DNA of 64,000 nucleotides from Moniliella sp. 'wahieum'. Taxonomy: Eukaryota. The translations under genes were made by a program, and so were the position numbers. Positions 1 to 64,000 of this stretch are shown here, in pieces. The DNA is taken from the NCBI GenBank assembly GCA_003971905.1, contig RSEE01000066.1, positions 186,001 to 250,000 on the forward strand. Reading direction: 5' to 3'. The notes under the pieces were generated by a model. It saw only the letters and a program-made list of their open reading frames with translations. It was not told the origin of the DNA and did no database searches. The stretch's first letter is position 1. Every line of letters starts with the position of its first letter.

Positions 1-1833
1 AAATCCCGGATCTTGCGCTTTTCCCCATTGGGAAGAGGCGAGTAGGGGATTGTAGGTCCATCCACTGCGGCCGGGAGTAGCTGGGGGACACGGCTTGGCC
101 GAGGCCTCCTCCTCCACCTTAGATAGACCACGAGCCTTCGACAGACACACAGGTCGGTGGTGCCCGGCCGGAGGAGATAATGGCAGAGGCAAAGCACAAG
201 AAGCAGAAGGGTTTTGCAATGCGAGGAATCGGCTGAGTTCACTAGTTGTGGGGTGCGTAGGACCATACCGCCCTCTGTGCACCGCTTGGCCCGGTCGGAG
301 GAGACGACACGGGGAGAGTATCGGGTCAGCACATTCGGGGGGCAGCACGCCCAGGGTATTGGTCGGATCTTCAGCAACAGCTTGCTGCAGGCGAGCCAGC
401 AGACGGTCAATGCTGAAGTGTCCGCGCCTCACCAAAGTCTCACTGGGGGGGGGGATGGGGTGTCGGACGGGGTGGATAGGGAGGAGGTTCGGTGGTCGGC
501 CAGGGAGCTCCCCAGGCTTGGCACAACATGCCCCCATGGGGAGGCTGGGTTGCCCCCAATGGCGAAGAGGGGGAGTCGGGGTCCAATTCAAGAGGGCAGG
601 GGCGAGGCGTCGTAGCCAAATTCGGGCGGGGTCCCGAACTGGAGGGTAGGATGCCCTGCTGCGACGAGGACCTGGTACGCTCCATTCTCTGCCAAAGGGT
701 CTGAGTCAGGAAGCGCGCGCTGTGCCGGCGCCGAGGAAGGACCAGTGTCGGGTCAGCGGATGTAGTGGAACGGATTGCATCTAGAGCAGGAGAAAAGCCA
801 GATTAGCATGCCAGATCACAAAAGGTCCTCACTGTCATGAGGAACGCACCCTGAAGAATCTGGCGTGAAGAGCTTGGCGCTGTAACCCGGGCCGCACTGG
901 GCTGGATTGAAGGGGCTATGGGAAGTTCTGGTGAAAGGGGAGGGAGACGGAGGGCTGGCAGAGGATAGAGCTTGTCTTGTTCCCGTAGGGACAGACTGAG
1001 GGAGAGAAGGATCGCGGCCCATGGAACGAAAGGGTGCACACGCAGGCGAAGGGGCAGGAGTCGCAGGTGGTAAGGGTGGGGAGGAGAGCGGGGGCAGCGC
1101 GAGGGAGGGTGGAGAGGGGGGTGCAATCCGATTGAGCGCCGGCAAAGGAGATGGGCTCGGGGATGGGACGGGCAGGGCTTGCGAGCGTCGACTATTGGGC
1201 ACAGCAGTGGATTTGGGAGTCGCATTCAAACTTGGATTGGGTGTGTCCTGTCCCACATTGTGAGAAAGCTGGGCCCCAGGCGGGGGCTGGCCTGGTGGGC
1301 GCGGGGTGGTGAAAGGGCGGACGGAGCGGGCTGTTCAAGCGTGTCCCTCGATCTGGGCGGGAGGTCGAGAGAAGTGAGGGTGCGAGGGGACGGCAGCGGC
1401 GGGTGGAGAGGCGGGGAGGAGATGTCGACGTTGCCGTGGATGGTGCGTGGGGTGCCGATGCTCGCCACTCGTCCGAGCAGGGTGGAGGGAGTGGTGGGTG
1501 CGGATGCGGGGATGACGGCGGGCAAGATGTCGCTGGAGCGGCCAAAGCTGCGGACCGAGTAGCGCTGCTGCGGCTCGAGCGCGCCAGCGACGAGGGGTCG
1601 GGCACATGGGGCGGGGACGCGGGGTGCGGGGTGGAGGGGGCAACGGACCAAGGCGAGGGCGGGGCGGAGTAGACGATGTCAGGGTCGCGCCGGCGAGGGG
1701 GCGCAGTGGGGGTGCCGGCGCTGGCAGGCCGGTGCTTGCTGGCGGCGATGGGGCTGGCCGAGGAGGCGGTGCGGGCGGGGTGGGAGGGGCGGCGCTCGGG
1801 AAAGGCGGGGGGGCCTATCCGTTCGAGCGGCAT
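1..1833 (-). CDS. Hypothetical Pro/Ser-rich protein, frameshifted, probably running off the left end of the window
   Basis: Chained minus-strand ORFs (1192-1833, 1226-1651, 816-1256, 440-685) and a canonical intron at 781-849 (GTGCGT...GCTAAT...CTAG) that joins two of them. No domain recognised. Confidence 0.45.
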
Positions 1834-2386
1834 GCCAGCACGACGGAGGAGGTGGGGGGGAGGAGGGGGGGAAAGGAGAAGAGGAGGACGAAAAGGGGGG
1901 AGGAGAGGAGGACGAAAAAGGAGGGGAAAACAGAGGATAGGGCGACGTGCTGGCCAGTTTCTGCCCCAGGCTTCGGGCTGCGGTGTGTGTGAACATGCAA
2001 TGTGCTTTGAAGTTGAGAATGGCTTGCGATCCGCGCAGAGGAATCTGAAGCTCTGAATCCGAGGCCGTCTGGGAAAAGTTCAGCCGAGGAGCGGCTGCTC
2101 CGCCTGAGCGACAGGCTCATCGACCCATCCGCCTCTTCGACACGCTCGTTGCCATCACCGGCCTCTGCGCTGCACCCAGGCCGGAGGGGCGAGGACGAGA
2201 GCGTGCGCGTGACTCGCGAAGGGGCTGGTCACCGTGACGAACTCAGTACCGATACTGACTAGGGGGTGCCTAAGTAGTGACACCTATCCAGGCTGTGTTC
2301 TGCTCTCCTCCCTTGTCCCCCAAGGCCTAAGGCTTAGGCCTAACCTCTTGCAGCGTCTGCACCAGGGCGGCCTGCCTGCCCTCGCC

Positions 2387-5275
2387 CTACCCAGCAGTCA
2401 CATACATCCACACCTCCCGCTCGCCCCATCCACATCCGCTCTCCACTACGCCTGCACATCGCATTTGCATCGGACCATACAGCACCCAACCGCCCCCCAA
2501 AGTACCCCTCCAGCCCTTGGGCTCCATCGGCGTCGGCGTGGCCAAGTCGCCCGAGTCGGCGCGCATATGCCCCCCGCGCAAAGTCCGTCTGGATCGGCGG
2601 CACACCCAGGTTCTGCCTCGCCCCCCCGCCGGCGCTGGTATCATACCCGGCTCGCGGCTGTTGGCCACCGACTCTCCCACCCGCGAAACAATGTCGCGCG
2701 CGCCCACTTGCAAGTTGGCAAACAACGAGTTGGCCGCGTGTCCCAGCCCCGTACCCACCAGCCCGGCCAAGCCAACCCGATGCTTGCGCTAGCTTCATGG
2801 CTCGGTGCACAGGCGTCGGCCCCGACTCGGCCGGCACATCCGCCAACGCCTCCGCAGCCACCTTGCGCTTAGCGCTGTCCATCACCGCGGTCACATCCGC
2901 TTTCTCCAGGTCGTCACGCGCACGGAGGATATATGCTCGACAAAGGCGAGTTGGGGCCCGTTGGTTTTAGCAAACGTCCAATAGGACAAGAACGCCATGG
3001 TCGAAGACGAGGTGATCAGGCCGAGGCTGTGAGAAGAAAGAGAGAGAGAGGCAAGCAGGTCAGTACCAGGCACTTCTTCAAAAATATAGGAAAGACTAGA
3101 TCAGACGTACACTTGATGCATCACCTCCAGCTTCTCGTTCATCTCCTCTTCCCTCCCATACCCGAAAACAGTGTGCTGACTTCTTCGATATCGCGCCGCA
3201 TTGCATCCGCAGCAGCGGGCATCCGCAGCTTGCTGGTTTTGTAGAGAGCGGCAAAGTAGGTGACCAAGAACGGTCCAAAATGTCGTCTTGCAGCACTTCG
3301 AACAGGTTGGGTTCAAGTGAGCCACATAATCGTTGCTGTAATCCCGGAACGTCTCGACAATCTGCGCCATTAGACCTCCGTATACCAGGTGGGGAAGACA
3401 AAGAGCTCCTTTACAGCTGGGCGCAGATCCGCGAACATGAGCTCAACCAGGACTTGGGTGCAGCGCTTGGACACATCCAAGAAGCCATTTAGCACATTGT
3501 CGGTTGCTTCCCGGATCGGCCCACGATAGCGAGGGATCCACCTGGGGCACCATCCGCTCTTGCAGCGCCTCGTGTACTCGGCGGATTTGAGGTGATCATT
3601 GGCAATAGCGATAATGTACTCCACCAAGCCCCCGACCACAAGCTCAGGCTGCTTAGCGTCGCCTGCTTGTGGTATTCCTGCTCCAGAAGCCGCAACCAGG
3701 TGGTCTGGCAATTGATCATGGCCGTGCATGCATGCTCAATTGCGCGGGTCAAGATCGATCCTTTCCTGACTCGGCGGCCAGATCCATTTGCTGATTGACC
3801 ATCTGGAAGAGAATGACAGCGCCTTGCATCCCGTACTGGCCTTCCGAATCTTCCTCTGGTGGCTCCTCGCGCGAGACAAAGACACCAGCCTCATCCGACA
3901 TGAGGTTGGCAGTCCACTCGTCAATCTTGCGCACGATCAGTTTGAGATAATCGTCAATCATCTCGTCCTCCCTTCCTCCCAAGAGAGAGGGCTGCAGCCA
4001 GGCTGCTTCAACCCCCACATCGCCCAGCATTGTCTGTTCGTACTGCTTAGAGAACTGGTAGAGCGTCAACAGCGCCGATGCCTCCGGTTCGGTCGAGAGA
4101 ATGCGCTCATCCAACATCTGTCCCAGTTGACGGTGGTAAAGCTTACAGTACCACTCGAAGATGTTGTAGTCGGGCGGGAAGAGGCTGGTCATGTCCGACT
4201 TGACAAACAGCAGGTCTTCAAACAACCATCCCATGTGCTCCAGCAAGCCCATCCGGTCCCCCGAGTCGGCGCCATACGTCATCCACAGCTCATCGAACAG
4301 TTTCTTGGTTTCGGCCTCAATCGCGTCCAGCGCTTTGTGGCGGTAAAGTTTGATGCGGCGCGCGCAATTGGCGAGGCGGGGTCAAACCGACTTGCCCTTC
4401 CAAATGGGCCCGCTTGGCCAGTCGGATCGCTGCCGTCTTCTCATCGTCGCGACCCTCCTTCTCTATCACCTTGAATGTCTTGACCACAACCGACAACCGA
4501 CCCTCGCGAGTTAGATCCATCGATCGTGCCGCAAGTCTCATCAGATACGCATCAACTCTTGGCCTAGTCGTCCAGCTCATAAAACACGCCCTCCAATCGC
4601 GCCCGCGAAGAGGCCCGCATGTTCTTCTCACACGAACCAGGTGGTCGCCTTGAAGGATTGGAGCTGAGAGAGATGGTAATGGAGAGGGATGAGTTGCTTG
4701 GCGGGTCCCATGTGGGCAAGATCATCCTGAGCCTCGGCCAAGAGCGCCTGCAGTTGCCGCACCTGCTCTGGGAGCGCAGTCAGCTTGTCCAGCACGGCGG
4801 CCGTCTGGACAAAGTTGCGGTGCACCTGGGACACCTCGGCAATCAACTTGAATGACTCGTGCTCTTTGGCCGGCTGCTTTCCGACGGGTGGTCTGACATG
4901 CCGTCGATCTGGACAAAGGCCTCGCGGATGAGCGCAGTGTCTTGGCGGGTGCCCTGGAGCTTAATCAGTCCTTCGCGCGTCGCCTCCAGTTTCCTTGGCA
5001 CCGCTTTTGAGCTTGGCTTCGAGCATAGCCTGCTCTTTCTCCAGCTTGCGCCGCACAGCGATTTTGGCCAGGTCATCAGGCGATTTGAGATGCTCGGAAG
5101 CAAAGGAGCTTACCGCGCCGCCGGGCAGCGGCAGCGGGCCATTGCTAGTGCCTTTGCCATTGGCCTCGCGGGCGGGCAGCCGGTCGGGCTGGACCCCGGC
5201 CGCAGCGGCAGCGGCCTTGACGCGCTGGCGCGATGGCAATGGGGGGGCTCGTGGTGGCGGCTGGAATTCGCTCAT
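2387..5275 (-). CDS. SEC6: Exocyst complex component Sec6 (frameshifted in this sequence; 3' end approximate)
   Basis: Fragments EHLKSPDDLAKI, VSQVHRNFVQT, KTFKVIEKEGRDDEK, FPPDYNIFEWYCKLYH, MIDDYLKLIVRKIDEWTANLM, GAVILFQMVNQQMDLA and YIIAIANDHLKSAEY match fungal Sec6 in the correct order. Intron near 3030-3110. Confidence 0.9.
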
Positions 5276-5819
5276 GGCGGGCAGACGACCAAGTGGGGGT
5301 GGTGCGATGAAGGCGCTGGGCCCAAGCATGCCGCTGCCCTCGCCGCCTCCGCCCTCGGCCTCGACGCCCCACCCCACACGTCACGCGGGAAATGTTCAAT
5401 TTTGCTCTGCTCTGAAAGATTGCGCATCGAGCAATCAATCCCCACGGCCAGTTAGATGATCTTTTCTGCCATGCGATGCACCGCCATCGGGTTATCGACG
5501 CTGCCTACACCGAAGCGGGGAATGACGATCCTTGCCTACGATCCCACCCTCTTTGCCCACGGATCCGAGCATCTATTTTTCAAAACGTGGTTGGGCAGGA
5601 AACACGGCGCACATCTCCATATTTGAGAGTTCTCTTACGCTTATATCTCTTCCTTTTTTCAGCGAGGTGGGAAGAGGCCGAGGTAGCAAAACAAACAAGG
5701 ATCGTTGGCACACGGAGGGAGATGCATTATGCAGACACAAAAGCGGAGGAGGGTATAGCGTCATAGTAATGCGCAAACAAAGGATGCGAGATTAGGATGC
5801 GGAGTAGTATAGGCCTCTT

Positions 5820-8745
5820 CTAATAGTGCTTCTCGTCGAAAAAGGGCGACATAAACAAAGATTCACGCGACTTGGTGGGAAGCTGGGAGCATGCCCAGGC
5901 CCCATTGGTCCGGAGCAGGCACATGTTCTGCATGGCGTATTTACCTTTGCGCCCACTGTCCAGCTGCTTACCCGACATGACCACCTCAAACGCTTCCCGT
6001 GCCTTCTCCACCTCACCCGCGCGGAATACAACCGCCCGAGCTCATAGTAGGAAAAGTAGGCCAGGTAATGGTCTTGCGACAGTTGGCGTGCATGCGAGAT
6101 CACCACCTTAAGACTCTCCTCCGCTGCTTGGTTGGCCTTGGCACGGAGAGGGGCGGATACAGGGGGCTCGCTGGCATGCTCCTCAGGGTAGGCCAGGTGC
6201 TTCTGCACGGTGGCATGAAGAAAGTGGGCCAGGCACAGGTCGTCCAGTAGGCCTCCGGGCCCGCCGGATACGCATCGGGGCCTGGTGCGGCTTGGAGTTT
6301 GCGCAACGCAGCTTGTACCTGAGGGAGATGGGCTTGAAGCAGCGCGGAACCCGGGGCATGGGAGATGCAGTGGTACACGTAGCTAAACTCGAGGGCTGGA
6401 AGCACCAAGTAGCCCTGGCTCTTGAGCTTGGCAGCCTTCTTCTGGACAAACTTTTCCAAGGGGATCGACTTGCCTGCAATTCGTTGCATGTGCTTTGGCG
6501 CCTCGGCCATCAGTTCCAGGGCATGAGACTGAGCCGCCCCGGGCTCAGCATCCGCACCCACAAACACCGACGGTTCCCCCTTTTCACCCCATTGCTTCGA
6601 TGCTTTGTAGGGGAGACACCCTGGCCCGGGCGATGAGCAAGTGCTGATACATGGTGGCGCCCATGCCCCACATGTAGACTGCTTTGGACCAATTGGATTC
6701 AGCTAGCAGCGTCTTGTAGCATCCCGCGGCCCCAGCCCAGTCTCCTAGGCTCATACTGCACAAGGCCATGTCCCAAATGCAGATGTGGCGGATCTGACGG
6801 TACTCCGATTGGACGTCGCGGGCGCGAGCGAATTGGGTGATGGCAGTCTCGGGCTCGACTTGGGTACTGTGTAGACGACCTGAAAAGTAGAGGATAAAGA
6901 CACCCTTGGGGTAGCGCTTGAGATGGTAGTTAAGAATGTGGCTTGCCGTGTCACGTCCACGCCTTGGACCGGCATAAACGTCGCAATGACCAAGTGGTAC
7001 AGCAAAATGCTCATGTCCACCAACGGACGCCGGATGCCCTCCTTTTCCAGCGGAACAGCGGGGGTGGCTACGCCCTTGCTCCAGCCACCGGGCTCCATGA
7101 GGATGCGCAACCCTTCTGAACAAGAGCCAGTGTAGCCAAAGCAGGTCATCAGAGTCAAGACCTTACTGGGAAGGAGGCCGAGACACATATTGATCAAGCC
7201 CGTTCCGAGTGCAACCCCGACCGAAGTCCTCGTCAATCTCAGTTTGAACCGAGGTGTTGCCCTTGGCCACTTCCTCGTCCACCCAGGCAAGGTATTTGGC
7301 CAAAGAACGGTAGATACCGTAAGCGTTCCGCATACTCAGGGCCTCTGACACAAACCCCAGGACATCCCAGAAGCAAGGATGCCCATGACAGCTTTGACAA
7401 AGGTGCTTTCAGCATAAACCAACTCCGCATGGCGTTGGACCATCGTCATGCTGTGCATGCTTGCCGGTGACATGCCTGATCCGCGCACGAACCGACCTAG
7501 GCTGGATAGTGCTGGAAGGTTTACGAAGGAGCGAGGCGATATGCATCGCGTCTTTCGAGAGTGACGAAGCGGCAAGGAGATCGTCGTGATCGAAGGTCTG
7601 AGCAAAGACAAAAGGGAGCCTTTGTTAATTCTGACAAAACATCCACCCTTAGCCTTAGGGCAGAGAACTCACCATAAATGCCTTAAAAACTTGGATCAGG
7701 GCCGCGCCCAGAGCATAGTATAGACGGGAATCCTTGGTTTCATCAGTTCCTCGGCAGCGAGCATGTCCGAGTTGAGGAACTTGTGCACCGCCAATCTGGC
7801 CACTTCCACATCTTGCCGCAGTTCGGCGTCGGACTGTGTCACATCCTGCGTACTCAATCTCGCCGTCGCTGCTGCCTTGGCAGCCACATACTTCATGTGC
7901 AACTTGGCGTCTGGCTTGTCCGAAGCGGTCGATGTGATCTGTGGAAACTGAGGGTTGTACAGCACTCGTGTTGTTTTTGGTGCCCGAGCTTGCGGTTGTC
8001 AATGCATGGTCACGGCCTCTCGCGCCAGATGGATGGCCCGTGAGCGAGCCAGGAGCGGATGAAGCAAGGGGCTGCTCTGTGGATCAGATACAGAGACCTC
8101 GCTTTGGGCATCTTGAAAGTCATCGCTGCTCTCGTTCTCCGAGTCATAGCCCGGGTCCGAAAGGGCAGGTGCACGTAACGGCCCCGTGGGGGAGGGCGGA
8201 GAGCGAATCAGGCGCTGGGGATAGGTCGTGTCGGCGCAACCTTGTGGTTCTGTAGCTTTGTGCCGGCAACGTCGACCAGGGCTGGGAAAAGCGCGGAGGG
8301 GGGGAAGCTGGCTCGATCCAGGCATCGGGGAGCGTCCGAGCTGAGTGAGAGTCGGTGGTGCTGTCGTGGCGAGGACGCTGATGGACTGGTGTGGGGGGCG
8401 GGAGCGCCGGATGCGGCGGCCGGACAACGACCGGCTGGTCGAGTCGATGATGGCGCGGGCATCACATGCGCGTAAAATCGGGTGCGCTTCCGCGGCGAGC
8501 ATCGGAGCCAAGGGTGGGTGCGGTGGGGGTGGCGCTGCGCAGGGATTGCAGCAGACCGCCCACCCGGCTGCCACGGCGCGGCGCATCGGGAGCGTAGGGC
8601 TGAGGGGGGTCGTTGAGGGCGTCATCGCTACTGAGGCCGAGGTCGGTTGTGGATGTGAGGGTGGCGCTGGGGCCGGTGCGCTTGAGCGAGAGGAGAGCGG
8701 AGCTAGAGACTCGCGGCGACGGCGTGGAGCAGCCAAGACGGGCAT
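5820..8745 (-). CDS. IML2: Iml2/TTC39 family TPR protein (frameshifted; start approximate)
   Basis: HAELVYAES, RYPKGVFILYFSGRL, LLAESNWSKAVY, IAGKSIPLEKFVQKKA, YYELGRLY and KYAMQNMCLLRTNGA. Intron 7598-7672 (KAFM|TFDHDDL). Confidence 0.85.
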
Positions 8746-10002
8746 GGTACGCGGGGCAGGAATGGGGGTAGAGGGGACGGTGGGGACGGTGGTGGCGGGA
8801 GGGCTGACAGCGGCCCAGGGAGAAGATGGCTGCGGGGGGGCTGGCTGCTTACGCGAGCGGCGCGGGGTTAGCGCTTAGCGCAGGTGTCGTATCGCAAACA
8901 CACACCTCGTGCCGGCGCAACAACGCGTACGGGGTTAGGCCGATGGTCGGTGATCGATTCTCGGTGATCGATTGCCGCTCTGTCTCCAAGATCGATGCGA
9001 GCGGTTAGTCATCGATCATCGCATCCCTCCGTATCCGCGTCCCACCGCTGGGAGCGCAGCCCCACAAAAGCCCCACCAGACACTGGCTGGTGCCCGGGGG
9101 GTTCCCCGCAGTCTACGTCACGGCTGTCACCGGTCACCCATCCCTCCCGCCATTCGCCTCGATGCAATCGGAGTAAAGCGTAACGTAACCTGACGTAACC
9201 GCGTACCCCGACCTAGTAATCCCGTGGATACGAACATGAGCGTGGCAGACAATCTGTGAGCGATGAAAGTTCAAGTTGGACGCTGAGCAACCCCCATCTC
9301 CAATCATTAATCAGACTCTTTTCAGTACGGTTCCCCCAGCTCTCAACCATATAAAAAACTGGTTGGCAGTCTTGGTCTTTAGAGTGCTCGCATATGGTCC
9401 TGGACGGGGGACAGACGGCTATTGAGAGCGTTCGTATGGTGGTAGCCTCCTCGTCACATTCCGCGTGCTCTCCACTAGTCGAAACCAGCTCCTTTTTTGT
9501 CCGGAGGCGTCGCACAGCTCTCAGCAGCCACGCCCACTGTATGGCCAATTCACCTCCCACTCGTTTGCCAGCACAGGAGAGGGTCATTGGTCATTGTTTT
9601 GGTCGGCCCGACGCAGGTGCATCGAATAGCCAATCTGGGACAACAGGGGACTACTCTTGTACCCAATGAGCCGCGGTGGGTTGTGGATAGAAGCAGGAGA
9701 CAAAAAAAGGTATGCATCAAGGGCCCATGAGAATAGAGAGCGAGAACAAAGAGCAACAGCAATATGCGGAACAAAGTACAAAGGAGAGAAGGGGGACGTG
9801 AGGCGGGCAGCTGGACAAGCCGCGGTACGCTAGAACGACAGAACAAAAGGCAAGGAGAGTGCAAGTTGGCCGCCAGGTCCACCCGATCCGGTCCCTAAGC
9901 CCCAGAGGGGGCGGCGTAGAAGGAAGGAGATGGGTGCAATGGAAGAAAAGACAAACGACAGAGACCGGGCCGTGATGAGAAGCAAGATGGGGTGGGCTCG
10001 AC

Positions 10003-11062
10003 TTATACCAACAACGCCCCGAGCACCAGACCACCCACCACACCCGTCACAATTGGCAACGCTGCTCGTTGCTGCTGGAATTCCCGGCCGGGAGGCAAGC
10101 CGGTCGTCAAAGTTGGGTGCGGATGCACTTGAGCTGTGGGTCGACGAGCAGCGTGGCACATGGATCCTGCATCGGCACGTCGCCTCCAATCGCCGGTCGG
10201 GGCGGAAGCACGACCATCCCGCCCATCAATGTCTTTGTACGAACTGCGCCACGCCCGTTTCGCGACTGATGGTGAATGCGCGGGCGAGGCGAGCATGGGC
10301 ATCGGCAAAGACATCGCTGCGCTTTTTCTTGGCTTGTCTCCGCTCTTGCCGCTCGGCATGCGTGCTCTTGGTCATGCCGTCTTTCAGGCGTCGTCCCATC
10401 TTCTTGAACCCCCTACGGACTTTCCATCGACCAACGACACAGGCGGGTCGGGTTCGGAGTTGCGCCTGCGCCTGTAACACCCGCTCGGGGGAGCCGAAGC
10501 TCGACGCCCACGCCCAGTTGGCGTAGGCGGAAGAGCTTGTTCTCCCACTCCACACACGCCCGTTCCGGGGCAGAAAGTGAGGCCAAGTACCGCTCCTCAA
10601 ACAGCGGGTGGTTCCACGTACTTTGCCCGGCTCCCTTGTTGGCTTGGGTATCGACGTAGTACCACCTCGAATGGTCAGGCGAGAATTCGGCGACCCAGCC
10701 CGGCGGCAAGGGACGCTCTTGGCCCAGAGAAGAATCCAACACGGGCACGGAGCTGCCGGCGGGTCGAGGTCGGGCCGTGATGGTGTGCGCGCGAGTGGGG
10801 CCGGCGCTGGGCTGGGAGGGAGGAGGGTCCGGCGTGGGATAAGGGTCGGCGCGGACGCGGGGCGGCTACCGAGTCGCCATAGGAAGGGGGCGCCTCGTCC
10901 CGGCGGGAGGTGGTGCTAGGGGGGGGGGAGGTCAGGTGGGGCGGCGGACCGCCGGGGGCATCGAGCGGTGGCGGGCGTTCGTCGGCGGGGGGGAGGCGGA
11001 GGCGGAGGCGGAGCAGAGGTGGGGGCAAGGAGCGGCGGAGGCGGAGCAAGGGACAGGGCCAT
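10003..11062 (-). CDS. WW-domain protein with Pro-rich N-terminus and hydrophobic Gly-rich C-terminus
   Basis: RPLPPGWVAEFSPDHSRWYYVDTQ...STWNHP is a WW signature. It is followed by GRRLKDGMTKSTHAERQERR and a C-terminal LPIVTGVVGGLVLGALLV*. Confidence 0.75.
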
Positions 11063-11770
11063 GGTGGTGGTGGGAGGGGCGAGAGGCAATGCGACGGGTG
11101 ACGGGTGAAGGGGAAGGGAAAGGGTAGCGCTGCGAGCAGGGGGAGGCGGGTGGGACGTTGGGGCGACGACAGATGCTCGCTCGCGGAGAGCAGTGGAGGG
11201 ACAGGCGAGGCACGCGCCCGCAGTGGCAGCGTTGAAGTTCAACGTTCAACGCGAGCGGATAGGATGGTCGGTGTGGCTGGCGTGTGGCTGGCAGTGGTGG
11301 CCTGCGGTGGCCGGTCTGGCGCGTGGCCTGTCTGGCCTGCACCACTCGCACCGAGACGCACGTGCTCAGTTTGCAGTACTGGTAGGGTACGCCTTGGCCC
11401 GAACAGTGCCTGCTGCGCCTCAGCGCACACCTGCCCCCATCATGCATCTGCACTGCATCACCCACCCGCCCACGTGGAGCCCAGCCGCATCCGCCTCTGA
11501 GCCGCGCCGCACCCCCTGCGCTGCCATCAGCCACCGCGATTTGAACATTGCACATCCTTGCACCGCCCGACGAAATAACCCTAATCCCACTCCAGTCAAA
11601 TCAGCTCAAATGTGCCGCAGCGGGAGCACGCCGCCAGTCGGGGTGCGCGAGGGTTCGGTTGCTGTAACCCTACCCGCCCTCCGCCTGGCGCTGCTGCTTG
11701 GACCCAGGCCTGTCCGCCGCGCCGACGCTGGCCGGCTCATCTCCTCACCAGCACAAGCAAGCAAGTCGAG

Positions 11771-12221
11771 ATGGTACGTGTGTTGGCCTTGCATCTTGCC
11801 GTTGTCCGCCGCGGCTACTGACCCCTCGCGTCTGCTTTTTGCTGCGTCCCGCCAGGCCAAGATCACAGCAAAAGAGCTTCAGGCCAAGTCCAAGGCCGAG
11901 CTGACGACGCAGCTGGAGGAGCTCAAGGCGAACTGCTTTCGCTCCGGGTTGCCAAGGTCGCCGGCGGCTCCTCCTCGCGCATCGCCAGATCAACAGCACG
12001 CGCAAGGACATCGCGCGTTGCACACGGTCATGCACGCCAAGCAGCGCGCCAACTTGCGCGAGTACTACAAGAACGCCAAGTACCTCCCGCTTGACCTGCG
12101 CGCCAAGAAGACGCGCGCCCTGCGCCGTGCCCTGGCCCCCGAGGAGAAGAAGGCGACGACGGTGCGGGCGCAGAAGAAGGCGCATGGCTACCGCAAGGTG
12201 ACCTACGTTCTCAAGGCCTAA
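11771..12221 (+). CDS. RPL35: 60S ribosomal protein L35 (uL29)
   Basis: ATG at 11771, intron 11774-11855 (GTACGT...TACTGAC...CAG), then AKITAKELQAKSKAEL...NLREYYKNAKYLPLDLRAKKTRALRRAL. Internal compensating indels. Confidence 0.95.
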
Positions 12222-12479
12222 GCCGCAAGGGTTGAATGGGACTATGCAACTCTCGATCCTATCCTGCCCTCGCTCGTTTGGGGGCGCCTCCTCGCTCTGC
12301 CCCCTGTCTCTCCCCACCCCCCGCCTTCCGCCCCTTACCTCTTCTTCCCTCCTTTCCTCCCATGCAATACAAAAGGTGTCCTCTGGATGCCGTCTTTGAC
12401 CGAGTTGGGTCTCTATGTTCTGTGAGAAAGGGCGCATGCGAAGCGTGAGCAAGCACCGCAGCCTGGAACGGGTTACTAA

Positions 12480-14490
12480 AAGGGACACGCCACTGGTGAG
12501 CCGACTACCAAACGCCCAATAGAATGCGATCCTCACTGCAGGGGCAAGAGCAAGTACAAGTACAAGTACAACGTGAGGGAAGGGGTCATGGATTGTAGAA
12601 CCGCGAGCAGGGAAGGGGAGGGGATCAATGTCAAATGGTGACGCGTGGGGCAGGACGGGACGAGAGAGACGAAACAGACGAGACGCTAGGAGCACACGGG
12701 CACGGGTACCGCCGCATTGCACAGATTGGCGCGCGGGCGCAGAGCGTCAGGGCATCTGCCAGCAGGGGAGCATGCGAGTCCGGTGCGGTGGGTACGAGGG
12801 CATGCAGCTGCTTGAGAAGAAGGAGGTAGCGTGGCAGGCACTGGGTTGGCATGATGGCCACATCGAGCGGAGCCAATTTGCCCTTGGGCGGGTGGGAGCG
12901 GGAAAGCGAAGAGGAAGAGGAGCTGGTGGACGAGGGTGCACGAACGCCGCGCAGCGCATGCAGGAGCGGGGGCGCAGCGCAGGTCCATTGCACCAACGCC
13001 GTTTCCAGCAGCGGCACGACCGAGGCAAACGCATGCGCGACCCCGGCAGGGGTGGGTGAAGACTCGAGGTGACGCAGCAGCGTGTGGCTCAAGGTGATCA
13101 ATGGCGGCAGGTGGGTCCGCAGACCGTCGCTTGCTCGTGGCCAGCTGGCAGAGTTGGCCAGGTGGAGAAGGGTGGAAAGGTGGGGCGGCGTAACTGCGTT
13201 CGCTCTGGATCAATTCCCGGATCACTGGGGGCATATATCAGAATCGAGACTCAATTAATCAGCCACAAACGGAACGGGACGATCGAGGGGGCTCATCGCA
13301 ACGAAACCACGTACAGAAAAGGACCTTGACCTGTTGTGCCTCCAGCACTTCGGATGCCTGTCGAGGCCGACCGGGGGGGCTGACCTCTGAGCAGCTCTGA
13401 GCGCGGCTTAACCGTAGCGTTTCGGCTTCAGAGGAAGTTGAAGTCAGATTAAGGGAAAGTGTGCTCAGCTGGGCCGAAATGGAGGATCGGAGATGGAATG
13501 AGCCTCGATCGCACGAAGAAATTGGAGGTCGTCGGCAATGTGAAAAGGGAACGCAGATGGGGGTGGGAGAGGGCGGTCAGGATCTGGAGATTGATCGAGG
13601 AAGGATCCCTAGCGGTTAGAGAAATCAAAATACTCTGCACCCGAGACAATCCATTCCGCCGAGGAGACCGAGGTGTCGGCGGTGGCTCTGCCTCACTCCC
13701 GCTCGAATCGTCGAGGCGGAGGGGGCTGTTGGGAGGGAAGAACGACGTGAACGAGGCTTAGACGCAGCAGAGCTCAATCCTTGGCACGCCTGGTCATTGA
13801 CCTCCGAACGAGCTCTCAGTTTCAGTCCCCCACAAATCGATCCCGGACGTAGAGAGAAAGGGACGAGGAACTACTTGTTCGTCCTGACCTTACTTGTACC
13901 ACCACCGCTTCTTCCGATTTCTGCTTTTCTACTGAAGCGGGAGACATGGTCAAGGTACGTAGAAGCGAATAGGAGGTCAGAAGGGATGGCCTCCGCTTGC
14001 GCAAGGGCATTGGCGTGGACGAGGTAGTGGCTGCCAAGGGTCGAGCCTCCACCTTGAGTTCGGAGAGTTCTGGGAGCGCAGGAGATGGGCGAGCGACCTG
14101 GCAGGCCGGAGAGAGCGGACGACCTCCGTCGATGACATGGAGGAAGAGGAGGGGAGGCTAGCGAATACAGCCCTAGAACGTTGGTCGTACACGGCAATTC
14201 GGGGAGGAAGAGATGGCGAGTGGTTCAAGTGGATGAATGGGTACGAGAGAAGGAGTGCGGCTGAGAGGTGTGCGGTTGGTAGACGCGGGGAATACAGGGG
14301 AGCGCCCGCCCAGAGGCTGCGGGGTGCTTCTGCCTCGCATCAACACCGATGGACGGGCTTTGAGCTTGATGGGGTTGGAGATGGGGTCGAGCTCGGGCTC
14401 TGGACTGGCAGGTGGGTGGGTGGCGGCGGTGCGAGCGGAGACGGCAGGAGATGCGGTGGATGAGGAGGCAATGAGGATGGGACAACGCAT
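12480..14490 (-). CDS. Dbl-homology (DH) domain Rho-GEF-like protein (boundaries approximate, spliced and frameshifted)
   Basis: VIRELIQSERSY (DH CR1) directly after a 3' splice site at ~13225, and LAPLDVAIMPTQCLPRYLLLLKQL (DH CR3). Low-complexity N-terminus. Confidence 0.65.
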
Positions 14491-16127
14491 GATGGATCGG
14501 ACAACGACGGCGATGGGGGACGGCGGTTGGGGTCCACAGTCAGCGCGCCGACGCCCTCGAACTGGTCCGCATGGAGTAGGGTGTGGTGTGTGGAAGCGGT
14601 GGTGGCGGGGAGAGGACATGCACGCGGCTTCTACGGCGGCAACTGCAGCAGCAGCGTGCAAAGCTGGGTGCCCACGAGCAGGATCAGCAGCGTGGGTGCA
14701 CGGACCGTCACGCGTCACGCGTGCTTCTGTCCCCATCCTGCTTGGAATATATAGGCCTGGCCCTGCGCATCCCGGGGATCCTGGGACTGCCCCCGTTGCG
14801 GACGAGGGCAGCCAGCAGGGGGGCAGTGCCTGGCCTGGGCCGCAGGGCAGACACTGAGCTGATGCGTGCTGATGCGCTCCCCGGTGTCGGGTGCGGCGGC
14901 GCAGGCCAAGGGGGTGCTGTGCTGAGTCTGGGCACTCAGCGCCGGCGCGGAGGCAGTGTGTGCTGCGGCTGAGCGCTATACGCTGAGCGATCTGGGTCGC
15001 CAAAGAGGACTCGGGGGAAGGCGCGGCCCAGCCAGCACCGCGCAGCACTCCACCCGAGCCCGAGGGCCAGACAGGCGCCAGGCGGCAGGCGTGGATGCGC
15101 AGGCGACGTCACGTGTGTCGGATGGGCGCGGGGGCATATGAGGCAGAGGATCGATGGGGCGACGATAGTACGGAGGTGCGTGGCTGCGCTGCCACTACGT
15201 CCGACAGGCTGTGATAGACAGGCCCGACAGAGTCAAGACCTATGCCCCCGTCGTAGATCGTACGGCTACGGCCACACGTTGCCGAGATCATTTGTCGCGA
15301 TCAGAGCGTTAGCAAGCTGGGCTCTCTTCCATTGCATATTCCATCGGCACATCGGCCACATACTATTTCTGTTTTCATGCCTCTCGTTACCAATCCATCC
15401 ATCAGATGGCCACGCAGTGCTCTTCATCCATGTGCATCAACCAATCGAATCATTGCACGCACCGAACCGCCCGAGAAGCTTGAGCTGCTGCATGGCAAGC
15501 CGCCGTTGCAGTCGCACTTGGAAAAGGGCTATAACGCGAACGCTTGATTATAACCGGAATAACCCTGTTTTTAGTTCGTTCACCTGTGGGGTGTGGGTGG
15601 ATGGCCAGGTGCGAGTGTGTGCACACTGCCCCCATCTATCTGCTGCGTTCTACGCGTTAAGGGTGCTGTGGGGATTCGCTGTTATGGTATAGTGCAGTGG
15701 TGGTTCGATCATCCGTATTCGTGATATCTGTGTTGTGCGCCGGCGCATAGGTTCGCTTCCAGATACCTCCCGAGAAATACCCTCCCAGTCCTCCCGAGCA
15801 CACATCAGGCTGGGCCGATACGATATGAGTAGCCGTTTCGCTGCTCTTCGGACACTATATTCGGTTGAACTGCCGCTGCTGTTTGTGGATTGCTTTGTCG
15901 CAGCCGTCCGTTCTGATTGGATCAAGTCGATCGATCGATCAAGGCCATAGCACAGGTCTGTGGGCGAAGGGGCGTGGAGACCCCCCCTACCGGTAGAGAG
16001 CAGGAGAGAAAGGATGAAGTAAGGATTTGACAGCGGCCAAACATCAAAATGGGAGGGGCACTGGCTCATTCTGAACCTGGATGCAACAGCATTTGCCAGG
16101 CTACCATCCACCATACTCTTCGAGGGC

Positions 16128-19100
16128 TCACACTTCCAAGCCTCGGCGGCACTGGGGGCACTCGGTCTTGATCTGGAGCCATTGCTCAAGACAAGGTGTG
16201 TGAAGACGTGGTGACACTACGAGGCGCAACCTGGGTCAGCCCAGTCCCCCGCCAACATCACAAAACAAAAAAAGGCAACAGGGCACGGCACGTACTGGGG
16301 TCACCATTAGCTCCGATCGACGGTTGCGTGCCAAGGCCGAGCGCCACGCCGCGCTCGCCTCGATCATCTGTCGGCCCCAATCGTACACCCCATGCACGAA
16401 GCGCAGCAGGAGCGAAGCTTGGTAGACGGGTAAGTAGCGTGCGTCCGAGAGGCGCGGGACGAGGTGAGTGAAGAAGCATGGGAGGAGGGATGAGAGTGCC
16501 GGTGATTGTGGCTCGTTCCGGGGCCGGCTAGGGTGGGAGTGGAGCTCGCTTGGTCCAGCAGAGCTTCGTGCTCCTCGGGTACATCCTCCGAATCGGACCC
16601 CCCCGCTTCTAGATCCTCCTCACTTTCCGAAACGGGGCCCGAACCCACGACGGGCACCACAATCGGTTCAAAGCAAATCGGGCAATCTCCCAGCTCAATC
16701 TTGCCATCCTTGGCCGCAGGGATGTCCTGCCCTCGAGAGCGGACCAAAGCCAGCGCATCGGAGGCCGAAACAAAGTAATTCCACCGTTGTTGGGGCGCGA
16801 TCCCAAGGCGGACCAAGACGGCGTCGGAGAGGAAAAAGGACGGTCCAAACGCACCCTGTCCCATGAGGATAAGGGCCTGCACAAGAATGTAGCCATCCAC
16901 CACGCCAGCGAGCCACGGCTGCGGAGTAAAGCCAGCATAGTTGTCGGGATACACCAAGAAGTACGTGGGCAAGACCATGCGCGCCAACGAGACCAGCGCA
17001 ATAAACTTACCCTCCAGAGCACCACGTTGATGTCGCTGCACGTTGCGCCAGATTTGAGGCACCCAGAAACTGTGCACCATAACGAGTACGGCCGTCAAGA
17101 GTGCAACACCATTCAGTGTAAACAACACGCCGGTACACCCAACATCAATGTCATCGAAATGGGACGGAGCCGGATGACCTTAAAGGCAATCTTGGCCATG
17201 CGGACCAACAACCATCCCCGAGGCTGGGCCGGGCTCGCAGTGGGCCGGTAGGGGCACCAGCAGGAGCCGAAGTGCCCTGCGCGCCCTGCGCGCCCTCCGA
17301 TTGCTCGGCGGCAAGGGTCCTCGGCTGACTGGGGGGGTCACTAGGCGAATTCGAAGCCGAGGCGGCCGATGCAGCAGCAGCAGCACTTTGGGCCTCCATT
17401 CGTTCTCGAGCTGCCTGCTCCCGATTGGTAATGTGGTGCAAGTGCCAAATGTTGAGCGTGTGTTGGTATTCGAGCGCGATAAATAGCATGGCAAACCCAA
17501 AGGCGGTTGCATACCAAGCTGGCGTGTCTCGTTGGCCTTGAAAAAAGATGGCGACAACAAGATGCGTGGCAAAGAAGGAGACGTCCGATATACAAACAGG
17601 GCCCACGTCGGCCAAGCAAGACGAGCGAGCGCAGCGGGGGACGTAGAGCGATCCATGCTGCGAGTAACGAGGTGGCACAGAAACAGGAGGAGAAAGACCA
17701 CCCCCGTAGTGTACCGAAGCGCTCGTGATGGCCGCAGCAGATCCAACTTGCCCGTCATGCGGTGCGCCCAAGCAAATCCGAAACTCGTCCGTTCCCTCGG
17801 AAGAACGGCGGGATGAGTGGCGGAGCAGGAGGGTTGAGCACCTAGCACGGAAGATAGGTCTGTCTCCACCTCCCCTAGTCGCATTAGAAGGAAGCATTCG
17901 GGCGACCAGAGCACCCCACGCATCTGTGGAGACTCGGGAAGATGCAAGTGGGGCCAGCCGCGCGGGTCGCGCATAGCCCACTCGGCCCTGCGCACCGCTT
18001 GGCTCCCTCGGCCTCCCCCACAGGTTGCATATGGGCATACAGATGGAAAGTGCAGTTGTGGGCCCAAAGGGGGTCAAGGTGCCGGGAAGATGAAGGACTG
18101 GGCGCACGGGTGTCGACCCATTGACCCCGCCACTCCCGATCCCATCGTCTGATTCCCATTGTCAGAGTGAGACGAGTCAGGAGGCTTGATTGGTCCGGGT
18201 GCAGTCGTATCCTCATCTCGCAACCGACGCGTTACCTGCTCCACTTGGGCCGAAAGAACGGCATGGAGCGTCTGTAGCACGCGTGACCACAGTCCCCAGG
18301 CCGATGCGTTGCGCGCGGCATCCGCCAATTGCGCCTGCTCCAAGGGATTGGTGGGGGATGAAGTGAGGTTGGACAACTGATCCATCACCTCCTGCCACCC
18401 CCTCGGGGAGGGGACCATCTTGAGCGATTCACGCGGATCGATCCAGTGTGGATCGGTGGTGGTGAGAACTTGGGCATACAGTAGACCATGTGGGCGCACA
18501 TGCACACCTGTCACGTCAAACTCGAGTCCCTCGGGCATGGGGTCCATCGGATTGGCGTGAACAGGCCGGCAGGTGGCGCTTGGTTCACAGGTGGGAGTTG
18601 TCGGCCACAAGCGGGAATGGAACGTTGCTCCCATTTGGCTGAAGCCTTACCTAGACTAAGCGTGCCACAATTGGCACTACGCGCACGCCGCCGCCGTGCC
18701 TGATACAGAGGTCTCGAGGAGATCCAAGTCGACTTCGCCTCCAAGAATGTGGCGAAAGGCAGTCAAGTTGCTGCCTCCGTATATGCCTGGGAAGGCGTTG
18801 GAGGAGCCGAAGAGCAAGGTAAGGAGATCGTTTGTTGTCGGGCCACGCGCTCCTTGGTCGGCGATCAAGATGGTCCACCACGGACCCAGAGCGGGGGGGT
18901 GGGAAGGTAGGATGGTCACTCGGCCCTGGCGCAGCGGGCCGATAGGGCTTGGCAGGCTTGCTGGCCATGGGCTTGGGCTGTTGAATGACAAAGGCGGGGT
19001 CAAGCGACCAAGATCTGGCGTGCCAGATGCCGCGAAAGGAGCCGAGGTAGGAACGTGGCGGAAACGGCCAGGCACGTGCAACGGCCGCTGCTTCGGGAGC

Positions 19101-19586
19101 CAGGGAAAGGGGGGCGGTGGGCGAGAGGGGCGCTGGTTTAGTGAGCGACAGGTTGAGCAGCAAATCCGGAACGACGGGCAAGGCGGTGCGGTTGTAGGGG
19201 TTGAAGTCGGAGAGGGTGTAGTTGGTGCGGGGCGCACCTCGTGCCATGTCGGCTGCGACGATGGAGGCGGCGTACATGTGCGCCAGGGGCTCAGCAAAGA
19301 GCGTGTGGTTGTCACGGCCCGCGCGGTAGCTCAGGTCCCAGTGCTCCAACTCACGACGGTCGCCGGTCAGGAGCGCGCGCAACTCCCGTGCCTGGGTCAA
19401 GACGGAGCGGAGCTCGCTGGCGTCGTGCTCGAGCTGGCGCAGACCCTCGTCCCCGTCCGAGGGGTCCTGGGCAGCGGCGGCGGGCACAAGGCTGAGCAGG
19501 GCACTGGCGAGGGTGAGGGCCAGCAGCAGCCACACGCCCGCCCTCCTGCCCGGCGGACGGCAAAGGAGGCTTGTTCCCGCCCTCAT
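16128..19586 (-). CDS. TUL1: Transmembrane RING-H2 E3 ubiquitin ligase Tul1/Dsc1
   Basis: Signal-peptide-like N-terminus, GVHVRPHGLLY, multiple TM segments, HSFWVPQIWRNV and DCPICFEPI. After an intron at ~16188-16295, MVTP|CHHVFHTPCLEQWLQIKTECPQCRR completes the RING-H2. Confidence 0.85.
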
Positions 19587-19967
19587 TGTGTGTCCATGGC
19601 CTGGACCGGGGTGTGCAGAATGGGCGCGGGCGGTGGTGGCGGTCGAGCATCGGCCGCGTCCGCCGCCTGGCCGGGCATCGTCTGCGTCAGCCTGACCCTC
19701 TGGCTCCCGACACGTGGACACGGCACTCACGTGTCATCATTTCAACTCTGAAGGCGGGGCAAATCGCATGCTGCGGTCGATTAACGCATTTTCACCCGCC
19801 ATACCCCGAACTACGTTTTGGCAGACGCAAAACCTGGTGTTCATTGGGACCATCAATTCCACAAGCGCATCCCCCCCATCCCATCTCCATGCCGCCGGAC
19901 GAACAAAAGAAGAGGCTGGGCCAAGTGGTCAAGGGAAGAAACAGGATAGAGAAGAAAAAGGATGTAG

Positions 19968-21724
19968 CTACATGATTGTGCACTTGCACTTGCCAGCGCC
20001 GATGGTGTCTTCCGTCTCGGGCGCAGTCTTTGGAGCAGGCTTAGCAGCAGGTGGGAGCAGGCTTGGGAGCAGGATCCAGAGCAGGCGCTGGGGGCATATG
20101 GGAAATGGGCTCCGGATTCTGACGACGCGGGGTTACTTGAACACGACTCGTTGTTGTGGGGGAGGAGGGTGGGCAGAGAGGGAGCGGGAGCCGAGGCTGA
20201 CCCAGCGATTGGCGATGTCCGCGATGTGAGTGGGGATTGGATGGCCCAAGGCATGGTACCAGCCTGGGAAGTCTGGTCGGCAGTGCCAGCGAGACTGGCT
20301 GGGGAAGCGGAGCTGTGCGTTGACACCGGCTCGATGGGTTGAGCGGCTACGCGCGATAGGATATGGCCTTCTTGAGGGGCTGAAGAGAAACCATTGGCTC
20401 GCGTTAGCGCACAAAAGTGTGGTACAAGTAGAGGAAGAAGCACGCAAAAAGTAACATACCAATGGAGGAAGGTGGATTGACATCACGACGCAGGTCAGAA
20501 GCAGAAACTAGGTCATTGTTGGTGGGCACAGAGTGGACGGGTGGTTAACACTGGGGCGGGGTTCGCGTTCAATTCCGGTTTCATCCGCAGGAGGGGTTGG
20601 CAGGTTAATCTCCTTGAGATCGTATGGGTTGCCGTGGATGTCCCACTTGTCAACCAAGCCACACGAGGCCAAAGCGGCGGCCATGTCAAAGTTGGGATCC
20701 TCGCGGGATGCCTTCAATTGGCGTTGTGCCTCATCTCCTCCGGCAGCCGCTGCAGCCGCCAAAAGTTCACGTGCACGAGAGAGACGGCGCGGCGAGCGAC
20801 AGTGGGAATTTCGTTAACAGCCGGCTTCGATGGCGTGATGCTAGGCGCAAATGACGGCGGGGATTCGGACCGCTTAATGCCTCCCAATGGGCCAAACTCT
20901 TCAAGCTCAACAGAGCTGATCTCCCCTCGGTGGAACTGGGACAAACGTTGGCGCTTGATTGAAGCCATACGAGCCCGAGAACGAGAAAAACTGGTATCCT
21001 CATCGGCTTGAAACGTGCCAATCGAGCTACTGAGAGGTTTTGAGCTCTCTTGGGCGTGCTGGCCATGGGAACGTTGCACTGGATTGGGTTCGGTTATGCG
21101 ACTCCTTCCCAGGTGTTTCCGCCCTGGGACCGTTCCCAGAAGCGGCGGGTGAAGTTTCCCCCGTCTGTGGCCCAGACACCAACGGTAGAGTTGGCGCGCC
21201 CATTGTTGGACCGTAGAGATCCACTACGATTCATGCTGCGTGATGGCCGACGAGGACGCGAATCCCAAGTAATGTAACGGTCACTCACGTCGGGGCAGGT
21301 CCGCCCAAAGGGCCGAACTCGGACAGCTCATCAGCACTCAGCTGAGCCGCTTGTGATTTAAGTCGGCGTCTGCCCAGTGGAGTGGATACATCAGCACTCA
21401 AATCGCCAGCCGAAGCGGCTTCTTTCGAGGGGGTTGCAACGGATATGTCAGCGTTGGGAACGGAAGCATCATGCGTTGAAGCATTCCCTTGAGGAGGTGA
21501 GGGAATGGGTTTGGCCAAGGGGTGGGCCATGCGGAGGGGGGGCGAGCGCGATGGGGAGAGGGGCTGGGAGTGTCATATTGAATGCGACGGTCAAAGGGGG
21601 GGGTTCTATTGCTCTGGGAACGGCGGCGACTGCGAACGGGGTGGAGCGACTCGAGTGGGACCCAGTCGGATGCTTGCGGATCTGGCAGGCCAGTGCCAGC
21701 GCCGCTCGCCGCGACGGTAGCCAT
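19968..21724 (-). CDS. Hypothetical disordered protein with a duplicated L(S/E)EFGPLGG motif and C-terminal CaaX box (CKCTIM)
   Basis: Chained minus-strand ORFs. The final frame reads ...APETEDTIGAGKCKCTIM-TAG (stop 19968-19970). Confidence 0.55.
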
Positions 21725-22128
21725 GACGGCAGACGGAGCAGAGAAGGCAGGGGCGAGGAAAGAGGCGGAAGGGTGGCGTGGGAAGGGGAGGGGAGAACGG
21801 GCGGCGGTGCAATGCGACCGAGTCTCGCTGGTGGGGGGAGAAAGGGCCGGGGGCGATGGTGGTGGCGATGGCAGTGGCGGTGGGGGTTGGCCGCCGTCAC
21901 ATCTCGGGCGGCAATGGGCCCAGAGCCGCCCACAATTTCACACAGGCGAAGTTCGGGCCTTTGCAGGCATTTGGCCTTGGAATTGGAGGCTGCCTTATTT
22001 AATTAGTCAGTCCCACTGGCATGGCAGCTGCTCCAATTTCAAACGGCTGTCCAGCTCATCACATGCGCCGTTCCAGCCACTTTACTGGCCCCTCGCGTTT
22101 TCACGCCACCATCTCGGCTTCCCGCGCC

Positions 22129-23312
22129 ATGTCCTCGCCACCATCCGAGGCGTCTCTCAGTCTGCATGACCTCATCAGATGCTCGTCTCCCCCGCGCCAA
22201 CCAGACGCGGGCGCGGGGCATCCGACACGTCTCCTTGGCTAACAATGCGCGAGGCAATGCCAGTCGCCGGCAAGCTTTATATGCACGGCGACCTGACCTC
22301 CTCTCGTCTCTCCGTATTGAGCGCTCCGTTGCTCGAGGATTTGGGCGTCCAGCCGGCAGAGGTTAGGAGAAAGGTTCTTGCAGCCGTGCGTGCCGCTTTG
22401 GACAACCCCGAGTGGGCACCCAAGCTGCGCCTGTCCACATCGGTTACCCCGCCCCCGCCGCTACGCCTGCCAAGCAGAACGCGCATTCACCTCCAAGGCC
22501 ATGGCTAACGTAGGCAACACAACCAGCCCTGACTCTGCATATTCAAAGCCTCTCCTCGCAAGCGCCCACGGAATGCAAGTCCGGAAACATTGGCGCGAGA
22601 TTGGGGGGATACATCTTTCTCACCAAACAGAGACCATCCCGTACCCAAGACGTACATGTTCAACGAGGTCCTGGACCTATATAAGCTCCGCGGGAGGGCA
22701 GTGGTCGTCAACCGTGCGCCCGTATTGACCGCTTGGGCGACAGTCGTGCTCGAGAAGATGGGGTTTGAACGAGACGAAGCCCTGAGTTTGGCGCATTGCT
22801 ATGTCTCGCATACTTCCACCGCCCGCGGCCTGGCGATCGGTGCGTTCCCAAAAAAGGGGCCTGGTAGTCGACTGAACCCGTCGGGGTAGGCCCGAATCAG
22901 CCTCACTTTGAGTTTGGGTGTTAAGATTCCCGTCATGCAAGTCCAGGACGATGTCGGACTAGAGGAAGAAGAAGAGTCCAAGCGGTACCGCGGCATCAGC
23001 GAAGGGCAAATGGTACCGCCCGACAAGGCGTACGACTATCTCAAAAGCAGCATGTTGATGAACCTTCCCTTTGTCATGGGTGCCATGTATTTACTCGCCG
23101 ATGCGATCGTGGACGAGGGCGCCGGAGAGCCTGACCCTCAGCGTTTGGAGCGCGTAGCGTGGCGCCTGTACGTGGACTTTCGCCCCGATACCGGTGGGGA
23201 ATGGGGAAAGAAGGCTGCTTTAAGCCTAGATAAGATACTTTCCCTCCGGCCCAACTTCGAGGAAACGGAAAAGACGGCGCAGGATGGATCAAATGCGGAG
23301 GATGATACATAG
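22129..23312 (+). CDS. Conserved uncharacterised fungal protein (SAM-like N-terminal helices; NRAP-motif domain)
   Basis: LLEDLGVQPAEVRRKVLAAV, then VVNRAPVLTAWATVVLEKMGF.RDEALSLA and LYVDFRP...WGKKAAL, recognised from fungal hypothetical proteins. Confidence 0.65.
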
Positions 23313-23369
23313 ACAGAGGGAGACAAGAACGAAATCGGATGGATGCGGCATTGGAAAAGGAAAAGCTTG

Positions 23370-25213
23370 TTAGAGTACGTTACCGCTAGCAAATCTGTCG
23401 GCAATGGGAGTGCCTTGCTTGCGAGGACTTGAAAGCATCGGCGGGTCAGGCGCCCCGCCCACCCACGCAGCGAGCTCGTGGGGAGTGTGTAGCGCTTGGA
23501 GTGCTTGGTGATAAAAGATAGAGAGCTCGAGGTGCATGGGTTGGTAGTACGTCTGGCTCGCCTGGCGGACCGAATGGAGGATGCGGTCAAACCACAATCC
23601 AGCAGGCCCCTAATCAATGCTTGCGGTCCCACCCACTTGCCCTGGCCCGACACAAACTCAGCCCGGACCAAGGTTCGCACCGCCCAGTTAATCAGCTTCA
23701 TGTGGGCAGTAAGATAAGCGATAGCTTCAAACTCAACGCCCCCGTCATCCCTCCTGGCACCTTTGGTTGACAGCAGCTTCAACAGAACGAGGGTCCATCT
23801 CCTCGAACCGCCAAATCGTGTTGCGCGAGTGACAAAATACCCAGAAGTAGTCAGCCACCACGCGAGCCATGTCGTACACCAACGTTTTGAAGGGACGGGG
23901 CGTATGAGCCACCCGAACGAAATCAACAATTGCCTCTTGATCTGGGTCCCGAGGAGAATGAAGAAGGATAATGACCAAGTGCTGGGCGCTCGTCAACGCA
24001 CCATTGGAGAGCAGCTCATTGCACCGTTCCAAACACTCCGACCCTTGGCGCGTCTCTTGAACGCCAGCCAGCTGCGAGGATTGCATGTCCAACTCGCCCG
24101 CAATGATAATCAAGTCGAGCAAGAGCTTGCGCACATAAAGGTCTCCCGGCTTCTTCTCTGACCACAGGAGGTCGGTCAACGCAACAAATGGCTTGGGTGC
24201 CTGGCTCGACAGAAGGGATTTGCCCCGAGCCGAGGTACTGAGGATGACAAGCGAACGAAGCAGCTCGTACAACAATTGATCATCGTGCTGTTCTTCCCTC
24301 CACTCCATATCCAATAATCCCTTGAGAGTATCCAGCAACGCGCCATACCCACCTTGCTGTGTTCCAAAAGATTCAACCCACGCCGGGGATTCGGCAGCTA
24401 GAGCTGTACGAAGGCGCTTCATCTCTCCAATCTCGATGTTTTGGACCAGGGTGGTTTTAAGAAGGGAAGCAAAGTATTGTGGTGTCTTGGGGGCAGCCGC
24501 TTGTTTAGAAAATGTCGACGCGGCCGTCTGTAGTGCTCTCATAGGTTGAGAGGCAGCCTGTACCGTACTCTTGTGAGGCTCTGGCACAGCAGATACTGTC
24601 GCCACGTCGGCTCCACGCCCCAAGCGGAGCTTGCCCATCTTCGAAGGAGACGCACTTCGGCGACCAGTGATCTTGGAGGGGGAGGGAAGACGCATTTTGC
24701 TAGGAGAAAGAGTGCCCCGCCCAAAGAGCTTGGAAGGCGACACGGAGCGTCTCGGGCTGGTCGTGGTAGCTGGAGCTGGAGCCGAGGCAGGTGGGGTGGA
24801 GGAACGAACAGGGGCCGGCCCTAGTCCAAGCTGCGGAGGAGGAATAGATGCCTTGGTCTCCGCTGCTACGCCCTTGACTTCGGAGAGGTCCAGAGAAGCC
24901 TTGCCCTTCAGCATATTCTGCTGCACAGAAGCAGGTAACGAAAGCAGTTTCGCGCGGGTGGCAGCTGGGACTTCGAGGTTGTCCTGTGGGAATAGCCCAG
25001 CGTCAGCATGGCCATACGGTCAAGAGGAGGTTAGACGCACGAGCATAGCGGCAAAAACGGGGGTGACTTGGTCCATCGTCAGTGGCTTCTTGGGCGACGA
25101 ACCAGGCTGAGGCTTGGCCGAGCAGGAACAGGGCGCGCCGCTCTGGCAGCAGCCTGAGCATCACGATGAGCCAGATAAGATCCGATGGGAGCAAGAGGGG
25201 TTCGCTCCGACAT
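23370..25213 (-). CDS. Rid1-like protein with a formin-type GTPase-binding (GBD/armadillo) domain
   Basis: TPQYFASLL...MKRLRTALAAESPAWVESF...GGYGALL...MEWREEQHDDQLLYELLR, RPFKTL, and RQASQTYYQPMHLE. Confidence 0.75.
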
Positions 25214-25453
25214 GGTGGTGGTGGTGAAGACAAAACAGAGGTAGATAGCGGGAACAACAGAGCAGGCCGCCCGCGCTCGCTCCGTCCGCAGGAATCCAGT
25301 CCACGCTCCCAGCTCGGCTGTGGTAGAAAGACAGCCAACGTCCACATTACGTTACCAGTCCCCCCGATTTGCACACCACGCATCATGCATCCCACATCAC
25401 GCATGGTGCACGGTCTCTGAGCTGTCACGTGTGATGTGGGGAATGTGAGCAGG

Positions 25454-25484
25454 TGACATGTGACATGTGACATGTGACATGTGA
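25454..25484. repeat. Heptamer tandem repeat (TGACATG)4-TGA in the divergent Rid1-like/RPL29 intergenic region
   Basis: Read directly from the sequence; the longest perfect example of the TNA-palindrome-TNA pattern. Confidence 0.95.
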
Positions 25485-25632
25485 TGCCGCAGGGCCACGA
25501 ACCCTAACCTGTAGAAAGAATACGCAAAACTTGCCGCAGTCAACCCTATCGCCTCCTGTGGCTGGCTGTCTAGGCCTACCAATGAGCCCGAGGCGCTACT
25601 TCCCCACCACGAAGCTCCGCTAGAATCACGAG

Positions 25633-25694
25633 GTGCGTTGTTTCGGCCTGCTTATGCCGCTCCGTGTCCGTCGTTAACCCCCATTCGTCCCCAG
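25633..25694 (+). other. Probable 5'-UTR intron of RPL29
   Basis: GTGCGT donor at 25633, GTTAAC branch-like site, and CCCCAG acceptor ending at 25694, 8 nt before the ATG. Confidence 0.6.
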
Positions 25695-25702
25695 AGAGCA
25701 AA

Positions 25703-25906
25703 ATGGCCAAGTCCAAGAACCACACCAACCACAACCAGTCGTCCAAGGCGCACCGCAACGGCATCAAGAAGCCCAAGTCGTCGCGCTACCCGTCGCTGCG
25801 CGGTGTGGACCCAAAATTCATCCGCAACCAACGTTTCGCTAAGCACGGCACTGAGAAGTCCCTGCGCGAAGCCAAGGCAGCCAAGCACGCGACTGCTTCG
25901 GCCTAA
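25703..25906 (+). CDS. RPL29: 60S ribosomal protein L29 (eL29)
   Basis: Intact [28 protein letters not shown]...[16 protein letters not shown]. Confidence 0.97.
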
Positions 25907-26739
25907 GCCATAGGCTCGTTGGTCTGTGCGGTGTTGCTAAACCGCTTTTCTAAAAAGCGCGTCGTGCCCAGGATGGCCTGCTTCCTCTGGACCTTTGTAA
26001 TCGGCCTGGGCATTGGTCACTCACGCTTCCTTTGCTCTCTGGCTGATGTGCCTCAGTGAACCTGCAACTTGTCTCGATGCTTGTCCATGACCTTGCGTAC
26101 TGTTTGTCCCCATATGATTATGCATCCTTGTGCACAAGCCCGATTGCAGAACCTCATATGGGACCTTGCAAAGAGAATCAGCTACTTCATTTTGAGCGCA
26201 CACGCGACAATCCCACTATTAGTTTTGCTAGCCTCTTCCCACCGTAGTGTTCGTTCCGAATGCACCCAGTGATGAAAGTGATAATACTTTACCATACTCT
26301 CTAGTGCTACCTCGGCTTAGCGCCCGCTACCGCTCGCAGGCAGATCGCTGAGCCCCAGCCGCAAGGTTAAGGTCTTCAGCCAGCTGAGCCAAAGTGTCTC
26401 AAGGTCAGGTCCGAAGCCTCGTGGCCAGATTGGGGAGAGCAAGAGATTAACTGAGAAGGGCAGATGAAGAGTCCAGTTCCTCCGACCTGGGCATGGCATG
26501 CTTAGCACTTACAAGCCGTACCGCTATATACAACTGGACTTTGCCATATGGACAGTTTCCCGTCTCATCCGCCTGCTCCCCCTGGAGTATAAAACCAGGC
26601 TGGTTACATTCAAGCCAATGCAGATATGAAAAGCACGAAAAGGGTTGACGGCCATCGATGTGGTTCCGTACAAAAATGGTCGTAAGGGCGCTCAACAGAG
26701 TGTAGGCGTAGAGGAAGTGTGCGCAAATTCAATCGACAT

Positions 26740-27266
26740 TTAAGCCGCTTTCTTCTTGGGTCCGCCAAGAGGAGCGCCGATATCCTTGCCACGCAGCTTG
26801 ACCCCGAGGGCACGCTCGAGCTTCGCCAGAATCTGCGGATTGGGGACGGCGCGACCCGACTCGTAGTCACCAATCACCTGAGGTTTTTCATTGATCTTGG
26901 TGCCAAGCTCCTTTTGGTTGAGGCCTTGGCTTGGCGGGCCTGGCCAATGGCTTTGCCCACGCTAGGCGCCACTTTGGGAGGCGCCGTCACTTCGTTCTCG
27001 CGGTCCAGCTTAGCGAGACGGGCATGGTCTACACTTTCGTGGCCCTTGTTGTGACCAGCCGCGGTCTTGCGGTTGTTGTCCGTGATCGCGCCAGCGGCGC
27101 GGCCACGGTCGTAGGCATTCTGGGATGCGGTGGTGCCGCTGCCCGAGGGGCGGGTCTTGTAGCCGATTTTGACGTCTTGGTCTGGTGGGAGGGGAAGGAA
27201 GGTAAGGAAGGTCAGGGCCAAATCAGGGAGTAAGGACAGGGGAAACAACGTACCCCAGGCAGACAT
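26740..27266 (-). CDS. MBF1: Multiprotein bridging factor 1
   Basis: MSAW|DQDVKIG (intron 27182-27253), [15 protein letters not shown], then [45 protein letters not shown] after one indel. Confidence 0.93.
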
Positions 27267-27678
27267 GGTGGCGAGAATGAGGATGAGGTGGTTGGGGAGT
27301 GGCGGCGAGGGAGGCTGGAAGAAAGGCCAAGTGCACACCCGGCGGCCAGTGCCCAGTTCCCAGCGGTTCTGTCGTCATCGACACCAATCATCGGTCGACG
27401 CGTCCTCCTGGCGGCGGGGGCGCGGGCAGTAGGCCAGTCGCCTGTGACTCGACGCAATCGATGCATGACTCGACGTCATCGAAAGCAGACGAAGCGGAGC
27501 GGATTGAACTTTGAAATTGAATGGTGTGTGCGGTGCCAGTTCGCGAACACGCATTCCGCCCATGCCCTCCGACGGCCATTCCGCCCCGGAATGAGCAGGG
27601 GCGGCGGGCTGGACAGCCATCGTTATACACAGCGCTTTGCTGCTCCCCGTCTCTTCCTCGGCAGACACTGACACACGC

Positions 27679-29305
27679 ATGTCGCTTCTGTGTGCCATCT
27701 CGGGCGAGCCGGCGCTCGAGCCCGTCGTGTCCGTCAAGAGCGGCCGCGTGTACGAACAGCGTCTCATCCGCAAGTATCTGGCCGAGCACGACGGCCAGGA
27801 CCCCATCGACGGAACTGTCCTCGACACCGCCCGCGACTTGGTCGCTGTCGCCACGGGCGCTTCGGACCCGCACGGCGCAGCCCCGCCGCGCAACGCCCAC
27901 TTGACATCCGTCCCGTCCCTGCTGACCTCGATGCAGAGCGAGTACGATGCGTTGCTCCTCGAAATGGCATCGCTCAAGCGGCAGTACGACACGACGCGGC
28001 AAGAACTCGCTGCCGCTCTGTACTCAAACGACGCTGCGTCGCGCGTGATTGCACGCGTCCTGCGCGAGCGCGACGAAGCACGCGATGCCTTGGCCTCAAT
28101 CGGAAGTGCCCTTCCTACTCCATCTACCTCGAACGCTGCCGGGGCCGCCTCTGCAGAAGATGCGGACATGCCAGATGCTGCGCCCTCTGTCGAAACAGGT
28201 CTGCCTACTGAGCTGGTTGACACGGTCAACTCGCTTGCGGCCCAACTCACCTCGGCCCGCACGGGAGGAGCAAGCGTAAGGCGCCTTCTGCCTATGGTGG
28301 ATTGGCAACCTACACGGCCGCCAAAGGCGTGCATTAGCCTTGCAATCCTCGACGACAATCGCACACCCCGCTCCAGTGGCCGTCACCTACCCACCCTATG
28401 CCTTGGCTTCTGCCGAACCCGGGGCCGTGGACCTCGTATCGACGGAAGGCACTGAACTTGGGCGTCTCTCTCTTCCCGATACGGCCGGTGTGTCGGCACT
28501 GGCACTGGCGCTGCCGGCCCAGCCCACTCTAGGCCAGATTGCAGAGCTGCCACCTTTTACTCTCGCTGCATCGGCCGATGGTACTTCGGTACATGTGGTA
28601 GCATTGCGCAACACGATCAAAGTGACGGCCACCATCTCCTGGCGGCGCTGGGTGGATCCCAGCACACTCCACCTGTTGCCTTGGCGGTGCACCCGTCTCA
28701 TGCGTTTTTCGCAGTCGGGCGAGGCGACGCGGTGGCGCTCTTTGTTCCCTCGGGAGGTGAGCCTGTTCTGCTTGTCCATGTCCAAGAAGGGGAGCAGATC
28801 ACCGCAGCTGCTTTCCATCCCGACGGCCAGCTCCTCGTCACGGGCACAGCGAGCGGCAAAATTGTAGTGTGGGACGTCAAGACTGGAGCACAAATGGCGG
28901 TGTTTGAGCCGACTGGCGCGGCCGAGGCGCAAGCCGGGCATGCGGTTGTACCCGGCGGCCTTGCCTTTAGCGAAAATGGCTACACACTGGCTTCAATTGC
29001 CCAGGGAAGTTTGGCAGCTGTGATTTGGGACCTACGCAAGCTGGCGCCGGTGACGGCCTTGACTTCTGCGGTGGCCCCCACGGCCTTGGCGTTTGACCCC
29101 AATGCCCAAATGCTCGCCCTGGCGGCACCGGGGTGAAGTGACACTGTACGCTACCAAGGGATGGAAGCCCCTCCTCACCTCGCCCCTTGAACCTGAGGCC
29201 ACGCCTACGGCTGTGGGCTGGGACCAAGCCACCGCGCACTTGTCCATCATCCAGTCCCGCACCGATGATGCGCTCTTGTCGGTCTTTGCCCCACCCAAGG
29301 CGTAA
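27679..29305 (+). CDS. PRP19: Pre-mRNA processing factor 19 (U-box + coiled coil + WD40)
   Basis: MSLLCAISGEP...SGRVYEQRLIRKYL; SVPSLLTSMQSEYDALLLE...RQELAAALYSNDAASRVIAR; WD repeats FHPDGQLL and FSENGYTLAS. Confidence 0.93.
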
Positions 29306-29498
29306 GGTGCTTCCCCAATAATCAACCCTGACCACCAATCTCTCGACCACTTCCTCTGACAGTTATCTTCGTGATGTACTCCTCTGTGTAGATGAAGATC
29401 ACGTCCCTCCTCTTGTATGACGCATGTGGCGGCGAATTACTGCAAAACAACCATGATGGATTGGACTACAGACCTTGTTTGCGGTAGATTCAGTTGGC

Positions 29499-30713
29499 TT
29501 AGGCGGTCTTGGTCGGCACGTCCTGGTCGATGGGGCTTTGGGGCCGGTTTGCCCATCCCATCCAACTCTGCCATGAGCGTGGTCAGTCGGACTGAATTTC
29601 TAGCAGGAGGCCCACTTACCTCGTCATAAATCACCGCGTTGACCCCGAGGCGTTGGAGAGCAAGCCAAATGATGGCGGCTGTCATGCCCGACCCACAAGT
29701 AGCCACTGCCCCGGGGAGCCGGAGGAGGAAGCGTGCCGCGCAGCCTCCAGGCCCTCTGCACCACCAAGTGCATCCGAGGCTGCACGCCACAGTTGGGGCT
29801 GCTCCCCCAAGGTGGTGTAGGTATACTCCCGCGTACCATCCGGTCCAACCGACTGTTGGCCTTGTGGACCGGGCACAGCTTCGCAGAGCGGAAGGTGTGG
29901 GAAGTAACCAAGTTGGTGAAAGGCAGACTAGTACTTCCGGGGATATGACCAGAAGACATGCCTTTCCGCGGCTCTGGCGCTTCTCCTGTGAACCGCGCAT
30001 GGGAGCGGGCGTCAAGGATAGGCACGCCACCCGGCTTACCTGTGCTCAGAGACCGTGCCAGAGCCACGACTTCATCGTACGTCACTGTCGCCGCCGTGGG
30101 GGGCTCGAGTCCGCCTGATTTGGTCTCGGCCGGAGCCAGGGCAGGCGGCAGCGGCTGAGGCGGCCTTGCTCCAAGGGGTATCCCTCCTTGAGCCAAGCGA
30201 GCAGACCTCCCTAGCACCGAGACACGTTCGTGTCCACGGGCAACAAAGTAAAGGCAGTGCGGGGAGCGGAGAAGGTGCCCTCCACATCATACGCAACAAC
30301 ATGGTCGGACGGAAGAATACCAAGAGCTTGGCGCGCGTCGTCAAAGGTGCGTTGAGAGGGCAGCATGTGCGGAAGAGGCACCCCATTGACTGCAGCCGGG
30401 GTGGCGACAGCGTCTACGTCCCAAAACTGGGCATTAGGAAGACGGGGCCCCGATTGTACTCCTCCTTGGGGTTGCGCCCAGAGGCAGGCATGTGCCACGA
30501 AGCATCAAGGAGCACGATGCGCTGTGTGCATCGGCGAGACGCGTGTGGAGCTCTTTGGGCGTCAAGAGCAGAGGCGGTGCAGCAAGGGCCGAAGCGCGGG
30601 CCGAAACCGTTTGGGCGGCAGCGGCGGCGCTAGAGGGGACATGCTGCTGCTCATGTTGCGAATCCCAGAGGCAAGGAGACGAGGAGAAAGACGCCCAGCC
30701 GAGAAAGTGACAT
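29499..30713 (-). CDS. TUM1: 3-mercaptopyruvate/thiosulfate sulfurtransferase (two rhodanese domains)
   Basis: LLDASWHMP, LPHMLPS, SAPRTAF, ILDARSHARFTG..PEPR.GMSSGHIPGS, active-site CGSGMTA, and YDE|SW across an intron at ~29569-29619. Confidence 0.9.
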
Positions 30714-31899
30714 GGACGCTACGCCAGTGGTGGCAGCACATCACCAAAGCACGTAACCTCCATCGGTTGGAAGCCCCAATTGCAATGAGCCACTTTCAAA
30801 TTGCAATTGGCACGGTCCGTGCGCTGAAGACGTCCAACTGATGACGTTCGAGGATTATTGCGCCTGTGAGGCTTATTATTTTGCTTGATCGATGAGACCC
30901 GGATCTTGGCCTGTTGAGGCTTGATGGCCTTCGAGGGTGATGCAATCGTACTCGTGGTGGTGGTGGTCTAATCCAGCCAACAACACCTACAAGAGGGACA
31001 TCAAGCTCTTCAGGCAGCCGTTAATCGCCACCAGGAGTTCTATTAGGCTGCGGAACAAGGGAGACAGAAGCGAGGAAGAAGCGAGGAAACAAAATGGAAC
31101 TCCTACTACAGTATATACTTTGGCCTGTGTGAGGAGGGACTGGAGGGACCTTGGTCAAACACATATGAGCCACCCGGTGGTTCAACCCCCCCCACCCCCA
31201 AGCCCACGGACCAAAGAAAACCCGTAACCCAAAAAACGCTAAAAGAAAGGACCAAACGAGAAGAAAGGGGAGAGCCAAATGGAAGTGCTGATGAGGGAGA
31301 TGTATAGAAAGGAGTTTGGGAAGACCAGCAACCGCGGTTTGGTGAACCACAATCAATCAGAGAGATAATCAATTAAAGGAGTATGGTGAACCACTAGTTC
31401 GCCGTGATGTAACACCACGCATTGTCGATCTCACGGATCTTACTTAGTCTGCCGAGCTTTTCTCGGCAAGAACTTTGACTGTGCGGTGTGGTCGAACTGT
31501 CACGATGTCATTTATGAGGAAGAGACAAGGAGGAGGCTGGGAGGCGGTGAAGTGTGGAAGCTCTTCAAAAGGGATATATGATTCCATTGCTCATGAACTC
31601 GGCCAGCCTTGTTCAAAATGCTGAGGGTTCAACAGATGAGCACGATTGCTCCACAAACATACTATTGTAGCAGGCATCTGTCATAAGGTATGTCACCTTT
31701 CCCGCTCTGGTAGATATGGCTTGCACCCACGTGGCAACCAAGCTCTCGATCCCGACAATCGAAGAGAGGTGGTACGCGCGTACCAAGTTATACACGGAAA
31801 AGAAGCACGATAGAAAGCATTGGGAAGGTGGACAAGTAGGTGGGGACAGGCACAAAATAAGGATAGAGAAAGAGATTGTGCCAATGCTGTCGGCTTATT

Positions 31900-32700
31900 G
31901 TGGACGACCCGCCTGCATATATAAGGCATGATAAATATGGGAAAAGTTATGCTTTCTTGTGGGCTTGAAGATGGATGGTCGCGTTTTCCAAAATCATGTC
32001 GCGCATCCGGGAGCATGGTTCATAGTGAGGCGTATTCACTACTGATGTGGAAGCGACGGGAGCGTAGTTGCCCCCCCCTGAAACATATGTATCATTATTG
32101 AGAGGATTATAAGGACGCGATGATATATAGAAGCATCTGAGGTATCAACACGGCAAACAAGGGCAGAAAACCATGCCCAGACCCTCATAAAAGGTGATGT
32201 TGCCGTCGAAGGACAGCGTAAAACCTCGACTGCTGGTGGTCTATTAGTTGACAACAGTACTGCAATCGATCAGGGTAGGTAAGTCTCCGCTGCCAGGCCA
32301 ACCCTCCCATGCACCCCTCATATAGCCGCTATCTGCGTCTCGATGAAAAGAACCGCCGCTGGGATACGTAGCAGTCTCGCGGAAGAATAACACTCCCGGA
32401 GACGCTGCCCTCGTGTGCAGACCACGTCCCCCAATGAAGCTCCCGAACAAACGATGTGGGTGTGCCACAAGCCCATGACTCGTGCCCAGCATCGAAAAAG
32501 TTCTTCGTATGTTCTCCCGTCATACGACAGCTCATTCTTACTATTCTCCACAGCAGTGATCACCGCCAAACGGAAGAGCTTGGGACCATATGGAAAAATC
32601 GAACAACAAGTTGGCCCGGTGTGCAAATCGGAGATGCTGCACAACAAACTGTTGTGAGCTCGATCTAGTCCGAGACCCAAAGGCCAAGTGAATCAGCGCC
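31900..32700 (-). pseudogene. Degenerate fungal-type protein kinase (FunK1/Pkinase_fungal-like) relic
   Basis: Ordered decayed motifs in shifting frames: RLAV...EELFR, GLHTRAASPGVLF (~LHRDISPGNIL), PTLIDCS (~G.LIDFD) and TATSPFM (~TGT.PFM). Many stops. Confidence 0.35.
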
Positions 32701-34299
32701 GATGAGACTGTGGATATCTCATCTGGGGTGTGGTATGACCCTATCTTTTAAAGACGAACTGAGAAGACGCCAAAGTCAGCATGTCAGCAGCACGACTAAG
32801 CGAATTCATGGACAAACAGTGGAGTTAAGCATAAATCATTGGGATGGAACTATTTGTGGTCCAGACCAGATTTGTAATGTGGGCTGGCAGGTCCCAATTC
32901 GACCATCGCAGAATTGCCCCCGACAGAGACCATTCTAGGGCGGCTAAAAGACGCTATCAGCCCAAGGCCAAAGGGTTGTCCTGATTTAAACTTCCACCTC
33001 ATGAAGGTTGACAGTAACATGGGACACATATCGGCCAAAATCTTGGGATCCGTGCCATCATCACGGTGGCGTTCATACAATGCCGTGTAGGTTTGTGGAC
33101 ATCTCAACAACGTCCGAACCAAACACCCGTTGATGGCATATATCATTGATCTGAGTCGAATGGAGACCTCCGTCGATCAAACGTCGGAAGTCATCGATTG
33201 CCTTTTTTGCACACCTGTGGATGTGCATGTGGGAGGTGTCGCCGCAGCGAAGAATTTTTCAACCTAAATTTCTCTCCGTAAATACCCTTTTCTAGAACCC
33301 CCACGGCAGCTAGCACGCCCATTTCAGTCCCTCACCGCTTCTCTGTCACGTCCAGGAGACGTTCCTCAGTAGGCAGACAGGAACTGAGTCTAATATAGTC
33401 AGCATGTGGACATAAGCATAGAAGCATGGAACGGATGAGAAGAACGTGAAGCTGCCGTCCAAATGTTTCCACAGCAGCAGGAGGCGTTACCATGGGGCGT
33501 AGGTTTAGGACGGGATCCTTCAGTAGCTCGAGTATATGTAAGACGTTCGGGAAGATTGTTTGGTGATGAAAGAGAAACCCAATATGAATCGAGCAAAAGC
33601 CCGCCAAGACCAGGTAAAGATGCCATGTGTAATTTGTTGAGTTTTGACGCGCGGAGACAGACACTTGAATGGACCAATCGCCGTGTGCCCGCTTCTCGGT
33701 GTCGTCACCGCCACAATCTTCTCCTCGAGGGATGAGAGTCGGTTAGAGTTAGGACTATGTATACGTGTTGATTGTGGGAATCACTACTGACTCTCGCATG
33801 TGGTGGCCACACCGAAATCGTCTTCCCATGAGGAACAAATGGTAAAGAGATGAGTTTGGTATTGGCTGAGCCGTTCTTTGACCAGCAGTTGAGAAGCATG
33901 ATGTTCGAAAATTCATTAGTGGGAAAAAGGAGACGGATTATATGGTCTTGGACCCAGTCGCCACCAGCAGGGCGAGGTAACTCCTATAATATATAGGCCT
34001 GAAAAGAGGGACTGAAGGGACCTTGATGAAACACACGGGAGCCACCCGATGACTTAACGCGTTACTCTACTTCCAACTGAGTGGGGAAAGGAAACATTAA
34101 TAAGGGTTCATTATCCGGGCAATATTATGACCTTGAGACTCGTCCATTTCATTGGCAGAGCTTAAGGCTGGGACAGGGGAACGCTACGTCTAAACCTAAC
34201 CGTTCATCTGCGGGGGTTACTTGGGGGCGCCACCAGGTCAAGGGACCAGGGGGATCGCCAGGATATCAGGACCTCCGGCTCACGCCATCCGGTCCCGTA

Positions 34300-34615
34300 C
34301 CCTAGGAAGCGCGTGTGGACACGGAGGAACGTGGTTGACATCCGAGCGCGGAACCATTTCCACTGAGACTTAGTAGCCAACTCCTTCCAATGCGCGAACA
34401 ACTTGCCCGCCGTCTTGGTGCCGTAGTATCCTCGCGTCGTCAAAACCAGGGGAAAAACGGCTCTTGAGTGCGTCCCTGGTACTTGGCGTTCTTGTCGCAT
34501 TCTGCTTGTTCAAGCATCCGAAGCAGCTCCTTCTCCCGGCGTTCCAAGGGGTTGCGGTGCTCTCATGCACCACCCTCCGGAACCTTGAGACTTATAGCCG
34601 ATAAATCAACTTAGT
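34300..34615 (-). mobile_element. 3' coding fragment of a CRE-clade-like non-LTR retrotransposon (restriction-like endonuclease C-terminus)
   Basis: VDLSAIS...LLRMLEQAECDKNAKYQGRTQEPF/PLVLTTRG...LFAHWK...FRARMSTTFLRVHTRF matches the D...E..K..KY...F.P.V....G...S..L.R pattern of RLE-type elements. Confidence 0.55.
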
Positions 34616-35619
34616 ACATGTGCCCAAATGATTGGGGCGATCTTCCCTCCCACTTAGTTGTTCGGGGGGTGGCTATATCTGACGGCAACAGAAGCATGCT
34701 ACTCGGGATTGTCTCTTCATGGGGGGATATCCCTTGCCGTGAGTAGAGGAGAAATTCAACGAAACAGTTACTCATTCGACGACGCGGTGCGAAGAAAAGG
34801 GATGGGTCCAGCCGGAGACCGAGAGGCCCATGGACACACGTCATACTGTGTAGGCACAAGTTCGGGGCATGCGCCCGGAAGTCTGACTGAAAGTCTCTCA
34901 ATCCATATTATGCCGGCGTTGCTTTTATCGTTTCTGTTTTATGGTGGGGCCACAGGCGGTGCATTTCCGAATGGTGCAGCGGTGAAGACAAGCACGACTA
35001 TTGCGGGCCTGATGGAACCCAAACCTTTCCTCGCCCTCATAGTTATAAAAAGAGAGGAAACTTTGGTTTGGGGGATGGTGTATAGAACTCTCGTTACACT
35101 TGTAGTATAGAGGGCCACTCCCGAGGTGAGAGACTCTCTGACATGGCGGAAACCCACCTCTTCTCTCCTCCATTCTCCTCCATTCTTTCGGTACCTCTCA
35201 CATGCGACTCCTACACGACGTGCATATGATGGGTGCGGTTTTGACAATGCGATGGGGAGCTTGTGTATGAACTTCGAAGAGCGGCCGCACATAGTATAGA
35301 GATCTGTGGCACGAGAACGAGGCATATAAAAATGTGTCGGGTAAGAGGTACTAATAATAAGCCGTCCTCTTGTTGGACGCAATTTCAAGGTTTGTGACAG
35401 AGGGCGTGACTGTGAGTGTTATATAGGGTGTTCGTACGAGTGTTCGCACAGCTTTAGTGGGAGATTTGCTGCGGTCTTCTCCGTCAACAACAGGGCCTCT
35501 CTTCTCTCCGCATCATGCTGTTTCCCCACCCCGTGACAGAGAGTCCCCTTACCCGATCTCCCGGTATGCTAACCGAGCATTGGCTACGATGCATGAGCCG
35601 ATTGGAAGCTTTGAGACCC

Positions 35620-37170
35620 TCACATGTGAGTGACATGTGACACGTCTATATTCCAACGCCGCCGCCTCTTCCTCCATTCGCGGTGGCGCGCTATATACGC
35701 CCGGGGACGTACCAATTATCATCTTTCCCTCTGCCGCACAGATTTGGCAGTGCCATTCCACTTCGACAGGACTTGGATATATATATGCCGAAGACGCGAC
35801 TACCATCGCAATTCTCATTTGTGAGCCCATTTCTGTCAGCAGTAGCAGGAAGCAGGGTATGTGTGGCTGCGAGATGCTCGTTGAGCGACACTGAACGTTG
35901 AACGTTGAATGTTGAAGAACGTACGTTGAACACGTTTAACGTTGAGTGCATTGACTTCTTTTGAGCTTAAGCAGCCGCGGAAATTGCCATTTAACGTGTT
36001 TAACGTTTAACGCGCTACACGATCGGCTTCTATCAGGCGACGTTGCGCAAGCGAGATACTGTCATTTGTGGATGCATTCTCACAGAAGCTGTGAGAATGG
36101 AACGAGTAATGCTATTAGTGATGAGCCGCTTTTAGCTGAAGCGACTCTACATCGCTCAGCGTTGACGCTCACCTCCGAGCTCTCAGCGATACTCCTGAGT
36201 AGTGCTCGAGCCCTCACGCGTCACGTACTGAGGACTGAGGCTCAGTACGTTCAACGTTCAGTCCTCAGGACGAGACAACAACTATACCGTCGCGAGTCGC
36301 ATGCCACATGTCACATACATGTCACGCCGAGCTTCTTGTATTCCTTCGCACATATCTCTCAGAGCGGCTGCTGTGCGTTGGCCACAGGTATTCGGCTAGG
36401 TTTACTTATTACTTTTGCATGCACATGCTTGCAGCTAATAGATGTTTCATCCCGTCAATGAGGTCGATGATCGATGCGGCCTGAGGCCATGCATGGAAGC
36501 GGTTGTGTTTGCGCCTGATGCGTGTGCAAAGGCAAGTGTGTGTGGACGGAAATAATACAACGACAACAGTGTTGCTTTATCGAACTTCTTTGGTTGACGT
36601 CTTATTGGTGGCATACTATTGTTAGTACCCCCGCATCGTCATGCATGCATCATGATCCAGGGGGAAGAATGGCTCTTGAGCAGCTTGAGTGGGCGTCCCT
36701 GTCGTATTTGGAGTACTTGTCGTATTTCGCTTGTTCTTCCAGCACAGACGAAGCAGTCCTCCTGTTCCTCCCGTTGGCGTTCAACGTTCAAAGTGTTCAA
36801 CACGTTTCACAAGCTTCAAACGAATTAAGCGCTGTAGTTGAATTCTTAGTGACCTAGTGACCGAGCCTAGCCTGCTCGGCCTAGCCTGGCCTTGCCTGAG
36901 GACCGGGCTACTTACCGGTTACAGGTTACCGGTTACTAGATACTGGTTACCGGTTACCAACAACGCTGTATACGTACACTCTGTTTGGATCTAAGACCTC
37001 TGATCTCACCATGTCACACCTCACACTCGTTTGCCAATGGCCAAAGCACATGTGCCTGGGTGCAACTAGGGGCGCTGTCGAGCTTCAAGCTTCAAGGTAG
37101 TGTCACCATGTCACCCATTCGCGCTAAGCTTAGCGCTTAATCGAAATCATTAATCAGCCTAAGGCCTAAC
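35620..37170. repeat. Cluster of short palindromic heptamer-period repeats with differing cores
   Basis: TGAACGT x2-3 (35892), TTAACGTTTA (36000), TCAACGTTCA (36251, 36781), TTACCGG array (36912-36958), AGCTTCA x2 (37081), TCATTAATCA and TAAGGCCTAA (~37147-37169). Confidence 0.85.
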
Positions 37171-37774
37171 CGACAAGGCTGGCCCAGCACAACCACCATG
37201 GCGTGAGGCGTTGCCGGCGGTGCACTGTTCCATGTTAGGGTTTTGCACACCACTCTCACTCTCCCAGCCTGCACCCTGGCTGAGCACCGAGTCTCAGATC
37301 GCAGCATTCGCTACGTATGCAGGCACCCACTTCTCGGATTGTGAGTATGTGAGTGCATGTGAGTACCGACTACCGAATGAATACATGGTGGCTGTGTATG
37401 AATGAGATCGACGGTGGCCCACCAGGACCCTGCGGCCTGGAGAGCGACTGCAAAAGCGGTGACACCGCAGGACAAAGGACTATGTGATACATCGCACATA
37501 GGTGGTGGCGCTGGTGGCACACGCGAACCCATGGAGCGTCTAAGCAGATTATTAGCAGAACATAGCATTGTAATGGGTTGCTGGTGTCCTCCTCAAACTC
37601 TGGTGCGCGAGGCACCATCACGTCAATCACGAAGATAAGTAAACGTTCGGGGTAGTAAAGTTCGGGGGAGGCATCCCTGAGAAGCCACAGGCGGGGGGCC
37701 CATCCGCATCGATTATTTCGCCAGCTCTTTGAGTTCGGGGAGGGTCTTGGTCATACCCGCCTTGTCCCCCAAAG

Positions 37775-39366
37775 CTACCGGTGAAGATTCGGGGTCGAGG
37801 AGGCAGCAAGTGCATCGTTGGGGTTGGTCGCTCTCCGCTGCGCGGCATAGCGAGTGAGCCTGGCAGACAAGTGGGAGACGCAGGTATTGATGCTGGTCGA
37901 CGCCCGGGAGCTTGATCGGTCAAGCAGTAAAAGGCCATGGCTCAAGACGCGGTTGGCCAATGAGGGGGTCTGGGTCATAGAACTGCTCGGCCGGGTGGGT
38001 ACTTGGCTAGGGTCGACCCAATAGCCCGAAGTGACCACCGAAATCGCGTCGGCCGACAGCGCCGTGTGCCACATAACTGCCACAAGAGGCAGAGCAAGCG
38101 CCCATGCAGCGTGCATATCAAACGTCCGATACAGCGGCGGTCGGTCCACCGCCCAGTCGAGGCTAGTGCCCGCGAGAACCAGGAGCAATGCAACTCGCAG
38201 CCGATGCATGATCGCCCGTCTTCCCCCAGAGGCAGTAACACCACTACTCGCCACTTCATCAACGTCGTCTTGAAAAAGAACGCCACCCATTACCATGGTG
38301 TGGATCCCGACCACCAATGAGGCCACAGCGTCAGGAAGAACCAGACCCCCAGGCGGCGGGGAAGAGCACCTTGTTGACAGAGACGAAAAAGGGGGCACGC
38401 AGTAAAGTGCAAACCATACCGAATGCCTCAATACCCAGCACGGTATACACAACCTTAGTCCCAAGCTTGAAGCGCTGGAAGCTCTGAAGAATAGTAGCAG
38501 GGTGACGGGAGAGGTGGGAACTCTTGCCAGGTGGGCTCCACCGAGCCAGGCGAGCCAAGCCCTGGAACAATGTCGCAACCAGGGCGACGTGCAGCCCAGC
38601 TGCCATTGCAAGATCACTGCGCGGCGTATGGCGAACACTCCCAATCACAGCCCCAAACCCTGCAATCACCCAAGCGAAGGGTGGTGTGTAGGTTTAGCGA
38701 GCGGGAAGGTGCCGGGCAGAGCGGGAGGTGAAGGAGTGTTGGCGCTGGGACGGAAACGCAGTAGGGCAATGATATGGACGATAAGGGTGAGTGTCATCCC
38801 CAGTGCTGCGAGGGGCTCCTCCATGCCACCCTCGGACAAAGACCCAATGACCATTGTACTTGACCATCTCCTTCAATATGGGCGGCATGGCATCCAGGGC
38901 GGTCTTGGCCCTCGCATTCGCTTCGGCCGAGATGGCGGGGAGACTAGCATTGGGCAAGGCGGCCTGAGCTTGGAGCAGGGCATTTTGGCGAATGGCCTGA
39001 GTACGTTGGATGGCATCGTTAGTGAGGGTGTGGGTGCAGCGATAGGCGGTGTCCGCAAGACAGTCCACCGCGTCCAGCGGCTCCACGGTTGGTTACGAAG
39101 CCAGCCACCGTCACCACGGCCCGTGATACCGTCATCCACGCCATCAGGGCCGCAGACGTCGTCATAGCGGATTGGATGCAGAGGCTGAACTCGGTCGTGT
39201 CGGCGCCATTGCTGGCAAAGGAATGGTGGTCGACGGAGGCGGCTTCCGAGATGGTGTAGAGTGTCGGTGGTGGCGGGCCCAAGGGTTGGGTAGCAGCGAC
39301 AGTGGTCATCATGTTCATGGCCAATGTGGCCACGGTGACGAAAAACAATGGGCAGCGCCGACGCAT
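37775..39366 (-). CDS. Divergent PER1/PGAP3 (CREST superfamily) membrane protein, frameshifted
   Basis: Signal peptide; ASNGADTTEFSLC (~SSGD...F..C); CLADTAYRCTH (~C..DCKY.CMH); MVKYNGHWVFVRG/GMEEPLA (~QYHGKWPF.R..GMQEP); SLDWAVDRPPLYRTFDMHAAW (~LELFDFPP...DAHSLWH). Confidence 0.7.
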
Positions 39367-40399
39367 GACACCAATAGCTGTAAGAGAGGGGTGGGTGTTG
39401 TTGGTGGGAGAGGGGGAAGGCGTCGATGCTGGGGGGCAAGCTTTTTGTGTGAGTTCGAAGCTCGCTTGGATGGAGGCGCGCAATATAAAGCTGGCGAGGG
39501 CTGGGCGTTTGCTTGCGCCTATCATTAACTTGAAGCTAAAGGCAGGCGAAGGCAGCAGGAGGTGATCGTCACACGTCACACACCACACATACATGTGCAT
39601 GAGCGCTGAGTCTCAGTACTGAGTAGTACGTAGTTGCGCAGTGCACCAGACCAGCGCCAGCCGCCAGCCCTGTACTTACAAGCCAGTCAAGTACATAGCA
39701 TTGATTGGGACTTCGCGCACAGAAGACAGCCAAAGCTGAAGCGCTGAAGGTGCTGAAGCTTGAAGTTCTATAGTGCAGAAAATGTCGCAAGCCTCATTAT
39801 GGCCTGAGGCCTGAGGCCCGTGAGGGCCTGAGGCTTGAGAGCTTGAGGCCTGGGCCTGACGTCTTTCGGGTGTGGGAACATGTGAATATTGACTATTGAA
39901 TCGCCGACAAGAACCGAGCACTCGCGGACTGAATACTGAGTGACTCTAGTAAGGCTAGTGAGGCTAGTGGCTGCCTTGTTCGGTCGCAAACACACCCCCG
40001 ACGGCACACACTCAGACAGGATTTCACCGTTTAAGACATTTAACGTTTAAGTTTTAAGACGCTACGCGTTCGTAGCTTGAAGCTTTTCTCCATATGCTGC
40101 GCCCAAGATGCATTATTCGTCTTCCTCTTCTTTTCCTTACTCTTCTGACTCTCTGCCGTCAGGCACAGTAAACGTTCCAACATCAGGCTAAGGCATGTCC
40201 ACGGCTGTCCAAAACTCTTTGCACGCAGCGCACGTGTGCGCGAGATACCATCTTCTTTCGAGTCACAGAAGAGTTCCCCAACAAAAGACGTAGTGCGTAC
40301 AACGAAACATTGGCCTTCAAACTTCATGGCTTGCCAAAGACGGCCATCGCTTGGCCAGTGCTCTCGGGGGTGTAACATGTAACCTTTGATCCTCCATAA

Positions 40400-43170
40400 T
40401 GGCGCATCGCTTATATTACTCTGCAGCCGGGCGCCTTAGTACATCCTACCACTTACCAAAAAAGGAAACCCCGACCCCGCCCCATCGAAGATCAGAATGG
40501 CCCACATAATGTGCGAAGATCTATCTGACGGGTCTCGCTAAGCCCTACCCGTCCAAAAGGCTCGCAATGCATCTACCCTGGGTCAAACCCTCGACACACC
40601 ACTCCTGCGGTCCATCGTCTTGGATGAACCCCGAGCAGGTTTGCCGTAACCCTAACTCTTTGAGGTTATTTAGCGCCACCCCCACAAATCCCTCATGATG
40701 CTACGGTTTCATTTTGGGGCGAGAACAGTTATGGCCAGCGGCAATGCAATCGGCCTACACTTCCCCGGAAATGGCGATCATTATTATGCCCGGCATGGAG
40801 GATGATTGATGATGCCGAGACACAGGGCGGGCTTGTTGTCCCTGCGTTGCGCTGTTCTGCAGAAAAAAGATGCTATAGCTATAGGACATAGTATCGTCTA
40901 CATGCGTCAATAACGACATATATACTAAAACTCACTTTAGCCCATCCTCTGCAATGGTCAGACTCACACCGTGCTAGGGATGTCATGGGGCGCGGGACCC
41001 GAGACGGAGCCCGACCCCGGGATTTAATAGGGGTGAAATCCCTTAGACGTGGAATCAGAATTACCTACTGTATGTGTCCTGATTCAGTTCCTGTGGTTGA
41101 GTGCTCAGGAGCCGGTGTAATGGCGAAGAAGAGACCCTCTATAGTTTGGGTGGCTGTGCCTGTACAAAGGCGGTAGTCCTGACTCTCTGAGGTAGGAGCG
41201 ACGTACGTAGGTCGTCAGACCAGTTGAAGGGGTCAAGGAACTCCGGGGTATAGCGTGGGGCACCTGGAGCGTGTTACCACACTTGACGCGCTGTAATGGA
41301 GGCGGAGAATCAGACGGAGTCCGACCTAATGAAGAGCACGCGCTACCGAGAGTAACCGCGGCTTGCAGAGTGTGGTCGACGTAAGTCGTAAACCGTGCGC
41401 CATCCATTGGCGAACGCTCTGTGAGCTTTACTTCATTCGAAGAGGCTCTTGTTGGCCAGTTGGACGGTCCTACAACCGCCCGCACAGCCATTGCCGCGCT
41501 CTCACCTGAGGCCTATAATAGTCTCGTCAGCAAGGAGTTCACCCCGATCGTCTGGAATAAAAGTTCAAAAGCAGCCGTCAGAGGACACTTCTTTGACCAT
41601 TTGAGACACTAATTTCCAGGTGAAGACGAGGAGTCTCAAGTAGAGGAGGGGGAAGAGGAAACTCCTGAAAGCAGGCGCCGCGCCTTCTCCCTTTCATTCA
41701 AAGACACTTTATCCTTTTAAGGAAAGTTCCTTTTGGTACTGCTGCCAATGGTGATGTGTTGGATATGGCGGAGTTTGGATTGCCTGTTGCCCCCCCCCCT
41801 TTCCGAGCAGGAGAGAGGTTCATCGAACCTTTGCGGCCGTCACAGAGAGAAAACGCGGGAGCAGAGCGCACCCGGTGACGCAGGGAAGCAAGCGAATACT
41901 GCCGAGCTCTGAACCCGTGCGTGCCAGCGCGGGGGGTCTTCCTCCGCCACATGTAACCGCGACCCATCATCGCCGTCATATAGTTTATTGGCTGATCTCG
42001 CACCCATTTCCAATTTCTTCCGTCCCGAGCTCGATCTTTCCCTGTTTCTTCCACTTCGCACCATGCCCTCTGTTATTGCTTCTTCTTCACGAACGATTGA
42101 CTCTGGTCTCCCTCCCCTTAGCCCTGACCGTGACACTCCCCGCCCCTCGAACGCCTATTACTGACAACTAGCCTGTAGGAGGGAGATTGCTTAGGATGCC
42201 GACAGGTATTCATTCAGGCTGCATGGAATGATGCATTATACCAGAGGAGAAGGAGAAGCTATCACACGGTAGACCACGCCTGATGTAGGAAAAGAGACAC
42301 AAAGGGGGCAATGAAGATCTAGAACAAGGATCATACCCACATCCTGTGGGAATGTGTGTGTGATCCGTCATAGCCCATCATCTTCATCAAGGGGCCAGCT
42401 GCAATGGGCAAGTCGTTTCAACATAATACTCTCCTTTTGCCCACATCAGGGGTACACTGGGCCTCAGTGCCACCGCGGTTGCTTCTTCCGGCATCGCTTC
42501 CCCTTACTCTCGACGGCGGTGCCCCCCACTCCCGCTCTAGTATATACCTTTAAAATCCCCATCAATTGCCTCAGTACCAGCTCTTCCTTTTGTCAACACG
42601 ACAGAAGCGTTGTGCCCTCCATCACACCTCCTTCTCAACGGTTATAAGCTGGCAGATATCCAGGACAACAATGCTGCTATTACCCCGAGTTTCTTAATAG
42701 GCTCACCCCTGCAGGTTTTCCTCCTCACAAGCTACCCTTAAAGTTATGGTATGTCGGTTATATGCTCCTCCGGAACCTCAACGAGGCCGCAGGTTTGGTC
42801 AATGGCACCTGTCTCTCATGGCCTACGGCCCGGTTAATATTCCGTCGGGGCCGTCATCCTCAATGCGGGCAAAAAGGCCCCAGACAGCACTTTTCCCCAT
42901 TATCCCCTCCGCATCTCTTTAACAAAAGCGACATTCGCTTTAGCCGCAGGCAGTTTCCGATTACCCTGCCTTTTCCATGGCCATCAACAAGCCCCAGAGT
43001 CAGACCCTGCGCCATATACGTTGGGCCTCCTTACCCCTACTTGCACATGGCAGCTTTTTATGTCGCTCTTTTTGTCTTGCGCCTCTTTTCGCCACAGGCC
43101 CAAAGATCTCCTCCCGCGTTCCAGGATCACTCGCAACACTGCCGCTCGCCAGGTCTTCGAATACGGTGAG
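40400..43170 (+). mobile_element. Decayed, internally deleted and interrupted Helitron (Rep/PIF1 helicase remnants)
   Basis: AKIY (~FAQLYIYD) and RQCNRPT..EMAII (~RRYN.PT..EVAA) at 40.5-40.8 kb; AVASSGIAS..L.GG...FKIPI at ~42.5 kb; PEFLNRL...GFPPHKL, MLLRNLN...GLVNGT, RRQFPI, AINKPQSQTL and FYVALF at 42.68-43.07 kb. Confidence 0.85.
41977..42130 (+). repeat. Dispersed repeat copy A (inverted homologue of 51338-51515)
   Basis: Shares TTGGCTG.TCTCGC.CCCATTTCCAATTTCTT, TTCCCTGTTTCTTCCACTTCGCACCATG, CACGAACGATTG and CCTTAGCCCTGAC with the reverse complement of copy B. Confidence 0.85.
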
Positions 43171-43954
43171 GGTGGGGTGCCGTTGAAGGGGCCGACAATA
43201 CTACTGCTGCTCCCGAGGATGAACAATGGCGATGGCCGTTTGTTGTTGGGGAAGACAATGTGGGCAACCCTGGACCCCAGCTGGTCATTCATGTACAGTC
43301 ATTGATTACATTACGAGACCTGGAGGGCGTGATGTTCTCGGAACAGTCCCAGATGAATCTCCTGCTGACATCCGAAGACGATTGTCCATTGTCGATGGAT
43401 GCTCCTGCACGAGAAGGCCGCAGGACGACGAGATTGATTTGTGGATGAGCTGCGAGGACGCCCTCTTATACTACAACGAGAGGACCACCGGGCCTACGGC
43501 CCCGTCTGCATACCTTATCGATGCTTTACCTTGCGCCGGAGGGTATGTGCTGGGGCTTCGCCCAGCCTTCCCTCGTGTCCCCTTGGTCCACCGTTCCATT
43601 GGCCTCTTTCCCTGCTCGTCCACGCTGTCCACTGTTCCATTGTCAATAGAGATTTCCGCTCCAGCACACTAATTAGGTTAACGTTCCATCATATTCAGTG
43701 CGGCGTAACACACCGTTCCGTTGTCAGTAGCAGGAAAGCACGGGAGTTGGAAGCAGGACAGATGTGGCTGGCGTGCCACCCAGAGAATCGGGTTGGCGAA
43801 AGCCTGTCCAGGCTCAATCCTTGAGATATCAGAAGTGGAGAGCGAGGGCGGGGTTTCCGATGGAAGTGAGGCGCCTGCTTTTGGCTGCTGATTCGTCAGG
43901 GAGCCCCGCCTGACGCTCTCCTTGGGCAGGACGGGCATCGTAGAGCAACCGTTC

Positions 43955-44072
43955 CGTCGTCACCACCTTTGCCACCGTTCCATGGGCCACCATTGACTGG
44001 ACCGTAGCCGCCTCAGGAACCATTTCGTCGCCACCACCTTGGCCACTGTTCCATTGTCCACCTTTGATTGAT
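43955..44072 (+). repeat. Imperfect ~46-bp direct repeat (2 copies), with related CCAC(C/T)GTTCCATTG cores at ~43588 and ~43629
   Basis: CGTCGTCACCACCTTTGCCACCGTTCCATGGGCCACCATTGACTG versus CGTCGCCACCACCTTGGCCACTGTTCCATTGTCCACCTTTGATTG. Confidence 0.7.
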
Positions 44073-44972
44073 AACTAGGCAGCCATGTTTGTTGACCAGG
44101 GTCTATGGGCCAGCCACCTCCGCGGCACTTCTGACCATTTACTCATTACTCCCGGGCACCACACCAGTATCCCTATCCCTGGCCTAGTGCCGCTCTCCTT
44201 TCTTCCCCTTCTTCTCCTTCTTCTTCTGATCCTCAGTCTGGGTTCAACCCAGCTCTGTCTTCTCTCTGCCATTGCATACTGCACTTAGGACGTCGCTGGA
44301 TCACCAGGATCATTATCGTTGTATCGGCTATTGGCCTTCTGAGTCACCGTAGCCACAGACGCAGATTCACAGTTCCACCGTCGGATTTATGTATGGTGCT
44401 GAGGTGGGTGGGCTGGGCTGCACGTGCCATTAGGCCAGAACTTGAGAACGTCATCTGTGGTTCATATATAGGGGGATGAACGTTGAACCAATCTTAGCTC
44501 CATACCAATGCCCACGCATATAATGCAGAGCAACCTTCAACCACACCAAAACAAAGACCCTCTTGTTCATATCCATAACCCGCATTAAAACGTTTGCCAT
44601 TCCCCTTCTCGACACGATCTTCAACGTTCATGTCTCCCTCGCTACTGGCATATTGCACACTGATGATCGATCAGTATAATGCCTCAGCGCTAGATGCACC
44701 CAACACACACGACCGAGATGAGCGACTGACGTTTGTTGGGTGCATCCCATCGCACTTCTTGAACTGCTAGGCTGTATTGCCTGCAACGAACAACATACAA
44801 CACATCGCTGGCTCCACCAACTGTGGTGTGGCCCCCGAGGACCGGAATGCCGACTTGCTTGCATCTGCAATGGCATTGAATTGAGTTGACGTGAATTGCT
44901 TGACATGAATCGGTGCATTACGTACGCATCCTTCCTGCCCATTTACCCCGGCCCGCACCACCAGGCCGAGGC

Positions 44973-46302
44973 TCAGGCTGAGCCCCCAGCAGGCTCACGC
45001 CCCCGCCTGCTCGAGCCAGCGGGCGCGGTGCAGCACATCGGGCGCCTCGATCCCCGCCCGGCTCTGCACCACCTTGAGCTCGCGCCGGCGGAAGCGCTCC
45101 ACCTCCAGCTGCGCCTCCCACCCCGACCCTCCATGCGCGTGCCCTGCCAGCGCTGCGGCGTCACTCCTCGCGCGTCCCCGCGCGCCGCGCCGCCTGCCAC
45201 GCTGCCTCGTCGGCAGCGGCGGCAGGCGCGCAATGTAGGCCGAGGTGGTGGCGAATGGATTGCAGGCTGGCGATCGCCAGCTCCACTGCCCGACTCAACG
45301 GCGTAGGCGCCGAGTGCAGTTGGTCCAGCAGCACCGACCGCGCAGCGGCGTGTCTTCCGCGCACCACACATCGGCGTACCGGGCGTGGCGGGCATCCCGG
45401 GTGTGCCGGGCATCGAACCGGCAGGCGAGGGCAAGGCCGTGTTGGACACAAACTGTGCTTCTTCGTGCCGCTTGTACCGTCCGAGCACAAGCGCAGCAAA
45501 AGATCGCCCACACCGGAAAGTAACCCTCCACCTCGGGAAATTGGATGCACCAAGGCCTCAGCCGACTGGCGGGGTCGTGGACGAACCAATCAGCGTCATC
45601 AGCTTACGGCCGTCCCCACTCGTGTTGGACATGCCCAGGCGGTTCATATCTGTCTCGGGCAGCTCCACCGAGGTGACCAGCACGTGCGGCACAAGGTACG
45701 TCGTGTGCAGCGTTTCCAGCGCTTCGTACAAGGTTGTCAATGATGTGATTTTCGTGCCCGACAAAGCCCTGGGGTTGCGATAAGTTCCATTAGCCTCCAG
45801 CGCACATCCACTCGACCAAGGGGGCGGGGGGGGAGGACATACTGCGCTTCAAATTGGTTGGGTGTGATCATACTGGCGAGGGAAGCATATCGCGATAAAT
45901 AGGCAGCACATCGGGGTCGACGTACATGCCGCGATCCATGTCCCCCATCACGGGGTCCAGGACATAGAGCAAGTCAGGATTGATCTGGCGCAAGCGGCGG
46001 ACTACTGCTCCACTGTACGCAGCGCCTTGGCCCAGGACAGTAGCCCGTCAAGACACGCGCATAGCGCAGCAGACCATTCTCGTCCAGTCCGGCAAACAAG
46101 TCGGACAGGTGGGCCGCATCGAGCACCGAACCGCCCCAACGGCCAAACCCGGTGTGGTTGCTGACTGGACCGTGTTCACCACATCCACCTCCCAACCCAG
46201 CAGCTGGAGAGGAAAGGTGGCCGATCGGTTGCCTACGTACCCGCACACCACATGGCTCTGGATCGAGAGCACACGCGTCGGCTCAGGTACGTTGGCGGCC
46301 AT
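44973..46302 (-). CDS. BUD16: Pyridoxal kinase
   Basis: [58 protein letters not shown]|(intron)ALSG, FSGVGD and ELKVVQSR. Confidence 0.92.
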
Positions 46303-46655
46303 AGCGGTGGTGGGGGGGGGGCCGGACAGCGGCTTTCCACGTTCTATGCCGACGGGCAAAACGTGGGATCCCAACTTCTGACTCGAGGCCCGGCGGCACA
46401 GGTTCCTTATTAAATGGCCATTCCTAATTCCGCCTTGTGCCGGATACGGCGTCAAGCTGCAAGTACTCCGCTATTTGCTCAGCACGCGTGCTGGACTGAA
46501 CGTTCAAGTTGAACACGCTGTCGTGACGCGTGAACGCGTGAACGTTGAACGTGACGTCGAACGGCAATGCGCCTGGGAAAGATGAACGGCTGAGCAAGCA
46601 TTCACGAGCGTCCTCGCTCGCCCCCGCCGCCATCATCACCACCACCACCACCACA

Positions 46656-48298
46656 ATGCCAGGGGACACCGCGGACGCACGCCCAAACTGGTTACTGCAT
46701 CAGTTGGTGCAGTCGTACGACGAACCGCCGCCACACCACGTCACCCCCCGCCCCCCACCTCCTGGCTGCCCTCGCTCGCCGGCCTGTCGAACTGCATCAT
46801 CGGCACGCCCGACGCGGCACCTCCCGCTACCCGCCCGATGCGCCCTTTGTCCGCACCGGTTTCCGGAACCCCTGGCCCAGCTGGCACAAACCGACTCCCT
46901 TCCAATTTGGAACGGGCTAGAATGGGGACCGTCGTCCTCCTGCCGCCCCTCCGCCTCCAGCTCGCCCAACTTTTGTGATCCATCGGATCCGCCTTCTCCC
47001 CCTTCCCCAGCTGCCGAGACGGAGGCTGACCAGGAGTTGGATGTGGCTACGGTGCCCCTGGCAGACTGGCCTGCCACTCTTCCCCGCAACAAGGTACGAG
47101 CGACGTGGATCGGGCATGCCAGCACGCTCGTGGAGTTCCGCTGTACCACGGCGATGTGATCCGGGTCCTGTTTGACCCCTTTTTCCGATCGGTACGTTTA
47201 CGCCTTTCTATCCCGTTTGACCATGGACCCACCCTAACAACACCGCTTTGTTCTCCAGTGCTCTCCGACGCAATCGTTTGGTCCGCTGCGCTCCTTGCCG
47301 ACGCCAATAGAGATTGAGAGTTTGCCGCCGATTCATTTTGTCCTCATCTCGCACTCGCACTACGACCACCTCGACTGGTCCTCCATCAAGCGCCTCGCTC
47401 AACGTAACCCGTCTCTCGTTGTGGTCGTCCCGCTCGGCCTCGAGTGCTGGTTCTACGCCACGCACCAACGGCCGATCCCAGAAGGCAACGTGTACGAGTG
47501 CGACTGGTGACAAGGTGATAGTTAGCATCCCCACGCTCCCTGCCACGCAACTCACATTTACCTGCACCCCGGCCCAGCACGGCTCGGGCCGAATGGGGTT
47601 GGATACGAGCACGAGCCTCTGGCCAGCTGGTACGTCACCTACCGCCGCATGCCTACCCCCACCTGCCACGGAGCTGTGTTTCGTACCTTTTTTGTGGTGA
47701 TACGGCTTCCAATTCCACGATCCCGCCACGCGCGCCCGAAACTTCGCCCACGACGACCGACGCAGAAAGAGAGGACGAAGCCTTGCCCTTGCTCGATAAG
47801 GAGCCCTACCCGATCTGCCCGGCCTTTGACGAAATTGCCTCACGCCTCGGCGCGCCCGACCTGAGCTTACTGCCGATCAGCGTGGGTGCGACCTTAAGTT
47901 TCCTCAAGGGATTTTGACCCGTTCCCTGTTGGCTACTCGCCCTCCCGTGTGCTTGAACGAGGGTCTGACAGCGGAACCACATGACGCCAAGGGATGCCGT
48001 GCGCTGTTTCCGTCTGATGGACCGCGCCGGGTCCTGGTCGGACGAAGGCAGGCATATCCGAGCGCGCGCTCGAGTTCAAGTTGCTAAACCGGCGCCCGTG
48101 GCGGTCGCGATTCATTGGGTACGTTTGTCGGTGCGGAGGACGAGGCGAGGGGATCGGTACGACAGCTTCGTGAGGCGTGTGGTGAGTTGGGATCGAATTT
48201 GCTCGCTCCTATCGCCCTACCGACCGTTCGACCTTTGTCGCGCTCAACCCTGGCGAGTCGGTGCTTCTCCCCTTGCGACCCTGGTCCCGGGACTATGA
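46656..48298 (+). CDS. NAPE-PLD/Fmp30-like metallo-beta-lactamase-fold hydrolase (3' end approximate)
   Basis: ATWIGHAS, FDP, VLISHSHYDHLD, VPLGL..WF, TPAQHGSGR, FCGDTG, CPAFDEI, PDLSLLPI, HMTPRDAV and AIHWGTF. Confidence 0.88.
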
Positions 48299-49545
48299 TG
48301 ACGACAGCGACAGCGACCACAGACCACGAGATGCACACGTTGATCCTCCCGATGTGGACGAGTAAATGCGTGGATGAGTCGGAGTGTTGGGCTGAAGGCT
48401 GTCCAGGCCTTTGCCCTTGCCCCACCCTTCTCTTTTGATAGAATAACCCCCCCTCTTGCACAGAGCTCACGTCCTCCTGAGCACTGAGTACGTGAAAAGG
48501 GGAGCGTGTCATGTACATTGAGGAGAGGAGGGATCCCCCCCGCCCCCTGCCGCCCCGACCTTTACCACGAACGGCTTCCGTCTCCTAATTCCCTCGACCT
48601 TGCAAAGCCAAGCCGAGCAAACCTCCCTGCTAATCCCATTCAGTCAAGATCTGTCGCACCTGTTGACCCGCATGACCGATGAGCTTTACAAAAAGGAGTC
48701 GTGGCAGCTCATGATTAAGCTATAACGCATTCTTACGAATCGAAGCAGAGACAGATAGGGACATTATAGGAGTTGAGGGGGGCGCTGCGCAACGAGTGTC
48801 CATTCGCGTGTGGTTAGCAGCTGCGGGCGGATTCAGGAGATACATGTTAAAACACGAGGACAAAGGCCTACGGAGAAGAAGAGAGAGAGGAGGTGATGGA
48901 TCTATTCCAAGAGAGGAGCCCATTAGGGCAGAACATAGGGAGAGTCGGATAGAACAGCGCGATGTGTGATGCTGATCAGCTGCATGCATGATGGCGCTGA
49001 CAATACAATATGCGGATCCGGACATGGGAAGACGTCCCTGCGTCAACAAAAGCCGTATTACTAGGGAACTGTGGAATTTGGTACCCTACTGTTAATGCGA
49101 GAGGAGTATTCGTAGCCTTCCAACGCTCTTTCGAGCCAACTCGATTCCAACCCTCTTCAGAGAGCGACAACTACTACTACTAATGATGTAAAGTGGGGAG
49201 AGCCATCCAGGGTGACTAGCACCGTCAAAAAACCGATGTATGCCAGGTAGTACAATACCAGAACCAGAACGGCATCGTGATAGCATCGCACAAGTACGAA
49301 ACCATAGTTTCACACGGAAAGGAAAGCATCATCATCCTCATCTTCTTCATCATCCAAAACGAAGATAGGAAAAGCTTCGCAACAGAGAACAAAGAACGAT
49401 TCACGATACAAGGGGAATCCGTAATCCGTATAGCCGGTAACAGCGTTGTATATCGATCTTCAATGCACCCCCTCTCCCCATGGGAATAATGAGGAAAAGA
49501 GAAGATGTTAGACAGTGTCAGTGATCCTGCAGCTGCTCTTATCCC

Positions 49546-49617
49546 GGCTCGATAGCGTAGTGGTAACGCATCCCTGGCCAATAGGCGATGGCATGGGTTC
49601 GAATCCCATTCGAGCCT
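49546..49617 (+). tRNA. tRNA-like gene or pseudogene with an aberrant anticodon arm (isotype uncertain)
   Basis: Perfect acceptor stem GGCTCGA/TCGAGCC, D stem GCGT/ACGC with A box TAGCGTAGTGG, and T arm ATGGG-TTCGAAT-CCCAT. The anticodon arm TCCCT-GGCCAAT-AGGCG is mismatched and lacks U33. Confidence 0.7.
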
Positions 49618-51337
49618 CTTCTTTTCCTCACTAGTTCCCCCGGGCTGTGCCTTCCCACAGAAGAAGAGCAACAACGGTATCTACCTACCCCGCAACGGTC
49701 TCCGCGTGGGTGTGCGAGCGAGCACCTCGTAGAAGAATAGCCGTCCAGAACCGCAGAAGTCTCAGAAAGACTAGCGTTCAGCCTGGGCGGAGTTTAAGCG
49801 CTGAGAGCATATATGCCAGCTATTCCTCTATATACGAAACCAACACGCGGGCCAAAGTAAATGGTGGCAACCGGATCGAATGCCAAAACCTATATACTAA
49901 TAGGCCAACAATCCCGTCCAATCATTAGTCCGTATCTATAACCTCACATGACACATGAACAACAAGTTGTTCCAGAAATGTTCTGGTTCGTTCTCTATAA
50001 TATCAGTACGATAGTCACCATGATATGCTTATAGTGTTCAACGTTAAACGTTTAACCTCCCATTGCTCGTTTATTGAGTGTAATGTTTATAGAATCGACA
50101 TCTGCCGTTAACTGGTATAATATGGTAGAGTATAGTCCGTGTTCAGACGGTGAGTATGGATGCGCACTCACTAGCACCTTTTCGGATGTCTGTCCGAAAG
50201 ACGCATCAGTGATGCTCAACTTTTTAATGTGCTAGTATACTATACGACACACCCCTTCCCGGGCCAGCACCACGCCCTGACGAAGGGGCCGGGGGTGATG
50301 ATACTATCACTGCCGGGGGGGCTTCTGTTGTTGACTGCCAGTATGTTGCTAATGAGCCTATCGATACCGGCACCGCGTACTACTGCTTTTGAGAAACCCA
50401 ACAATCCATGTTGATGACTTGTTTATGTGGAACTTCTCCGTATTCTATAGGACACAGCGCGGAACAAAAACTATATTTATCCCTCTGGCCTTAGGCTTAG
50501 TCCTTATTTTCAGTATATCGGGGCATTGTTGGTCAACTGTTGTTTGAGAATCTCTCCCTCCCTCTCCACAGTACTCATCCGTCAGTATAAGAACTGCCCA
50601 AGGGAGAAGATAACAGATCGGTGGGAAATACTTCGCAAGCTGTCTTGCTTCTCCACGCTCTGCGGTGACACAAGGTTTCGGTTACGGGATCGTTTTTACG
50701 GTGGAGAGGCGGTCGTCTATGAAGAAAAGGGGGGGTCGGAGAGATCTTGACTGTATATAGGTGTGCGTGACATGAGATCCTCGAACGCGCATGATCTCTT
50801 CCGCTTGCTGTTGATTAGATAGATAGGGCACGTGCCGGTTGATGAAGTGATATTATACACAGATTGTTAATATGAGACGAAGAGATATCCATAGAGATCA
50901 GTAGGAGATCACAGCAAAGGATTATATGGGTCGTATTTCACTTTTGCTTGATGTGTGTGCAGGGGGAGAAAAGAGGGCTAATTGCTAACACCGTATGCAA
51001 TCAAGAAAAGATAGAATGAAGAACAGAGGCATGTGTGTGGAAATACTGATGAAAGAGGGGAGAGATACAGAAGCGAGGTGCAGACAACATGTGCGCGCCA
51101 ACAGCGAGAAGAGCGACCAAGAGATCTGCCATTACTTTGACCGAATCGAGTGTTTCAACAACCAACAGACCCACCCGGACAACAGATGGGATTCTGATTC
51201 GACGCACCCCCCGGTCTCTCCTATTCCATCACCGTGCTAATCGGGGTACCATATAGATTGTACAATTCCAGTGGAAACAGAGCACAGAGAGTGATTCGGA
51301 TCTCTCCCCTGAGTGAGAGAAAAGAAAACCTACCATA

Positions 51338-51515
51338 GTCAGGGCTAAGGCGAGGAAGGTCAGAGTCGAGAGACTAGGTCAAGGGATGTAGCAATCGTTC
51401 GTGGGAAGAAGCAAGAATAGAGTACATGGTGCGAAGTGGAAGAAACAGGGAAGAAGCGAAACGTACGTGCTGACGAAGAAATTGGAAATGGGAGCGAGAC
51501 CAGCCAACTATGACA
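51338..51515 (-). repeat. Dispersed repeat copy B (inverted homologue of 41977-42130)
   Basis: See copy A. Both copies translate to KKLEMGAR(S/P)AN on opposite strands. Confidence 0.85.
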
Positions 51516-52908
51516 AAGTCCTCCCACTTTGCAAACGTTGGTCCGCGGTCCCCGCTATCGTGGCAAACCAAGAGGCTGTGAAAATGAAGAAGGATAGGAT
51601 TTCCGGATTTATATATCAGCCACTGCTCGATACGTATATTATAGTAGACGAGCAGAGGGTTGTATGAACGAGAGAGCTCTTCTGGTCGACAGAAGGTACT
51701 GACGACTATATTTATAGAGTCAAAATCTCGTGTTCACAGCATTTTGGCCCCAATCGAAGGACGTGATCCACGAAGGGAATAACGCCTCCTTTCAGTTTTG
51801 TATAGAAGGAACTGGTAAGGAACCTCTTTTGCTCAGTTGTGAAATGGGACTATTGTAGAAGAGAAAGAGGACAATTTCGACCACACTCAAGAGTGGCATT
51901 CGCATTTTGCGGTCGGGTCAAAACTCGCTTTCTTTTCAAAAACTGTCGGGAGAGAAGAGATCAAAACGGGAGAGAAAAGCTGTTTCGCACTTTCCTGATG
52001 AACAACTCGCAAGCTCTCTACCCAAAGCGAAATTTTTTTTCGCCGTCTGGATGGCAGAGCAGACCTCCAGCATCAAAAGGAGACGTATGAAATGACTGTG
52101 AGCACAGATTCTTGTAGCTGTCTCGAACAGGAAACTCGGATGCTAGCAGGAATCAAAAACGACTGACAACTATAACGACTCAGCTGTAAGGACCCCTGCG
52201 CAGGAATGCATACCCCACCAAGCCTTTTCAGCCAGATCTCGTGAGAGGAAGCTATACATTACCATAACCACCAGAGCATTATCCGCTTTTTGGATCCATG
52301 TATACAATACGGAGTGAGAAGAGTTTTCGTGTTCTCTTACAGCAGACGAATGACTTATTTTTCTGATTTTTTTTGCGCCTCACAGAGTGATGCACGAGAT
52401 CCGATAGCCATCGACAACCACGATCGCCCGTCTCTCACCACAGCATCAATACTCCTAGTGCACCTCCTGGACCGCACTTATCCGATGCGCTATATTACCA
52501 CAACAAACGGTGTCACATGTCAGGGTGGATGAGTGGGTGGGTTTTGTCTGTCGTTCTATGGACGCCTTCGCGATTGCTCCAAAAGGTGGATGGGAAAGTG
52601 CATCAAATGGGACGGGTGGAGCACAATGGTGGCGCGTCTTTTGTTTTCAGTGATGAACGCCAAGTATACGGCCCTCTTCTCCCGAAGATGTTCTCATGTT
52701 TCCTCATAGCGACCTATAGGGTGGACGCTCAACACCTTCCGTTACCAGGGGCATTCCCGACGCCAATCCGCTTTTCTATAACACAGGAAAGGAGGCGAAT
52801 TCGACCGTCATGCATCGAATCGCCAGGAAAGAGGAGCTGAACACTTGTTCATGGCTGTGATACTACCGAAAATCTCCATCATGAGACTGATGACTCTCAC
52901 TTGGTACC

Positions 52909-54301
52909 TGTTGACTGTGATCCTCTGGCTCCCAGTCGGTAGACCAGGTTCGCCTCGGTTCCATCGGCTTCCCGCTGACGTCCCTGCGTGTCACTGTCCC
53001 TGTGCCCTGCACTCTCTCCTGTGTGACTCACTGTCCCTGTGCCTAGTCCAGCCTCCTATATAGATGCCTCTGTACCCAGACCCAACTCTGGCTCCAATCC
53101 ATCACCTTCTCCTCCTCCTTCTGCCGTCCGGCTCCCTAGGCCAACGAGTTACAATCTGATCCCCCCGGAAGGGAGCGCTCTTCAAGCAAGCCCACCCCCA
53201 AGCCTACAAGCCCAAGCTAAGCCGCCAAGCCCACAAGACACACCCGTCCTCCCGCCCAACAACACCACCGCCACAATCGGCACCTTACCGCCACAATCGG
53301 CATACTACCGCCACAATCGGCATACTACCGCCACAATCGGCACACTCGTCCCCCACAGATGGGCAATGATTTTTAGGACAACACACTACGGAACAAAACG
53401 TGTCGGGTATCGTCAACGAGACGAAATTCCTCCAACGACAAAACGGCGCAGGCGAATCGCAGAAAGCGGGGGTGGCTGCTCATCAAGTGCCCACCCACGG
53501 CTACACGCCCCGGATTGCCAATTCATCCGGGGCACCTGGGGAAAGGATGGGGGGGGTGGTCACCCAACTTCTTCCACTCCTCTTTTTCAACAACAAAGAG
53601 AACCCAAACAGATCAAGACGGTTGACGCATAGCGCCCGTTCATTTCCCATCCCATGCCCAATGGACCCCCACTGCACAGGCATGCGGAACCAACAACTAC
53701 CCAACGCATCCAATTTTGATGCCAAACGACCTTGGACCGCATTTACTCCAAGTTTCCAATTTTCTTTCACTACACCTATAACTGGTGCTTTTTACTTTTG
53801 CCCACCAAATCGCTTCGGGGCGCAACCCCTACTACTTTTACTTCTAAACTTCTACAAGCATCTGGCGGTCGCACAATACACCAACCACAAGCGCTCGGCT
53901 CGTTCAGGTGTCATCCTGGACAGCGGGGTGTAGGCCAGTCGTGTGGCCATGCACAACTCCAGGCCATTCGTCCCGGTTGCCACTCAAGTCCTCCCCTCTC
54001 TACATCCACTGGCAGGAGCTCATCCCACAACCGATGTCTCCGGGTTCCCTGGCCAGCGGGGGTGTTGACTGTGATCCTCTGGCTCCCAGTCGGTAGACCA
54101 GTTCGCCTCGGTTCCATCGGCTTCCACGCTGACGTCCCTGCGTGTCACTGTCCCTGTGCCCTGCACTCTCTCCTGTGTGACTCACTGTCCCTGTGCCTAG
54201 TCCAGCCTCCTATATAGATGCCTCTGTACCCAGACCCAACTCTGGCTCCAATCCATCACCTTCTCCTCATCCTTCTGCCCGTCCGGCTCCCTAGGCCAAC
54301 A
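52909..54301 (+). mobile_element. Short non-autonomous or internally deleted Ty1/Copia-type LTR element
   Basis: Near-identical ~238-bp direct repeats at 52909-53145 and 54063-54301, starting TGTTG; the 3' copy ends CAACA. Internal TATA (CCTATATAG) and a G-rich PPT-like tract (CAGCGGGGG) before the 3' LTR. About 0.9 kb of interior with no intact pol. Confidence 0.85.
53267..53346 (+). repeat. 20-bp tandem repeat x4 inside the LTR element
   Basis: ACCGCCACAATCGGCA(TACT/CCTT/CACT) repeated four times. Confidence 0.95.
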
Positions 54302-54439
54302 CAAACCACTTTGGACTCTCTTCAAGCCTCAGCTTCAGCGCAAGCGCCGGTAGCAGTAGTAAAACGCGTCCATTACAACGCGTAATATTATACGCGTTTT
54401 GTATACGCGGTACGCATCATATTGATCAAGCTCCAAAGT

Positions 54440-55090
54440 TAGATGACGCTGATGATCGATGATCGAGTATCAGCCGCATCAGAACCTGCGTATATTGGCT
54501 CGTGTTGCGTACCTGAATTGGCGACAGGTAAAACACATATTTTGGCATGTGGATACCATGGCATGGATGAATTCGATGACGGATCTCACTCAGATCTTCA
54601 GATCTACTACTACTATATCCAGCTGTAGTATCATTGCTCAGACCAGAGTACGTCGGTGCGCTCCGCGGACAGAAGAGCGCAACAAGCGACTGTCACGCGT
54701 CACGTTTCGTTAGTCACTAGTGAATGAGACTAGTGCTAGTGACTAGTGACTAGGACATTTTCACAGATCGCAATCACACGATGCACTGATGTTCGATGCA
54801 TCGGCTTCTTTCCACTGTCAAACAATAATCAGGCACTAGGGGACAGTCCCCAAGTATCCAATATCCCTTGCAAGTATCCAACTTTCCATCATGCATCATG
54901 CATCATGCACATGCACCATGCATCATCGATCATCGATCATCCTTCAAGCATGACGCATGCCGTCTCTCTCATTATTAAATGGCAAAAGCTTCTACAGAAC
55001 CACTGTGCCGTGACTAGTGACTGCTCTAACCCTCTGCCTCTCTCAAATTCCCAGAAGTACTCAGTCTGAGGATCTGAGTACTCTCAGGGT
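54440..55090. repeat. Cluster of short palindromic heptamer-period repeats with differing cores
   Basis: TGATCGATGATCGA (~54452), TCACGCGTCA (~54693), CTAGTGA x2-3 (54736), TCATGCA x3 (54889), TCATCGA x2 (54923), TGACTAGTGA (55011). Confidence 0.85.
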
Positions 55091-57728
55091 GCTATTACTA
55101 CTCACCAGTGGCTCAAGTGTAATGTCACCTACTATGTCCTTGGACTGTCTCGCTACGACTTTGGAAGCGGATCCGGATCAGCCACTCGGGTTTGGGCGTG
55201 CAGCTCGGTGAATTGTTTGCACGTTGGGGAACAAGAAGGGCTGTTTATGTTGGGGGCTGTGACCACAGCAAAAAAGCCTCACATGTGAGCTGGTGGCTCG
55301 TGCTTTGTGGCCAATGCCCCTTCAGTTCCTCCTCAGGCCCAGGAGTTCCGTTGTTTTCTCTCTCCTGTTTCCTTTGTTCCGCGGTTAGCCCCTGACGGCA
55401 ACTCGCTGCTTGAGTTCATCTGTAGGCATTGCTGGTTACCACACCACCACCACCTGGCACCAGTGCGATTGCACCACCCTCGAGGACCATCAGGACTCTA
55501 TCTATAAAAATGGAGCTAGATCGAGACTGTGGGTGTGAGGCACACGTGATCGGGGCTCTCGGCTGCCGCGTAGCAAAATTAAAGGCTCACAGTAGTGTGA
55601 GCCAATGAGAGCAAGGCAATACTACTAGCGTTTCGCTTGTCAGATTGGCGATTGATGGCCGAGCGGATGGAGGTTATGCATTATGATCAATGGCCAGTGC
55701 ACCGCTTCAACGTACAATGTGTTGAACTGAAGGAATACTAGTATGCAGTCGGAGGGGGTAAACTTGCTCTCTCGTGCCGTCCACGCCACCGACAGAATAT
55801 GTTTTTTCAAGGTATAAGTAGTATCGGATCAATTTATACGAGAGAGGACATCACATTCCTCCACCTTTTGTCCTCCAACCTCTGGAGACGGCCTAACCTG
55901 AAAAGGCTCATGCACTCATGAAAGAATGGGGTGTGGCACTACCGGGACTGGGATGCAGTGGCGAGAGATCGGCTGGAGAAGACGCCAATGAAACCAAGGT
56001 GTTGGACGGATGACTGATTTCTTGTGACGGTGGCGTGGGCAGCGGTGCCGGGGCTATATAGCCATACATACACACATTAAAAGGAATTTGGAGAGAGAGA
56101 AGTACGCGACTTGGAGGCCCGGCGGGGAGTTCTTTACTGGCGTCTTCCCTCTTGTTCGGCCTGACCAAATAAGGTCAGTAAAACATAGTGATTTTGGCGT
56201 TACACCTACCCATATTCATCCCTCATTCCACTCTATCCCCCCGCTCAGCTACACGAATTGCTGTGGCTGATGGGCCGTGAGCAGTGCTCCTTTTCGTTGT
56301 TAGTATGAGATGGGAAGGGAAACACTTCAGATGATCGTCCAGCCGGTGTGGCAAAACAATAACATTGAGATTTTGATGGGGGGTTTTTTGACGATGACTC
56401 GATGACTGCATTGTGGAGAAGCTAGCGAACCCCACCGGATCAGAGAGCTGCGGTGGTTGCAGGACGGGGTGGGTTGGAAGGCAGCGTTTGAAGGAGGAAC
56501 CGGAACCGGCATTGGAATCGCCATGATCGCTTTTCATGCAACCCACGCCGGGAGAACGGAGAGTTGCGTACAGGTTGGCGCGACCTGATTGACGCGAAGT
56601 CTGTATTAATCCCGCATCAGTTGGACAGCTTGTTGGGTTTGTTTGAAATTTGACGCAGCACCACAGAGTGGTGCCGGAGGCTCTGGGGGGGTCAGGCATA
56701 CGTTGGATGCATCAGTGTAGGCGCTCTGTCTGTAGGACCGTTCCCGGTCGGGTGCGGGAGATGGCAGCGAGCACCAGGCTCTATAGTAGGGGTGTCGGAA
56801 CGATTAATAAATGGGGATTCTTGATCGGCTTTTGTTCGGATGATGTGGGGGCTGCGGTCGGAAGGGAGAGAGGGTGGCTGCTGTAGAGCAGGTGTATAGG
56901 GGAGCGACATCCAATTCTGTTTGATGTGTGAAAAGGGTGGAGTGGGAAGACGGATATATGGCGTGCGTTTCGGTTTTCACAGCAGAAGCTTGCGTGGGGG
57001 CCGGTGGGGAGCTGCGAAGAGGCAGATCAGTAACCGACACACGTTAATTGTTAGACCAAGCTTCATGAGCATGACGTGCATGATGCATGATGCATGACGC
57101 GTCTTCAGCTTCATGGGTGATGCCTGCGGACTTGGGCGGGTTGATAAAACGTTGAACGCTGACAATGAAACGAAGCCCCTGGCGCGCTGGGTGAGGCCGG
57201 TGAGCCTTGAAGCTTGAGGAGGGCAGGACAGACAGAGAGAGAGAGGATGTCGATGAGGACTGCCAGTGGTCCAACTGTCCACCACCCCAGCTGGAGGCCA
57301 GACCTAGCAGAGGGGCTGCGGCAAGGGCGTGGGGCAGCGTGTGCGGTTTGCAGGGGGGGGCTGCACGCGGGTGGATGTCGGCTGATGGTTGATGGGCGCG
57401 TGGCAGTGGGATTGCATCGCCTTGTTGCGGTGCCTTCGCCGATCCGCATCCTATTGGACCCAACCCACGCTGCGCACGCGACAAAATCCACACACACATC
57501 CGTCGGCCGTCAAGGATACGTGGTTGGGACACAGCCACTCGCATGATCCAACCCCCCCTCTACATCAACTCCCACTCATCCGCCTCTCCAGCCCTGTTCC
57601 CGTTGGTCTCCTGCCTACTTTTCCTTATTGCCGCCGTCACCACCAGCACCGCCGGCTGCATCCTGCGTCCCAACGTCTCTCTTTGGTGCACCCACCCATC
57701 CCCACACACGCGTCTCTGCCGTGCGGAT

Positions 57729-60700
57729 ATGGAGATGGCCCTTCCACCCCCTTCCCCAGCCTCGACGCCTCTGTGTTCGACGCCTCCGTGTTCGTCCCCG
57801 CCTCGTCTGGACGTGGACGCCCAGCCCATTGTCAGCGAGGCAGCGGCGTGTCGCACTGAGCTCGAGCAATACCGCATCACCCTCAATGCACAACTCCAGG
57901 CTGCAAAGCAATTTACCAGCGCCCTCGACCGCCACCACAGCACCACCCAGGCATGGCTTGACACTCTCGCTCACGCTCTTCAACAACTCCACCTGGCTCA
58001 GCTTACCCAGTACGACATCGAGCGCACAAAGCATTGGTCTGGTTTTGTAACTCCCCTAACGCCTGTTGCAGTCACCAGTGACAAGCCCACACCGTTTTGG
58101 AACACAGCAGCCCACGCCCACGGCGTGAAAACCAGCATCTACCAGCTGCGCTCTCAGATCAATTCGGCTCAGACACGTTTCGCCCAAGAACATCAGCAAC
58201 ACCTAGATCATCTCGTGCGCCTTGTCTCCCAAGGGCCCCCTTCCCTCTCAACACGCTCTGCTGTGCCTCTCGCCACTCCGACTGGGAAAGGCATTGACCG
58301 TTCACTATCGCCCTCCAAGGCTTCGTTGCACCAGCGGGACCAAACGCAAGCCGCCCGTCGAGTTCGCAACGAAAAGGTGCCCTGGGAAAAGCCGAGCCAT
58401 GAATCGGAGCCGATCGATCTGGACGCAGTGTTTGCGAGAAACATGCAAGAAAAATTATTAGCTGAGCTACGGCGACTACAAGCTGACAATGCTTCCCTCA
58501 CCGCCTCCCTTTCGTTGATACGGACAGAGCGCGAAGAGACTCTAACCCGAATCGAATCGGCGCTGCTAGCCAAGCAAGCCCAGCGCGATACGCTTGTTAC
58601 TAAGTTGCACGACAAAAGCGAGGGTTACCTGGCCCAACTCAATGCTGCCCAGCATGCCAAAGGTACGTCTTTTTCTCGCCTTTTGCTAGGCATCCACGCC
58701 CCAAATTTTCGTATTAAAAGTTGAAAGCGACTGAGATCTGATCATCGATTCCTATTCGCTAGATATGATGTCCACCGAGCTATACGATCTACACCTAGCC
58801 CATGAAGTGGCGCAAGAGGAACTGTCTGATCTACGGATTAAGTTGTTTCAGGCGGAAGCTTCGGCTGCGCAACTGCAAGCCAGGTCGATCGCTGCCGGCA
58901 AAGCAAATGATGAGATGCTTGCCAAGCACGCTGAGGAAATCGATGGCTTTCGCATGCAGCTGGTTCTCGTCGAGGAGAAACGGAACGAGGCCCAGCAGGA
59001 AGCACTTCACGCTCATCATCGCATTCAATCTATTACAGAGGAGCGGGATAGGGCGCAACGTGCCCTGTCGGAGGCGCAAGACCAAACTAGTTTCCCCTCT
59101 ATCTCTTTGGCAACGGACCAAGAGATAGAGGATCTGGAAGATGAGTCGCAAATTGGCGCTAGGCCTCGGGCCTGGAGCCGAGGTACGACAAATTCCGATT
59201 GGGTGACAGAACCTTCTGCTTCGCCATTGTCATACCACCCCGTCCTGCCCATGGCCACCACCCCCTCCAAGTCTCTGTTGGCACCAGATCCGCATCTCAA
59301 CGACGACGACCGCTCAGCCTCCCTTCCTGTCGATCCTTCCATCCATTCGCCTGAGCCACAGGAAGTGCTTTCTTCGTCTCTTAGCCCCCCCTTTTGCAGA
59401 GGAAGCGTCCCCGCTACAACGCAGGCACCGGCAGAAGGGAACGAGGAACGAGGGGTCACGACCACCATGTCTTTGAACTCCATTACCGACTCTCTCGCCG
59501 TCCACCTCAAATCCATTGCAGAACGTCACGAGGCTTCGCTACGCTTGTTGCTAGATACCAACACGGGTCAGCTTCAACAGCAGAGTACCCTCTCAGGGAT
59601 GGGACCCAACCAAGCTCAGTCACTTGAACCTGAACCTGTGCCTGTTGCTTCTATCGGTCATCCAATTCCACCAAGCCCGCCCACTGGCTCCGCTCCGTCT
59701 ACGTCTTCTATCAGTTATCCGTTGAGCAACATCACCGCCTCCAATGAATCCGCGGTCAGGTCTTTGGATAAGGGTATGCCCGTCGGCCTACAGCCCAAGA
59801 ACGTACAAGCCCCGTCAACCCTGGCAGCTGCCGTATTGTCAAGACATGCATGGATCGGACGGAGATGCAGATAGGTTCCAAGATGCTCGCGAAAGTCTAT
59901 TAGGCGTATCGGAGCTTGATCTTGGACATTCTCTCTTGCGCCCCTCGTCCAATCCTATGCTAAATCGGGCCGCTTTCCCCACTGATGACAGCCATGTCCA
60001 CTCCCATGAGGTTCATTCGACACTATGGTGGAGATCGAGAGGGGCACTGTCCCTAATGAACGAGGCGACAAGGCGCTTCAAACAAACCTGGATCTCCAGC
60101 ATTTCCTCTTCCCTTCGGATTTGAACAAACATGGCGATGTGGTTGAAGAAGGTGGTCGCCACCCCTCGGCTCCTGCAATTGTTGAGCCGTCATCTTTATG
60201 GAATGAGGCCACTTTCCACCCGTCTGATGAGGGACTACCGATGCGCAACGAAGGGGGCGCACCTTTGACTCAACGCTCTCTCGACCCGCTTCGGTCTAGG
60301 ACCGATTTGGAGACGCTGCCGTTGCCTCAGTCTGGACAACTCTCCAGGATCGAGGGTATACATACGAGTTACTCCGCGCTGGATTCGACCTACCTACAAC
60401 CCCAGCTCCGTCGATTCCCGTCTCCAACGCAGGTATACCCCCACCACCTCTCCTCAGTCTCGTCTGTCTGCCCATGCGGATAGTTCATCCAGCATGGGCC
60501 CCTACGCCCGCCCTCTAGCATTTGCAAGAGCGCCCCAACCACTGTCAGTTTCCACTCGGCTGAGGGATGAGAACAGGGATGACGGGGTAAAGGCCATGCG
60601 GGAATGGACCCCAGCTTCTTCTCATGCACCCCCTCCTGCCAGTTACCATTGCGAATGCGAGACAGGGCCCATTCGGGTTCTGCAAACCCGGCCGTCGACG

Positions 60701-62033
60701 TGCCCAGCCACGAAGCTGCCGTGGTACGCTCTTTGACCGAGCCCGTATCCAGCCACGCATCCCTTCGTCTGCCACGTACAGACCACATGACGCTGCAGAG
60801 CATTATGATTGATCGCTCCGCCGATCCGAATGGCCGGCATGCACGCAGCAATTCTTTCAGCTTGGTGCGCAACCTCCACTCCGAACGCTCGACAACCCCA
60901 TAGGTGCCCGTCGCTACAACACCCTCGGCTCTTACTTTGGCAAGACCGGCCGAAACACCCGGTCAATGGGCAATTTGCGTGCGGCGGGGGAAAGCTTTGC
61001 CTCCCCTCATCCGAGAGAGCCTGTGGTGAGGCCAGAAACTAGTCAACACACACGACCAAGCCGAGACGATTGCCGATGCCGTTGCCCAGGTCCGAGCGGG
61101 GATGTTGATGATCAAGTATACCGGGCACCCTGGCACAAGGCACTCGCCCTCCCGTCCCTCACGCCCGTCAGCTCGATGCCCCTTTCCGAGCAAGGCCCAA
61201 ATGGAGATGCGCATACCGCGAGAGCGGGACGACGGAAACGCTTATGGGAGCGTAGACACGTGCGCTTTTGTTGGATCCACCCCAGTGCTGGGCGTTTACC
61301 TCTGTTGGTGTCCCCCTCGTCCTGGCGTCGCGCTCCACCAGAGGCCGATACCAAGTACATGTTGGTTGCTCAAGTGCGGTCTGAGCGGAATTTTGATCCG
61401 GATGGAACACTCTATGGGGAGGGAACAGGTCCCGGGATTGAGGCCAGTGTGAACCTTCCCACCCCCTCGCTGCCCTTGTTTCGCCCGAGGGGCAAGAACT
61501 CTACTTGTCGGCGCCTTCCCCGGACACTCACCACACATGGTTTTCTGCCTTGCAAGCCCTGTGCATGGCAGGGGCGCGCCCAGTAACGAGCGCTGCTGAC
61601 ACGCCCAACCGCCCTCCTTTGCCCGTCCCGGTTGCACAACCCGAACGTTCCGAAGCAAACAAGACCTACGTTACCAGTTCCAAGGACCAGGACGAGCCTC
61701 TGGCTGGCAGCCTCTCCCGTTGCTCCTCCATCCTCTACCGCCCCCTACCCCCCCCTCGGCACCCAGTTTGCGTCGCCTGGCCTCGTGCAGCTGGCTCCGT
61801 CCACCATGGCTCAACCGTCAGCCCTCGCTCGACGCCGCCGCCTCCACTGCTTGCCATCCTACCTTCCACCACCACCAGAGTTCTCTCCGCCTTGTCCAGT
61901 TCACCCCCCCCACCCCTAATACCCTTCGAGAGCCATGCACTTGAGTTGCCTAGTTGCATCCACCAAAGGAGTACAGCGCCAACCGCATTCGGTTCCTGGA
62001 CCACTCGTCGGCTCCGCCCAAAGAGGGACTAGT
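57729..62033 (+). CDS. Large hypothetical protein: N-terminal coiled coils plus a long Ser/Pro-rich tail (frameshifted; ends approximate)
   Basis: 393-aa and 369-aa ORFs joined by an intron at ~58663-58762 (GTACGT...CTAG). Heptad-like EKLLAELRRLQADNASL and QEELSDLRIKLFQAEA. Further same-strand ORF fragments to ~62 kb. Confidence 0.55.
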
Positions 62034-62512
62034 GAAGCTTGGCTGGCTACGCCATCCTCGCCCACTGGGGCCGCCTCGATGCCCTAGGATCTATATATGT
62101 AGCTGCCCCTTCCGTGCTGGCAGAGGCACCATCCACCCTCTATCTTGATCTACTTTCATGCCCGCCGGGCCTCGCTTCTGCCAGTGGTCGGCCCCATTGT
62201 TGATTGAGGGATTGATCAGATCACACGCAAGGTTCCCATGGATAGCACATCACGCTAGTAGTTTAGTTTATCTATATATACAAAGTTCTCCTATGCAAGC
62301 CTGCCTGTAAGGCCGTCTTGTAAGGCCGTCTATCCCTTATCAAAGCTGGAGGACTACGAAAGGACGGTTTGCTTGGGACAAGACAGTGTATTGATAGGGG
62401 GGGGGGGCAGCCCGGGGAAGGGGGTACGGTACAAGAAGTCATGGTGCATAGTAGGCGCAAAAGTGGGCCAGGCTGCCGAAGGAAAGGGGGGGGGGAAGAT
62501 GAATGAGCTGTT

Positions 62513-64000
62513 TTAGTCTACCGTCTCCATGGTGCTCTCGCCCTCAGGCTCCTCAGCCGCCTTCTCTTCTTCAGGCTCCTCCTCCGTCTCGTCAATCGAG
62601 AGGCCGAGCGAGATGAGCTTGAACAGCCGGTTGGCAAAGTCTTGGGGTTGGTCCAGGCTAAAGCCCGAAGTGAGCAGGGCAGTCTCGTAGAGCAGCCAAG
62701 TCAAGTCCCGCACCGTCGAATCGGCCGCGTCAGCATCGGCCTTGGCCTGCAGCTCCTTAATAATGGGGTTCTTGGGGTTCACCTCGAGCGTCTTCTTGGA
62801 AGACATGTAGGAGCTCATGCTAGTGTCCCGCAACGCCTGCGCCTTCATGATCCGCTCCATGTTAGCCGACCAGCCAAACTGACCAGTGACAAGAGCAACG
62901 GGCGAGCCGACAAGGCGGTTCGAAAGAACCACCTTCTCAACCTTGTCCCCGAGGATGTCCTTGATAGCCTTGAGCAGACCCTCGAACTTCTTCGCCTCCT
63001 CCTCACGCGCGGCAATCTCCTCGGGCGTCTCCTCAAGCTCAAGCCCCTCCTTGGAGACCGAGACCAGCTTCTTGCCGTCAAACTCGCGCAGCTGGGTAAC
63101 CGCGTACTCGTCAATCGGGTCCACCATGAGGAGAACCTCAAAGCCCTTCTTCTTGAGCGCCTCCAGAAGAGGAGAGTCGTTGATCGACTGAAGCGACTCG
63201 CCAGTGAGGTAGTAGATGTTCTTTTGCACCTCAGGCATGCGCGTCACGTAGTCCTTGAGGGAAGTGAGCTCATCGCCCGACTTGGTCGAGTTGAAGCGAA
63301 GGAACTCGGCGAGCTTGTTGCGGTTGGTCGAGTCCTCGTGAATACCAAGCTTGATGTTCTTTCCGAAGGCCTCGTAGAACTTCTTGTAGTTCTCCTCGTC
63401 CCCTCGATCTCCGAGATGCACTCGAGGACCTTCTTGACAATGTTCTTACGGATCACCTTCAGAATCTTGTTCTGCTGCAGGGTCTCACGCGAGATGTTGA
63501 GCGGCAGGTCCTCCGAGTCGACAACACCCTTGACAAACGAGAGCCACTCGGGGATGAGGTCCTCACAGTCGTCCATGATGAACACACGACGAACGTAGAG
63601 CTTGATGTTGTTGCGCTTCTTCTTGTTCTCAAAGAGAACAAAGGGAGCACGCTTGGGAATGTAGAGAAGAGCCTTGAACTCAAGCTGGCCCTCAACCGAG
63701 AAGTGCTTGACAGCCAGAGGATCCTCCCAGTCGTTGGTCAGAGACTTGTAGAAGGAGTTGTCTACTCTTCCGGCTCGATCGACTTGGGATCCCGGGTCCA
63801 GAGAGGCTTCGTCTTGTTGAGCTCCTCCTCCTCCTTGACAATCTCCTTAACCTTCTTCTTCTCCTTCTTGTTGTCCTCATCCTCGACCTCCTCGATCTTA
63901 GGCTTCTTGTCATCGTCGGCAGCCTCCTCCTCAACCTCGACCTCCTTCTCGACCTCCTTGGTAACGACGAGCTGGATGGGGTACGAGATGAACTCAGAGT
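62513..64000 (-). CDS. HSP90: Cytosolic Hsp90 (middle and C-terminal domains; 5' part outside the window)
   Basis: [67 protein letters not shown]; ends METVD*. Confidence 0.98.

Follow-up and report, generated by a model that had tools for sequence, protein, structure and literature searches.

Heptameric TNA-palindrome-TNA motifs in fungal intergenic DNA: candidate excision footprints with a seven-base target

Introduction

The non-coding DNA of the window, by which we mean the whole 64-kb stretch analysed here, carries a pattern in which a four-base palindrome stands between two TNA triplets, and this pattern is confirmed as real and far from random. The duplication comprises an entire target of 7 bp with TNA at its centre (nnTNAnn, approximately nGTSACn). 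In the common form the palindrome joins the two bases that end a target copy to two complementary P nucleotides, which explains why any core is possible and why the core matches one flank. Our preferred reading, which we hold to be probable, is that the motifs are footprints left by the excision of a cut-and-paste DNA transposon, or of a small number of related elements, with hairpins formed on the flanking DNA and target duplications of 7 bp. An earlier reading made from the sequence alone, here called the sequence-only reading, had proposed a dedicated mutational process behind the motifs, and such a process does account for the data better than either slippage by itself or a binding site for a transcription factor. 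Searches of the public literature, including one with six of the array strings themselves (a single irrelevant match), returned no description of the heptamer pattern, and these searches are the sole basis for our statement that it is not in print.

Sequence and Controls

All counts refer to one 64-kb window of assembled sequence, in which an artefact of the assembly is ruled out by argument only. The null model for 10-mers was a set of 200 dinucleotide-preserving shuffles. Real-sequence controls were 80 other eukaryotic metagenome contigs with 331,795 bp in all (about 332 kb, in sets of 169,096 bp and 162,699 bp); they came from a metagenome scan with an HSP90 fragment that returned 80 loci, the best of them 74% identical and none from a close relative, and were used as composition controls only. 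Gene finding based on GC3 gave no usable gene map, so that “promoter” positions of loci are approximate throughout. The strand field of all catalogued loci is “.” (Table 1).

Geometry of the Motif

The window contains 65 10-mers of the form T.A + 4-bp palindrome + T.A, against 8.49 ± 3.05 (maximum 18) in the shuffles, and motifs are present at all 25 positions that the sequence-only reading had named. The middle base is the same in both triplets of 50 10-mers (2.4 ± 1.55 in shuffles, maximum 6), complementary in 10 (2.35 in shuffles) and neither in 5. One of the named motifs, at 39613, is present as a T-N-A/T-N'-A palindrome and not as a direct repeat. The proposal that fold-back at TNA mini-hairpins writes the motifs finds no support, since direct repetition of the middle base (50) prevails over complementation (10).

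A fixed geometry with 12 or more cores had been claimed, and all 16 possible palindromes in fact occur. Between TNAs with the same middle base, palindromic spacers are enriched at a length of 4 alone (50 vs. 2.4), those of length 2 (9 vs. 9.3) and 6 (1 vs. 0.8) being at expectation, and TNA-TNA pairs without a spacer are near it (54 vs. 42.3). When all 16 classes of outer letters are compared, T.A alone is enriched, with G.G (10 vs. 8.4) and G.T (9 vs. 3.5) as runners-up. The excess is absent from the two control sets, which gave 13 same-N 10-mers against 14.0 expected (169,096 bp) and 8 against 13.8 (162,699 bp). Palindromes in general are not enriched in the window; among hexamer palindromes A....T is the sole class in excess (277 vs. 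175 under a first-order model), and C..G, G..C and T..A show none.

The claimed periodicity of 7 bp also stands out among perfect tandem runs of at least two units, of which 28 have period 7, 4 have period 8 and 5 have period 9. The unit is an A-xyy'x'-T hexamer palindrome plus one base in 17 of the 28 period-7 runs. Non-palindromic 7-bp duplications number 11, against about 3 expected.

After merging, the motifs form 42 loci in 64 kb, about one per 1.5 kb, with hotspots of roughly 1 kb and up to about 14 loci in 1.6 kb. The loci lie outside recognised coding exons and are clumped in intergenic patches of roughly 1 kb. None lies in the 240-bp direct or the 150-bp inverted duplication of the window, where paralogous presence and absence of a motif might be compared. 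The modal motif is a clean 12–13 nt in length. Next to the 50 perfect motifs there are 19 near-motifs with the inner pair broken (8.4 expected) and 9 with the outer pair broken (7.6 expected), a scarcity of decayed copies that could reflect selection and not youth.

The Duplicated Seven-Base Target and its Junctions

Complete TNA-centred 7-mers recur at an offset of 7 bp at 18 positions, against 0.13 expected from 60 shuffles. The same shuffles give 0.20, 0.18 and 0.13 for offsets of 8, 9 and 10 bp, where 6, 2 and 4 positions were found; those with 1–3 nt junctions come to 12 positions in all against about 0.5, and offsets of 11–12 bp yielded none. A 7-mer, one complementary base and the identical 7-mer follow each other at seven loci, and six of these carry T.A at positions 3 and 5, which about 5% would do by chance. 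Complementarity of the single junction base to the adjacent end of the 7-mer was the search criterion here, and the informative part is the TNA-centring of 6 of the 7. Relative to the real controls the enrichment of this class is no more than about 6-fold, with 6 loci in the 64 kb of the window and 5 in the 332 kb of contigs. Perfect duplications that lack a palindrome (GGTCATT, ACTGAGG and CGTCACA) likewise have TNA at the centre in run phase (4 positions vs. 0.16 ± 0.39).

The commonest product is the 12-mer TNAxy + y'x' + TNAxy, of which the two strands together hold 57; 100 shuffles gave 0.37 ± 0.64 (maximum 3), and the 331,795 bp of control contigs contain 4. When any five bases are allowed in place of TNAxy, 57 of the resulting 78 12-mers start with T.A. 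Identical TNAxy 5-mers stand 7 bp apart 84 times against 5.5 expected, 5 bp apart 4 times against 6.0 and 6 bp apart 11 times against 5.9; their repetition at 7 bp and not at 5 or 6 argues against a 5-bp or 3-bp duplication with variable filler.

The origin of the core can be read from the flanks. Half of the core is repeated in one flank at 24 of 32 isolated loci read by hand, where about 12% would be by chance; the remaining 8 are isolated 10-mers without a flank match, and chance alone predicts about 2.4 such 10-mers. These flank matches, together with the presence of all 16 cores, contradict the earlier proposal that the palindrome is made of 2 bp of each transposon end. Among 92 run ends, 26 fall after TNAxy, 19 after TNA, 16 after the full core and only 11 inside TNA, and 16 of the 26 ends after TNAxy never resume the pattern. 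Decay of CpG was considered as the cause of the 12-mer boundaries and ruled out, the bases past the boundary being unrelated to the pattern. Three complementary junctions of 3 nt were found. Compound arrays keep one middle base throughout, and their second core is the flanking dinucleotide plus its complement (e.g., 54922–54944). One and the same 7-bp target can carry several different junctions, as at 39735–39765, 37340–37364 and 57070–57099.

Table 1. Representative motif loci in the window.
Position	Strand	Sequence or array	Remarks
8868..9313	.	8868 TTAGCGCTTAGCGC, 9009, 9127, 9304	Cluster of four palindromic-junction loci; also 9184 CGTAACC TGA CGTAACC
9582..9596	.	GGTCATT GGTCATT	Perfect 7-bp duplication, TCA at positions 3–5; junction without palindrome
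14706..14722	.	CG TCACGCG TCACGCG T	Two ACGCGT hexamers
25453..25484	.	(TGACATG)x4.5	Longest perfect array; in gap beside formin-like ORF 23745–24926 (-)
35892..35945	.	TGA-ACGT array, then TTA-ACGT-TGA	Degenerate units (ATGT, others) in the first part
35990..36012	.	TTTAACG TG TTTAACG TTTAACG	TNA-centred 7-mer three times; junctions of 2 nt and 0 nt
36214..36225	.	TCACG CG TCACG	Minimal 12-mer, clean boundaries; 5-bp repeat and 2-nt complement-reverse of its last two bases
36227..36240	.	ACTGAGG ACTGAGG	Perfect TNA-centred 7-bp duplication; junction non-palindromic
36848..36862	.	AGTGACC T AGTGACC	7-bp duplication; single junction base complements first target base
36912..36958	.	TTACCGG / TTACAGG / TTACCGG / TTACTAG / ATACTGG / TTACCGG / TTACC	Seven-unit degenerate array
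37101..37115	.	TGTCACC A TGTCACC	7-bp duplication, one complementary junction base
37340..37364	.	TGTGAGT A TGTGAGT GCA TGTGAGT	Three complete TNA-centred 7-mers; junctions of 1 nt and 3 nt
39567..39581	.	CGTCACA CGTCACA	Perfect TNA-centred 7-bp duplication; junction non-palindromic
39735..39765	.	GCTGAAG C GCTGAAG GT GCTGAAG CT TGAAG	Same target duplicated three times with three junctions: +1 (complement of end base), +2, and “replacement” CT (complement-reverse of AG)
39754..39765	.	TGAAG CT TGAAG	Minimal 12-mer
39801..39858	.	GGCC-TGA array	Degenerate; 4–6 nt cores GGCC, GGCC, GGCCCG, GGGCC, GGCT, GAGCT, GGCC
44477..44488	.	TGAAC GT TGAAC	Minimal 12-mer
46522..46552	.	CGTGACG CG TGAAC G CGTGAAC GT TGAAC GT	Compound array; cores CGCG, then ACGT; every TNA is TGA
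54451..54466	.	GATGATC GATGATC GA	Core TCGA
54590..54605	.	TCAGA TCT TCAGA TCT	Period-8 variant; 3-nt complementary junction gives AGATCT
54736..54753	.	CTAG TGA CTAG TGA CTAG	
54887..54941	.	TCATGCA-type (5, two degenerate), then TCATCGA (2.7)	Array of about 8 units; every TNA is TCA; TCGA core is right-flank dinucleotide TC plus complement GA
55674..55685	.	TTATG CA TTATG	Minimal 12-mer
56393..56407	.	GATGACT C GATGACT	7-bp duplication, one complementary junction base
57070..57099	.	CATGACG TG CATGA TG CATGA TG CATGACG	Worked example: four copies of target CATGACG, outer ones complete; all junctions TG, complement-reverse of the CA with which the target starts
58732..58741	.	TGAGATCTGA	Probable intron: 40-bp gap between ORFs 57543–58724 and 58765–59874

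Excision Footprints as the Probable Origin

Three features of excision footprints are found together in the window: a direct duplication of fixed length left at the site (the TNA-centred 7-mers), junction bases that are the complement-reverse of the flank (the 57 12-mers vs. 0.37), and different junctions at one target (C/GT/CT at 39735–39765, A/GCA at 37340–37364). The locus at 57070–57099 combines one intact-copy junction with replacement junctions. Footprints of Ac/Ds are described as palindromic copies of flanking DNA (PMC4561436), and in MULE, hAT, Transib and RAG systems hairpins on the flanks are opened by host nucleases, after which end joining leaves footprints (PMC5499845). Yeast Pso2 prefers to open hairpins 2 nt 3' of the apex, and its activity was assayed in vivo through transposon excision that generates hairpin-capped breaks (PMC3299998). 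Among basidiomycetes, transposons with 7-bp duplications include Kyakuja of the Agaricomycotina and hAT7 of the rusts (PMC12730594).

The sequence shows directly that 7 bp centred on TNA are duplicated, that junction bases are complementary, that cores derive from the flank and that junctions vary; from this we infer a transposon, its hairpins, the nuclease that opens them and the rule by which ends are joined. An element would first insert and duplicate 7 bp of target around a central T-N-A (nnTNAnn, approximately nGTSACn). Its excision would then proceed via hairpins on the flanking DNA, as it does in MULE and Transib/RAG and, offset by 1 nt, in hAT. A nuclease of the host, of the Pso2/Artemis type, would open each hairpin two nucleotides 3' of the tip and so convert the terminal xy of one target copy into xy-y'x' with two P nucleotides. 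End joining would retain one overhang and drop the other, the P nucleotides replacing the first two bases of the second copy. The predicted product, [r s T N A x y][y' x'][T N A x y], would have a period of 7 and read as TNA-palindrome-TNA, and because its core would be set by the target itself, any of the 16 cores could occur. Rarer hairpin openings would give perfect 7-bp duplications, or 7-mers separated by 1–3 junction bases. Such scars would recreate TNA-centred targets, and repeated visits, probably with replication slippage, may have built arrays of up to 7–8 units that later decayed. Hairpin-opening repair and excision footprints, both named as candidates in the sequence-only reading, thus survive as elements of the best model; the duplicated target is not the 3-bp TNA proposed there, because complete 7-mers are repeated.

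Several observations weigh against the excision model. Neither a transposon nor a transposase was found within the 64-kb window. A search of the window for exact 10–12-nt terminal inverted repeats (TIRs) with any 2–10 bp duplication gave 1 candidate, not above chance; elements with TNA and 7-nt TIRs numbered 6 where shuffles gave 8.2, pairs of nnTNAnn combined with TIRs or CA..TG ends stayed at chance level, and a Pfam scan of 226 ORF translations, some of them overlapping, found no transposase domain. The density of scars is unusually high and counts against the model, and the rule by which one overhang is kept and the other discarded is one that we infer. The analogous product of an opening 1 nt from the tip has 2 candidates, neither of which fits, and the exact pattern of two intact target copies with two P nucleotides occurs 0 times, with a partial case at 57070 only. 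The array at 25454 fits the model only with one flank base changed. The 10 loci with a complementary middle base are poorly explained by excision, and 2 of the 10 are followed by xy.

Alternative Explanations

A nuclease encoded by the host (a domesticated transposase might be one) or another, undescribed break-repair process might cut nGTSACn with a 7-nt stagger and leave the ends to fill-in and hairpin-type processing, with no insertion at all. This would accommodate the failure to find a transposon or transposase in the window, as well as a scar density and a repeated use of the same 7-bp sites that are extreme for ordinary transposition. We consider it unlikely: no known repair route yields a 7-bp direct duplication with P-nucleotide palindromes outside an insertion-excision cycle, and a 64-kb window is too small to show that an element is absent.

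Slippage almost certainly contributed to the growth of arrays under any model. That slippage alone produced them, as heptamer microsatellites or minisatellites whose hairpin-forming units escape repair and expand with no transposon involved, is agreeable with the arrays of 4.5 to about 8 units, some of them degenerate with substitutions and 1–2 nt indels, and with the excess of non-palindromic 7-bp duplications (11 vs. about 3). We nevertheless think it quite improbable, since the ability to form a hairpin does not predict enrichment (there is no excess of C....G or G....C hexamers, nor of palindromic spacers 2 or 6 nt long) and the unit is constrained to T.A plus palindrome, T.A alone being enriched. 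The commonest form is a clean 12–13-mer, which lies beyond simple tandem duplication because that requires at least 14 nt. Junctions are also variable, complete 7-mers being separated by different 1–3-base junctions at a single locus, and the core is the flanking dinucleotide with its complement.

The arrays have also been seen as a possible structure-read cis element, and the A-NNNN-T palindromes could be dimeric transcription-factor sites, multiplied in promoters and kept by selection. The non-exonic loci are indeed clumped in intergenic patches of about 1 kb, several of them a few hundred bp from ORF starts; at approximate positions, 57070 lies upstream of the ATG at 57543, and 39600 beside the ATG of ORF 39019–39600. 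Decayed copies are few, and a 12-bp palindrome, CTCACATGTGAG, is present twice. The MluI cell-cycle box (MBF site, ACGCGTNA) has an ACGCGT core, occurs in the promoters of G1/S genes and is bound by an APSES factor. ACGCGT combined with T-N-A (e.g., 14706..14722) is a sequence that we take to match this box and count on the regulatory side; five CGCG-core loci (14708, 34055, 36214, 46524, 54693) fit the string ACGCGTNA, as a string match only. Against regulation stand the 16 cores in one fixed geometry, the middle base, which would not be contacted and is yet direct in 50 cases and complemented in 10, and the predictability of cores from the flank. A binding site would not account for TNA-centred duplications that lack a palindrome or for complementary junctions of one base, and C..G palindromes such as E-boxes are not enriched. 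Regulatory selection thus seems to us a poor candidate for the origin of the motifs.

Very improbable is the footprint version of the sequence-only reading, in which a PIF/Harbinger-like element with a 3-bp duplication leaves two bases of each TIR: T.A is the hallmark PIF/Harbinger target with the middle base free in mPing, mariner-type elements leave the duplication and terminal-repeat stubs (PMC4561436), and the 3+4+3 geometry is strict, but whole 7-mers and not 3-mers are duplicated, non-palindromic junctions are present, 16 cores would need many families each preferring targets that mimic its own ends, mPing-type elements are described there as excising precisely, and no TNA-flanked TIR element was found in the window.

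Significance

If the excision model holds, the scars are a dense fossil record of transposition and an unusually clean natural record of the cutting by one transposon family and of the host repair that follows, readable from the genome alone as a 7-bp TNA-centred target, an opening two bases from the tip and a joining that preserves length. Excision scars would then be a quantitatively important mutational input that founds minisatellites and writes palindromic hexamers into promoters. More tentatively, this fungus of the Ustilaginomycotina may harbour, or may have harboured until recently, a transposon that forms hairpins, or else a domesticated transposase, with nGTSACn as its strict 7-bp target, whose frequent revisits could make P-nucleotide scars a major source of intergenic insertions, seeding heptamer minisatellites and new A-NNNN-T hexamers (potential dimeric transcription-factor sites, e.g., ACGCGT) in promoters. 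The pattern would also offer a handle for locating the responsible element genome-wide and for testing dependence on Pso2 and end joining in a tractable fungus. Should no transposon exist, the data would speak for a process of site-specific break repair not yet described.

Comparison with Known Transposon Systems

Galileo and the P superfamily also duplicate 7 bp, with a consensus that is symmetric about its unconstrained middle base. Their consensus, GTANTAC, has A-N-T at the centre, against T-N-A here, and P elements excise with long 3' overhangs and no hairpins. PIF/Harbinger elements (Tourist, mPing) share the target core T-N-A with its free middle base; they differ in a 3-bp duplication and in precise excision through complementary 5' overhangs (PMC4561436) from the 7 bp and the scars seen here. 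Membership in this group was rejected, seven bases being duplicated and spacerless TNA-TNA pairs standing at 54 against 42.3.

Kyakuja (KDZ) and hAT7 are elements of Basidiomycota with 7-bp duplications, the length found in the window; they are reported in Agaricomycotina and Pucciniales and not in Ustilaginomycotina (PMC12730594), and the comparison is by duplication length. The scanned ORFs of the window have no KDZ or hAT transposase domain, and nnTNAnn pairs with the CA..TG of Kyakuja/hAT7 termini between them number 12 of 1994, a chance level.

In general, hAT elements make 8-bp duplications (nTnnnnAn) and nick one base into the flank, which would lead to transversions of the terminal base. 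Here 7 bp are duplicated, T stands third and A fifth in the target, and the palindromes have even length; read as 8 bp in the hAT manner, only 1 of 6 one-base-junction loci fits, and this reading was ruled out. What Ac/Ds has in common with the motifs is the retained target duplication, the junctions that are palindromic copies of the flank, and hairpin opening by the host followed by end joining (PMC4561436, PMC5499845).

The coding joints of V(D)J recombination and the excision sites of Transib and MULE, with P nucleotides from hairpins that Artemis or Pso2 opens 2 nt from the tip, likewise have two-nucleotide complementary additions beside an intact flank and junctions of 0–3 nt. The duplications are of 5 bp in Transib and RAG and of 8–9 bp in Muta1, against 7 bp here, and a Transib-like 5-bp duplication with two P nucleotides was ruled out by the period-5 TNAxy count (4 vs. 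6.0) and the repetition of complete 7-mers. The motifs also differ from these systems in keeping the 14-nt total, in the great majority of cases, by “replacement,” which is not known as a described rule. The two-base additions themselves match the cutting of hairpins 2 nt 3' of the apex that is described for yeast Pso2 (PMC3299998).

The heptamer pattern and its specificity

The sequence-only reading had described short tandem arrays built of a TNA triplet (T, any base, A) and a self-complementary tetramer, the core, and the motifs that it reported were found at 25 of 25 positions. Perfect tandem runs of at least two units number 28 at period 7, four at period 8 and five at period 9, and in 17 of the 28 period-7 runs the unit is an A-xyy'x'-T palindrome plus one base (x' and y' are the complements of x and y). 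The expected enrichment over shuffled sequence is present: the window has 65 copies of the 10-mer T.A-palindrome-T.A, and 200 shuffles that preserve dinucleotides average 8.5 ± 3.1. The claim of many cores in one geometry is borne out by 16 of the 16 possible cores. The middle bases of the two triplets are the same in 50 of these 10-mers (against 2.4 ± 1.6), complementary in 10 (against 2.35) and otherwise in 5.

Palindromic spacers between triplets sharing their middle base are enriched at length 4 alone (50 vs 2.4), with no enrichment at length 2 (9 vs 9.3) or length 6 (1 vs 0.8), and T.A is the only outer-letter class of trinucleotides that shows the pattern (50 vs 2.4), the remaining 15 lying near expectation. 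Palindromes in general are not enriched in the window; the excess of hexamer palindromes is confined to the A....T class (277 vs 175) and is absent from the other three. Our evidence comes from the window, from the literature and from 332 kb of eukaryotic contigs unrelated to it, which served as real-sequence controls. The control contigs lack the pattern (13 vs 14.0 expected in 169 kb; 8 vs 13.8 in 163 kb). From the shuffled counts, the spacer and trinucleotide specificity and these null controls, we conclude that the heptamer-palindrome pattern is genuine, that it is highly specific and that it belongs to this genome.

The period-7 excess is strongest at matched lengths of 5 (87 vs 44) and 6 (36 vs 12), which correspond to runs of 12-13 nt, and at periods 8, 10 and 11 the matched-length counts are no higher than in shuffles. 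In its minimal form the element usually reads TNAxy + y'x' + TNAxy: two direct copies of 5 bp, with the complement-reverse of the copy's final dinucleotide between them. Counted over both strands there are 57 of these 12-mers, where 100 shuffles average 0.37 ± 0.64 and the 332 kb of controls contain 4. Of the 78 12-mers built as 5-mer, complement-reverse, 5-mer, 57 start with T.A. Of the 92 places where a run stops, 26 follow TNAxy, 19 follow TNA and 16 follow the full core, and only 11 lie inside TNA; beyond 16 of the 26 that follow TNAxy the pattern is not resumed, and thus they are not remnants of longer decayed arrays. Hand reading of 32 isolated loci found the half-core (the dinucleotide xy) repeated in the right flank at 15 and in the left flank at 15, that is, in both flanks at 6, in one only at 18 and in neither at 8, against a chance rate of about 7% on each side.

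The duplicated target

7-mers of the form nnTNAnn recur at an offset of 7 bp at 18 positions (against 0.13), at 8 bp at 6 (0.20), at 9 bp at 2 (0.18) and at 10 bp at 4 (0.13), with none at 11-12 bp. At seven loci a 7-mer is followed by one base and the same 7-mer, the base being complementary to the adjoining 7-mer end. Six of the seven are TNA-centred (AGTGACC, TGTCACC, TGTGAGT, GCTGAAG, CGTGAAC and GATGACT), where the chance for any given 7-mer is about 5%; relative to the real-sequence controls this class is enriched only about six-fold. GGTCATT, ACTGAGG and CGTCACA are perfect duplications whose junctions are not palindromic; in run phase, T.A occupies their positions 3-5, and non-palindromic TNA-centred perfect duplications occupy 4 positions against 0.16 ± 0.39. 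Repeats of the TNAxy 5-mer at 5 bp (4 vs 6.0) or 6 bp (11 vs 5.9) are not seen as a pattern. Taken together, these four observations show that what is duplicated is a site of 7 bp whose third base is T and whose fifth is A. A duplication of 3 or 5 bp with added filler is ruled out by the repeated 7-mers, the one-base junctions and the absent 5- and 6-bp repeats. Among 14 such 7-mers read by hand, position 2 is mostly G (7/14) and position 6 mostly C (7/14), which gives a symmetric consensus of about nGTSACn; of the 50 10-mers with a shared middle base, 40 have G or C there.

In the four-copy CATGACG array the complete target is found in the two outer copies, and TG, the complement-reverse of CA, stands at every junction. 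The GCTGAAG array has three different junctions on one 7-bp target. All TNAs of the compound array share their middle base, and because TC follows the last TCA, the second core reads as TC + GA. Neither slippage nor selection for binding sites would easily produce several junctions on one target or cores that the flank predicts.

Features of the window and their positions
Feature	Position	Strand	Description
CATGACG array	57070-57099		CATGACG TG CATGA TG CATGA TG CATGACG
GCTGAAG array	39735-39765		GCTGAAG C GCTGAAG GT GCTGAAG CT TGAAG
Compound array	54887-54944		TCA-TGCA units then TCA-TCGA units
HSP90 fragment	62513-63421	minus
Prp19 fragment	27637-28455	plus
Formin-like GBD	23745-24926	minus
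DUF2921 protein	16364-17128	minus
Pif1 2B-domain ORF fragment	42648-43169	plus	E 2e-11
Lactamase_B_2 exon-like ORF	47238-47507	plus	E 1.5e-9
G-rich stretch	1-2000		G+C 65%; strong G over C skew (+0.33); GGGGA/GGGAG-type repeats
Possibly gene-poor region	31000-58000		G+C 47-58%
Direct duplication	52909-53150, 54063-54300		~240 bp; 99-100% identical; spacing 1154 bp
Inverted copies	41985-42130, 51335-51510		~150 bp; 87-94% identical; 9.3 kb apart
20-bp tandem repeat	53264-53343		ACTACCGCCACAATCGGCAT-like; ~4 copies; 85-88% identical
16-bp perfect palindrome	37121-37136		GCGCTAAGCTTAGCGC
12-bp perfect palindrome	35619-35630, 55278-55289		CTCACATGTGAG; 19.7 kb between copies

Genomic context

The window (64 kb, G+C 57%) contains eukaryotic genes in pieces. 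Among named matches, the HSP90 fragment is closest to Tilletiaria anomala (80%) and Malassezia species (74-81%), and one further protein is 91% identical; the Prp19 fragment matches fungi, with Tilletia indica as top named match (46%). These matches point to a fungus of the Ustilaginomycotina with no near relative in the sequence collections covered, and a metagenome scan for relatives gave no match above 74%. The scars, as we call sites of TNA-palindrome-TNA or the related 7-bp duplication, merge into 42 loci, 12 in 1-31 kb, 29 in 31-58 kb and one beyond. The 27 kb that hold these 29 have lower G+C and almost no recognisable protein domains, and may be a gene-poor, lineage-specific or once transposon-occupied region. 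A dense scar cluster there includes one of three 16-bp perfect palindromes in the window (0.8 expected). The ~240-bp direct duplication carries a TATA-like CCTATATAGATG, and heptamer scars are absent from both copies. Each ~150-bp inverted copy has a CACCATG start-like context, and rather than transposon ends the pair may represent the duplicated 5' parts of paralogous genes. The 20-bp tandem repeat has no relation to the heptamer pattern.

Origin of the arrays

The best explanation, which we hold to be moderately probable, is that the scars are excision footprints of a transposon that forms hairpins on its flanks and has a 7-bp TNA-centred target. Transposon insertion has as its signature the direct duplication, at a fixed length, of a symmetric target, and junction bases complementary to the flank are the signature of excision hairpins opened off-centre (P nucleotides); insertion and hairpin excision are therefore proposed. 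Flank hairpins are described as common to MULE, hAT, Transib and RAG systems, host nucleases opening them and end joining then leaving footprints (PMC5499845), and Ac/Ds footprints are reported to copy flanking DNA palindromically (PMC4561436). Yeast Pso2 is described as opening hairpins on the 3' side, with a favoured cut two nucleotides from the apex, its in vivo test being a transposon-excision assay that makes hairpin-capped breaks (PMC3299998).

If the hairpins on the two flanks of a duplicated 7-bp target r-s-T-N-A-x-y were both opened at +2, the left end would carry a 3' overhang x-y-y'-x' on a duplex ending in TNA, and the right duplex would start at TNA. Keeping one overhang and removing the other, a joining rule that we infer, would give r s TNA xy y'x' TNA xy or its mirror image, and this predicted product is the observed modal element. 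Since the overhang swap leaves the total length at 14, the period would be exactly 7; the core would be palindromic yet dictated by the target, with the half-core repeated in one flank only. The perfect duplications and the junctions of 1-3 bases would come from alternative openings. Because each scar recreates TNA-centred targets, repeat visits can lengthen an array, to which ordinary slippage probably also adds, and arrays would age through the substitutions and 1-2 nt indels seen in the degenerate ones at 36912, 39801 and 35892.

No transposon was found within the 64-kb window and no transposase domain in 226 ORF translations, and the high density of 42 merged loci is awkward for the hairpin-excision model. 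Hairpin opening one base from the tip, followed by replacement, should leave products that were looked for in the window and not seen. Intact copies with two P nucleotides at the junction are rare (0 exact matches), and 8 of the 32 isolated 10-mers lack a flank match. To fit, the long array at 25454 needs one changed flank base, and the model accounts poorly for the 10 loci whose middle bases are complementary. As for decay, 50 copies are perfect, 19 have the inner pair broken (vs 8.4) and 9 the outer pair (vs 7.6); the scarcity of decayed copies reflects either recent activity or selection. The sole mobile-element-like remnant is the Pif1 2B-domain fragment in the 31-58 kb stretch, which is not a cut-and-paste transposase; other helicase domains were not found nearby, and the fragment might derive from a Pif1-like or Helitron-type helicase gene that has decayed. 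The Lactamase_B_2 match indicates a gene of the metallo-beta-lactamase fold, a superfamily described as including the Pso2/Artemis nucleases (PMC2211804); it has no DRMBL/beta-CASP match, and so no link to these is claimed.

Because no element was found, a host nuclease or some other, undescribed break-repair process is kept as an unlikely source of the arrays. Slippage alone is slightly more doubtful, since it leaves the T.A specificity unexplained and does not fit the 12-mer modal length, the missing C..G and G..C palindromes, the missing 2- and 6-nt spacers or the varying junctions. We give equally little credence to cis-regulatory sites as the source of the pattern; some loci may be such sites. 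The loci are intergenic, clumped and seldom decayed, ACGCGT followed by N-A at some of them agrees with the MluI cell-cycle box, and CTCACATGTGAG is present twice and could be a true protein-binding site; but regulation cannot explain 16 cores sharing one geometry, the directly repeated middle base or TNA-centred duplications without a palindrome. A 3-bp TNA duplication with terminal-repeat stubs, the footprint version in the sequence-only reading, is contradicted by the repeated 7-mers and is very improbable. The idea that a mutational process writes the arrays thus survives, with hairpins and footprints involved, whereas the anatomy proposed for it was wrong, 7-mers and not 3-bp units being repeated.

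Comparison with known systems

A limited literature search did not find TNA-centred 7-bp scars, or heptamer arrays built of scars, described. PIF/Harbinger was rejected despite the shared TNA. The closest systems are the footprints of hAT (Ac/Ds) elements and the hairpin joints of V(D)J recombination, Transib or MULE. hAT as defined does not apply, as the length here is 7 and not 8, T and A stand at positions 3 and 5 and the palindromes are even; an 8-bp reading fits one of the six one-base-junction loci. Active KDZ elements of Cryptococcus are reported with 8-bp duplications (bioRxiv 10.1101/2024.08.15.608186), against 7 bp in the window. Duplications of 7 bp, the length seen here, are reported among basidiomycetes for Kyakuja (Agaricomycotina) and hAT7 (rust fungi) (PMC12730594).
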